Assembly: GCA_951406725.2 (NCBI GenBank)
Contig: OX597815.1
Coordinates: forward strand, 105,772,001 to 105,836,000
Reading direction: 5' to 3'
Length of the DNA: 64,000 nt
DNA from: Octopus vulgaris
Taxonomy: Eukaryota
The notes under the pieces are model-generated. The model made no database searches. It saw only the letters and a list, made by a program, of their open reading frames with translations, and was not told the origin of the DNA. The translations under genes and the position numbers were made by a program. Of the stretch, positions 1 through 64,000 are shown piece by piece (position 1 is the first letter of the stretch; every line of letters starts with the position of its first letter).

Positions 1-1230
1 AAAGGATGAAAGGCTAAATCAACCTTGACAGAGTTTGAACTCAGAATGTAAGGATGGACAAAATGCCACTAAGCATTTTACACAGCATGCTAACAGTTCT
101 GCCAGGTCACTGCAGCAGCAGCAGTAGCAGCAGCAGTAGTAGTAGTAGTAGTGGTAGTAGTAGTAGTAATTTCGTTTCTGATTTAGGCACAATGTAAAGC
201 AATTTTAAGGGAAGGGGTTAGACAATGTTATCGACCTCAGTACTTGACTAGCATTTTATTTTATTGACCCCAAACAAAAAGATAAAAGGTAATGCTGACC
301 TCAGTGGTATTTAAATTCAGAATGTAAAGAGCTGGGGAAAAAAACTGCAAGACATTGGTTGATGCTCTAACGATTCTGTGAATCCACCATAATTGGACAA
401 CTGCCCAAAGTTAAAAATAAATATACATTATTTTAAATTTAGAAAACACTATTCTGAGTCATTAAGAATCTATTTAATTTGTTTTGTTAGGTTTTTTATA
501 TTTAGAAAATGCACCAAGCACCACTACAATCTATAATATACCACAATAATTGGTCGTGTATACAGTTTCCTAGAACTATTATTTATTAGATTTATATAGA
601 TGTTGAAATCATTTCTAGGAGGCAATTGAAAGCAGCTGTTGTTACATATAATAAAATAATAGTTCTAAGAAATATCTTACAGCACAGAAGTAATAGCAGA
701 ATATTTTGTTAAAATCTTCAGATCTCAACCAGCAGATTGTTGCACATTTCCAGTCTATATCATTCAACAGATGGTTATGTGTAAAGCAGTGTGACAGTCA
801 CATCATGTTGTATCTATTTTGTTATCCAGTTCACATCTGATCAAAGTGGTTGTCAGTGGGTTATCAAATAACAAACCAATGGTTTATTGCTTTTTTTTTG
901 TTCAGTGATAACAATACATAAACATGCATGTAAGCATGTGTATGTATATGTGGTTGTTTGTGTATGTGTGTTCTTGTTTATACTACAGAATGCCTAGTCT
1001 TCAAAAACAGAGAAATTTGATTTTTACAAAAGCTCTGTTCTCATCTTTTTCTAAATATCTGTCTTGTAAACCTAAATGTCTTTAAGCATTTTTATCATTT
1101 ATACAATGATGCCAACAGTAATAATAGTTTCTACTTAGGCACCAGACCAGCAGCACTAGAAATGATAAAAACTGTTGGACTAGTGCCTTAGTTATGTCAG
1201 TCTTCATAAATGATAATAATAATAATAATA

Positions 1231-1274
<44 letters not shown>

Positions 1275-1912
1275 TTTTTTTTTTTTCTTCTTTCAAATTT
1301 TCTTCCATTTCTTGCCGAGTGTCTTCCCGACTCCTAGGGCAAAGAAACTCATAGTGTATATTGGTAGGCCATTAAACCAAACTCAGTAGTTCGTTCATTT
1401 TTTTTTTTTTTTTTTTTAAAGTTAAATTAAAATGCATGAGCAGCAACAGTTCTCACATCGACAATGCTCTTCTCAATACGTGTGATGTACCAGTTAAGAC
1501 AATCTTTGCACTTCTTGCAGGGATGGTAAGCCAGGGATCATTCTCATATAATTTTCGGTTCCCTTCTTGATCATTCCTAGTGCTCCTACGATCACTGGTA
1601 TTGTAACCGCCTTGAGATGCCACATTTTCTCAATTTCAATGAGTAGGTCTTTATATTTTCTGAGCTTGTCAAACTCTTTCGCTGAGATATTATGATCACA
1701 GGGGATGCTCATGTCGATCAATAAGCAAACTTTGTTGTTTTGGTCTTTCACAACAATATCTGGTTTATTGGCCTTGATGGTTCGGTCTGTATGTACTGGA
1801 AAGTCCCACAGAATGGTTACATTTTCTCCTTCAGTTACAGCCTCAGGGTGGTGATTATACCACTTGTCGGCAGTTTTGATATTGTAATGCCGACTTATTA
1901 GCCAGTGGAGAT
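1275..1912 (-). mobile_element. 5'-truncated R4/Dong-clade non-LTR retrotransposon (C-terminal restriction-like endonuclease plus 3' UTR)
   Basis: Translation ILWDFPVHTDRTIKANKPDIVVKD..CLLIDMSIP..EFDKLRKYKDL..IPVIVGALG has the PD..D..K RLE motif typical of R4/Dong/Rex6. Both flanks are (TAA)n on the element strand. The N-terminus of the listed ORF is only translated microsatellite. Confidence 0.85.
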
Positions 1913-1913
1913 A

Positions 1914-1948
<35 letters not shown>

Positions 1949-2234
1949 CATTATTCATCTTATACTTATTCTTATTCTTCCTCTTCTCCTCCCCACATCC
2001 TCCTCCTCCTCCTCCTCCTCCTCCTCCTTCTTCTTCTTCTTCTTCTTCTTCTTCACCTAGGTTGTCTTTGCCGTTCATCCTTTCAGGGGTGATAAAATAA
2101 GTATCAGTTGATTACTGGGATCAATATAATCGACTCAGACCCTCTTCCAAAACTTCTGGCTTTCTGCCAAAATTTGAAACAGTTATTTCCCCAATTGTTG
2201 GCCTTTTGCAAAAATTTGAAACCATTATTATTCA

Positions 2235-2430
2235 GGCAGTGAGCTGGCAGAACTGTTAGCATGCCAGGCGAAATACTTAGTGGTATTTCACCTGTCATCG
2301 TGTTCTGAGTTCAAATTCTGCTGAGATTGACTTTGCCTTTCATCCTTTCAGGTTCAATGAAATAAGCACCAATCGAGTACTGGGGTCTCTCCCCCAAAAT
2401 TTCGGGCATTGTGCCTTTTGAAGAAAGGAT
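2235..2430 (+). mobile_element. SINE-like repeat, family B
   Basis: GGCAGTGAGCTGGCAGAA head, GAGTTCAAATTC B-box-like motif, GCCTTTCATCCTTTC core and (TTA)n tail. Related copies at ~1-110, 180-380, 2710-2900, 19513-19741 and 39890-40045. Confidence 0.75.
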
Positions 2431-3510
2431 TATTATTATTATTATGATTATTATCATTATTTCCTACATAGAAGGTTATAAATATGGAGAAAGAGTTATA
2501 ACTGATTAAATCTACTGAAGTGCTTCTCTTTTATTTCATCAACCTTCAAAAGATGAAAGGCTAAATCAGTCTTAAAATTATTTAAACTCAGAATTTAAAG
2601 GCATATAAATATATATGGCAAGGTTTTTTTTTTCTTTTTGTCCACTGTACTCTGACTCCACCATCTACCTCCCTTATAATAATCAAAATAATGATAATGA
2701 TAATAACACAGGCACAAGGACAGTAATTTGTAGAGAAAATGTTTATCAATATAATCAACCCCAGTCCTTGACTGGCAATTTATTTTATGAACCTGAAAAA
2801 ATTAAAGGCAAAGTTGACTTCAGTGGGATTTGAAATCAGAATGCAAAGAGCCAGAACAAATTTCACAAGGCATTTTCCCCATTGCTCTAGCAATTCTGTC
2901 ACTTTCTAGCATACACCAGGCTAACAATTTGTAGAGGGGGTATATAGTAAATTAAAGCAAAACATTGTATTACTAAGGATGAAATACAAACTCAAACCTG
3001 GCAGTATTTGAACTCAGAATACAGAGAACTACAAAGTGGGCAGTATTTAATCTGGTAGTCATTATTCTTATCACTTCATATTTCAAAAAAGAAACATTTC
3101 TTACATAGGCATAATTTCTCACCTGTTTTTATAAGAGAGGGTAAAGTGTTAGTTGTAGCAACCATTCTTTTATCATCAACATCAATATCACCATCATTGA
3201 TACTCTAATGCCTATTTTCCAAGTTAGCATGAACTTGATAGGTCTACTATACAGTATATTGTCACTCCCCTCTTGTATAAAAAACAACTTCCTGAGATCT
3301 AGTCTCACTATTTCTTCCTATATTGTTGTCAGTCTTCCTCAGACATAGGTAACTTTCACTCAAAATACACAGCATTTATTCACCCAAAGCTCTTCTCCAC
3401 ATGTTCCATCACATATCTCCACTGTGACAACTGCCTCTCCTGCATACATCAGCTGATGTCTTTGCTGACTTTTGTCACTTGTTCTTCATCACCTGTTTGT
3501 TGTTGTAGTA

Positions 3511-3816
3511 CAGTGGTTCCCAAACTTTTTTGGGCTGCCACCCCCTTGACACTCAGGCCACAGTCCTAGCACCACCCCAACTAACCATCACAATCATAGA
3601 CCTCTTCCTAAAGCAAATTCAAAGCAACTGTATTTCACAAGTAAAACTTAACCTAATAAGCCCATTATTTTGTTGTTTTTACATGAATTGCTACCTCATT
3701 ATCACCCTACTTTTTACATGAATCACTACCCCATTATTGCCCCACTTTCCTTCAATGCCCCCTTGGAATGTTCCACTGCTCCCAGGGGACAATGCTACTC
3801 ACTTTGCGAACCACTG
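3511..3816. mobile_element. hAT (Charlie-like) MITE
   Basis: TIRs CAGTGGTTCCCAAA / TTTGCGAACCACTG and 8-bp TSD TTGTAGTA / TTGTAGCA. A homologous copy lies at 17371-17647. Confidence 0.85.
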
Positions 3817-4996
3817 TTGTAGCAGATGAGAACAAACAGTAGAGTCAATTGACTCAACCTTAACACATTCCTAGTTCTTATTTTTGTTGATGTTGTATGG
3901 CCCCTGGGTCAGCCTTGATCAAACAGACCTATTATCAGAGATGTTTTATTTATGGTTTTACCATTTTTTATTCAGTGTATCTTGGACTGCATTATTTAAT
4001 GTGTTTTTACTTTTATAAGATGCTAGAATGAGATCTGAGAGCAATTTGACTACTATTCCTTGGAGGTTATGTCACTATATAAAAGATTCCTTGTGGTTGT
4101 TATTTCATAAACTATGGAATTATTTAAAGATAGACTTTACTGCACTGGGATTTGAACTCAGGCAGATGAAAGAGAAGTTAGGTGTATTCAACTTAATTCT
4201 AACTTCTAACATTATTTAATCAAGGATGTGAATATTAATTGAATTAGTAAAGTTTATAAGTAGAAAGATTTTAACAATGTTAATTTGTTGAGAGAAAAAA
4301 TATTCCATCTATATATAAAAATACAGGTTTTATGCAGTGTGATTTATTAAAGCAGTGAAGTGTCATGTAAGAAATATTTATAGGATAAGAAACCTGTTTG
4401 GAAACAGACATTTGAAGATTATAGGAAAGAAATTGCAAGTGGCTCAGTTAGATGATTAAAATTGATTTTAAATTGATAGGAAATGTTGTAAGATAATAAT
4501 AAGAAATAAACAGTAAATTTGAAGATAGAGAGAACAAAGTGGGAAAGGAAATATAGAGAGAATAGATTAGGTTTTAATTAAAGTTGTCAGGGTTAACTCA
4601 AGAAACAATTGGTTGAATGGACCAATTGTTGAAGGTCTGTCCAACCATTTCTCTAGTAGAAACTAGCTATGATGATATGCACGCACATTCAAACAGAAAT
4701 ACACACATTTGCATAGTTACATAGAAGGTGCACACATGCATACACACATACAGAAACACACAGAGATTATAACTCCATGCATTGCCTACCCAACTCCTCT
4801 ACAACCAAAGAAAGTCTTTATTACTTCAGTTTCTCTCTCCCCCCCCCTCTCTCTCATATTAATTTTCTATTTTTGTTTTGTAAATGCAAAAGTAAAAAAG
4901 CAAAACAAGAGACCAGATACTAGTATTCCTCTTATTCAAGGACTAAAAATAATAATAATCAACTTATCTTTAGATAGATAAATTAGTTACAGTAAT

Positions 4997-7639
4997 TTCC
5001 ATCACCATCTTAATAGTAGACATACAGTATATCACACCTAGCTAGTTATTTCTTTTAGTTTACATGCCAGCATGGACAACAGATCCAATACTAAAAAAAA
5101 AAAAAGTCACAACAACAAACTACTACATGATCACTTTATCTGCTAGAAATAGCAACTAAATCTCCTTTATATCACACCCTACCCTCTTAGAATGAGAAAT
5201 GACACATTAGATAATGTTGTCCTAGATATTTATTTTAATGAGAAAAAAATGACAGAATGATCACGACAAGAACAGTTTTGATCATAAGTCTGTTCAATCA
5301 AGTCTTACCAGAGTACTGGTGTTATGTTTATGATGGATACATATTTTCACAACAGTAAGTTCAAAACTTCCAATAGATATTATAATCAAATTTTAGAGTT
5401 TTCCAACATTATCCAAACTGTATACCATGAAACATTTCTTTGACATTGAATTGAAAGCCACTTTAAGTAGTTCTTACCCTGTGCAAGCCTAAAAACATCA
5501 CAGCAACATTGATATAACAATGCCATAGATTAAGTAAACTGATACAACATAATGATGCTGACTTGATTCATTTCCCTATTAATAATAGGATATTATAAAT
5601 ATAACATTACTACAGCCACAAAAGATAAATTGTCTTTGTCGTTGTAGCTTTTGTGACTTCTGAATTCCTTTTGTGATTCTATATCTCCTGTGTGGTAGTA
5701 TTGTACCACTGATTAAGTTGTTGTCAGGATTAACACGATTTAGTAGCAGTGGCACCGTGGGAGGTAATGGAGATTGAATATTCCCAGTATTTAAATGGAG
5801 AAATTGATGATGTTGACCTTTTAGGAACATTACTAAAAAGATCACATGATCAAGCGACAGCTCCACAGGAGATAGAAAAGTTGGTGATGTTGGTCCACAG
5901 ATAACATTATCTTGATAAGCAGATGTGTTTGGAGAAAGTTATTTAGAAACCATTTGTTAAATTAATGCTAACTAAGGTTTTTCACATTCAGATTTAATCC
6001 AGACTGTGTTTCTGCCAGCATGAATTAGATAGCGTGCATCTGCACAAGTTTCATTAAACTGTTCGACTTAGTAAGAAATAAATTTCATTCATTATACTGT
6101 CAAACCTTTGAAAAAGGCTTTACTACTATTCTTAATTCTCTACCAAGTAATTTCTCTGCTAAAGATAATTAGCATGCATCAAATGCACTGCACTCATTGA
6201 AAGGAGCCCTTAACAAATATTCATCAAACTCTCCAACTGCTAGACTGTAACCGTGTAATGCAGACTTTATTGTTTCCTCGTCTGTTTCTGCTGCCCCATT
6301 AGACTTTGAATAATAGGTTAGACTTAGAATACTTGTAGCAAAGTTAGTTTAACCATTCTTTTAATTAAATGAGCTATAACTTATTTTCTTTGTCTAATAT
6401 CACTCCAAGTTTGTACTAGAATATAAAACAGCTTCAAGTAGTGATTGAGTCAACTATAATCTACACATTCTCAGTATTTTGTACGTATTCACAATCTGTA
6501 TGTAATCTCATCTAAAGGTGTGATACAGGTCACTATTTATTACAAGGAAAATTTTAAAATCTTATTTACTGCACATGCTGCAAGAGCTGACAAGTTCTTT
6601 AGTATCTCTATGAACTATTAGGCCACCAATCCCTTGATTTCTCCAGTTTTGTTGTACATTCATGTCATGAATTTAAGAAAGAACTTTTGCACGATAAGGG
6701 GAAGATGTCTGGTAAATTGTTATTCTAAGACAGTTTGTTCAAACCACTCTATTTCAGCAACACAACTCCTTGAGTAAACATATGTTAAAATAGTGTTTGA
6801 TAATTTCAACTTCATCAGCAATAATTAACTCATTTAGGAAAATAAAAATAAGAAATAAGTGGAAATTTTATCGGTGAGTGTGTTACATTGTAAGGCACAA
6901 AAAGAAAATGACTCTCCCCAGGCACAACAGAATTAACACATCACTATTCATATATAATTTATTTGTAAAGAGGTCTATGAAACTAAACTGAATCATACTT
7001 TAGTCTATCAAGAAATGATAGATAATTTTATCAGGTATGTTATTGATTCTGAAGTAATATTGTGAAGTTCACCTGACAATCCACTGAGCAGCTCACCTGA
7101 AAGCATGAAGATCATTTAAAAAATGAATTGCAACAGCTGAAGATCAGCCTTGTGTATGAAAGATTTCTCTTAGAGATTACAGACTTCCTTCTGTACTTCA
7201 CTAACTTCTCTGTATCTTTCCATTGGTCAGTATTATAGCCTTCTTTCTCAACTATGTCTATTCACTCTCAGGACATATGAATATCAATAACGTTAAGTTG
7301 TACTGATTGCTTTTTTTCTTGAAAGATATAATATAATCACACTATGTTTATCACTGCTCCCTATTTATTATTCATAACTCATTTGTGGATGAAAATATAG
7401 TTTTTTTGTCTTTTAGTATGTATAAATATTCATATTTAAGTGCTGTGTTGTTCTAAGCATTTTTTTTCAAAAAAAGTAAAATTTTCATTAATCTCTTAAA
7501 GATTTACAGACTTCCTTCTCTATTTTTCCTTTCATCCCCACCTCCTTACCCTTCCATCACTATCTTAATAGTAGACATACAGTATATCACACCTAGCTAG
7601 TTATTTCTTTTAGTTCACATGCCAGCATGGACAACAGAT
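4997..7639 (+). repeat. 88-bp direct repeat pair (4997-5084 and 7552-7639)
   Basis: TTCCATCAC..GCATGGACAACAGAT occurs twice with 2 mismatches. Confidence 0.9.
6230..7000 (-). pseudogene. Highly degenerate Ty3/gypsy pol relic (integrase zinc finger and core, possible RNase H end)
   Basis: Minus-strand fragments WWPN..DTKELVSSCSMCSK (H2C2 finger), YYSKSNGAAETDEETIKSAL (resembles PYHPQSNGxAE) and FSLV..HRPL occur in gypsy order, with many stops and frameshifts. Confidence 0.5.
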
Positions 7640-7689
7640 GTTAAATGATGTTAATGATTTACATATTTGGCCGGGAATGTTTGATTATC

Positions 7690-8860
7690 AGGGAATTGTT
7701 GATTCAGTTGAGTGGTAATATTAATATTTGTATAGCAATTAAGAATTTGAAGATGGAGAAAGCTCTTGATCCATCAGGAATAACTACTTAAAATATTTGG
7801 TGGCCTAGAGATACAGCCTAGTCACCAGGTTGTTCAAGAATGTATCATGCATAATGACTGGTGTTGCAGCATTATAGTCAACTGTTACAAAGGTAAAGAA
7901 GATTCCTTAGAGACAAGCAGTTACAGAGGTATCAGATTGCTGAACCAGGCCATGAAAGTTACTTGATGAGTATTAGGTCAGCTAATTAGGAAGAGAGTTA
8001 GACAAGATAAGATGCAGTTTGGTTTTGTGTCAAGCAGAAGTACAACCAATACCCTCTGTCTTGTAAGAAAATTTTGAGGGAAAATATTTGACCAACAGTA
8101 AACCATTATACTTGGCTTTTCTCATCCTGGTAAAAGTCTTCAACAGGATCCTTTCCTTCATGATCTGGTGGTCATTGGCTAACTAGGAGTAGATGAATGG
8201 CCAATGAAAGTCATTCAAGCCATATACAGGGATGCTGTCAGTAAGGTGAGAGTACAGCAATAAATTCAGTGTGCAGTTAGAAGTTTACGAGTCTCCTCTA
8301 ATTTATCATAGTCTTCCAGGCTGTAATAGAAGAGTTTAAAACTGATTACCCATGAGAATTCCTTTGTGCTGATAATCTTATTCTTATAGATGAATTTCTA
8401 GTAGAATTGTAAAAGAAATTGTAGGTGTGAAAGCAAAACTTGGAGAAAGTTCATTGTGCAATTACCTCTTTTGGTAGCAAAATCCCTTGTTTTCAGAGTG
8501 AAAGACAGCTTATACGATGCTTGAATACAAACATGATACATGGCAGTGAAGTATGGGCCTTGAATGCAGAGGACTTGCAAAGATGTGAAAAGTGAAAATG
8601 TATGTTCAGAGAAAAATTAGATGTAAGAGGAATGAGATGTAATGTGCAAGAGAGAAAACTGTTACTATTATTATGTGATGCATAAGGTTGAGAACAGCTA
8701 CATAAAGAAATACCAATAGTTAAATGTAGATGGAATGTGTAGAAGAGGGAGACCTAAGAAGACATAGGACAAAGTAGTGAGGACCAATTTAAGATTGTTG
8801 AGCTTCACAGAGATTACAAATGACTAAGATGATTCACTATGCTTGAAAATACCCATTTAC
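7690..8860 (+). mobile_element. Degenerate RTE LINE RT region
   Basis: Colinear with the 58577 RTE ORF (IVNCYKGK, YRGIRLL, MQFGFV, ADN at the YADD position), with many stops. Confidence 0.85.
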
Positions 8861-10428
8861 CTCAGGAAAAAATGAAGTTTGTGTCTATGTCCATGCACCC
8901 AATCTGTTTCTGTTGAGCCTTCCTCACAATTCATCTTTGTAACACTCATCACCCTTCCCTTTTTCACCCTTCTAACTACAGCATTATTTCATCTGCTTCT
9001 GTAAATTCATGAGAGCACATATTTCGCTCACCACTTTTGTGCTCTCAGATATCCCTCTTCTTGGAACCTCCTCCTTTGTCACCTATACCACATTCTGAAC
9101 AGCATCCTTCACTACAATATTTTCCAATTAGCACCCTTTTCTCTAAACACTTCTTTCTTCTAAACACTCTCTCATATCAGCCATCAACATACTCCCTGCC
9201 TTTGTTTATCACTCACCATATCCACTCCCAAGTGCCTCTGACCTCTGTCAATATACACTGTACAACCCTGTACCCCCAACACATAATACACTCGACATCA
9301 CCTCCCAATTTTTTATCCAGCAATGGTTTTATTATATTGTTACTGTTCACCTTCCCTGCTTTAAGTATTGATACTTACCACCTCTCCCTCACTGTCCCAC
9401 TTCTATTTTCCTCTACCTCCTCCTCCCAAATCGAGATTTGCCATTAAGTACGCCACCACCCATCTTCACCACTCACTGCATCCACTTCTATCTTATTACT
9501 AACTCTGTCACTCTCCTTTCACACTCTCATGAAACCAACAATCCTTTGATTCTCCACCCCTGTTCTCTCTTTATCCACTTCTTTGTTCCTTGAGGGTAAA
9601 TCCTGACACCTCATCTTTTCTCCTTTTTTGGCTGGGATAGCCTTGTATCTCCTCTACAGCAAGACACCTGTTCTTGTCCCTCTTTACTACATTAGCCTCT
9701 TTATACCTGGCATAAAACCACCTCCCTCAATAATGCAGCCCCACTCAGTTGGTGGACCATGTCATGCAAGTTACTGTGTGACCTTGCCAGTGCCATGAAA
9801 AAGGCATCTATCCAGAGAAATCATGCCATAGAAAACATCAGTCCTCTGGTACATTAGATTCTGTCGAACCATCTGGCCCTGCCAGCATGGAACACAGACA
9901 TTAAATGATATAAGAATGTGCATGTGTGTCTGTGTGCACATGCACTTGCACAGAGGCACCACCCCTGCATTTTGGAAGCATTCTTTCTGAAAATTTTGTT
10001 ATGACATTGAATTCCAACAGAAGACCTATACTTCCATCAGCTTCTCTATTGCAAAATTTTCAAAATGCAATGTTCCAATAGCACAAGGAAACAAGGAATG
10101 ACAGTTTGTTGGAACTTTTGTCTTGATGTCATACAATGGTTGTAAACAAGTATTGCTGTCACTCAAATGAAGTTGTTCATTTCCAGTTTTCCACAAAGAA
10201 CATGTTTGGCTATGGGGGAGTATTATCTTGCCTAGAAATAGGTAAGAGTTGGTGATAGGAAGGACATCCAACCATTGAGAATCTGCCTTGACAAATTCCA
10301 TTTGACTCTTGCAAGCATGGAAAGGAGGATGTTAAATGATAATGATTATGAGGAGGTGATAGGATAAATGAACCAGTAATAATACCTTTGCATGAAATGT
10401 TTTTGCCCTTTATATTATATATATATCA

Positions 10429-10686
10429 GTGGAGGCACGTGGCTTAGTGGTTAGGGTGTCAGCATCATGATCGTAAGATTGTGGTTTCGATTCCTGGACC
10501 GGGCGACACGTTGTGTTCTTGAGCAAAACACTTCATTTCACGTTGTTCCAGTCTACTCAGCTGGCAAAAATGAGTAACGCTGTGAAGGACTGGCGTCCCG
10601 TCCAGTTGGGGAACACATACGCCATTGAAACCGGGAAACCGAGCCCATGAGCCTGGCTAGGCTTTAAAAGGGCACATTTATTTATT
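10429..10686 (+). mobile_element. tRNA-derived CORE-like SINE, full length
   Basis: A box TGGCTTAGTGG, B box GTTTCGATTCC, CORE-like TGTGTTCTTGAGCAAAACACTT and (TTTA)n tail. Flanked by a TATT(AT)5-6CA duplication. Confidence 0.85.
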
Positions 10687-10841
10687 TATTATATATATAT
10701 ATCAAGGCTATCTCTGGGTTAAATTCTGACTGTGAAACCTGCTGCTTAGATATGTACATGTTAAGATTGGAATAGTAGAAGACTCTTCCTACGGACCCCA
10801 AATGAAACATGATTTTTCTGATTTTCTATTGTGTAATGACT

Positions 10842-10864
10842 GCAGCAGTAGCAGCAGCAGCAGC

Positions 10865-10951
<87 letters not shown>
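10842..10951. repeat. Compound microsatellite (CAG)(TAG)(TGG)(TAA)
   Basis: Read directly from the sequence; a similar tract lies at 112-168. Confidence 0.95.
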
Positions 10952-10953
<2 letters not shown>

Positions 10954-13900
10954 GATTATCGGCAATGATAGTTATGATTGTAAAGATTTCTATTCAATTT
11001 TTAAAAATATAATTATAGACATGTCTCATGCTTCGGTTTCGTCATTTATTAATAATGTATAATATATGTTCTAAGGCTATGAAAAGCAGTCTTACAGTCA
11101 ACTATCTGAGTAGCGGTGAAATAGCAAGGGAAGTAACTTCCGTCGGCTTATTACTATGCAATGTATCGGGTGTCAATTCAAGGACATTAACTCGTCTGAA
11201 ATGGCAGATATACGTTTTACCATATTGAAGTGTTATGGAAGGGTAGAGATTTGTGGCAATTGTCAATCTAATTTAAAGAATGTTATTATTTTGATATCAT
11301 TTGTTAGATAAAAGAACAACAAAACGGAGTGACTATTTGGTAAGCAAATCTTTGAAAAGTTTTACTCTGGCTGTTACATTCAAAAGAGAATCTATATTTA
11401 AATAAATGGGTATAAAACCAGCTAAAATGACAATTTACATGATTGGTTATTGACTGCTATGCTTACTTAATGATATTGCCCTGTATCTCTGACAAAGACA
11501 CTTCATTTATAACAGCTTTATCTATTTGGCTATAAATAACTATCACTGAATGACAGAGCACTTCAATGTGCAGTGCAAGACAGACTGTTCAAATGAGTGG
11601 TTTTGTTAGCTTTCAAAAGTGAGTTCATATGATTGATTAGCAAAATCGTTAATAGAATTGTATCTTATCCAAATAGAAATGTTTAGCTCCACTTACTAAG
11701 TAATGGCAATAGATTAAAAAAAAAATAAATAAATCTATCATAAGGAAGTTTAGAAATATTTGAGAGGTGTACATATAGGAAATTCTGTTTACCTTAGCAG
11801 AGCATTTATTATTAAGAAACCTTAATAGTATAAAACTATTAGAGTTCTTATGCTATATTGAGAAATGTACCACAAGTCAATGGATACACTGCTGGACTTG
11901 CAAGCAAAGAAATTAATACAGCTGGTTACCTATTTCTCTTAGATAATTTAAATACCATATTTGTCACTTCAGATAATATAATATAAAGATCTAAGTTCCG
12001 ACAAACTATTAATTATTTTAATAATGGTAATAGATATATTTATAACTGAATACTTGGTGTCACACTACCTAACTGCTAGTCTGGAGTTCTGGTCTTGTTG
12101 TATTGTTTGCATTTATCCACTAGTTGCTTCAGTGAGCCTCACTGCTATCATTACTGATAAATAGAACATTAGATTGTTGTTTCATGATCGAATATCTACA
12201 TTTTTAGATTTATCACTCTCATATCATATAAAACCTAATAATGTTTTGAATAACAAAAATTGTAAAGATGATGTAACTTCTTGTAAAAGTATTCCAGAAA
12301 TAGCACTTGTCTAGCCATTCTTTTTACCAAATATTTTCAATTATTATTTCTGTAATATCCATTGATTTGTCTTAGTTTTATTTTTACTGAATATTAAATG
12401 AGTTTATAAGAAGAATGCTATTTTCTACATTCTCTTGTGCTTGTTTTTGCAAGGATTCCCTTTGCCTTTTACTATGGTTAATCTAAATACCAAAACTATA
12501 CTACCAATTCAGTCAAATACATTATACTTTGTATGTAATTAAAAGAAATCAAAGCGTAAATTACCTCTTAAAAATGAAGTTAAAAATTCATTTGTAGTTT
12601 GTAATTCCATTATATATTTAGAGTACCTGGTTATTATGACTGTAATAATATGGTAGCGACTATAATATCTCTATGTGTGGATATGTACAAATATTGACAT
12701 TATTGTTGCTACAATTTTTAACTTTCCCCCGATATCATCCTGTGCTCTATAACTAATTTCATTAGTTAGATGCTAACTGAAACAGTTGATATCTTCACTT
12801 ACCAAACAACATCTGTCAATGTTTTATAACCAGTTCTGTTTGTTAGTACTAACAGAGATAGTAGACAGGTTCATTCACTATGCATTTTCCTATGTTCTAT
12901 AACCAGTTTTATGAGTTAGGTACTAAGAGAGATAGTAGGTATCATCCTCTCTCCAGATGTTTTTTAATTGGTTTGGTCTGGAGAAAGTTATGTCCATGGC
13001 CTTTGCAGACCATTGAATTTGGAGCAATAGTTGCAAGTTGATGGCTGCAGTAGGTTCATGGATAGGGCCAGGATTCCAGATGGCTGGTATCTGGGGCTGG
13101 GTGGATTGGTTAGTGCAGTGCTATGAGGGTAGACACAATATAAAGGGATGAGAAGGTATGAGACAAGTTAGTTGAGAATGTCTGAGTGGGTGTAATACAC
13201 GAACAGGCTACACTAAAGAATAGATTCCTCTGTTATAGCATTAGAAAAGGCTCAGAGACAGAGACAATGAGAGAGAGAAAGAAGAGCCTGTCTATAGACC
13301 AGAGGCTAGAGTGTGTTGGGAAGCAGCTTTAAGCAGATCAATTGAGTGACCTTGGGAGATGTAGTCTAAGATGTCTGGTGTGTAGCTGCAGCAGCATCCA
13401 TGATGTGGGATCAGTTCACCATTTGAATTTTGTAGAGGATTCTTTTTCTGGCCTTCAAGAAGATAACCAGTCTTTGAGGTGCAGTCTTCGCTTTGTTTTC
13501 ACCAAATAATTTTTCAAGGGCAATGACCTACTGGTGAATGGCATAGGAGAGTAGGTTGCCAGGAGATCTGGTTTAACAAAAGTCATTAAAGATTCAAATT
13601 GTTAGAGAAGCTTGTTATTAGTTAATGTCTGTCTCCAACTCCTTTCAGATTTTGGAAGTGAATGCAGTGAGATTTAAATGGAGAAACATGTTGCATTAAA
13701 CTACATAACATTAATTTTCTTGTTGAATACTACCTTTTCTGACAACTCAATCATGAAAATATCATGTGATGTATTTTGTAGTTGCTCATGGGAAACACAT
13801 TCATTAATCATTATGGTAGAGGTTGAGTGTTCAAGATAATTTCATTGATAAATGTGATATTGATGTAATACCTAAATTATCTGAAAGGACTACTTTATCA

Positions 13901-14460
13901 AAATTTAATGGTTAGCATCTGAGAGAAGTTAAGGTTGTCATTGATAGCAATATTTCACAGAGGAATCTAGTGATTGCTAATTTTGAAGGCTTTTATAAAT
14001 TCATTTGTTGTTTATGATGAAAGAAGAGTTAATGCTGATGATTGTTGTGGTGGCTGAAATGCTATTAGTAATAGTTGTTAGTGAATTTAGTAAGAAGAAG
14101 AAAGGGAAATGTTTGAAAACTTACTGACCTTCTCAGATCGATGAAGTTCAGTTTGATTATCAAATGGCCTGTGTTTGAAGGAAAAATCACAGACATGATA
14201 TCAGGTTACCACAAGCAGGGAGAGATCAGTGTGTGTAGTGCAAATTCTGGTGGTTTGGACACACACGAGTAACGAGGTGAAATGGTAGGTGGAACAAATT
14301 GGGTTGGGCAGAGATGGTAGATAGTTAGCAGAAGAGTAAAAACTACTGTAGTGGGGATAAGAGTGAGAGAAGAATGACACATTGCATCAATATGCCAGTG
14401 GTTAGAGCAGACAGATTTTTATCAAAATGTCTGTGTGTGTGATTGCCTTCTTATCTCAGA

Positions 14461-14630
14461 CTAGCAGTATCGCCCGGCGTTGCTCGGGTTTGTAAGGGAA
14501 ATAACTATATAAGCATTTTTAGAGAGTTATAGCCAAAAAAATAGCAAAAAAAAATGCATAAAAAATGGAAAAAAAATTTTGTATAACTCCCAAAGGGAGG
14601 CAGATAAAATCTGCCTTTTATTATCTCAGA
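14461..14630 (-). mobile_element. Short non-autonomous Helitron-like element
   Basis: The minus strand starts with TC and ends with CTAG. The GC-rich hairpin CCCGGCGTTGCTCGGG lies about 12 nt from the CTAG end. Confidence 0.55.
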
Positions 14631-15764
14631 TATATATAGACAGTACTATAATGTGAGTTACCCCTGTACCTTGCATATGGTCAACAACTATTTAAGGCTG
14701 AGGTATTTTCTGGCCATAAAGAAGAAACCAAGAGTGTGGTACAGTCTCAGTTATGTTATAGATGGTGATCACTTTGAAAGAACACCAGAGATTTATGAGG
14801 CCTAATACAATGACAGCTGTAAGATATAAGTTCATTCCTTGTCAACGCCATTAAGGTTATACAGTGCGGAAGTCAGAGTAAGTTTTATCCAGTTTGCTAT
14901 CCATTTTGATTGCAAACTAGATGAATCTTGATAGCATTTGCAGAGGAGGTAACTAAGAACAATTTTAGCTTTGTTAAGAGTGAACTTTTTTATTTTTTAT
15001 TTTTTTATTTTTTTTTTTTACTTTATCTGAATTGGTACAGTTAGTAAACTTGATGATGTATTGTTTGGTACTTCAACTTTGATAAATTGCAGTAAGAAAG
15101 CAAAAAAACAGAGTTTGAGGAATCTGATAGTGGTATTCTGTATAGGCAGAAATTGTTTAGGAGAAATTCATGACTTTAAATAAGTGTGTATTATGTGGGG
15201 AAGAGAAACAGCTGGTGTTTTAGGACTCACTGTTTGTCTAAGAGAGAAAAGTATCACTAGTTACTCCTCCTCACAGACTAATATGTCCAAATTCATGAAT
15301 TTTACCATGCATCTCAGTTGTGCTAAAGTCTTCTCATGTTTCTTTATTCCAGAGTTGATTGAATAAAAACCAGTCATACACTTTGTTGTGTCAGCAGAAT
15401 ATACTACTATACTTATACTACAGTAGTATAGCAGAATTGTACTGCCATACCACCAAGTAGTATTTGCTACTGAATAACATTAGTACACTGTTATACTACT
15501 GAGTTGTGTACAAGTACTGCTGTATTACTATGTAGTATACTAGTGTGTATGTGCCAATGAAGGCCATGCACAACTCGGGCTATCATAATAGTCTATAGCA
15601 AAAAATGAAACACTGAGGCTCTACCTGGTTGGAATGCCAATCTGTCACAAGGTTAAATCCTGATACTCTTGATACTCATTTTCATCTAAGTGGACTGGTG
15701 CGATGTGAAATTAAGTGGCTTGCTGAAAGACACAATGTGCAGCCTTCTTATTAATAACTGCATT

Positions 15765-16900
15765 GGGTTTTCCAAGTAAACTGACATCTAACTGTTCAAA
15801 GAAGACTTCAAAAGTAATTTATAGCAACTTCTCTCGAAGATGGACAAAATTTGGCATTGTTATGTTATCAAGTATCTGCAGAAAAAGGGTTTAGCCCCTA
15901 AGGACATTCATGCTGACATGCATGCTACATTAGGGGATGAAACTACATGCTTATCAACAGTGCAAAAGTGAGCAGCCAAAGGGAGAGTCTTCAAGCAACT
16001 GCTACCACCAAGGAAAACATTGATTGTGTCCACTACAAGGTGATGGATGGCAGGTGGTTGACTATAAATCAAATAACCAGTGCTATTGGCATATCCTGTG
16101 AGATAGTTGAGAATATTCTGCACAATGAACTTGGGATGATGAAGGTTTCTGCTTGGTGAGTGCCATGTCTTCTGACACCTGATCAAAAGTGCACCAGTCT
16201 GATTGCATCATGGGAAAATCTGACATTGTTTGAGACAGATCCAGTTGGTTTCCATGAATGTTTTCTAACCCAGAATGAGTGTTGGGATTGTCACTTTCAG
16301 CCAGAGACAATCCATGCAGTGGAAATACCCCTCCTCACCTGCTCCAAAGAAGGCTAAGGTTGTTTCATCTGCAGGGAAAATGGACTCAGTTTTGGGCTAT
16401 GCAAAAAGCATTGTGTTTATTGATTATCTTCAAAAGGTCCAGATTATCAATGAAGAGTACTATGTCAACTTGATGAAACAGTTACAAAAAGTTATCAAGA
16501 CCAAACCCTCAGGGATACTGAGGAAAGGGGCCTTGTTTCATCAAAGCAATGCTCCAACACACCTCTTTGGTCTCAGTAACTATTGTGCATGCATGTGGCT
16601 TTGAACTGGTTGATCACCCTCCCTATCCTGGTTCAGTCCCATTTGACTATCATCTGTTCCTCAACAGGAGAAAACATCTGGCTAGGAAGCAGTATCACAG
16701 TGATGATGATGCCATATTTGCTGTTGACTTTTTTGACCAACAGGATGAAAGCTTCTTCACTAATGGGATTCAAGCACTGCAACATGGATGGAAGAAGTGT
16801 GTGAACCACAATGGGGACTACATTGAAAAATAAATCTCATTTGATCACTTTCTATGAGGGTGTCTTGGTCAGTCTGTGAACTTTTCAGCTGACCCTCATA
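15765..16900 (+). mobile_element. Degenerate mariner (DD34D-type) transposon
   Basis: Frameshifted transposase from ATG 15840 to 16833: MDKIWHCYVIKYLQKKG.., VSAW*VP, FLTQNE, QSMQWK..PKKAK, FHQSNAP, HPPY..FDYHLF. A right TIR-like end ..CTTTTCAGCTGACCCTCA|TA is present; no left TIR was found. Confidence 0.9.
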
Positions 16901-17370
16901 GCATGTTGGTAGTATACTACTATATCCATTGCATATACTCCTTACCATTATACAGAATTGAAGGAGTTAGTGTTTAAACAAACTATTTCATTATTCCTAT
17001 ATTTAAATGGTGCTACTATGTTGGCATAGAAAGGGGATATTAACCTCTCATCAATTAGTTTCATTTTCTAATTGTTACTCTTTCATTATCTTCGTGATAA
17101 ACTATTACTTCCTCCCTTTTAAACTTAGCTTTTGGCATAAGTCCTCTGTCCAACACACCTCAGCCTTTGATCCACAGACCTGCGACTTTCTCTCTCTGCT
17201 TCTTTTAATACAGCTGTATGATTAACAAATTCACTTTGCAACTATTGCCCAAGTATTTCCACCCATCGCCATGTGAGTGAAATTTGGAAGATAGAAACTG
17301 TGTGAAAGCTCATCTTAAAAACCATCCTTGTTTTTGAGTTGTATACTTTTATCCATCTCTTGATTTAACC

Positions 17371-17647
17371 CAGCAGTTTGCAAACTTTTTCAGCTTGTCG
17401 CCCCCTTGGTTCTCAGGTTACATTCCTAGTGCCTCCACCCCACTTACCATCACAGACATGGACCATTTTCTGCAGCAAATTTAAAACAACAGTATTTCAC
17501 AAATAAACCTTAGCCTAATTAACCCTTTATTTTGTTTTTCTTTTACATCCATTGCCCCATGTTGGTCACCCCATTTTTTTCAACACCCCCTCTGAATCTT
17601 TCCACCACTCCCATGAGGTGCATAACTGCCCACTTTGGGAACCACTG
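17371..17647. mobile_element. hAT MITE, second copy
   Basis: Ends CAGCAGTTTGCAAAC / TTTGGGAACCACTG, TSD ATTTAACC / GTTTGACC, and internal similarity to 3511-3816. Confidence 0.8.
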
Positions 17648-18615
17648 GTTTGACCCATTATCTGACTCTTAGGTATCTTTAGTGGAGTTCATTCTGTTGC
17701 AAACATTTAAACCAGGTCACAAATCTACAGATAACTTCCTTCCTTCTGCCACCAGTTGTGTAGGCCATGGAATGGGTTATGGATGCTGCTTGCCCTCATT
17801 ACAAATACATAAAAATATTTTTAAAATGAGAAAAATTATCTCTGCTTCTCTGAAATAGTTGGATATATACTCTGTCTCCAACCAGGCCCACTTGTCATAC
17901 TCTTCACCTTCACTTGAAGACTCACCTTTAAACACCTGCCCAGTCTTACTCTTCAGAACTGCAACTATAACCATGCGGCTTTCCTCAAAATAGTGGCCTA
18001 CAGGTGTTGTAGCAAGGACAACCTGCAAAGCTCATGAACACTACTCTTCCTCCTCTGTTTTCTCTCCATAGATACTCTCCTATTGCCTTCCTTTAAAGTG
18101 TTTAAGTGCCATTCCTATATAACTATATTCTTTACTTCGATTTCTACTGAAATGACTGAATAAATAAGCTGTTAGGTGACTTTTTTCTGCAGTGATATTA
18201 AACATTATAAAAACAACAGGATATGGATGCATTTATGTGTGTGTGTGTGTGTTTGTGTGATTGTATACATTACCTCAAATTGTTGCTTAAATTTATTTGC
18301 CACCAGTCCAAATGACAAACAGTTTTTTTTTCTTTTTCCTTTCTTCCCTCTCAAACAAAGGGCAAAAGTGGCCCAAAACATTAATCTCTACATCTACACT
18401 CCTAGCGAAATGATTTATTGAATTCTCCTATTGATACTGATGTCCAATATGATTAACATTAAAATCTGACCAATTTAGTCATTCTTTCTACAAGCCCTTT
18501 TTCTACAAAAGTCTTTATATAATTTTCTCCTGTGAAATCTTGCCACCCCATAATTCTATCATCATGTAACTTTATTTTTAATTGACAAGTACCATTTTCT
18601 TAAATATTTCCATAG

Positions 18616-18704
18616 GAGCAAGTGTTGTCCCAGCTGAATTCTCAGAAGAGCACACTGGAATCGGAGTATCAACAAGAGAAGACAATGTTTGAGAAACAAC
18701 AAGT
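18616..18704 (+). CDS. CCDC171: Internal exon of coiled-coil protein (CCDC171-like): EQVLSQLNSQKSTLESEYQQEKTMFEKQQ
   Basis: TTTCCATAG acceptor and GTAAGT donor. Open frame with coiled-coil composition; ends in phase 2, matching the next exon. Confidence 0.7.
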
Positions 18705-18905
18705 GTAAGTTATTGAATTTTTTTCTTCATACATGAGAATGAGGTAGGGAGGATATATTAAATGTTGGAAAAGCACTGGACTTTGTGATGCCAAGATATC
18801 CATTCGAGTCATTGAGAATGTATTTTTCCTTTTGGTGGGTTTCTCTCCTTAGCTGCACTTCTGAAATCTGTATTCACAATGTTTTATTCTGATTAGTTGC
18901 GCGCG

Positions 18906-19073
<168 letters not shown>

Positions 19074-19512
19074 GAGGAAAATTCAAATTTGCTTTGCTTA
19101 TGACTAATGTCTAAGTGGTTCCCACATAATATTTCATATCTGGTATATTTATTCCATACTACTGGAAATTTTAATAAACAAATTAAATTTTAATTCTAAA
19201 AAGTTATAAATAGTTTACAGCATAAAATTCCATTCTTCAAGTAAGTAAAAGTTGTAACTTTTAGAGGACACTCCCCAGTGATTACAGGGGAAATGAGGTT
19301 CCCAAAACTTGTTTTGATCCCAAGAAGCTATGTCAAAATATAAATTATAGACCTTACACATTTCAGTAGATGCTGCCACAGTACTTTTACACTTGATAAA
19401 TTGGCTGCACACATACCAAAATGCATCTACCAGATATTTATAACCTGTTGATGCTATCTCTGATAAATGCAGATGGGCCTATCCACTTAGATAGCTAGAA
19501 CTAAGCAGAACA

Positions 19513-19741
19513 GGCAGCGAACTAGCAAAAACATTAGCACGCTGGGTGAAATGCTTAGCGGTATTTTGTCTGTCTTTACATTCTGAGTTCAAATTCTGCC
19601 GGGGTCGACTTTGTCTTTCATCCTTTCAGGGTTGATAAATTAAGTACCAGTTACGCACTAGGGTTGATGTAATCGACTTAATCCCGTTGTCTGTCCTTGT
19701 TTGTCCCCTCTATGTTTAACCCCTTGTGGGCAATAAAGAAA
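19513..19741 (+). mobile_element. SINE-like repeat, family B, near full length
   Basis: Same head, B-box-like motif and TTTCATCCTTTC..GATAAATTAAGTACCAG core as 2235-2430. Confidence 0.8.
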
Positions 19742-20076
19742 TATGGATTGGCAAGACTCAGGTCTCTGTTTATATAGCTAATTAACTAATTATATTACAG
19801 GAAAGTTCCAGAAAATTCTAGAATGTTCTTTAAAATTCTCAATCAGCTTCAACAATGAAGTTTTTCAGAAAAATAGGTAATTTCAAAATAGGTAATTTCA
19901 AAAATAGGTAATTTCAAAATATCATTACCCAAGGTAACAGACACACAATTTGAAGAGAATAATAGCCATTTTCTATAAATTTAGATAATGCAATAAATAG
20001 ATAAATAAATGAATAATATTTATTACCTAGGAACAAAAAAGAAGTAAACATAGTATTATTTTTATTATCATTTCAG

Positions 20077-20108
20077 ATCACTTACAGAAATGGTCAAGAA
20101 ATATGAAG
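20077..20108 (+). CDS. CCDC171: 32-nt microexon of CCDC171-like gene: (V)SLTEMVKKYE
   Basis: TTTCAG acceptor and GTAAGT donor. Phase 2 in and phase 1 out, which exactly bridges exons 18616-18704 and 38960-39054. Confidence 0.7.
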
Positions 20109-20522
20109 GTAAGTTACACAGCTACATGTATATCTATGTATGTCTTTAATAGATATTGGGCAGTTTCTTTGACTAAAACTGAAATAGTTCAGGAATTACT
20201 AGTGTGTCCCTTATGCAATGAATATATGCAGGTTTGTAAATCATTAACCCACTTTGATCACAGTAAACTAGTTGGAGCCAGCAATAGACTAAATATATAG
20301 AGAATGCATACCATCTCCAGAAAGATTTTTAGTTTATACTTGAATTAGTTCCTTATTTTTGATACTGCATCCTATGTCAGTGGTTAAATATCTCAGATTA
20401 AACTGTACTGCTTAAATTCATGTGCATTTAATATATATATATAGATAGATAGATAAAAATGGTAAGATAACAAAAGAAAGGAAGAGAACTCGATATTATG
20501 TAAATAGAGGAAGTTATCTGTA

Positions 20523-21165
20523 AATGTAATATGTGACAATTATTCGGTAGCCAAGATAAAACACTGAGTTTCAGATGCCAACGTGGAAATTTTTTCATAG
20601 CATTTTTCCAATGGCCGGATAACTGAAGAGATGGCAGCATGAATTTCCACCTCGGCATCCGAAACTCGGAGTTTTATCTTGGCTACCAAATAATTGTCAC
20701 ATATTACATTAACCCACACCCCACCCGTGCTTTCCCCACTCTCAACTCCCTCACCTCCCAACAACATCACAACACACCACCCACACACCCATCCCCACAT
20801 TTTCACACCTACACATACATACACGCACATGTCCAGACCACCAGCCCTCTTTCACACGCACATACATACTCTTTTATACACACACACACCTTCGTGTTGG
20901 GGGTCATCTTCACTTTGTTATCTCCCCTACTTTCCTTCTTGTGTGTGACCCTTCTGTCTGGCACTAGTCGCCATGATTGATCGTTAGCCACTACACACAT
21001 TTTTTTCTCTCTTTATTTCTCTCCTTGTTTTTTCTGTGTCCCTTTCTGTAGAAAAGCGTAGGCTCGAAACATAAAACACTTTTTCTATTCCTGAGCATTA
21101 TACTAATACATCTGTTTGTTTTGTACACCACCTGTCTTCGTCTTTTGTTTTTTTCATAAACTCTC

Positions 21166-21168
<3 letters not shown>
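20523..21168 (+). mobile_element. Penelope-pLTR-like non-coding element with 5' inverted duplication and two hammerhead-like motifs
   Basis: Inverted arms at 20523-20591 and 20642-20710. The 3' part is repeated at 26736-26918(-), ~30030-30170 and ~56270-56510, and this copy ends at (TA)n. Confidence 0.6.
20618..20678 (+). ncRNA. Minimal type I hammerhead ribozyme motif
   Basis: Stem I GATAA/TTATC, core CTGAAGA, stem II GATG..CATC with one extra C, then GAAA, stem III CTC-G-GAG and a GUU cleavage triplet (predicted cut after 20673). Confidence 0.7.
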
Positions 21169-21215
<47 letters not shown>

Positions 21216-21219
<4 letters not shown>

Positions 21220-21558
21220 GGTAAAGACCCCCTTCGGTCATGAATGACCATGGGATTGCACCTAGAAAGTTACCCTCCTAGACACAAGTCCAGGCAAGGT
21301 TTTTTATGGAAGACCAGCAGTCGGCCATGCATACCAGCCTCCCCTCTCCACGCCACCAGTGTTATCCAAGGGAAAGACAAAGGTCGATACAGCTTGGCAC
21401 CAGTGACATCGCAACTCATTTCTACAGCTGAGTGAACTGGAGCAACGTGAAATAAAGTGCCTTGCTCAAGAACACAACACACAGCCCGGTCCGGGATTCA
21501 AGTTCACAACCTCACGATCATAAGCTCGACGCTCTAACCACTGAGCCATGCACCTTCA

Positions 21559-21559
<1 letters not shown>
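21216..21559 (-). mobile_element. tRNA-derived CORE-like SINE inserted in (TA)n
   Basis: Minus strand has A box TGGCTCAGTGG and TGTGTTCTTGAGCAAGGCACTTTATTTCACGTTG shared with the 10429 SINE, but a different 3' half. (TA)n lies on both sides. Confidence 0.85.
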
Positions 21560-21609
<50 letters not shown>

Positions 21610-21769
21610 TTAAAATGTTTCAACTTCAAAGCTGCGGTCATGTTGGGGCACCTCCATTGACTGGGCTACACCACTATTTGAAACCTCCTCCGATATGTAG
21701 TATTTGGTCAATGAGTCAGTTTGATGCCGCTGCCCTCATCTGTGTTTCCTGCTGTGAGGTAGGCTCGTC

Positions 21770-22579
21770 TTGAACCCTTGACAGGTGGAGATCCAGTTTT
21801 GTTTTAAAGACACATCCACACCATGCAGGTCTCTCAGGCATTTTGGAAAGATATTGAAGAGCTATGGGCCCTTGAAACCTAAGTTGTTGCAGTATTTGGT
21901 CCTGTAGTTTGATGGTGATGCTGGGATCTTTGCACTATGCAGCGGTGCCCCATTCTGCTGTTTGAGTAACTTTCAGTGCCAAAGTTTAGTACAAGGCCCT
22001 CCAAATTTTTCCAGATGTATATCACTGCATATCTTTCCTGCCTTCATTCTAAAAAGAAGAGTTTTAATTTTTTCATTTTCTTCCTGATATGTTGCATTGA
22101 CACAATTTTCTTAGTGTAGCTTTATTGGATTGCTTCAAGTTCTGCCATAGATTTTATATTGTGTGGTGACCATAGTTGGAAGCAGTAGTCCAAGCAGCTG
22201 AGGATGTATCTCCTCCAAAGGATCATCAGTGTCTCCTTTTCTCTTAATTTGAAAGTCCAGAGGATCCATTAATAGCTGTCTGCATTTTATTACCAAATTG
22301 GTAATATGCACTTGAAAAGATGCATTATTGTTCATCTCAATGTCCATGTCATGCATTGATTTTGATTCAGGAATTGCACTTCTTCCCAGGCCAGTGTATC
22401 CTGTCTGCATGTTGTTTAGCTTTGTGTGCTGATAGCGCAGAGCCTGGAATTTTCCTGCATTAAACTGCATGTTGTTGTCCTCAGCCCACCAGTATATTGC
22501 ATCCAACTCCTGTTGAAGATACGCAATATTTCCAGGATTTTGTATTGTCTGAGAGTCTTTTGTGTCATCTGCATAGCTA
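21770..22579 (-). mobile_element. CR1-like LINE 3' fragment
   Basis: SYADDTK followed by ..DAIYWWAEDNNMQFNAGKFQ, and frameshifted LDYCFQLWSP and ER..RYAVIYIWKILEGLV segments. Confidence 0.8.
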
Positions 22580-22580
22580 G

Positions 22581-22897
22581 CAAGGGTGGTATCAAAGTGG
22601 TATCAAAGTGGTATCAAAGTGGTATCAAAAAGTCCCCAGACTAGTTCTGTAGTGTGCCAACAGATGGCAGCACATGGTTGCATGTGTAGTGAGAGCTGGC
22701 AGTTTGCCAAGTGATATTACTGTGTTTACTTCACAAATTATGAAGTTTGTGTTTTTGTGATCATATGTATGCTGTAGTTTGTGATTTGTCATGGACAGGA
22801 AGTTGGAACAAAGAGCCAACATGAAATTTTGCATTAAACTTGGAGAGCCTGCTACAGAGACATTGAGCATACTTTGGCAAGCTTACAGCGACAAGGA
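22581..22897 (+). mobile_element. Mariner 5' fragment with 4x GTGGTATCAAA amplification in the TIR region
   Basis: MDRKLEQRANMKFCIKLGEPATETLSILWQAYSDK is a mariner N-terminal HTH. The 11-bp tandem repeat spans 22586-22629. Confidence 0.8.
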
Positions 22898-23238
22898 GTC
22901 ATACACAATGTACGTGTGTGTTGTGTGTGTGTGTGTGTGTGTGTGCATGCGTGTGTATTTGGAATGGTTTCAGGCACATGCTTGGCTATGGGTTCTGTGG
23001 TTAATAAACATATGGTCTTTCGTTCAGTCCAACAGCATGGATGCCTTTTGTTAAGCTGATAAAGAAAGACTGGTATCCCAGTTTGTGTCATTCCTTGTAC
23101 TGTGCATTTTACCTGTTGTCTATGTTTCAATTTTCTTTTATTTGACCATAAATACTACACTGATATTTTGCCCACATTAATATATTTTTTTATCTTACCT
23201 ATCAGCAGCTGCCTTCTTCACTCCTTTTATGTTTCTTT

Positions 23239-23270
<32 letters not shown>

Positions 23271-23916
23271 CCACAAGGCTCTCTAATATCCAATAGTCTT
23301 ATATTTTTCTCTTATATGGACAATCATTCTTGGTTTAATCTTTTTACCCCAATTGAAAGAGTTTTATTGTTTAATATTCTTTTGTCTCTTCATCTTGTGT
23401 TCTGTTGACCTTAGCCATATAAGCTAATACTTTTTTTGCCCTTTTTTGTTAGGCCAACAGTTTTAAATATTTGTTATATTTAATTTTTCATAAATCTTCA
23501 TATATATGTTGTTGTCCCGTCTTGTCCTTTGCTTTTGTAGTGTCCTCTCTCCAACATACTATTTGCTGGTAGTATTTATTATAAATTTGCTAGCACTGTG
23601 AAGTAAGCAGTCCTGCTGATGATGTGCCAAAATTGCTTATCCATGTTTCTATCTTTTCTTGTTCTATGCATTTTACTTGTCTGTGCTTTGCTTTTCAACT
23701 TTAAATTTGTATGTATGTATGTGTGCTTGAAAGGTGTTATCTTCACTTCCTCACGTAAGATTGTCTGAGCAGAAATTGCTGTTGTAGACTTTACATTCTT
23801 GGTGAGCACCATTTCCTAGATATCTGATCATAAAATAGTGCCTCAAATGCATAACCATCCAACTCATGCTAACATAGGAAAAGAGATACAAAGTAAAACG
23901 TATACACATATATATA

Positions 23917-24315
23917 GGCACAGGCATGGCTGTGTAGTCGGAAGTTTTCTTCCTATACACATGGTTGTGGTTTCAGTCCCACTGCACAGTACTTTGGGTG
24001 AGTTTCATCTGTTATAGCCCCAGGCCAACCAAAGCCTTGTGAGTGCATTTGGTAGAAGGAAACTAAAAGATATCTATTGTATATATATATGTATGTGTTT
24101 GTGTCTCTTTGTCTTGGCATTATGTGATAGTTTTAAAATGATTGTCACTGTTACACAAGCAGCACATTTCATTTCCAATATTCTGCAAGAACATCTCTGG
24201 CCATGAAGAAATATTACCTTGCATGGAAATAGGTAGGGGTTGGCATCAGGAAGAGTATCCAGCTGTAGAAGATCTGCTTCAAATAAAGTGAGCTTTAAAT
24301 GAAGATGTTGATGAT
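23917..24315 (+). mobile_element. tRNA-derived SINE (family C) with RTE-like tail
   Basis: Head GGCACAGGCATGGCTGTGTAG..GTTTCAGTCCCACTG and tail GGTTGGCATCAGGAAGAGTATCCAGCTGTAGAA, the latter shared with the RTE 3' UTR. Related minus-strand copies at ~29430-29601 and ~49040-49397. Confidence 0.7.
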
Positions 24316-24319
24316 ATAT

Positions 24320-25275
24320 CATCATCATCATCATCGTTTAACATCCGTTTTCCATGCTAGCATGGGTTGGGCAGTTCAACCGGGGTCTGGGAAGCCAGGC
24401 GGCTGCACCAGGCTCCAGTCTGATCTGGCAGTGTTTCTACAGTTGGATGTCCTTCCTAATGCCAACCACTCCATGAGTGTAGTGGGTGCTTTTTACATGC
24501 CACCAGCACAGGGGCCAGAGGAGGCTACAACAGCCATGATCAGTTGGTGCCTTTTACATGCCACGGGCATGGAACCCAGTCAAGACAGTGCCGGCATCAG
24601 TCATGTTCGAATGGTGCTTTTTACGTGCCACTGGCACGGGCATCACAACTACAATTTCCATTTGATTTTGATTTTGATGTTGATGTATTTGACTCAATAG
24701 GTCTCCTCAAGCACAGCAAGTTGCCCTACAATCCAAGGTAAGCACAGCAGGTCATCCTATGATCCAAGGTACTTTTGAATGGGCTGGGGCTGGTTATGCA
24801 AAACTGGTGTAGGATACAGCTGTGAACTCACTTTATTTGTCGGGTCTTCACAGTCACAGTATATCTCCAGAGGTCTTGGTCTTTCATCATTGCCTATGAG
24901 AGGCCCAACATTCAAAGGTAATGCTTGACCACCTCATCCCATGTCTTCCTGAGTCTGCCTCTACTCTGGATTCCTTCAACTATTTGAGAGTGGCACTTCT
25001 TTACACATCTCTCCTCATCCATCCGTAGTACATGACCATACCAGTGCAAACATCTCTCTTGCACACCACATCCGATGCTTCTTATGTCCAACATTTCACT
25101 CAGGGCGCTTACACTCTGTCGTGTGCACACTGACATTACACATCCAGTGGATCATACTAGCTTCATTTGTTTCAAGCCTACGCATGTCCTCTGCAGTCAC
25201 AGCCCATGTTTCACTGCCATGAAGCATGGCAGTTCGCACACATGCATCGTACAATCTACTGATTGCACACATGCA
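24320..25275 (-). mobile_element. RTE LINE 3' fragment with complete 3' UTR and (GAT)n tail
   Basis: ERCLHWYGHVLRMDEERCVKKC..GRLRKTWDEVVKH, followed by UTR repeat units and the terminal CATGCTAGCATGGAAAACGGATGTTAAACGATGATG. Confidence 0.9.
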
Positions 25276-25282
25276 TCATACA

Positions 25283-25315
<33 letters not shown>

Positions 25316-25344
25316 TGCTGAAGATATATGTATGCTGAAATGGA

Positions 25345-26012
25345 CTGGCCTGCAAGAGCCCTGTGCCAGTGGCACATAACAAGCACCTGTGCTGGCCCCA
25401 TGTAATAGTGCTTGAGAAAACCTAGTAAGCCAAGTGAGACCATAACCCATGGCCTATGCCAGTGGTGTAACCAGCCCACTTAGGCATACCTTTCTTTCAT
25501 TGGACACTAAACTCTGCTTGTAAAGACCTGTTGAGGCAAGTGAAATCGAAATCAATTTCGATGACAGCACCGCATGACTAGCATCCGTGCCAGTGGAGCA
25601 CTAAGAGCACCATCCGAGCATGATTGTTGCCAGGGCCGCCGACTCGACCCTGTGCCGGTGGCATGTAAAAAGCACCATTTGAGCGTGATCATTACCAGCG
25701 TCGCCTTACTAGCACTTGTGCCAGTGGTACGTGAAAAACAACATTCAAGCGAGGGCGTTGCCAATGCCGTTGGACTCTCTCCTGTGCAGGTGAGAGATGA
25801 AAACACCATCTGAGCGTGGCCGTTGCCACTACCACCTGACTGGCCCTCTACACCCATTACACTCTCGAAGTGGTTGGCGTTAGGAAAGGCATCCAGCTGT
25901 AGAAACTCAGCCAGATCAGATTGGAGCCTGGTGCAGCCATCAGGCTCACCAGTCTCCAGTCAAGCTGTCCAACTCATGCCAGCATGGAAAGCAGACGTTA
26001 AACGATGAGGAT
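25345..26012 (+). mobile_element. RTE 3' UTR copy with tandem GTGCCGGTGGCAC units
   Basis: Colinear with 60340-60790 and continues to the terminal hairpin and GAT tail. Confidence 0.85.
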
Positions 26013-26021
26013 AATGAGGAT

Positions 26022-26700
26022 CCTCATCACATGACCAAACCAGCACAGTCTTTTCTCTTGTGCACAACATCTGATTACTCTTATGCTCAATTTTTTTCTC
26101 AACATTTTTACACTTTGTCATACATGCACACCAGCATTGCACATCCTATGCCAACTTCATTTATGTCAAGTTTTCACATGTCCCTATTCCACTTCCATGT
26201 TCTTACACAAGCATTGTACAATTTGCCTTTCACTCTGAAGAAGAGGCCCTTTGTTTGTAACAAAGGTAATAGTTCTCTGAACTTTTCCCTGTCAGTTCTT
26301 ATTCTGCTAACAATTATACTTTCAGAGCATCCTCCTCCACTGCTAATTAGCTCACATAAGTAACAGAAACTATCTACTACTTCTAAGGCTCCTCCTGTGC
26401 ATTTGAGAGAGTCTATTTCTTGTGTGTTCTTATTGTTTATTGTTCTTCCATATCCGCCATGCAAAGACTACTTCCTCTCTTAACCTTCTTGTGATTTCAC
26501 TTCACATCTTATGTGTCCATAGCTAGCACTGGGTACATTGTAACATTGTATGGAATTTGTACCTACACCATTTCAATATTTTGAGCAAGACTGTTTCCCT
26601 GCTTTCCTGCTAACTAAGACTTTGGCCTTTCTTAAGTTAACTCTAAGACCCTTTGATCCCAAGCCATGCTTTCACATCTGAAATTTCTTCTCTAATTTTA
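26022..26700 (-). mobile_element. Degenerate RTE LINE fragment (zinc finger and thumb region)
   Basis: EVVDSFCYLCELISSGGGCSESI..EKFRELLPLL..RVKGKLYNACV. Confidence 0.85.
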
Positions 26701-27144
26701 CTAAGATAATATATATATATATATATATATATATAGGGAGAGTTTACGAAAAAAACAAAAGACGATGACAGGTGGTGTACAAAACATACAGATGTATTAG
26801 TATAACGCTCAGGAATAGAAAAAGTCTTTTACATTTCGGGCCTACGCTCTTCTACAGAAAGGGACACAGAAAAAACAAGGAGAGAAAAAAATGTGTGTAG
26901 TGGCTAACGATCTATCATATATATATATATATAGAGGGAGATAGGGGGGAGAGAGAGAGCAATAAGAAAATGGAAGGGATCAAGAGGTGGTATTCATCAA
27001 CTTTTAGACATTATATTATGTCAATTTATTTTTTATTTACTAAAAGGACAATTATAACAATATACATACATGTATAACATATGCTTTACATATATAATAT
27101 ATAAAATATAAAAATATCAGTAATTATTAAGATATATAACATAG

Positions 27145-27182
<38 letters not shown>

Positions 27183-27189
<7 letters not shown>

Positions 27190-27857
27190 ATAAATGTCAG
27201 GAAGTGTGAGAGGTGAATATGTATTTATTTAACCACATGACTTCCTTAGGATTATGGCCATTTTGCAACCTTCTTTATGTATTATTAATTTCAGTGTGGA
27301 ATGCTTACAAATTTGCGTTAATATGCATGCACAGCACTAACAATTGTTTATTCATAATGTACAATTGTGTGAGGTCTTCTGACCGTTTAACCCTAATCTG
27401 AAGCTTACTGTTGTTCAATATTACTTCTTCATTTGATCTTTAAACTTCCAGTTGTCTGTTCCCAACTTAGCCATCCATTTAATTACTTTGACTAACAATT
27501 CATTTGCATTGTTTTTTTTTATATATTCTTATTTACTTTTTTAAGCTACTTATTTTATTTTTATATTTACTTTATCTACTTTAACTTCCTCTTCTTATCC
27601 CTTCTTCTTTTTAGCTGACATGAGGGATAGTCAATTCCTTTAATTTCTATCTCAAATTGTTATTTTTACTAACCAAACCAAGCTAATTTTATCTAGTTTC
27701 AGCCTTCCTTACATAATGCAAATATGTTAGCATAATTTCTTCCTCCCTAAATCAATACTACATGAAGAAGGTTGTGAAATGGCCATAATCCTAAGAATGT
27801 CACATGGTTAAATGAAAGTATATTCACCTTGCATAACTTCTGACTTTTATAGTTTAT
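27183..27857. repeat. ~100-bp imperfect inverted repeat (27183-27283 / 27754-27857) with AT-rich spacer
   Basis: The arms are reverse complements with scattered mismatches, e.g. GGATTATGGCCATTT / AAATGGCCATAATCC. Confidence 0.85.
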
Positions 27858-30741
27858 CCTCATGGAATAATTTTGGCAATCAGGTCTTCTGGATTTCAGT
27901 TGCATGGACACTCTACATTACACTTTTCTGTTTTGGATTACTATGTGGACTTTTAACCAAATCCATAAAAGGAACTTTCTGTGATAGCAACATGATTCTC
28001 TAAATCTTCATGTTATACTACTCACAGGGATAAGATTTAATATACAGTAGATGTGCAGTAAGCACTCACTCAATTTTAAATAGATTTTGTTTAATGCCTG
28101 GGCAGCTGGAAAAATTTACTCTTCTGATAACAAAGTGTTTCTCACTCAGAATGAATGAGAGTTTTATGGTACCTGCTTATGAAATGCAGTGTTACTTAGT
28201 AGATAAATGAAAGCCTTGAATGCAGGATTTGCTAAGACATTGAAATGGAGTGAGCAATACTGTACTGGTTATGCAATGCTAGTGTACTTAAACAACATGG
28301 TATTAATTATCTGAGAGAAAAACTAGATATAAGAGGAATTAGTTGTAATGTGCAAGAGAGAAGACTTCCATTGCATGAATATTTGATTCATTTGGAGACA
28401 AACAGATGTAGATGGAACATGTGGAAGACAGGGGCCAGAACAGTGAAGGTTGATTTCAGGATGCTGAGTCTCACAAAGGTGATGACAAAGGACTATGATG
28501 ATAGGTAATACACAGTACTGAAGATTCACTCACTTATGCCCATATGGCATAGCAAACATGAAAATGATGAGAGTGATGGAGGCTAAAAGGTATCATCACC
28601 ACCATCATCATCATCATCATCATCATTTAATGTCCATTTTCCATTCTGGCATGGATTGTACAGTTTGACAGGAGCTGGCCAGTTGAAGAGCTATCCAGGC
28701 TCCATGTCTGTTTTTGGTATGGTTTCTATGGCTGGACACTCTTCTTTACACCAACCACTTTACAGAGTGTACTGGATGCTTTTATGCAGCACCAGCACAG
28801 GTGCCTTTATATGACACCAGCATGGGTGCTTTTTACATAACACCAGCATTCTTGAGCCCACAAGGTTAGGATTGCTCAACTGAAGAGGGATGCAAGTGAC
28901 ATGCATGTATGCAAGGACAACCACAATTTTACTTAACTTGACACAGAAAACTGCCAGAAGTCTTGATCCCTGTGAGGTCCAACATCTGAAGATCCTTTCT
29001 CACCACTTTGTCCCATGTCCTCCTGGGTCTACCCCTTCCACACATTCACTCCACAATTAGAGATCAGCACTTCTTAAAGCGGTTGTCTTCATCCATTATA
29101 TTTATGCCTATTGTCCAGTTAAACCTTATTCTGTGCTGCTCACCTATATTTGGGCCTGTTTCCCAATATACCCCTGTTAAGCCTCCATCTATTCTTTGAT
29201 ACCCCATTTTTCTCTTTTATTCTTTTACTTGTTTCAGTCATTTGAGTGTGACCATGCTGGAGCATCGCCTTTCGTCAAGCAAATCGACCCAAGTACTTAT
29301 TCTTTGTATGCCATGTACTTATTCTATCAGTCTCTTTTGCTGAACTGCTAAGTTATGGGGACATAAACACACCAACGTCAGTTGTCAAATGTCAGTGAGG
29401 GGACAAAGACAGACATGAAAACATATGCATATATATATACGATGGGCTTCTTTCAGTTTCTGTCTACCAAATCCACTCAAAAGGCTTTTGTCAGCCCGAG
29501 GCTATAGTAGAAGGCACTAGCCCAACATGCTATGCAGTGGGACTGAATCTGGGACCATGTCATTGGGAAGCAAGCTTGTTATTACACGGCCATGCCTGCA
29601 CCTTGTCTTTCATACTTTCTTATCTCTATTACTCACCCTCCTACACTAAACTTTTAACTTGTGCACAATGCCATCATTGTTTCCTCCTATTACACTCTCA
29701 CTCTGGTCACAGTTTCCCCTTCATACTCTGCTCACCCTCTTGGTTATCTTACTTTAATCAGAGACACCATAGTGTAGTGATATCACTTCAGTCTTGTAGG
29801 ATACAAGACAACCACAGTAGGGGTGATGCCACAATAAAACACCCCCAAGACACACTGTAAAGTGGTTAGTGAACAGAGATAACATGGAGTTGAGCGGCCC
29901 CCTTTAGTCTATTCAATAGCATGACAAACTTGCAAGTATATATATATATATAGGCCTCTTTCTTCTGGTCATCTCATCATGTGGAACCTTTTATCCCAAC
30001 ACATTTTTCTCTCTCTCTCTCTCTCTCCATTTTATTTTTCCTCTCATCCCTTTCTGTCAAAGAGTGTCGGCTCAGAATGTCAAAAACTTTTCCATTTCTC
30101 CTGAGTATCAAACTAATAAAACCTACTTGTTTTTCCATCACTTATCTCCATCTTTTGTTTTCTGTACATTTGAACCATAGATGTATATATATTTAAACAC
30201 ACACACACACACACATACACATATATGTGAGTATGTGTATATAAAATGCACCCATGCTGGCACCACATAAAATGCACCTGTAAAGCGGTTGGAGTTAGGA
30301 AAACATCCACCCATAAAAACCATGCCAAAACAGACAATTGTACCCTGGTGCAACTCTCTGGCATGCCGGCTCTTGTCAAATCATCCAACCCATGCTGACA
30401 TGGAATGTGGAAAATCATGATGATGATGATGATGATGGTGTATGGTAGCCTCTCAAGTCCGAGAAACACAAATCTACAATTTCTTGTGGAACAACTTGCA
30501 CAGATTATTTGCCTCTAGTGATCATGAATTTGTACTGCACTTTAATTCACTCCCTCCATCAAAATGACATTACCTGTACAGGGGGAACGTTGTGCTGCAC
30601 ATCAGGTACTGGAGTGATTGCAGAGAAACATATCATAAGGTGTTTTGGTCAAGAGCACAACACACTACCCAGCTCAAGAATTGAACCCACTATCTTACAA
30701 TCATAAATGCAACACCCACACCCCTAGGTCATGCACTCTCA

Positions 30742-31969
30742 CAGGGGTTGGACAAAATAATGGAAACACCTTAAAATTTCAAACAAATTTATATTAGTAT
30801 TGGGTAGGACCGCTTTTGCAGTAATTACAGCTTGAATTCTACGAGGTATGGACTCATACAAAGTTTGAATTGTTTCCAAAGGAATTTTGTCCACTCTTCA
30901 GCTTAGACAGTCTCCAGTTCTTGTAGTGATGATGGTGGAGGATATTGACTCCTTACTTGTTTTTCGAAAATGCACCATAAATGTTCAATAATATTGAGAC
31001 CTGGGGACTGCGGTGGCTCTCCATTCAATAACAACTTTAGCTGTGTGAATTGGTGCATTATCATCCTGAATGATTGCATTTCCCTCTGGAAACAGTTCTG
31101 CAAACAAAGGATAAATTTGATCAGATAAAATGCTTAAATAGTCTTGACTATCAATTCTGCCATGAAGGGAAACCATTGGGCCAGTGTATTTCCAAGATGT
31201 AGCCCCCAGATCATCACAGATCCTCCTCCATGTTTCACAGTTGGAAGAAGGCAGTTTGGGTCAAATGCTTCTTTTCGATGTCTCCACGTGTATACTTGGC
31301 CAGTGGTCGGGAATATGTTAAGGATGACTCATCCGAGAAAATAATATTCTTGCACTGCTCTAGGGACTAATTCTGTAGGATTTTGCGCCACTCTAAACAC
31401 TTTGTAACCTTTGTTTTTGAAAGTAGTGGTTTTCTAATGGCAGCTCTCCCATGAAATCTGGCTTTATGCAATTCTGAGCGAACAGTTTTTATAGAAACTG
31501 GGTTCTTGAGGTGGTCATTAAGCTCTGCAGGAATATTGAGAGCTGTACTTTTGTGATCCTTTCTAACAATGCATGTAAGAGTCTGACAGTACCTATCTGA
31601 AAGTTTTGGCTTTCTTCTGCAGTTTTGTTTCGACAAGGAGGTTTTTTCCCTCTTTCTCAAAGGCTGTCATTACTTTTGAGACAGTACTTCTTGATACACT
31701 AAACATTTCAGCTGTTTTCATTATGCCAGTGCCTGCCATACGGGCACAAACAATTTGACCTTTTTGAAAGTCCAATAGTTCTGTCACTTTAAATGAATTT
31801 TAATTACCTTTTTCTGATGATATCTGAAAAGAAACAGCAATTTTAGCAAAACATATTAAGCAACACTAATAATAAATCAAAAGACATAAAAATAAACAAG
31901 CTTTTGATGGTTTTATAGATATTTCAAAATTATGATGCTAGGTGTTTCCATTATTTTGTCCAATCCCTG
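30742..31969 (-). mobile_element. Tc1-family transposon, defective, with both TIRs
   Basis: 30-bp TIR CAGGGGTTGGACAAAATAATGGAAACACCT with 1 mismatch and CA/TA flanks. Transposase fragments DFQKGQIVCARMAG, GRAAIRKPLLS, SDESS, QDDNAPIHTAK, PPQSPGLNIIEHLW. Confidence 0.95.
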
Positions 31970-32017
31970 TAGATATATATATATATATATATGATATATA
32001 CACACACACATGAATAT

Positions 32018-32288
32018 TGTTGCTGCTTTGTGTAAAAATCTAGGTAAGTGGGATCACAATCACCACTGTGACAATAAAGATGAACAATGGTTTAAACTTT
32101 GGAGCCATTTGTTTTCTATTCATACGTTATGATGTGTACGTGTACCACGTGTACATATTAGTGTACATACCCATCATAATGTGTAAGTAGAAAATAAATA
32201 GCTATGAAGTTTAAACCATTGTTCATCTTCATTGACACAGTGGTGATTGTAACCCTGCTTGCCTAGATTTCTACACGAAGCAGCAACA
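32018..32288. repeat. Long imperfect palindrome (~125-bp arms)
   Basis: TGTTGCTGCTT..ACAATCACCACTGTG..GATGAACAATGGTTTAAACTT is mirrored across a short spacer. Confidence 0.9.
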
Positions 32289-32588
32289 GTAAGAAAAACT
32301 TTGTTGGCGCATCATTACAGAAGCAGCAAAAGATCGGTTACACTGTTACAAAGTCATGTTCACAGTAATATGAAATAACCATAAAATATTCAGGGATGAC
32401 AGCAGTTTTCCGGGATATAGATGCACACAACACACAACCAGCTAGTCAGAAGACAAAACAACATGGATCCCAGAAACAAACTGGAAGTGACCCACTTCCC
32501 ACAAGTCGTAAAACTAAGACTAAATAATAATATAACAATAACTTATTGGTGGAGATAACATACATGTGTATATATGTATATATATATA

Positions 32589-32721
32589 CTTTATTTAAAG
32601 CAGCAGAAAATTCAACAAAACCTGTTACTCTGAGTTTCCCGTTGCCGTTCATCGGACAGTAACGGCAACGGGAAACTCAGAGTAACAGGTTTTGTTGAAT
32701 TTTCTGCTGCTTTAAATAAAG
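32589..32721. repeat. Perfect 61-bp inverted repeat with 11-nt spacer
   Basis: 32589-32649 is the exact reverse complement of 32661-32721. Confidence 0.97.
32622..32659 (-). ncRNA. Minimal type I hammerhead ribozyme motif (U4C core variant)
   Basis: Minus strand reads CTGT-CCGATGA-ACG GCAA CGG-GAAA-CTC A GAG-TA|ACAG: stem I CTGT/ACAG, GNRA-capped stem II, palindromic stem III and a GUA triplet. Confidence 0.7.
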
Positions 32722-32792
32722 CATATTACTCTACCACAGGTATTTGGGTACTCTTTTTTCCACCTTGTTTCACATTTATGTGTTTACTCCGG

Positions 32793-32824
<32 letters not shown>

Positions 32825-32860
32825 ACCTTCTTGGAAAAGGATGCATGGCATTCGATCATA

Positions 32861-33979
32861 TAATAATATAAATAATATATAAATATATGCATATATACAT
32901 ACATATATGTACATACCTACATATACATGCACATATGAGTACAGGACATCAAAAAAACGTTGAACACAATGAGAAGCAAAAACATAAAAACAAAAACATA
33001 GAAACAAACTTTTTTTGGAACAACAAAAAAACAAACAGAGAAACGAGACATACAACATAAAGAATATTCCCCTTCTTCAGTTGTTTCCTGTTTCATCTAC
33101 TCCACGATTCGAAGGCAAGGACAAGACGCGACTTCATTGAAACAGTCCTTCCTGCAAAGCAAATTAAATAAAATTTGGGATTTTTTGCGGAGGGTGAAAG
33201 TGGTAACAAGAACAGGACAGTGAGAACAAAACAGTAAAACAATAAAAGAATAAAAACAGTAAAAGACAGAACAATGAGAACAAAATAGTAAAAACAAATG
33301 ATGAGGGTTGTTAAGCCAAGACGATGGAAAAATTATTCTGAACGCTTAGGGAGATGAGCTTATGAAGAGACAGAATAAGCACGTTTAGTCTTTGCGAAGA
33401 TAGTAGTCAGAAAGATAGATTCCCTCTTGTCCTGTGTCAGCAACGAGAGAGTCGAGGAGGAGAAGTGAGAGAGAGGGAACAGTGAAGGGGAGAGGAGAAG
33501 CATAGGGTGGGAGAGAAAACCAGAAAGGATGAAGAACAAGAGGGGGAGAGAGATAGACAGAGAAGAGATAGTAAAGATAGAAGAGTGCGCATCGTAATTA
33601 TTAACGTAAAACTTAATAATATAAATAATATATAAATATATGCATATATACATACATATATGTACATACCTACATATATATGTATATATACATGGATACA
33701 GGACATGAGAAATAACGTTGAACACAATGAGAAACGAAAACATAGAAACAAACTTTTTTGTGGACAACGAAAAAACAAACAGAGAAACGAAACAGGCAAC
33801 ATAAAGAATATTCACCTTCTTCAGTTGTCCCTGTTTCATCTACTCCACGTTTCGTAGACAAGGACAATACGCGACGTCGTTGAAACAGTCCTTCCCACAA
33901 AGCAAATTAAATAAAATTTGGGATTTTTTGCGGAGGGTGAAAGTGGTAACAAGAACAGGACAGTGAGAACAAAGCAGTA

Positions 33980-33980
<1 letters not shown>
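32861..33980. repeat. ~370-bp direct repeat pair (32861-33237 and 33614-33980)
   Basis: Colinear copies, e.g. GCAAATTAAATAAAATTTGGGATTTTTTGCGGAGGGTGAAAGTGGTAACAAGAACAGGACAGTGAGAAC in both. Confidence 0.9.
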
Positions 33981-34010
<30 letters not shown>

Positions 34011-34035
34011 TGCATATACATATATATACACACAC

Positions 34036-34075
<40 letters not shown>

Positions 34076-34096
34076 TATATATATATATGCACACAC

Positions 34097-34127
<31 letters not shown>

Positions 34128-34159
34128 CACACATATACATATATACATATACAAAATTC

Positions 34160-34562
34160 AATGACTGGCACCCGTACCAGTGGAGTGCTAAGAGCAGCAT
34201 CCTACTGTGATCATTGCCAGAGCAGCTGACTGGCTTCCATGCCGGTAGCATGTAAAAATGCCGGTGGCGCATGAAAATACATTCGAGCAAGATCGTTGCC
34301 AGTGCCACTGGACTGGTTCCTCTGCAGGTGGCATGTAAAAAACACCATTTGAGTATGGCCGTTGCCAGTACCGCCTGACTGGCCCTTGTGCTGGTGGCAC
34401 GTAAAAGCACCCACTACACTCTCGGGGTAGTTGGCGTTAGGAAGGGCATCCAGCAGTAGAAACTCTGCCACATCAGATTGGAGCATGGTGCAGCCATCTG
34501 GTTTGCCAGTCCTCAGTCAAATCGTCCAACCCATGGAAAGCGGATGTTAAATGATGATGATG
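34160..34562 (+). mobile_element. RTE 3'-tail-derived repeat
   Basis: Tandem units, GGCGTTAGGAAGGGCATCCAG and a (GAT)n tail. Further copies at ~28600-28850(-), 30230-30435, 34813-35090(-), 36545-36745, 39300-39610, 48215-48830(-), 58165-58325, 61200-61505 and 62433-62620(-). Confidence 0.85.
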
Positions 34563-34599
34563 AATTTGCAAGGAAACACTGACCTCCTTCAAAAATAGG

Positions 34600-36400
34600 A
34601 CATGGACTCGATCGTTACAATGGGAAGTTCAAATTCTGTCCAGGTCACAGATATTGTTGGACTATGTCTAATCTCTAAAATTAGGGAAGAATACCCTAAT
34701 GTTAGTGGAGGCCTATATAGAGATGATGCCTTATTCGCCGTATCTGAATCCTCTACACAAACAACTGATAGGATTTAGGAAAAAATAAGATTTTTAAAAT
34801 TATACAAAATTATCATCATCATCATCATTTAACGTCCATTTTCCATGCTGGCATGGGTTGGATGATTTGACTGAAGACTGGTGAACCAGATGGCTGCACC
34901 AGGCTCCAATTTGATATGGCAGAGTTTCTACAGCTGGATGCCCTTCCTAACGCCAACCACTCCGGGAGTGTAGTGGGTGCTTTTACATGCCACCGGCACG
35001 AGGGCCAGTCAGGCAGTACGGGCAATGGCCACACTCAAATGGTGTTTTTTACATGCCACCTGCACAGGAGCCAGTCCAGCGGAACTGGCAAAATTAGATA
35101 TCATATTTGAAAATGTCTCTGAATGTTAACACATTCAGAGACATTTGGATAATGGCTTATTCTACTCCTATCATAAGGCTAACAAAACTATTAAGTATAT
35201 CCACACTTTATCAGATCATCCCCAAAGTGTCATTAAGGAATAATTAAAGGCGTGTCAATATGAATATCTAATTTATCTGCAAATGAAAAAAATATTTAAT
35301 GAGTTTGCACCCCTTTATAATACATCACTAAAAGACAGCAGTTTTAACAGTAAAATATACAATATTAAAAACATGATATTTAAAAACAAATTAGGCAAAC
35401 AGTTTCCAGAGTCAAGACTGTTGAAAAGGTTGCAAGATGCAACGAAAATTTTAGGAAAATAAAAATAAGAAATAAGTGAAAATTTTACTGTTGAGTGTGT
35501 TAAATTATGAGGTACTAAAAGAAAATTGACTTTCACCGGACACAACATTTTCCAAATATGAATTTTAACATTGACTCACATCCTATAAATAACATCCACC
35601 AAATATAGAAATCAACAACACTTTAGAAGACGCTATAGATTTTTCAAGTATAGCAAAAATGATATGCGGCAGAATAGGAACTATTCTGGGAGGAAACAGG
35701 AAATTGTATGGTTTACACCCCCTTTCTCCCTCCATGTAAGAAATTTCCCTAAGTTATTTTTTAGCATTATCAATAGGAACTTCTCGCCTGGTCATAAATA
35801 CCAGTCTATATTTAATAGATCTTGTCTTAAATTATCCTATTCTACCTCACCCAATCTTGGATCTATCATCGCAGCAAATAATAGACTTAAACTTAGAAAT
35901 AATGAAACCATTAGAGATAATTTAGCTGATCTTAACACGAAGAACAATGATAAGGACTTGAATATTAAAAATAGTAAGATTAAACAAAATAAAAACATGT
36001 AATTGTCATAATAGGGAATTTTGTTCTCTTAAAGGCTTCTGTTTAAGGAGAAACACCGTATATAAAGTCGAAGTCTCAACCCTAAATGAACCTAAAAAGA
36101 TTTACATAGGTAGTACTATTGACTTTAAAAGTAGATATAGGGCACATATAAACTCATTCACTAACCACGAAACAAAAAACTCAACTACACTAGTCACCTA
36201 CATCAATAGATTAAAAATGAACAACAAAGAATTTAGTATAAATTGGTCTATAATAAGGGAAGCCACACCATATAATACACACACAAAGAATTGCGATTTA
36301 TGCACAAAGGAGGCGCTCCACATAATCTGAGCCAACAGAAATAGTTTAGTCAATAAAATATCTGACGTTATAATTACCAGTAGACACAAATATATTTCAA
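34600..36400 (+). mobile_element. Degenerate Penelope-like element (Naiad-type RT plus GIY-YIG endonuclease), interrupted by an RTE-tail repeat at 34813-35090
   Basis: MGSSNSVQVTDIVGL, GGLYRDDAL, PYHKANKTIKYIHTLSDHP, IVWFTPPFS, IFNRSCLKLSYS, CNCHNREFCSLKGFC, VYKVEV..IYIGST..FKSRYRAHINSF and NCDLCTKEA. Confidence 0.9.
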
Positions 36401-37369
36401 TGTTTAAATTTTTTTTTAAATAATTAAACTATAGGATTCTAATTTTGCCTTACCACTGTCCCGCTATACCTCTAATTTTTCATCAACTGGCACAAAGCCA
36501 CCACTACCCTCATTACTACTTCCTCCTCTCAGCTGAGAGGGTTTTCGTATTGCATGTTACTCAGTGACCCTGTTGGTGTTGGTGCTACATAAGAAACACC
36601 CACTACATGCTGAATAGCAGTTGATATTAAGAAGGGCATCCAGCCATAGAAACCATGCCAAAACAGACATTAGAGCCTGGTGCAGCTCCTGTCAAACCAT
36701 CCAACCCATGCCGGCATGGAAAATGGACATTAATTGATGATGATAATATATATACAACAAGCTTTGGTCAAATTGAGATAAAAGTAGGAGACACTTGCCA
36801 TGGTACCATGCAGTGGTTCAGAAACAAACTTTTTAAACACCATCCATATTCACTCTAACACAGCTTATAGAACAAGCAAAAGAATAAAAGCTTCCTCTCT
36901 GTTACACAACAGCTGCAAAAAGGTGTTCAACAGCACAAAGATGAACACAGTGCTGAAACTCCTGGAAATGCAAGGAGTAACATGAGGCGATTTGAGAACA
37001 AAGCGGCGTGAACAACATGATCACAGAATACAAGTTCTGCTGAGCTGATGATGTCACAAGGTTCACAGACTACATGCGGACCTATGCAGTTCCTAAGTGA
37101 TATCCACTCAGAAGGCCACCATAATGATTGGAAGACAATTGACTAAAACAATTTGGGTCAAGATGTAAAAGAATGGTGCAGTCAAGAAAGAATTGAAAGC
37201 CCATTGTGATCACATCGTGGCTGTGTGTTTAAGAAGTTAAGTTTGCTTCCCAACCAAATGGTTTTGGGTTCAATTCTACTGTATGGCATCTTAAGTGTCT
37301 TTTGCATCCCCAGGTTATAATAATTTTATATCTACCTTCCCTGATGGTATGTATATATATATATACACA

Positions 37370-38831
37370 CAGGGTGGGGCAGAGAGGATGGACATTTTTG
37401 AAAACTTCACTGAATCAAATTTTATTGACATCAATGTGTTTGTATTGAATTAGCATTTGTCAAAATCAAGGGGCTTCAGAGTGTAGTGTCCCTGCCTTCC
37501 TGAGCTAGTTTTCCACCACATTTCTTAAAAATTGTGGTAGAGGCCTTGGTCTCAAGATCACTCAAGTCTAGAAACTAAGATTGGGGGGAAGTAGGGCATG
37601 CTCCCCATAGAAAATCCAGCTCCAAAAAAGCCTCATGATAGCAAAGGAGAATGGGCACCAACCAGCCCAAAGGTTGGGGTGGACTACATCTGCCTACCTT
37701 TGTTGCTATGGCACTGAGGTAGATCCGGCCACCCCTGTTAACAGGGGCAAAACCCAAAGTTAAAACAATGGATGATGATGATGTGGAAAACAACATCCAT
37801 CATGTGGTGTCCATTTTCACATGTATTTCTGAAGGCATTCCTGGAAGTTGGCCTCCTCACTCCAGCATTGCTCTATCAATTTGGGCAACTTCCACGTGAA
37901 TAGCTTCTTTCAAATCATCCATTGTACAGGGCTTATGCACATACACACATACCTTGAGGTGTCCCCACAAGAAATAATCATGCATGTACAAATCAGGGGA
38001 CAGTATGGGGAGGGAATGTCAGCAAACCACACATGTTAAATGGACACATGTTTTCGTCGTAATTCAGGCACAAAGTTGTTTATCATCTCGTAATGCTCGG
38101 AGTTCACAGTATCAGCATTTTCATCATTGTCTTCAAAAAAATAAGGACCATTGACAGCAGGTTTTCCAACAGACTGTAACTTTTGGGTTGTGGTGTGGTC
38201 TTTTGTGCAGTTCTCTCAGATTTTAAAGAGCCCGATAACAACAGTTCTATTTATTCACTATACCACTGAGATGAAAATGAGCTTCATCACTCATTTGCCT
38301 CAAAAATTGCTTCTATCTGTTGTGTGAAGTTAAGCCATTGTGCATAGTCCCATGGTTGCAACTGTTGCCGAATGACTAATTTGTGTGGATGGAAATGCCG
38401 GTCTTCATGCACACTATGCCTTATCAATCAATTACTGATGCAAAATTCAGTGGAATGCCTCCTAGCAGAACGATTTGGACTCCATATCAAAGCTTGTCTG
38501 ACACATTCCACATTTTCCAGGGTCCGTACTGTTCATGGTACTCCCACCAGTGTCCTATCCATTAGTGTACGAAGTGCATTCACCCAACATAAGGTTGTGT
38601 TACAGGCAGGGACAGCCTGATTTTGGTGAATGCTAAAGTGGCACTGATACTCATGCTGAACTGTTGTGACAGACTCATTATTCTTCATGTAATTGTCATA
38701 GGCAAACACATGATGCTCTATCATCCACAGTGCCATGGCTTCACCTGAAAAAAAAATGCTAAGACATGTCCCTCCCATCGGGGTTGAGTAATAGCCATTT
38801 CAAAAATGTCCGTTCTCTCTGCCACACCCTG
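37370..38831 (-). mobile_element. Defective Tc1/mariner-superfamily element (DUF4817-type, DDxD) with nested insertion
   Basis: 34-bp TIRs CAGGGTG(G/T)GGCAGAGAG..GGACATTTTTGAAA with 3 mismatches. Fragments ESVTTVQHEYQCHF, SPNRSARRH, MSDEAHFHLSG, GPYFFED and DYFLWGHLK. Confidence 0.9.
37469..37782 (+). mobile_element. Short retroposon with a second RTE-family tail, nested in the DNA transposon
   Basis: The 3' part GTTGCTATGGCACTGAGGTAGATCC..GGGGCAAAACCC matches the end of the RTE fragment at 40481-40535, and it ends in (GAT)n. Confidence 0.65.
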
Positions 38832-38959
38832 CATATATATATTTATGTGTATGTTAACAAAGCAAATTTGAATTAAGTTATTAAAATGATTTTCCAGTCT
38901 TTGAAAATAGACCCTAAATGAAGACAAATCTTTTGTAAAATGTCACAATGCAATTTCAG

Positions 38960-39054
38960 GTGAAAAGTCAAAACTAGAAGATGATTTAAAGAAATCATTG
39001 ATGGAGCTGAAAGAGTCACAGGAAAAAGAATTAAACTTAAAACGAGACTTAAAT
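38960..39054 (+). CDS. CCDC171: CCDC171-like exon: (G)EKSKLEDDLKKSLMELKESQEKELNLKRDLN
   Basis: TTTCAG acceptor and GTAGGA donor. Phase 1 in, phase 0 out, with a heptad pattern. Confidence 0.8.
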
Positions 39055-40162
39055 GTAGGAAACATATTTCATTTATTGTTATGCATGTTATTCATTTATT
39101 GTTATTGTTTAATCAATAATGCACTGCCTCTCCTTCATGTTTCAGGGTCAGAGTTATATTTTAAGTATGGTTAATATTCAAATTGTAACATCTCAAATAG
39201 ATGTGAAACTTTATCTACATAGATACACAGTTCGAAACCTGTTAATGAACTTGTTACTGTTTTATTCCAAATGGTTGCTTATAATTACATTGAAAATCTT
39301 AGTAGGTGCCGCTGGACTGGCTCCCATGCCAGTGGCACGTAAAATGCACCATTTGAGCATGATCAATGCCAGTACCACTGGACTGGCTCCTAAAAAGCAC
39401 TATTCAAGCGTAGTCAATGCCAGTACCACCTGACTAGCCCTTGTGCCGGTGGCACATAAAAAGCACCCACTACACTCTCGGAGTTGTTAGTGTTAGAAAG
39501 AGCATCCAGATCAGATTGGAGCCTGTCGCAGCCTCTTGGCTTGCTAGTTGTCAGTCAAACTGTCCAACCCATGCCGGCATGGAAAGGGAACATTAAACGA
39601 TGATGATGATGTATTTATTTCCTTCATATAAGGTGATTTTCAGTTGAAACCTTTAATTGAATGTTAGGAAGACAGATGTGTTCTGGTAGTTTGAGCAGAG
39701 CACTTTTTTGTAAAAATGTAAAGTATGTTTGAAAACTGAATAAATTTGAGGAATGTGATTCCTTTAGTTTCAAAAACATATTGACTCTTAATGTTTTTTA
39801 ATTAAAGACAAGGTTAGTATTATTCTAGGGTGGAAAGTATTGGTGACTAAATCAGAATTTAATAAATACTAGTAATGATCCTTTCTATCAAAGGCACAAG
39901 GCTTGAAATTTTAGGAGGAGGGACTAGTTGAGTACATCGACCCAGTGTTTCACTGGTACTTATCGACCCAAAAGGATGAAAGACAAAGTCGACCTTGACA
40001 GAACTTGAACCCAAAGCATGAAGACAGATGAAATGCTGCTAAGCATAAGACGTTATAAAGCAGCTAATATTTTATTTCTTTGACCCACATTAAGTTTATA
40101 TTAACATTCTTCAACTTCTTAATCTACAATTAAATCCAGTGTTGAATTGTATTTTCATATCA

Positions 40163-40545
40163 GATGGCAATTTTGAGAAGGACTGAGAGAGAAATGTGTG
40201 GTGTGAAGCTGTTTGATAAGAGGAGAACTGAGGACTTGATGGGGATGCTGGGGATAGAGGAATCAGTGGAACAGCTGGCAAGGGTAAATGGAGTGTGGTG
40301 GTATGGCTATGTGTTGAGAAGGGATGAGAAGCATGCTCTGAAGAGGATGCTAGAGTTTGAGGTAAATGGACAGGGAAAGCAAGGTAGACTGAGGAAAATG
40401 TGGAGGAGGAGATTGGGAGGGTTGGCTTGAGAAGGGAGGACGCACAAAACCGGGCAAGATGGTGAGATGGTGTGAGGGCGGTTGCTATGGCATTGAGGTA
40501 GATCCAGGCACCCCCGTTAATTGGGACAAAACCCAGATATAAAAT
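40163..40545 (+). mobile_element. RTE LINE 3' fragment (second family)
   Basis: ILRRTEREMCGVKLFDKRRTEDLMGMLG..WYGYVLRRDEKHALKRMLEFEVNG..GRLRKMW. Confidence 0.85.
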
Positions 40546-40637
40546 ATATATAAATGTATGTATGTATGTTCGTTCATTCATTCATTCCATTATTCATGTT
40601 AAAACAAAAATTACTAAAGGTTCTTAATGATTTTCAG

Positions 40638-40730
40638 ACTGCCTTTTCTCATATCAAATCAATGGAGATCAGCATAGAATCAGAAAGGGAAACACACTTA
40701 GAATCTAAATTCAAGACAGAAGTTATGCAG
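40638..40730 (+). CDS. CCDC171: CCDC171-like exon: TAFSHIKSMEISIESERETHLESKFKTEVMQ
   Basis: TTTTCAG acceptor and GTAAAT donor, phase 0/0. Matches the recalled vertebrate CCDC171 motif IEAERAAHLESKFNSEIIQ. Confidence 0.85.
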
Positions 40731-43423
40731 GTAAATGGTCTATGTATATCTTTACAGTAGAGGGCAATGTATTGGTATTGTCCCAGATCTAATGTTCAGA
40801 AATTTATAATTATTTCAGTTCATACTCTTTGTTCAAATCCTTTAACAATCCTCTTAACTTTTCATCCCTCTAATCTAAATACATAATATACCGGCTTCAA
40901 TTCAACTACAGAAATGTTTTCTTTACATATCTGTAGCTTTACCTTGTTAAGTGAAAACTATAGATTCTTTAATTTCAAACAGCTCCAGATAGCTGAACCC
41001 CCTCAAATCCCATCCTATTGTCATAAAAGAGATGACACATTGGATAATATAATCCTAGATATTCTCTCTGAATAAAAACGATGGTCATCATGATCTGTTA
41101 GATCAGTGTTGATGATGTGAGGCCAAATAACAACTCTGAAAGGGTAAATAATTAAGGTTTCAGTTTAGATCATAAAGGGTCAGAGCTATATATTACAAAG
41201 TATTTTGTTTGGTTCCCTTTTTTGCTGTACCTCTGTTTGTGCCCTAATAATCTAATAAATATCATAATAATATTTTTCTAAAATATGCTAAAGACAATAT
41301 GGAAAAGCCAAACAATAGCCAATAAACTAAATGTCTTGATAGAGTGGAAGTAACCTAGAGTGAAAACCAACCATTACTTTAAAAAAGGGTCAGTGTGTAG
41401 CTACAAATATTTATGAAAACAAAATAATGATAAAAGTGGCAACTTCAGATTATACATTCAATACAAAGAAATAGTTAACATGATTTCTGGCTGCCAATTT
41501 ATTTCCAGTCAGGGTACATTCACAGATATGATTGAGTTGAGGCAATATACAAAAACACTGATGTGAAAATGAGTAAGTACTGGATAAACATGTACCAAAC
41601 ACAGTACATGAGAATGACCCGGTCACAAACACCTGGGACATGCCTGTTAAGACATCAAGAGATCAAGGCAACTCACTCAGCTATAAGTATCAAGCAGTGA
41701 ATAGTACACTGCACTCTATGAGGCATATCCATCTGATCAAGAAAACATTGCACTGAAGGAGGTGAAAAAACTCCCTAAAAGGAATATCTTGAAATTGAAC
41801 TAGACAGAAAGTTGAGTATGAAGGTGAAAACAGAACTTATTAAAACATGAAGCTCATCAACAAGAGCCATTCTAAGATTCACAGCTCCACACACAGTCCA
41901 AAAACTAGCTTTTCTCATCATAGCTATCTTATCAATTGTAGTTACAATACAATAGCACAACCCAAACAGTTCGCTCTTTGCACACTATACAGTAACCACC
42001 CAATAAAATGACACCTCACTTAACAGATTTATACTTGATAAAATTATCACCAAACAGTATAACACAGCACATGCTCTACACAATGCACACCTATAAAGTA
42101 ACGCAAAACATACTCTTACAAAATCCATACTCGATACTATAAAACCAACAACTCACATTCTACACAATTGCCACCTATTAATATGGCACATGATACATGC
42201 ACTACACAATTACCACCTGACTCTATAATGCATAACACTAATTACAAAATATATGGAACACAAACACCACCTATCAAAATAACTCACATTGCACACATTC
42301 TACAAAACAAACAGATATTAAATTAATGCTAAAAGCAATGAATTAAATGTCTCATAAAATCACAATTCTCAAGAACATGGGGGTGTACCTATTAGAACAG
42401 TAGAAACTTGCATAAAACTGGTGAAAACATGATAGTGAGAATAATTGTATTTAATATAGGCACAAGGCCAGAAATCTGATAGGAGGAGATTAGTCAATTA
42501 CATTGACCGCCCCCCCCCCCCAGTACTGGGCTAGTACTTTATCTTACCAACCACCAAAAGAGAAGAGGTAAATGTGGTATTCAACTACTGATCTACAATG
42601 GTGATCATTGTACTTGACTACTGATCTATAATGGAGAACTATTTATTTATAGTAGTCGGTATTAGAATATTGATCTGTTGTGGTGGCCACATTACATGAC
42701 TACAGATCTACAGAGATGGTCATGGTATTGAATGACTCATCTATTATAGTGATCATTGTACTAAACTAAACTACTGTTGTCATCATAGAACTGAACTGTT
42801 GGAATATTTTGGTAATGATAGTATTGGACTACTGATCCAGGGGACTATGTTTTCAACTTCTGCTACCACTAACTAATAACTTCTGCTCCTGATTAAGTAA
42901 ACTTACTTTATTTACTTCAGTCTACTAGCATGAAAATAGGTGGCACTCCAGAGCATATATTCATCATTAGTCTCAGAAAACAGCTACGGTATTGCCACAT
43001 CAGTAGGCTATAAGAGAGAAGATCACATTAAATATCAGTGCTTCATATTCTGTCAGTCACAATGCAATAATTCTGTTTCCAAGAAGACACTTGTCTTTGG
43101 AAAGTATACCAGCTGATATAATTCACAGCAACATTATCAGTTTACAGTGCTGCTGAGTTGAATTCCTTCTATAGGAAACATTACCTGTTATTAAGAGGTT
43201 TTCTATTCAGAATAAATTCGTTTTTCATTTGCTTATTTCTATGAAAACTGAAGATGATCACAAGAGGTTTGGTTGAAGAAAATAATGATTAGGAATGTCT
43301 AATAAAACAATCCCATAAATATCTGTGACATATTCCACCTTAACTGATACATGTTAAACTTAGACTTCTACTCCTCAGAGCCTTCTTTATCAACTATTCT
43401 TAATATGTTTTATATTTATTTAG

Positions 43424-43518
43424 ATGCATGTGCAAGACTTGGACAAAACCCTTCAAATGGAGCGTACTGCTTCAAAAGAAGCTCAGAAGACTTTTGAAGA
43501 AATGAATAAAAAACTTAG
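43424..43518 (+). CDS. CCDC171: CCDC171-like exon: MHVQDLDKTLQMERTASKEAQKTFEEMNKKL(R)
   Basis: TTTAG acceptor and GTATGT donor, phase 0 in and phase 2 out. Parallels recalled CCDC171 [20 protein letters not shown]. Confidence 0.85.
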
Positions 43519-44169
43519 GTATGTCAAGAAATGTTCATGATGCTGTAAGTGTCATTATCATCATCTGATTTTCCATGCTGAATACATTATTTCTTACTTA
43601 TTGTCTGCCTCTTTCCAGTTTCTTCTGTAAACTGTAATTTTTCTTACTTCAGCTGTTACTTCACATTTCTCTACTTTCATCTTTTCCTATTATCAAATAC
43701 CACCTCCAATCATTCATTCATTCATTCATAATCTCATATTCTTGAGATTAACGCTACACATGTAGAAAATTATACATATTTTGTTGCTCAATAATCACCT
43801 GGAATATTTAACAATTTTTGTTCATGCTGTGATGCTATCACCACTCAAGTGGTTAAGAAGTTCACTTTGCAATCATGATAACCTGGGTTCAATCCCATTT
43901 CATGGAACTTTGAGCTAGTATCTTTACAATAGCTGTGAATCTGCCAAAGCCATGTCAATGGAAATAGGTAGACAGGAACAATGTGAAAGCCCATTGGAAG
44001 ATTGTACATGTAATTCAAAGGGCCAAACCTTGTTAGACACTGTGCCACTCTGATTTCCTATTAGGGTTGCAACTATTTGTGGGATATTCAACCACCTACA
44101 CTATAATTCAATGAATAAATGGTTCAGGTGAGAAAACAACTGCATCTCCCAGACTGAGGCTGGATGCAA

Positions 44170-46865
44170 AATATAAAATGGGTCTCCTGCCTTGACTTTC
44201 TTATTAGGAGCTCTTTTGCATTCCTTCAGGAATCTGATATCCTTTGGTGGTGGTGACTGGTGTCTGTTAACTTTAACTCTTTGCAGATCAGTCTACTTGG
44301 CAATTTACGCAAAGACCTTGTTGTTTCTCCATTTGTATTTGCCTTCTCCTAGTGCCTTAGGGCATCTAGTCAAGATGTGATACATAGTGCAAAGAGTTGC
44401 TCCATACTGTCTCATATTTTAAGGTTATTTGGGGTTATCAAGAAGAGATCAGCAACAGCATGAAGGAGGAAGGACAATCTTCCCTGGTCACTGCCCCAGT
44501 GATCCTTCCAGGACAGCAGGTGCTCTAACATTTGGTGCCACTGTATCCATTGTCCCTGGTGTGCAAGACCTACTACCTTCACTCAGCAATCCTTCTCTAT
44601 TGAATCACAGATCCTTCATGAGTTCTCTCTTGTTCCTCTTGTTGGTGCTTCTCCAATTCTTGATGCTGTAATTGCCAAGTCCTAGCCATCTTTGATAAAC
44701 TACTCCAATAATCTCCTGGCATTTCCAGTATGCCTCTGCTTTCTTCACAACTTCCTGCAACTTCCATTTTCTGCCACACTTTACAGTCTTGTTGGTGTAT
44801 CTGACTCTCTCATTCTTCATATAGAAGCAATGTGCTGATTACTCTTTCCTTTGTGGGTTTCCTCTACCACTGGAGGAAGAGAATTGGTTGGCAGAGCTTA
44901 AAGGTCTTTTGGGGGGAACACCCAATCATCTTCACACTAATTTACTGTGTGGCTTCTGTGTTACCTCTACCTGGATCATGGCAAAATCATGAAGCAAACA
45001 TGATCCCTGCAGTCTGGGTATGATGCCATACTGGGAGCACCATACTTTGAACCTTCCATGTAGCTAACTTTTATCAACTGCCAATATCCTAAGAGGTATG
45101 ACTGTAATCTTTCCCAATGAATCAGACTCCTTTTTCTTGAATTGTTGGATCCCTACGTCCCTGAATGCTGATGATGTCATCTGTCAGCTTTCCTTAGAAG
45201 ATATTCAGGTTCGGAAATTCCACTGGATTAAAATGTGACCATGTAGCCATGTTTTCCAGTTAGCTCGGTGTCCACCATACCCTTTCAGTTGGTGGTGTCA
45301 TAACTATTATGCCATCCATAAAGGCTCTGCAAAGTGGATTTCTTGTATTTTCATATTTCAGTACCTCTCTACTGCTTCCTTCCCAACTCTAACAGTAGGT
45401 TCATGGCTACCATAGGTAGTACCATTGAACTTGTGCACCCTGCTACAATGCCTTTTTCCAGTCTCTGCTATTTAGTGGTGAAATTTCCCACTATGAGCCT
45501 TATCAGTGAATTCATGTGACATTATGAATTTGATTACTTCTGTTCATACTTGATAGGATTCCAATGCACTTTGGAGTACTGGTGGGGCACACTTGGGTAT
45601 GCTTTGACAAGATCCAAACATACAGCAGGGAGTGAGTTGTTGTTCCTCTTTGCCTTCTTAATGACATGGCTGATCGCTGATGCATGTTTGAAGCATCCAG
45701 ATTAGCCTGGGACCCCTTCTTTCTGGACACTCATGTTGATGCACTCATTGGCCAGGAGATATGATATTAAACTTTTGGTAACGATGGCCCAAAAGATCTT
45801 TCCCTCCATGTTTATAAGAGAAATCTCTTGAAACTGGTCAAATCCTACTGAGTTTTCCTCTTTTGAGACAAAACAGCCTTCAGCAAGTATCCAAAGCCAA
45901 GGTTTCTGCTGCTTCTTCCAGATCAAACATAAAAGTTTTGCTAACTTTCTTAACAGCTGTGGGCAGTTTTGTAAATTCATTAAGTGGTATTAGATGGCTC
46001 TGGAGCAGAACCTGTACAAACTTTTACCACAACTGCCCTCACTTTGTTGAAAATGAAGTCTGCTATATTGAAACGGGTGTGGAGTTTGAGCTTTGGCAGT
46101 GGAGAGAGAGAATTTCCTAATGGAATATCTCTCCTGGGGTCACCATGCATTACTGCTACTCTGCTCTCCACCTCTTTCCTGAAGCACATTAACATGTTGC
46201 ATTTTGGCTTTCTGAGGAAGTCAACCATGAACTGGAAGGACTGGTTAAAAATAAGACCTTTTCTCTCTGCTTTTTTGAAAGTGACACTGCCCTACAAAGC
46301 TGGAGCAGGTTTCTTCATGAATTCAAACTAGGTTGATTTAAATTTACTTTACTTTCGTTGTCTGCATCTTTCCACCTTTTCTTCAGCTACCTTAGCACTT
46401 TTCTCAATTCTGTCATCTGATGTTACCTCCTACTGTGACTGTTCTGTTTACTGCTTTTGTTAGCTTCATGCCAAAAGTATCTTGGCATGCTTGGTATCCC
46501 ACTTGCACCATGGTTTTATCTTCCTGGAAGTGTCACCCTTCAAAATGTTGTCTTGTCCAACAGAATCCATCTCAGATTTGTCACTGGAGGCAAATTCTGC
46601 TATGATTTCTTCTCAAAGCCCTTACAGCTTTCAGATTAATCCACTCTTCTTATGTATTGAGCAAGTTGAGCAGAGAGGCCCTGGGCATTGTGATTTATAT
46701 TTTACCCTGGTCCTTCTCTGACTTACAAGAAGTGCTAATACTACCAGAACTAGGCCCCTAGGTACTGTTTGATGCTTTGCATTGCTCTTTGCATTCCAAT
46801 TTTCTTTGATGAATCTTCATGCCATGTTCACTCCTAAATACTCTACCACAGTCAGTCCATCTCTT
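44170..46865 (-). mobile_element. Degenerate HERO/NeSL-like (R2 group) non-LTR retrotransposon
   Basis: N-terminal finger CGRVFRSEHGMKIHQ, RT segments SKEENSVGFDQFQEISLINMEGKIF..SVQKEGVPG, GIVAGCT and RAFMD, and C-terminal HILTRCPKALGEGKYKWRNNKV. Confidence 0.8.
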
Positions 46866-48236
46866 TTTCTATGATTTTATTTAACATACTGCCTCCTAGA
46901 CTTGCTGTCAGTCATCCTGAGATTTATCAACTCCTTATATTCATTACATGTTAGGTGTTAAGTTGTAACTCTTTCATGTCATAATCCCCCACTGGTTAAA
47001 CATTTGCCACTGTTTAATAACATCTAAGCAAAGTAAATTTTCCCTACCTTAAAATAACCTCACTTCTGGGGTTCATTTCACAATTAAAAATATATTATCT
47101 GCATATTGAATCTCCCCTGAACCCCCAGTGTCAGATTTAGTTCTATAGGCTTGTAATGTATGGAAAATCAGTGCCACCATTCAGTGGAGTCTTAAATCAC
47201 CTGTGTCTTCTCTTAGCCTACAAGAACTGAAATATATTTCTGTTTCTAGCTGTAATTGAGTTGAATAGAAAATTATGTTAAAACTTGTGGAGATATTTCA
47301 TTTGTTTGAGTGAGTTATTTTGTATTATTGTGATTACATATGAAAGTGTTGATATCATCTGGGCAATGATTTTTACATTCTATTCTTTCACTCACTCTCC
47401 TATTGTTAGTTGTTGTGACATGTTTCTTCAGTAACCACCCAATATTTAAGGTATACAAGATTAGGCTAGTTATCCATAGAGTAACAGAACAGACAGGATG
47501 AGTCAGTGTTGTTTGATATATCTATGCCATGCTTTAGCAATCAAACAATTAATTTCTCACCAAGGTCTTGCTTCATCAAGGCTAACTTCACATATTAAAC
47601 AACACAAATATGCTAAAGAAGTTTAATTTATGAGGATCTTTCAATACTCTACTAATATTAGCTTCTTTGAAAAGAAAAAAACAATTGGCATAATTTGAAC
47701 TATGAAATATAAATCATAAGTATAACATCTCCACCCCAAAACTTCAGTATGCTTCATTCATATCTATGTTTCAAATATCTCGTGGTAGATGATACTTTGT
47801 GTGAATGTTATTTGCAGAAAGTCTCTAGGAAAATGTTATCTCTAGGAAGATTACAAAATACTTATTAGTGCTACAGGCCTTAGCAGAGGAGTTTTAGACT
47901 TGTTGCGTAAAGTAACTACTATGTGCTGATGACTAGTTTTTATAGGTGAATCTGTAGAAGACTTAGAGAAAACATTCCAGATTTGGAAGCAAAATATAGA
48001 ATCAAGAGGTTTCAAAGTAAATTTAGAGAAAGCAGGAACATTGTACTGTTAGAGAAATAAACTCAAATTGCAAAAAAGGCTCAGGTAGAAATTCCATATG
48101 GTGTACTTGGTGCAAGCACTCGTTGCACAAGATATGTAGTGGGGTCGCAAAAGAAGGTAGACTTCTTATGTCAAAAAGGAAATTCTTCAAATGTTTAGGA
48201 GTAAGTAGCTTTTATTACATCATCATCATCATTTAA

Positions 48237-48457
48237 CCCTTTAGCATTTAAACCGGCCATATCCAGCCAAAAGTATTCTGCCTGTTTTATGTTCAGCATG
48301 GCCAGATCTGGTCTCTCACACCAACCCTACAAGATCATTTGAAAAATTAACAGCTACCTCATCAAAATCTCATAGCTACAAGATAATGCATGATTAGTTC
48401 AAAACAATATGGATAAAAAAGGATTAATTTTGGCAGAATAATGTGAACCCTAAAGGG
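48237..48457. mobile_element. TTAA-specific MITE (piggyBac-like)
   Basis: TTAA|CCCTTTAG...CTAAAGGG|TTAA, inserted at the TTAA beside the (CAT)n tail of an RTE-tail repeat. Confidence 0.85.
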
Positions 48458-49521
48458 TTAATGTTTGCTTTCTGTGTTGGCAGTAGTTGGATGGCTTGAC
48501 AGGAGCTGGCAGGCCAGAGGACTGCACTAAGCTTCTCTGTCTATTTTGGTATGGTTTGTATAGTTGGATGCCCTTCCTAACCACCTTACAGAGTGGACTG
48601 AGTGCTTTTTATATGGCACCAGCACCAGCAAAGTCTGTTTTGACATGGTTTTTATGGTTGGATTCCCTTCCTAATGCCAACTACTTTACAGAGTGGCCTG
48701 GGTGCTTTCTACATAGCACCAGCACCAGCGAGGTTTACTTTAGTATGGTTTTTACAGCTGGATGCCCTTCCAAATGCCAATCACTTTACAGTATGGACTG
48801 GATGCTTTTTACATAGCACCAGCACTTTGAAAGATCCTTTGAAAAGTGGAGTATTGGAGGAGGTAGCCTTGTACCAAGTAATGAGAGGTTAGAGTGTGAC
48901 AGAGAGAGAGAAACAAGTGTCTTGCTGTAGAGGAGACACATGATTACCTAGTCAGAGGGAGAGAATGAGAGAAAGAGAGAGAGAGACGGAGGCAAAAGAA
49001 AGACATTTATAACCAATCCTTCCAATTCATAGCTCCAAGGTGACCAAAGCTTTATGAGTAGATTTGGTAGGCAGAAACTGAGAGAATCTTGTTCCCAAAC
49101 TAAGTAATACTTCCTCATGCCTAGACATGTTTTCCCTGGAAGATTGGAGATGAACAACATTGCTTCCATGACAGTGGTACTCATTTACAAGATGTCAAGA
49201 GAAGAGTATACACAAGCACACACATTTATTCACACACACACATATACAAGAACTAGCTTCTTATAGTTTCTGTCTACCAAATCTACAAGGCTTTCATCAA
49301 CCAAGGGCTATAGAACTCACTTGCTCAAGGCGCCACATGTGGGACTGCATCTGAAACCACATGGTTCGGAAGTGAACTTTTAAACTACATGGCTGTGATA
49401 ATGTAAAATTAAACACTTATTTACTTCTTAATGAAAATGAACAAAATGAAGAATGCAAAAGAAATGCAAGCGAGAATTAAAGAGCATTGTTGTTTGCTTG
49501 AAGCATTGTTGTACAAAAGTG

Positions 49522-50223
49522 GAATAATTAATGAAATAAGAAATAAGGAAAGCTTCTAACAATGCAGAAAGTTATAAAAAAACTTCATATTTTGGGTGCA
49601 AAGGCCTATCTTCAGAAGAATACAGTCAAAGACATGTATATTTACACAGATCCTGCCATTTTGGATAGACCAGTACTTGTGCTAGTAGCAGCATTTCCCC
49701 AAATGCTGCTGTAGTTGGTGTTGTACCTGTCACAATGGGGACAGCTGTGCTGGAGACAAGGAAGACTGGTTGAGGTTGGCAACGGTAGTGGTGGTGGTGG
49801 TGGCGGTGTCTACATCCCCATAGTTGGTGGTAGTGGTAAGTGTTGTGGTAGTAGTTGGCGGTGTATGTTCTTGTAGTATCTGCTGGCATGGTGGTTGATG
49901 GCAGTTTACAACAAACATTCCTCAATATGGCATGAAATAGCAGTGGTGGAGGGTACTGGTAGGTATCAGTGCTAGTCACTATTGTGGTAGTAAGGATGTT
50001 GGTCATGGTTGCAGTAACAAAGGGAGTGTTTGACAGTATATTCACAGAAGCCACTGACCCAATTTCAATCAACCATTGACTTTTGGGGTTAAGTTGGTGG
50101 ATCAATAAAGATAGGTCTTGCAGTGGATTAGTAAAGATAGACCTTTTGCACCTGAAATATAAAGGTTTTTAAACTTTGTGCATTGTTGGAAGCTTTCTTT
50201 CTTTCCCATTTCATTCATTATTC
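49522..50223. repeat. ~95-bp imperfect inverted repeat (49522-49615 / 50131-50223)
   Basis: The reverse complement of the left arm, CTGAAGATAGGCCTTTGCACC..TGCATTGTTAGAAGCTTTCC, matches the right arm. Confidence 0.8.
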
Positions 50224-50379
50224 TTCTTCAACAAGAGATAATTATTTTTCACACGTTAATGTGAAGGAGGATATTGTTTGCTATAACATAATAATTGTAC
50301 ATCAAGAGGAAAAGAGGTTAATTTTTAGCCTCAAATCTTCCTCAACATCGAATTTGATTTTGTATTTATCTTTCTTTTT

Positions 50380-51300
50380 TTCTTTTTAAGAAAAACCAAC
50401 ATGTGGAATCTAGTTTTTCGTTGTTAAGTTGTAACAAAATGCATTAAAAATTAGGCCACTTTCTTACATAATTAATTTAGATACTCTTTACAACTTAAGC
50501 AAAAACCAATTCAGATGTTCTTAATTTTTGTTTCAGAGTAGTGTTGCATGAAAATTCAATTAAGAAATCCACTTAGTTCATTTTATTGTAACATTTCTTC
50601 ATTTTCTGACTTTTCACTGAATGGATTTCTAATCCAAATTTTTGTTGACATAGTTTTGGGATGGGGAATATTCATTCAAATTTTTTGTTAAACTTAAAAG
50701 TTGTTTTTGAATTGATGCAGAAAATGCATCTAATTGTAAGTTTATTTCTAAATGATTTCTTTATAATTTACATAATGCTTCAATGGACTGAAATTTTCCT
50801 TTTAGAACATGTTCCATCCACAAAGTCAGTTATTTAATTATTGCTTTTCTTTCTCCATGAACTTTAACAACATTTATGTTTGTGCTTTACAAGTTCAAAT
50901 TTAATTCATTTACAATAGAATATTTCATATAAGTAGGTCAGCCATAATAACCAATCAAATTCTTGAAATCTATTTTTAAAATCAAATATATCTCTTGCTA
51001 ACAGAGCATGTTCATCTAGAAACAATAAAATTTCATTTTATAATTCAAGAAGTTATTCCAAAGCATTTCCTTTATATTCCACTGATAACTCATAATGCAA
51101 AAGGTGTTCATATTCTTTTCCCTGTTCTTTACACAACTCAGTAATGGTCCTATTATTCAGTGGACAAAATTTTATATAATTTATCAAGTTTATATATTCA
51201 TGAAAAGTTAAGTCAAAAATTAAGAGCAGACATTTCACAACTAAAACTTGCCTGTGAATGAGAGATTATTCTATATTTCCCTACTTGTCAATTCTGCATT
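50380..51300 (-). mobile_element. Degenerate hAT (Charlie/Buster, ZBED5/SCAND3-like) transposase fragment
   Basis: IHRQVLVVK..INYIKFCPLNNRTITELCKEQGKEYEHLLHY..GNALE*LLEL*NEILLFL. Confidence 0.65.
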
Positions 51301-51999
51301 TAACTATATTTTTATACATAATTAGTGCAGTTAAAAAAATCTCTTCTTTTTCCATACACTCAAGATGTTAGAATTTTCAGGCATGAAAATTTAATTTTAA
51401 TCTTTTTTTAACATACTTTTTTTAACCATGCTTATATGGGTTGAATGGAGTTCAGGTTTTTTTACAGCCAGATGCCCTTCCTGTTGCCATTTTCTCATCT
51501 GCTTCCAAGTATGATAACGTTTTCCCATGGCCAGACATGTTTACATGAAAGATTGGAAACGAACAGCACTGCTTGTTTGGTGACACTCATTTACAACTTT
51601 CACACAATGTCACGACAAGGAGACACAAACACACATGCTCTCATATCAGCATTTCTTACTCCTATTTCAGTTGGAATAGTTTTCTATAGTTTTCTACCTC
51701 CAACAAAGCATCAGGAGTTCTTAAAGAAGAGGAAAAAACGCCTTTGTTCCCTTTGTAAAATTCAGACAGAATATTATCACTGTTTTGCTGTTTTTACTAC
51801 TAGGTAGATCAGTATGGTTGTTGGGGTTCCTTTCTATTTCTGTCATTTTAGGGCATCATAGAATAATGTTAGCCAAGTGTTTGCTTAAATTATTTTTGTT
51901 ACAAATGGAGGTTAACATAGTGGAGTAGTACTCAGTCCCTTGTTATATACTATACTCTCCTGTCTAGAATGTCTAGAATTGGAATACCAGTTGAAGACT

Positions 52000-53150
52000 T
52001 TAAGTGGGAAACTTTCACAATTTAAAAATGTAAGAGTAGTCTTTTCACCTTGTCTCCTATATCTAAGGCATGCTGAATAGTGCAAAATTTCTTCTTAGTA
52101 ATTGATAGCACACTTTCAAGCTGTTCTTTATGCTTTTGACTTAACAGTTCTAAGTTGATTGGCTGTAGTTTCCATTGAATTTTCATCAAACTTCAGTTAG
52201 GCACTTCTTTCTTTTTCCTATAACAGTGTTATAATTGTAGATGCATTTTCTTCAACCAAGTTTACTTCAGATGCTTTATTTGTCCAAAATATTTTGATAG
52301 CAGTATCACACATTGCTTCTTTTAGGCAATTCTAAGTTTTATCGAGGAAAATGAAACAAACCGAGAAGCAACTAAACATAGAGTTCAACTGCTCCACAAT
52401 TAGTTTGCTTAAGGTTGCATTGTACTGTAGCATCTTGCCCTTCTGAATTTTTTTTTTTTTTATTAAATCTCTCTTTTGGCTGTAGCAATAAAAAGGATGA
52501 GATTTGTATCAGAATCAGTGTTCTTATGTGATCTTGGTCAATGTAGACATCTAGGTCTAGTTTTTTTACCATTGTAGAATGCGTTTGTTACATTGAAAGA
52601 GTCATGAGAGCAGAGCACTGTCTATTTTTGTTGATTGCACCAACTCCAAACTGTCCCAAGAAAGACCAATTTGAATAATCAGATCTCTCTCAAGCATTGA
52701 AGTCACCCAGAAGAGTTGAGGAGTGATGACATATGCACTAAATAATGTTTGCAAAGTCTTACTAGTTGTTTAACTTTAAAGACAGGATGTTCCTATTCTC
52801 TCTCACAGGTGTATTGATATTGCTAAAGAATTTATTGCTGTCTCCATGCACAGCATAGTCTTCAGATCTACAGCCTTTTCAGTAAAATATATAATGATTC
52901 ACTTTCAAATACTCAGAGTTAGCCAATCTTGCCTTCTCATTCAAACATTCTATTGCAAGTCAGTATTGACAAGTCCAGTACACATTCTCACATTTCAGAT
53001 CTTCAACTTCAGTGATGTTGTTTTGCTTTGTTTCAACTTATGTCTGCTTGTTGGCTTTAAATCCATCTTCATATACCCCATCAGGCAAACAGATGTGATG
53101 GATTAGCACTTTACTGATCAGTGCAACTGAAAAGAATTGACCTATAACAT
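52000..53150 (-). mobile_element. Degenerate RTE-type apurinic endonuclease region
   Basis: LLGDFNA*..LGQFGVGAINKN and LDLDVYIDQDH-like segments; boundaries are uncertain. Confidence 0.55.
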
Positions 53151-54829
53151 CATCTCTCATCATCAATTTGCAAAGACTTATAATTTGTAACTGCCACATT
53201 ACCTATGTATGGATGGAATATCCACTCTCTTGACTGAATGCTACTATGGCTATAATTCTTTTATTTGAAGAATGTAATATGAAAAATGTGCCTTGTCTAG
53301 TTGTGTAACTTCTCTTAGCCATGCTAATTAGTTTCAATGGAAGGAGAAGAATTGATAAATTTGAAAACCAAGCAAAGTTGCAAGGGATACAAAAAGTATA
53401 GTCTAGTAGCAGATCTATCCACAACTCCCCACAGGTCCCTTCATTTTGGATTTATTCAAGGTTTTTCTCTTTAGTTGTTTGCACTATCATACTAGTCTGC
53501 AAAGTGTAGCAGAGGTTACGTTTTTCTTTGGCACTTTTGATTCACTAAATAGCCCTGTCTATGGAACTTTGATATATTTTATAGGAAAGTAGGAACTACC
53601 TATCCATCCTATCTCTTGCTACCAGTTGGTTCACAAGTTATTTTATTTGATAAGTTAACTCTAGGGGCCATCCTAATATCCACCATCTGCAGACAAACTG
53701 AGTTAGGGTTAATCACCTACCATCATCATTGTTTTATGTCTAATTTCTATGCTGGTTGGTTGGATGGGTTGACACAGTCCAAGTTAGTTCTTATTCAGAG
53801 TTAATGTCCTCCTAGAAGAGTGGAAGCCCACATCTTCCTCACATGTTCTTTTTTCAACATGATTTCTATAGGTGGATCTTTTTCTTGACACAGTGTGTAC
53901 TAAGTGCACTTTACCATGGAACCATCACCAGAAAAGTTGTCATGTCCTTGACAGATCAATACTAAAGTATATTCTTGACCTTACAGTATGTTCCTCATTT
54001 GTCAACCACGTTACAGAATGTATTAGGCACATATTGCAGCAGCAGCACTTGCGAAGTTGCCTCATACTCCTTAAGACAAAATTATTCTATGTTGTCTCCA
54101 CTCATTCAGGATAATAAATATGATCAGCATAGAGAGTCGAAGGTGAATGCAGCAGTTGAACTGGAGTGAGTGAGGAAAAGAAACAAGTGAATGATGGTGA
54201 AGAACAGGGTGATTAGAACAAGTGTAGATGGAGAGGGAGACTAGAAAGGAGTTTCACTAGGATAATAGAAGAAAGACAATAATGATAAAGTGTAATGAGA
54301 AAGAGACTCTCTGGTTGCTACATGTTTGCTGGCAAAAGAGAAAGAGATGAATATCAATAACAAGTCACCTGGAAGAAAGGGATTATATTCAATGCTGAGA
54401 GAGAGAGAGCAAGATGGCAATGGTAAGAGAGTGAGGGATGTCAATAAGTGTGACTAGTGTAAGACTGAGTGGAAGTTAGCAAAACACAAGGGTAGATGGA
54501 AGAGTGTATTAGATGCTAACAGATCTGATTCAATCTTTTGTTACTCAGGCATCATAATGCAAGGAGGAGAAATGTAGAGAGATTTGGATGGTGGGTAGAG
54601 TTGTGATAGATCTAATATTATCCCTCATTAAAAAGGTAGCAGAGTACAGAACATAGGAGAGGGATTAACAGAGAAATAATAGGGTATTCTATAAGCAAAA
54701 TGGACAGCACGTCAAGACTTGGGAAAACAAAATGGGAAACTGGCTCATATGCATGTGTTTGAATGTTACATCACAGCCGCATTCACTATCCCCATTTTAA
54801 CACATGTTTTGCTATGTTTGCATGGTTAA

Positions 54830-55830
54830 GTGAGTATTCTGTTGTACCATGTGTCACTAATAGTCACAGCACTTTGTCACCTGTTTTATGAGATCAGTCT
54901 TTATCCCTTCATCAAGTCTTCCTGCATCTCCCTCTTCCACTAGTTCCATTCCCTTTCAGCTGTCAAACTCAGTATACCTCATATGTCCATACCCGCACTG
55001 TCATTTGTCTTGCACACTACATCTGTTTCCTTTTACATCCAGGTTTTTCTCTTATGTCATTTGTACTCCATCATTCATACCCTCTAACATTACATATCCA
55101 GTAGACTTCATTGTTTCCTTCTAGTCCCTGCAAGTTGTCTGCAATCAGGACCCACTGTCACTACTACACTGACTTGTGTAGTTTGTACACAAGCCTCATC
55201 CAATTTACTTTCCACTCACAAAGGAAGCTTTTTGCTGTCAACAGAGACAATAACTCTCTGAAATTTTTCTGCCTCATTATTACATTAGTTACTCTGCTTT
55301 CAAAACACCTGCTCCCACTACTAATTAGGTCATCTAGGTAAGAAAAGTGATCAATTACTTTTAAGGACTTTTCTTGCTTTTTGAAAGAATATCCTATGAG
55401 CTTTTATTGCCCCAGTGTACAAATGAAGTTTACTTTCTTTGTTAGATTGTCTGTCATCCCACTACACTCCTTATGCATCTGTAGTTTATACTGGATACAA
55501 TTTATAAAATTTCTACCTACTCCTTTTCTGTGTATTGAGCATCACTTTTACTCCAGTAGCATTAGTGTTCTGGGTTTTTTTCCCCCTATTTATTAAAACT
55601 CTGAGGACTCTCAATTCAGGTTTTGTTTCCATTTCTAGATTTTGTTTTATAAATTTACTCTAGATTTTGCTGTGAAAATTAGTTTATCTGCATAAAGGAG
55701 TTCCCCCAGACAACTAGTCTTAAATTTCTCTATTATAACTTAGAGGACTAGAATACAAAAACAAGATTAAGAACTGAACTTTAGTGAGTCTCACCATTCA
55801 CACTGAGTTTGTCACTGTTTCTTTGTTAAT
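54830..55830 (-). mobile_element. Degenerate RTE LINE fragment
   Basis: Minus strand gives WGNSFYADKL, SYLDDLISSGSRCFES and KFQRVIVS, colinear with the 58577 element. Confidence 0.7.
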
Positions 55831-55842
55831 TCTCACTTCTAA

Positions 55843-56258
55843 GTCAGTAGCTGGGGTGGATGCTCTGAGAGCATAGCTGCTGGAATAAGAATAGCCTGGG
55901 CAAAGTTCAGAGAGTTCCTACCTCTGCTGGATGAGGACAGCTATGTGAAAAAGTGTCACACTCTAACATTGGAAAGAAGCTGTGGAAGAGGACCTGGGAT
56001 GAGGTGGTGAAGCACAACCTTCAAAGGTTGGGCCTCACAGAGGCAATGACAAGCGACCAAGACCTTTGGAGTTATGTTGTGCTTGAGAAGACCCAGCAAG
56101 CCAAGTGAAACTATAACCATGGCCTATGCCAGTGTCACATAACCGGCCCATTTAAAAGTACCCTTCAATTATTGAGCATTAAACTATGCTTGAGAAGACC
56201 TGTTGAGTCAAGTGAAATCATTGTCATGGCCAGTGCCAGTACTGCCTGACTGGCACCA
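55843..56258 (+). mobile_element. Internally deleted RTE 3' fragment
   Basis: Matches 59824-59912 joined directly to ~60168 onward, then continues into the 3' UTR. Confidence 0.8.
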
Positions 56259-58559
56259 CTACTTTATTATTTCCTCTTCTTCCTAGCTCTCCTGTGTGAC
56301 CCCTCTGACCGACATTCACCATGATAGATCGCTAGCCACTAAACCTTTTTCTATTTTCTCTCCCTGTTTATTTGTGTTCCTTTCTGTCAAAGAGCTTAGG
56401 CTCGAAACGTAAAAGACTTTGTCACTTCCCTAGTGTTAAACTAATACATCTGTTTGTTGTTTGCACACCCGTCATTGTCTTTTGGGTTTTTTTGTAAATT
56501 CTCACTAACTTTGTACCTACTCAGTTGCACTGTAGCTCTTTCAATAACTTCCATACCTTGATCAATCAACTTTGTGCCCCTATAATTTCCTTTATCTCAT
56601 GCTTCTTTTTTACTCTTATAGCAGTTTACTATAACTCTGCTCTGTCAATCATCAGATGTGACACCTTCCTGCACTACCTGACTGACTATGTGCATAACCT
56701 ACCCTGCCAGATATTTTCACTGTTTCATTGACTATACTTGACAGTCAAGCTGCCTGCCCTGTCTGCATATTTTTAGTTCTATCAACAATAATTCTATTAG
56801 TGTGTGTGGCTAGACACTCTGTTGAATCTACCTAAATGAGGCCCTCTTCTCTTTTTCAACAGTTTCTCAAGAAAGTACTTCTTTTTCTTTTCACTGTCAG
56901 TCAAGGCAAGTATACAACTATCATTTCAAATATATTTCCTGATAACATCCCAATTTTCTCTAGCACATAGTCTTGCAATTCAGAACAACTCACACCTTCA
57001 ATCTGCATGTCACAGATATATGCAAACTTCCATTTTTGTCTGCTTTTCTCAAAATATTATTTTGGCTACTCCTGTTTGATGATCTCTATTTCATTGATTT
57101 ATTTATGGTGCTTGTGAGTCCTATCTTAGCTTTGAAAGTTCTTTCAGTACAAAGTGTTTCAAATGGCAGATTATGTTTTGGTTCTGCTGAAAATTTTGTT
57201 TATGCTACCTCTCTTTTTGTTTTCTTCCAATATTGTGCATCTATTGACTTCAAAAGTTACTATTCCATCCTTGATATTGGTTTTCAGAATTTCTATCTAT
57301 GACACTAGTTTACCTGTTATTAATGTTTTTATATATTTTCATAATGGCTTATGAGATATCTCCAAATCTCTTGTTATTCATCTGTATTACATGTGTCATC
57401 TTTAAACAAAATTTGTTTCAATCAACTTTCATCTTTAATTTTCATCTTTAATATGACTCCTGGTTCTTGATGATGAAAACTTCAATACATAAGTTTTTCT
57501 TGTCTTCTGAGCTGATATTTAAGATGTTTTGATGACTGCATTATCAGAACCTTTCAAATTGCCTTCAAATGTTTTCCGTTTGTTGTCTATATCTTCTTAT
57601 CCAGACAAGAATATTGGAATTACCACATCTCTATACACTAATGTTTTGGTGTCTATTTAAATATCATAATTAGGGAAAAATGTCCTCTTTGGAGACATCC
57701 CAAAAGTATCCCAGCACATGTAAAATGATGAATGATTTTATCAACATTAGAGCTAAGGAAACTTTCAAAGTATAGAAAATGCTTACATTTAGCAGAGTAG
57801 GTTCACCATGTTGAATCAGTGGTTTGTCTCAGTTGGTGATGGTCTGCAAATTATTTGATTCTTTTTAGAGTTGATGCTTACTCTAAGTTTCTTGTATATA
57901 CATCTGAAGGCAGTCGGTATCTATTGCAGATTTTTTTTTTTTTTAAGAAACTGCATATTAGAGTTGGCTAAGGAAACTTGTAGATGTCTTGCTTTTGAAC
58001 TTTAGATAAGCAAGGTTGAACATTCTGTCTACAGAACATCTGTTCTGCAAACAAATTCAAATATTTGATGTAAGTCATGCTTGATAATGTTAATGATTGT
58101 TGCAGGGCAAATGGTTAACAGTGCAGGAACAGTTACACACCTTTGTTGTCCTTTTATTCTGATTCTGGCATTAAGAAGGGCATCCAACTGTAGAAACTCT
58201 TCCAGATCAGTTTGGAGTCTGGTGCAGGCATCTGGTTCGCCAGTCCTCAGTCAAATCGTCCAACCCATTCTAACATGGAAAGCAGACGTTAAATGATAAT
58301 GACGATGATGATGATGATGATGATATATATATATGCATATATGTATGTATGCATGTATGTATGTATTTGTGTATAAATGAATAAATACACAAATATTTAT
58401 ATATCACCATCATGTAACATCCGTTACCCATGCTGGCATGGGTTGGATGGTTTGTCCAGGGCCAACAAGCTCCAGACTCCAGTCTGATTTGGCATGGTTT
58501 TCTATGGCTATGTGCATGACACCAGTATCTGCCATGACTGTGATTTTACTCAGCTTGAT

Positions 58560-60790
58560 GAGAGAAATGTGTTCACATGGATCATGGTTCACTTGCGCTA
58601 AATGAGGATGCAAAGAGAGAGGTTTGGAGACGCCACTATGAAAGGTTGCTGAATAAAGAAAATGAATGGGATAAAGAGAGTCTGCCGAATGTCGACCCAA
58701 CAGAGGGACCAGCTATCCGAGTTGACAGTTCCTTGGTAGTTAAGGCAATTAGAAGCATGAAGACAGGGAAAGCCCGAGGCCCATCAGGAATTACTGCAGA
58801 GATGCTCAAAATATCTGGTAGTGTCGGCTATAGCCTAGTCACCCGTATAGTTAATCAGGTGATACACGAAGGAATCATACCCAATTACTGGTGTAGCAGC
58901 ATAATAGTCAACTGCTACAAAGGTAAAGGTGACGCCCTAGATACAAATAATTACAGAGGTATCAAGCTGTTGGATCAGGTAATGAAGGTTATGGAGAGGG
59001 TCATAGCCCAACTAATTAGAGAGAGAGTTAGTTTAGATGAAATGCAGTTTGGGTTCGTGCCAGGGAAAAGTACCATTGATGCTATATTCCTGGTAAGGCA
59101 GCTGCAGGAGAAATATCTAGCCAAAGATAAGCCCCTGTACCTGGCTTTCGTTGACATGGAGAAAGCCTTTGACAGGGTCTCCCGATCCCTTATCTGGTGG
59201 TCAATGAGGAAACTAGGGATAGATGAATGGTTAGTGAGAGCTGTGCGAGCCATGTACAGGGACGCCGCTAGTAAGGTGAGGGTTGGCAACAAGTACAGTG
59301 AAAAATTCCTGGTAGAGGTAGGTGTCCACCAAGGCTCAGTCCTCAGCCCCCTCCTATTTATCATAGTCCTCCAGGCAATAACGGAGGAATTCAAGACAGG
59401 ATGCCCCTGGGAGCTCCTCTATGTTGATGACCTTGCTCTAATTGCTGAGTCACTATCAGAACTGGAGGAGAAGTTTCAGGTGTGGAAGCAAGGATTAGAA
59501 TCGAAGGGCTTTAGAGTCAATCTAGCTAAAACCAAAGTCCTAATAAGTAGGAAGGTAGACAAATCACAAACGCCTCCAAGTAGATGGCCCTGCTCGATCT
59601 GTAGAAAAGGCATAGGTAGAAACTCTATAAGATGTACCCAGTGTAAGCTATGGACACATAAGAGGTGCAGCAATGTCAAAGGAAGGCTAACTAGGAAGAT
59701 AGTTTTTGTATGTTGCAGATGCTCAGGAGCAATAAACACTGAAAATGCTCTGAGACCAACTTCTGCCACATTCCAGGGAGAAAAACTAGTAGTAGTTGAT
59801 AGCTTCCGTTACCTAGGTGACCAAGTCAGTAGCGAGGGTGGGTGTGCTGAAAGTGTAAGTGCTAGAGTAAGAATAGCTTGGGCAAAGTTCAGAGAGCTCT
59901 TACCTCTGCTGGTGACAAAAGGCCTCTCGCTCAGAGTAAAAGGCAGACTGTATGACGCATGTGTATGAACAGCCATGCTACATGGCAGTGAAACATGAGC
60001 CGTGACTGCTGAGGATATGTGTAAGCTCGCAAGAAATGAAGCCGGTATGCTCCGATGGATGTGTAATGTCAGTGTTCATACTCGACAGAGTGTAAGTACC
60101 TTGAGAGAAAAGTTGGACCTAAGAAGCATCAGTTGTGGTGTGCAAGAGAGACGTTTGCGCTGGTATGGATGAAGATAGTTGTGTGAAAAAGTGCCACACC
60201 CTAGCGGTTGAGGGAACCTGTGGAAGAGGCAGACCCAGGAAAACCTGGGACAAGGTGGTGAAGCACGACCTTCAAACTTTAGGTCTCACCAAGGAAATGA
60301 CTAGAGACCGAGACCTTTGGAAGTATGCTGTGCGTGAGAAGACCCAGCAGGACAAGTGAGACCATAACCCGTGGCCTCTACATGGGATGTAGCCAGTCCA
60401 CTTATGCATACCTTTCCTTCTTAGGACACAAAACTCTACTTGTGAAGACCTGTTGAGGCAAGTGAAAATCCAAAATCAAAATTGAAATCGATCAACATCA
60501 ATGGAAATTGCAGCTGTGATACCAGTGCCGGTGGTACGTAAGAGAACCATCCAAATGTGGCCATTGCCAGCGCCGCCCCGACTGGCCTTGTGCCGGTGGC
60601 ACGTAAAAGGCACCATCTGATCGTGGCCATTGCCAGCCTTGCCGGCCCCCATGCCGGTGGCACGTAAAAAAGCACCATCCGATTGTGGCCGTTTGCCAAC
60701 CTCGGCTGGCACATAAAAATCACCCACTACACTCACGGAGTGGTGGGCGTTAGGAAGGGTATCCAGCTGTAGAAACATTGCCAGATCAGT
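58560..60790 (+). mobile_element. Young 5'-truncated RTE-clade LINE (RT with PHD-like finger); open ORF 58577-59968
   Basis: YKGKGDALDTNNYRGIKLL, QFGFVPGKST, FVDMEKAFDRV, GVHQGSVLSPLLF and LLYVDD. Premature TGA at 59966 and 59996, a small deletion near 60167, natural stop at 60359, and a UTR lacking the terminal tail. Confidence 0.95.
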
Positions 60791-60834
60791 AAATCGAGCC
60801 ACAACAATATGCCATATATATACATACACACACA

Positions 60835-60929
<95 letters not shown>

Positions 60930-60939
60930 GTAGATAGAC

Positions 60940-60990
<51 letters not shown>

Positions 60991-61058
60991 TTTCAATATG
61001 GAGCAAATAATTCAGGAGAAAATATTTGCGAAGGTATCATTTACTCTATTATTATCTA

Positions 61059-61102
<44 letters not shown>

Positions 61103-61557
61103 TGTAAATTCGATTAGAGGTTATGTTAACTTCATGAAGGGATGGTTTCATCCAAGGAAATACTGGTTCAGTACCTTGTATTTTGGGGTAATTAAATTCC
61201 TTCCGAACGTGGCCGATGCCAGCACCGCCTTGACTGGCTTTTGTGCCAGTGGCATGTGAAAAGCACCATCTGATCATGGTTGATGCCAGCCCCTTCTGGC
61301 TCTTGTGTCAGTGGCACATTAAGAAGCATCCGCTACACTCTTGGAGTGGTTGGTGTTAGGAAGGGCATCCAGCTGTAGAAACACTGCCTGATCAGACTGG
61401 AGCCTGGTGCAGCCTCCTGGCTTCCCAGACCTCAGTCAAACCGTCGAACCCATGCCAGCATGGAAAGCAGACATTAAACGATGATGATGATGAGGAGGAT
61501 GATGAATATGTATATATATAAAAACATAGTTTATTTTCATATAAAAGAAGAACAAGG

Positions 61558-62360
61558 AAATGGAGATTGAGAAGTTAATAATTGTTTATTATTAACAGCA
61601 AATTAATCATCAACTCTTACAGCTATTTCAGTCAGAATTGATTGACCAACATGGATCTATGTTAACTTCTTCTTAGGGGTGATGGGTAAAAAATGTAAAT
61701 GCATATATATATACTGTAAATTTGATTAGAGGTTGTGTTAACCTCATGAAGGTAGATGTATGTGTGGGTGTGCATATGTATTAATGTGTTTGTGCATGTA
61801 CATGTATGTGTATATATGCATATATACATATATGCACGGATGTGTGTGTACATATGGATGTATGTATATGTGTGGGTATATGTGTGTGTCTCTGTGTAGA
61901 TATATATGGACATTCAGATGTATCCATGTATGTGTGTATATGTATGTATGCGTACTTGCATATATACAAATTTTCTTAACTTTATTTATACATTATAAAC
62001 GAATATTCCATTCTTACCTTATTTATATTTAAATTTCCTCCATCCTCTCTATTTAATTTATTCATTTATTACTCTAATTCTATTTACCTACTCTATCTTA
62101 TCTCCAATCAACATGCAAACCCCTTGCCCAAACATATAAAAATAGAAATCATAAACAGTATCATGCAGTCTGCTATAACGAATCCATAAATACATATAAA
62201 ACATCCAAGTGTATATTTTTTCCTCTGAAGATATTATACTCAGGTCATATAAATTTAATATTTAATTAATATTTACTCACTAGTAATTGAAACAGCTGTA
62301 AAGGATAATGATTAATTTGCTGTTAATAATAAACAATTATTAACTTCTTAATCTCCATTT
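61558..62360. repeat. 73-bp inverted repeat (61558-61630 / 62288-62360)
   Basis: GAAGTTAATAATTGTTTATTATTAACAGCAAATTAATCAT and its exact reverse complement are both present. Confidence 0.9.
62221..62305 (+). ncRNA. Penelope-type hammerhead ribozyme motif
   Basis: TCCT-CTGAAGA-TATTATACT..AGTAATT-GAAAC AGCT GTA|AAGGA: palindromic stem III, GUA triplet and a slightly imperfect stem I. Confidence 0.7.
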
Positions 62361-63028
62361 TCTTTTCTGCTTATATATATATATATATATATACACATGT
62401 CAATACACACACACACATGCACACACATATATATCATCATTGTTTAACATCTGTCTTCCATGCTTGCATGGGTAGGACAGTTAGCAAGACTGTAGTAGTT
62501 ACAAGACTACTCCAAGCTGCTGTGTCTCTTTTGACAGAGTCTTTATGGCTGGATGCCCTTCCTAACACCTACCACTCTGCGGAGTGGATTCTGCTTTTTA
62601 CATGGCACCAGCACTGGCAGGGTTGCTAAATAACTTGTAAGACAAGGAATTGGGGTGGGGTGCATTGGAAGAATGGAACTTGTATCATATGATGAAATGT
62701 TAGAGTGTGACAGAGAGACAGGGAGGCAGAAACAGGTATCTTGTTATAAAGGAGGGGGTATTGGAGGAGGTGATCTTGTGTTAGATGATGAAAGGATAGA
62801 GTGTGACAGAGAAATAGAGTGACAGAAACAGATGTCTTACTATAGAGGAGGTACGTGGCTACCTGGCTTACTGCTGTTTCTGCTATAAGATAGGGTGGAC
62901 TCTTAGTTGAGTATCAGGATAACATCAGAGCCTTGAATATGAAGTGCACTTTATTTAGGATAGTTACATTATCAGAACATACAAGCGTTGAGTGAGAAAG
63001 TCTTATATTGTATGTGTGTATATATATA

Positions 63029-63080
<52 letters not shown>

Positions 63081-63164
63081 CATACATACATACATACATA
63101 CATACATACACACATATACACGCACACACACACACACATGCATGCACACAAATGCACATTTTAA

Positions 63165-63373
63165 CCCTTTAGTATTTAAACCAGCCACATCTGGCCCAAA
63201 CATTCTGTTCGATCCAGCCAAATCTGGGCTTTCACACATTCCCTACAATATCATTTTAAAAATAAACAATTGTATCATCAAAATCTCAAAGTTAAACGAT
63301 AATGTATAATTAATTCAAAACAATGTAAACAAATAAGCATTATATTTGACAGAGTAATCTGAATGATAAAAGG
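63165..63373. mobile_element. TTAA MITE, second copy
   Basis: TTAA|CCCTTTAG..ATAAAAGG|TTAA, colinear with 48237-48457. Confidence 0.8.
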
Positions 63374-64000
63374 TTAAACTACTGAATATCTTAACTCATG
63401 TATCTAAATTTAAGGAAATTGAATCAAATGCAGTTCCCTTTTCTCTGCTCCTCTTGCTTTAACACAGCCACAAACAGCAGCTCTTTGCTTGGTCAAAAAT
63501 TGTTTAAATAGGTTACAACTAATACCTTTCCAGTCACTTTGAATTCTTCCCACTAAATCTTAATGTTCAAGTGATGTTATTATGTCATCAGTTTCTTTCT
63601 CTGTGCAACATGTTCTTGCAGTTTTGGCATTTGGTAGGTTCTCCCATATTTCTACATCTTCAGTCTCCCTCAGCATCATGACTGTTCATGTCTTTCTGGA
63701 TTGGTAGATCTCAAAATTTTAAGGTTATAGGTAGTTGAAGAGACCCACTCTTTTGATATACCCCTGAACTATTAATTGTTTCCTGATGTAAATACCACAC
63801 TTTTTCTCCTTGATCTCCACTCTCAACAGAACTGTTTTTTATATGAGCAGTGGTCAAGCAGTACAGGTGTATAGGCTAAACTACAAGCAGCAGATCTTGT
63901 ATATGCCCAACAGTTTTAACCTATCTATGGCTTTCAACCTATCTTTGCTTTATGCCATGATCTCAGCACCTCTACTCAATCAGACAGTGAGTTAATGTAC

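What the first reader, a model, noticed from the sequence alone, without database searches (positions are those of the whole stretch)
20523..62360. Recurring architecture: unrelated inverted-repeat units with outward-reading minimal hammerhead ribozymes
Seen: five inverted-repeat pairs with unrelated sequences (20523/20710, 27183/27857, 32589/32721, 49522/50223, 61558/62360) share one layout. The inner end of an arm carries or overlaps a CTGAAGA/CCGATGA...GAAA motif that reads outward. Three fold into recognisable type I hammerheads with a tiny palindromic stem III (CTC-G-GAG, CTC-A-GAG, C-AGCT-G); two are decayed. None has visible coding sequence. Established: Penelope-like elements carry such minimal, dimer-acting hammerheads in pLTRs and often integrate with an inverted 5' pLTR copy, and metazoan retrozymes are non-coding hammerhead elements thought to use PLE enzymes. 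Inference: this is a diverse set of ribozyme-bearing pLTR-only or non-autonomous retroelements, and a Naiad-type RT/GIY-YIG relic lies in the same window. Because they sit in host introns they could also form long dsRNA hairpins.
Basis: partly seen in the sequence, partly recalled or inferred. Interest (0 to 1): 0.8.

Follow-up and report, generated by a model that had tools for sequence, protein, structure and literature searches.

The report
Penelope retroelement tail-end hairpin scars
The five hairpin-shaped repeats are real and three carry hammerhead-ribozyme motifs of the style published for Hydra-clade Penelope-like jumping genes, so they are most likely the ordinary cut-short, back-to-back tail ends that such elements leave when they insert next to TA repeats, not a new system.

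Summary
The five inverted repeats are at the stated places, are single-copy in the window and share nothing beyond the ribozyme motif. Three (U1 20.6 kb, U3 32.6 kb, U5 62.3 kb) hold a type I hammerhead core with a palindromic stem III (3 hits; 0.175 in shuffles). U2 keeps only the stem III half; U4 is doubtful. The motifs match published Hydra-clade Penelope-like element (PLE) hammerheads in stem III, triplet and distance to the 3' end. Six of 10 unit ends lie within 77 nt of (TA)n, and three units carry a one-sided extension. Public runs show U3 is a very high-copy family with two 3' ends about 66 nt apart and many different inversion points, so it is not a fixed hairpin unit. The RT relic is RT then C-terminal GIY-YIG with a CxCX5C linker: Hydra clade, not Naiad. 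Opposite-strand hammerhead pairs 100-700 bp apart were published in 2014 as truncated PLEs. In a read-through RNA the arms are predicted to bury the core. Open: no unit was tied to an ORF, so a non-autonomous master for U3 is not excluded. Known architecture, uncatalogued families, low interest.

The parts
20459..20519 (-). U1 one-sided extension (likely PLE tail), 61 nt, between the left arm and a (TA)n(GATA)n run at 20431-20458
   Evidence: sequence; tail role inferred
20520..20591 (-). U1 left arm: shorter inverted copy, begins inside hammerhead loop II, no CUGANGA
20612..20713 (+). U1 right copy with complete type I hammerhead motif (core 20623-20629, GAAA 20661, stem III ACTC-G-GAGT, GUU site at 20673, 40 nt from arm end)
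27183..27320 (-). U2 left arm, abuts (TA)19 at 27147-27185; decayed stem III half at 27264-27253
27714..27857 (+). U2 right arm; GAA-ATGG-CCAT-A palindrome at 27776-27787, 70 nt from arm end; no recognisable core
32589..32660 (-). U3 left copy with complete motif (core CCGATGA 32655-32649, U4C; stem III ACTC-A-GAGT; GUA site at 32626, 37 nt from the end), abuts (TA)n
32661..32721 (+). U3 right arm, 61/61 identical to the left arm, lacks the core
32722..32792 (+). U3 tail: part of the high-copy family, present in some copies and absent in others, ends at (TA)n
   Evidence: tables 2 and 7
49522..49625 (-). U4 left arm with CTGAAGAT at 49615-49608; decayed, doubtful hammerhead; no (TA)n within 8 kb
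50134..50223 (+). U4 right arm, GAAA at about 50154
61521..61553 (-). U5 one-sided extension (likely tail), 33 nt, next to (TA)n
   Evidence: tail role inferred
61554..61641 (-). U5 left arm, stem III half at 61629-61618, no intact core
62215..62370 (+). U5 right copy with core 62225-62231, long AT-rich loop II, stem III ACAG-CTGT, GUA site at 62300 (64 nt from arm end), followed by (TA)n
34600..36420 (+). Broken, 5'-truncated Hydra-clade PLE ORF: RT (YRDD near 34715), SINE insertion at about 34813-35091, WFTPPFS region, CxCX5C linker, C-terminal GIY-YIG; no hammerhead found at its 3' end
   Evidence: for the missing hammerhead

Best explanation
The five units are inverted repeats with hammerhead motifs 37-70 nt from their outer ends, and are most likely dead, cut-short insertions of several Penelope-like (probably Hydra-clade) retroelement families, each likely made as two short copies of the element's 3' end joined head to head. 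Inferred mechanism: the GIY-YIG endonuclease cuts both strands in or beside a (TA)n run; reverse transcription starts from both ends at two internal sites on the element RNA, one further 3' than the other, which gives the one-sided tail; both cDNAs stop early, often in or near the hammerhead; repair joins their 5' ends. Because a Hydra-type hammerhead sits 36-97 nt from the 3' end, it is carried into every such stub and must read outward. The ribozyme is cargo: only one complete core lies on any one strand, the 0-1 nt loop III calls for a dimer, and in a read-through intron RNA the two arms are predicted to pair with each other and bury the core. Shown here: the repeats, motifs, (TA)n adjacency, U3's high copy number, two 3' ends and varied junctions, and the relic's domain order. 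Inferred: the priming steps (from work on a lizard Poseidon element), the clade of each unit, inactivity.
For: Motif style: Craig et al. File S2 lists Hydra stems III as gaa actc g gagt, gaa actc a gagt and gaa acag..ctgt with GUA/GUU sites; Hydra-2_aMil has the same ctgt/acag stem I as U3; Penelope-13_HM carries hammerheads on both strands through an inverted 5'-truncated copy. Cleavage site to 3' end is 36, 46, 47 and 97 nt in four consensuses I counted and 40, 70, 37 and 64 nt in U1, U2, U3, U5. (TA)n: 3 of 10 unit ends within 8 nt and 6 of 10 within 77 nt, against 0.8% (10 nt) and 4.4-6.1% (70-100 nt) per random position; 1 of 8 ends of four SINE or DNA-transposon pairs lies within 100 nt. 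Almost all Hydra families insert into (TA)n. U3 family: summed contig depth up to 2.17 million over the arm against 50.7 for the locus's own flank contig in X1, with like ratios in X6 and X9; loose ends run straight into (TA)n at 32726 in 36, 41, 15 and 7 contigs of the four runs while other copies carry the tail to about 32790; the 15 joints shown (of 33) all have different pivots. Published precedent. Arm-arm pairing leaves G12-A14 unpaired with probability under 0.02 in U1, U3 and U5. A Hydra-clade ORF relic lies in the window and shares a 20-nt word with Hydra-1_Obim alone in that supplement.
Against: No unit was linked to an RT-EN ORF: an HMM of 152 homologues and tblastn found nothing credible in the spacers, and the window's own relic has no hammerhead and no DNA similarity to any unit. 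U4 has no (TA)n within 8 kb and no intact stem III; U2 lacks a core; U1's complete arm does not end in (TA)n. Published tails are 30-40 bp; those of U1 and U3 are 61 and 66-71 nt. The stem III words of U2, U3 and U5 (with a few flanking bases) are not in Craig's supplement, so clade assignment rests on motif style; Neptune or Poseidon origin is not excluded. Only U3 was tested against public runs, 1 of 5 units. No target-site duplication could be read.
Confidence: 0.78

Rival explanations
1. At least U3 comes from a non-autonomous mini-element: an RNA of about 150-220 nt that starts a few bases before hammerhead stem I, has no ORF and is copied in trans by a Hydra RT-EN, giving dispersed single and inverted copies rather than tandem arrays. 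The insertion chemistry is the same as in the best explanation; the template differs.
For: In all four runs the loose-end consensus past 32660 agrees for 9-11 letters and then differs between runs (agreement 0.55-0.64), and the joint inserts shown extend at most about 11 nt past that point (tables 5c, 7). The shared letters only lengthen stem I to about 10 bp. Copy number is very high, while Craig et al. list a single octopus Hydra family. A 2026 preprint argues that animal retrozymes are non-autonomous PLE derivatives.
Against: The short extension is what de Bruijn contigs must show: a contig at a private junction reaches only about 30 nt into shared sequence, so only junctions within about 10 nt of 32660 can be laid. 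A T-rich Hydra UTR with variable runs would blur the consensus too. U2 and U5 hold 250-400 nt of pyrimidine- or AT-rich sequence upstream of the motif, as a longer UTR would. No tandem arrays.
Confidence: 0.15
2. Some units (U4 above all, perhaps U2) are old non-autonomous DNA transposons or local fold-back duplications whose hammerhead-like words are chance.
For: U4 has no (TA)n neighbour and no palindromic stem III. The loose hammerhead criterion is at chance level. A sixth inverted repeat without a hammerhead lies at 32015-32291, and Tc1/mariner relics with terminal inverted repeats occur in the window.
Against: For U3, varied pivots and two alternative 3' ends exclude a fixed cut-and-paste unit. 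U1, U3 and U5 pass the strict palindrome test well above shuffles. U2 keeps a perfect 8-nt palindrome behind GAA at a Hydra-like distance and abuts (TA)19.
Confidence: 0.05
3. The units are kept as working intronic ribozymes or dsRNA switches that cut or mark the host pre-mRNA.
For: U1 and U5 have their complete motif on the strand of the candidate host exons; arm-arm duplexes of 62-130 predicted pairs would be dsRNA.
Against: Arms have drifted up to 19% apart and cores or stems are damaged in 4 of 5 units; the core is predicted buried; minimal PLE hammerheads were inactive as monomers and weak as dimers, and no RNA ends were seen at the site in the lizard element.
Confidence: 0.02

Closest known systems
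Hydra-clade Penelope-like elements and their 3' hammerheads (Craig et al. 2021, PMC8557442; section 11, passages, supplement parts 1, 2, 52, 53 read), e.g. Hydra-2_aMil, Penelope-3_HM, Penelope-13_HM, Hydra-1_Obim
   Same: Type I hammerhead with 4-bp palindromic stem III and 0-2 nt loop, GUA/GUU site, 36-97 nt from the 3' end; (TA)n targets; inverted 5'-truncated copy; one-sided tail; RT then C-terminal GIY-YIG with CxCX5C in the relic.
   Different: By eye none of the five hammerheads is that of Hydra-1_Obim, and three stem III words are absent from the supplement; two tails are 61-71 nt rather than 30-40; U3 carries a U4C core; no ORF is attached to the units.
Dual minimal hammerheads on opposite strands in metazoan genomes (Cervera and De la Pena 2014, PMC4209133; parts 1-2 of 4 read: results and discussion)
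   Same: Pairs 100-700 bp apart on opposite strands, read as truncated PLEs; high sequence diversity within one genome; extra nucleotide after A9; dimer-type stem III.
   Different: Reported for Schistosoma and others; here stem III is the 4-bp Hydra form and one arm usually lacks the core.
Poseidon element PAc of Anolis (Frangieh et al. 2024, PMC11167929; parts 1-2 of 4 read)
   Same: Both strands cut and extended, AT-rich targets, two internal start sites that make the tail, hammerhead not needed for insertion in vitro.
   Different: Other clade; its hammerhead overlaps the ORF start; the paper's passages that I read do not explain the inversion itself.
Animal non-LTR retrozymes (Li, Clavereau, Pollet 2026, 10.64898/2026.07.22.740005; part 1 of 5 and passages read)
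   Same: Short, non-coding, type I hammerhead, PLE-derived.
   Different: Defined as head-to-tail tandems with a hammerhead in each unit; the units here are inverted pairs with one complete core.
Naiad PLEs (PMC8557442)
   Same: (TA)n bias and inverted or tandem insertions; present in Octopus.
   Different: N-terminal endonuclease and no canonical hammerhead; the relic here has a C-terminal endonuclease.

Membership tests
Inverted 5'-truncated PLE insertion (the five units) | Two copies in inverted orientation that share the element's 3' end and differ in 5' truncation | tested here: met
   Arms share outer ends; one arm stops short of the core in U1, U3, U5; 15 of 15 shown U3-family joints have different pivots
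Inverted 5'-truncated PLE insertion (the five units) | Type I hammerhead close to the 3' end, reading toward it | tested here: met
   3 of 5 complete, U2 half, U4 doubtful; 37-70 nt from the end
Inverted 5'-truncated PLE insertion (the five units) | One-sided tail (two alternative 3' ends) | tested here: met
   U3 family ends at 32726 or about 32792 in 4 of 4 runs; one-sided extensions of 61 and 33 nt in U1 and U5; not readable in U2, U4; two are longer than the published 30-40 bp
Inverted 5'-truncated PLE insertion (the five units) | The 3' end belongs to an element with an RT and GIY-YIG ORF | not testable with these tools
   No genome held; no ORF relic in the spacers; contig overhangs too short
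Hydra clade (the five units) | Insertion into (TA)n | tested here: met
   4 of 5 units have (TA)4+ within 77 nt, 3 of 5 within 8 nt; U4 does not
Hydra clade (the five units) | RT phylogeny and motifs | not testable with these tools
   Units carry no protein sequence; only hammerhead style compared with File S2
Hydra clade (relic 34600-36420) | RT followed by C-terminal GIY-YIG | tested here: met
   tblastn order against two full-length homologues; translations; PF01541 E 0.0013, below its cut-off
Hydra clade (relic 34600-36420) | CxCX5C linker; CxxC and CxH around the conserved E and N | tested here: met
   CNCHNREFC and CDLC present, CxH reads SRH; CxCX5C in 104 of 152 homologues
Hydra clade (relic 34600-36420) | RWK and DKT motifs | not testable with these tools
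   That part is missing from the relic; RW at 19-37 and DKT/S in 3 of 6 long homologues
Hydra clade (relic 34600-36420) | Canonical hammerhead in the 3' end | tested here: inconclusive
   None found; a SINE follows about 150 nt after the ORF, so the end may be lost
Naiad | N-terminal GIY-YIG linked by CxC to a C-terminal RT | tested here: not met
   Order is RT then EN
Non-LTR retrozyme | Head-to-tail tandem units, each with a type I hammerhead | tested here: not met
   None of 30 tandem-repeat rows has a hammerhead unit as its period; units are single-copy in the window
Non-LTR retrozyme | Circular or cleaved monomer RNA | not testable with these tools
   Only contigs were available
MITE / non-autonomous DNA transposon | Fixed unit with symmetric terminal inverted repeats and a target duplication | tested here: not met
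   U3 family: varied pivots and asymmetric ends; not tested by reads for U1, U2, U4, U5

The most novel reading that the evidence does not exclude
U3 is a non-autonomous, roughly 200-nt Hydra-derived mini-element whose RNA begins just before hammerhead stem I. It has spread to thousands of copies in several related species as dispersed stubs and fold-backs rather than tandem arrays, and sub-families with a damaged ribozyme (U4C core, open base of stem II) spread as well as intact ones. This would be a SINE-like, non-tandem class of PLE parasite that seeds perfect dsRNA hairpins in cephalopod introns and shows in vivo that cleavage is not needed for spread.
Probability: 0.15. Interest if true: 0.45.

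Novelty: new member of a known kind. Interest (0 to 1): 0.17.

Why it matters
As read here it matters little: it adds several uncatalogued, probably Hydra-clade PLE 3' ends to a probable octopus genome and corrects the relic's clade. Its modest value is as material. The U3 family is young and abundant, so a genome-wide map of its pivots and alleles could test two open points of PLE biology: where the copied RNA starts, and whether the hammerhead has to cut for an element to spread. Fold-back stubs would also be a source of intronic dsRNA in an animal group known (recalled) for heavy A-to-I editing; that was not tested.

Tried and rejected
Whole genome: none held, so no family clustering. Rfam: no hammerhead among 68 matches. 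Strict descriptor: 0 hits in window and shuffles. Word-index homologue search with the endonuclease: 0 of 41 candidates; the RT-thumb piece gave 2 of 136; the full phmmer search gave 2922, of which 150 were listed and used. Names for the two full-length homologues could not be looked up. HMM and tblastn for ORF relics in the units: best 7.7 bits at about 32320-32480, outside U3, against 6.6 in 6 control windows, so a lead only; the three tblastn hits at E 0.005-0.03 among 152 queries are off-register and rejected. Scans for other U3 copies with flanks: 1 match in metagenome contigs, a chance 19-mer with no similarity beyond it, 0 in viral contigs. Expression: no RNA holder listed; run X8 is only guessed to be RNA, so it says nothing on transcription. 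No empty-site joint skipping the whole of U3 was among the 15 joints shown of 33, and the (TA)n flanks were skipped by the tool: no conclusion. A fixed 5' end of the U3 family was considered and left open because contig length biases the overhangs. Host gene: Pfam blank and Atlas hits generic coiled-coil with low recognition. The 45883-45793 motif hit lies in a LINE-like frame with 2-pair stems and is rejected. Literature: 6 searches; 'octopus' with 'hammerhead ribozyme' gave 5 papers (4 listed), of which only Craig et al. is relevant; the O. vulgaris repeat paper (PMC13282606, passages) lists 31 recently active Penelope-like families and has no 'ribozyme' in its text. Repbase and Dfam are not available here and the preprint's supplements are closed, so these families may already be catalogued.
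Full report
Setting. The window is AT-rich animal DNA full of microsatellites, SINEs, LINE and Tc1/mariner relics. It is probably octopus: the SINE style is recalled, and a 20-nt word of the RT relic occurs once in the supplement of Craig et al., inside Hydra-1_Obim of Octopus bimaculoides. No genome is held. Candidate + strand exons with coiled-coil peptides lie at 18616-18704, 20077-20108, 43424-43518, 51968-52029 and 54110-54165 (picked by eye from the scan); the gene could not be named, so the intron location of U1-U4 is an inference and that of U5 is open.

Observation. All five inverted repeats exist at the stated places, with arm identities of 81-100%. They are single-copy in the window and unrelated beyond the motif. 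A strict hammerhead descriptor found nothing. A relaxed one, written after reading the finding, gave 4 sites; 3 have a complete palindromic stem III, against 0.175 (max 2) in 40 shuffles, and these are U1 (20623-20673 +), U3 (32655-32626 -) and U5 (62225-62300 +). U2 keeps GAA-ATGG-CCAT-A without a core; U4 has a core on one arm and GAAA on the other. The motifs are damaged: a one-base slip in stem II of U1, a U4C core and a 2-pair stem II in U3, a slipped stem I in U5. They do not fold better than shuffles and Rfam does not see them. U4C is a known natural variant with much lower activity in vitro (PMC3088659, one passage).

What the motifs resemble. File S2 of Craig et al. lists Hydra-clade hammerheads with stems III actc-g-gagt, actc-a-gagt and acag-nn-ctgt and GUA or GUU sites, which are the forms in U1, U3 and U5. 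Hydra-2_aMil also has U3's ctgt/acag stem I. In four consensuses that I counted the site lies 36-97 nt from the 3' end; in U1, U2, U3 and U5 it lies 40, 70, 37 and 64 nt from the outer arm end. Penelope-13_HM carries a hammerhead on each strand because an inverted, 5'-truncated copy is attached. Hydra families insert into (TA)n; here 3 of 10 unit ends are within 8 nt and 6 of 10 within 77 nt of (TA)4+, against 0.8% and 4-6% for random positions, and 1 of 8 ends of other inverted pairs. U4 is the exception. In U1, U3 and U5 the arm without the core carries an extension of 61, 66-71 and 33 nt before the microsatellite.

The family behind U3. I had one read-laying run and spent it on U3 (4 runs, all contigs). 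The locus's own flank contig has depth 50.7 in X1; summed depth over the arm reaches 2.17 million, with like ratios in X6 and X9. The tool warns that this is no copy number; allowing for up to 31-fold overlap of contigs, I infer at least about a thousand copies. Loose ends go straight into (TA)n at 32726 in 36, 41, 15 and 7 contigs, while depth stays high through the tail to about 32790, so the family has two 3' ends. All 15 joints shown (of 33) have different pivots, each at about single-locus depth: the hairpin is made anew at each insertion and does not move as a fixed unit. Palindromes can confuse assemblies, so some joints may be artefacts. The free position N7 varies (32651, 69 contigs in X1), and an allele at 32671 with 36-59% of the depth closes a 3-pair stem II with a GCAA loop; both CCGA and CTGA cores appear in joint inserts. 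Upstream of stem I the family continues for 9-11 letters, which lengthen stem I, and then the consensus blurs. That could mean a fixed 5' end, but contigs at private junctions reach only about 30 nt into shared sequence, so this result is forced by the method and is inconclusive.

The relic. [quoted passage not shown] Two full-length homologues align in that order and an HMM of 152 homologues scores it at 191 bits. CxCX5C with a C-terminal endonuclease is the Hydra signature; Naiads have an N-terminal endonuclease and no canonical hammerhead. The relic shows that the clade was active here; it is not the parent of any unit (no DNA similarity; no hammerhead). No ORF relic was found in the spacers.

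Mechanism. The best reading is abortive target-primed insertion by PLE enzymes. In the lizard element PAc the protein cuts and extends both strands at AT-rich sites, starts at two internal RNA sites whose spacing is the tail, and does not need hammerhead cleavage (PMC11167929, parts 1-2). Two short cDNAs joined at their 5' ends give an inverted repeat with both 3' ends outward, a tail on one side, and the hammerhead inside the arms. That joining step is my inference. The ribozyme is then likely idle: a 0-1 nt loop III needs a partner, only one complete core lies on a strand, and arm-arm pairing leaves G12-A14 unpaired with probability under 0.02. Long duplexes in pre-mRNA are predicted (62-130 pairs), not shown.

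What is known. Cervera and De la Pena reported dual minimal hammerheads 100-700 bp apart on opposite strands, and mostly solitary motifs of great diversity, as truncated PLEs; monomers did not cleave and dimers cleaved weakly (PMC4209133, parts 1-2). Craig et al. draw the inverted truncated copy and one-sided tail as typical, and a curation guide lists both (PMC8969392, passages). Retrozymes are tandem by definition, which these are not. Earlier notes of this scan reach the same reading in other genomes; they are unchecked and are not counted as support.

Verdict. Observation largely right, interpretation overstated. It works like, and has the tested marks of, an inverted truncated PLE insertion; membership of each unit in the Hydra clade rests on motif style and target, since no ORF is attached. 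The families are not in the one catalogue I could search. A non-autonomous master for U3 remains possible (0.15). Interest 0.17.

Noticed in passing
window 32861-33237 and 33614-33980: Two direct copies (88% identical) of a roughly 380-nt repeat among TA-rich runs. On the minus strand a GUC or GUA triplet is followed by a possible 10-bp helix that abuts CTGAAGA (33084, 33828), but no GAAA or stem III follows: half a type III-like hammerhead. Six short words were not in Craig's supplement. Unexplained.
   Followed up: partly
   Followed up: partly
window 32300-32550: Low-copy repeat (5-8 times single-locus depth, about 80-85% alike, one 4.4-kb contig) with a 7.7-bit Hydra HMM hit, barely above controls; may be another PLE fragment into whose (TA)n end U3 inserted.
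   Followed up: partly
window 32654 and 32671: This U3 copy has a U4C core and an open base of stem II; 36-59% of family depth has the base that closes stem II. The share of U4C was not among the rows shown.
   Followed up: partly
window 20457-20470: A 14-letter word of U1's extension appears in the consensus of 15 loose ends beside U3-family contigs in run X6 (agreement 0.47): a weak hint that U1's family is also abundant and shares targets with U3.
   Followed up: no
window 6833-6929: 98-nt fragment 86% identical to the Hydra relic: a second copy of that family.
   Followed up: no
window 34296-35091: Two SINE copies in inverted orientation (88% over 276 columns) enclose the 5' piece of the Hydra relic; a predicted dsRNA longer than any of the five units.
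   Followed up: no
window 58562-59968: 468-aa open RT frame with an embedded PHD/C1-like finger, a LINE-like relic.
   Followed up: no
window 49626-50168: U4 spacer holds a 180-codon T/P/H-rich stop-free frame on the minus strand with no Pfam match.
   Followed up: partly
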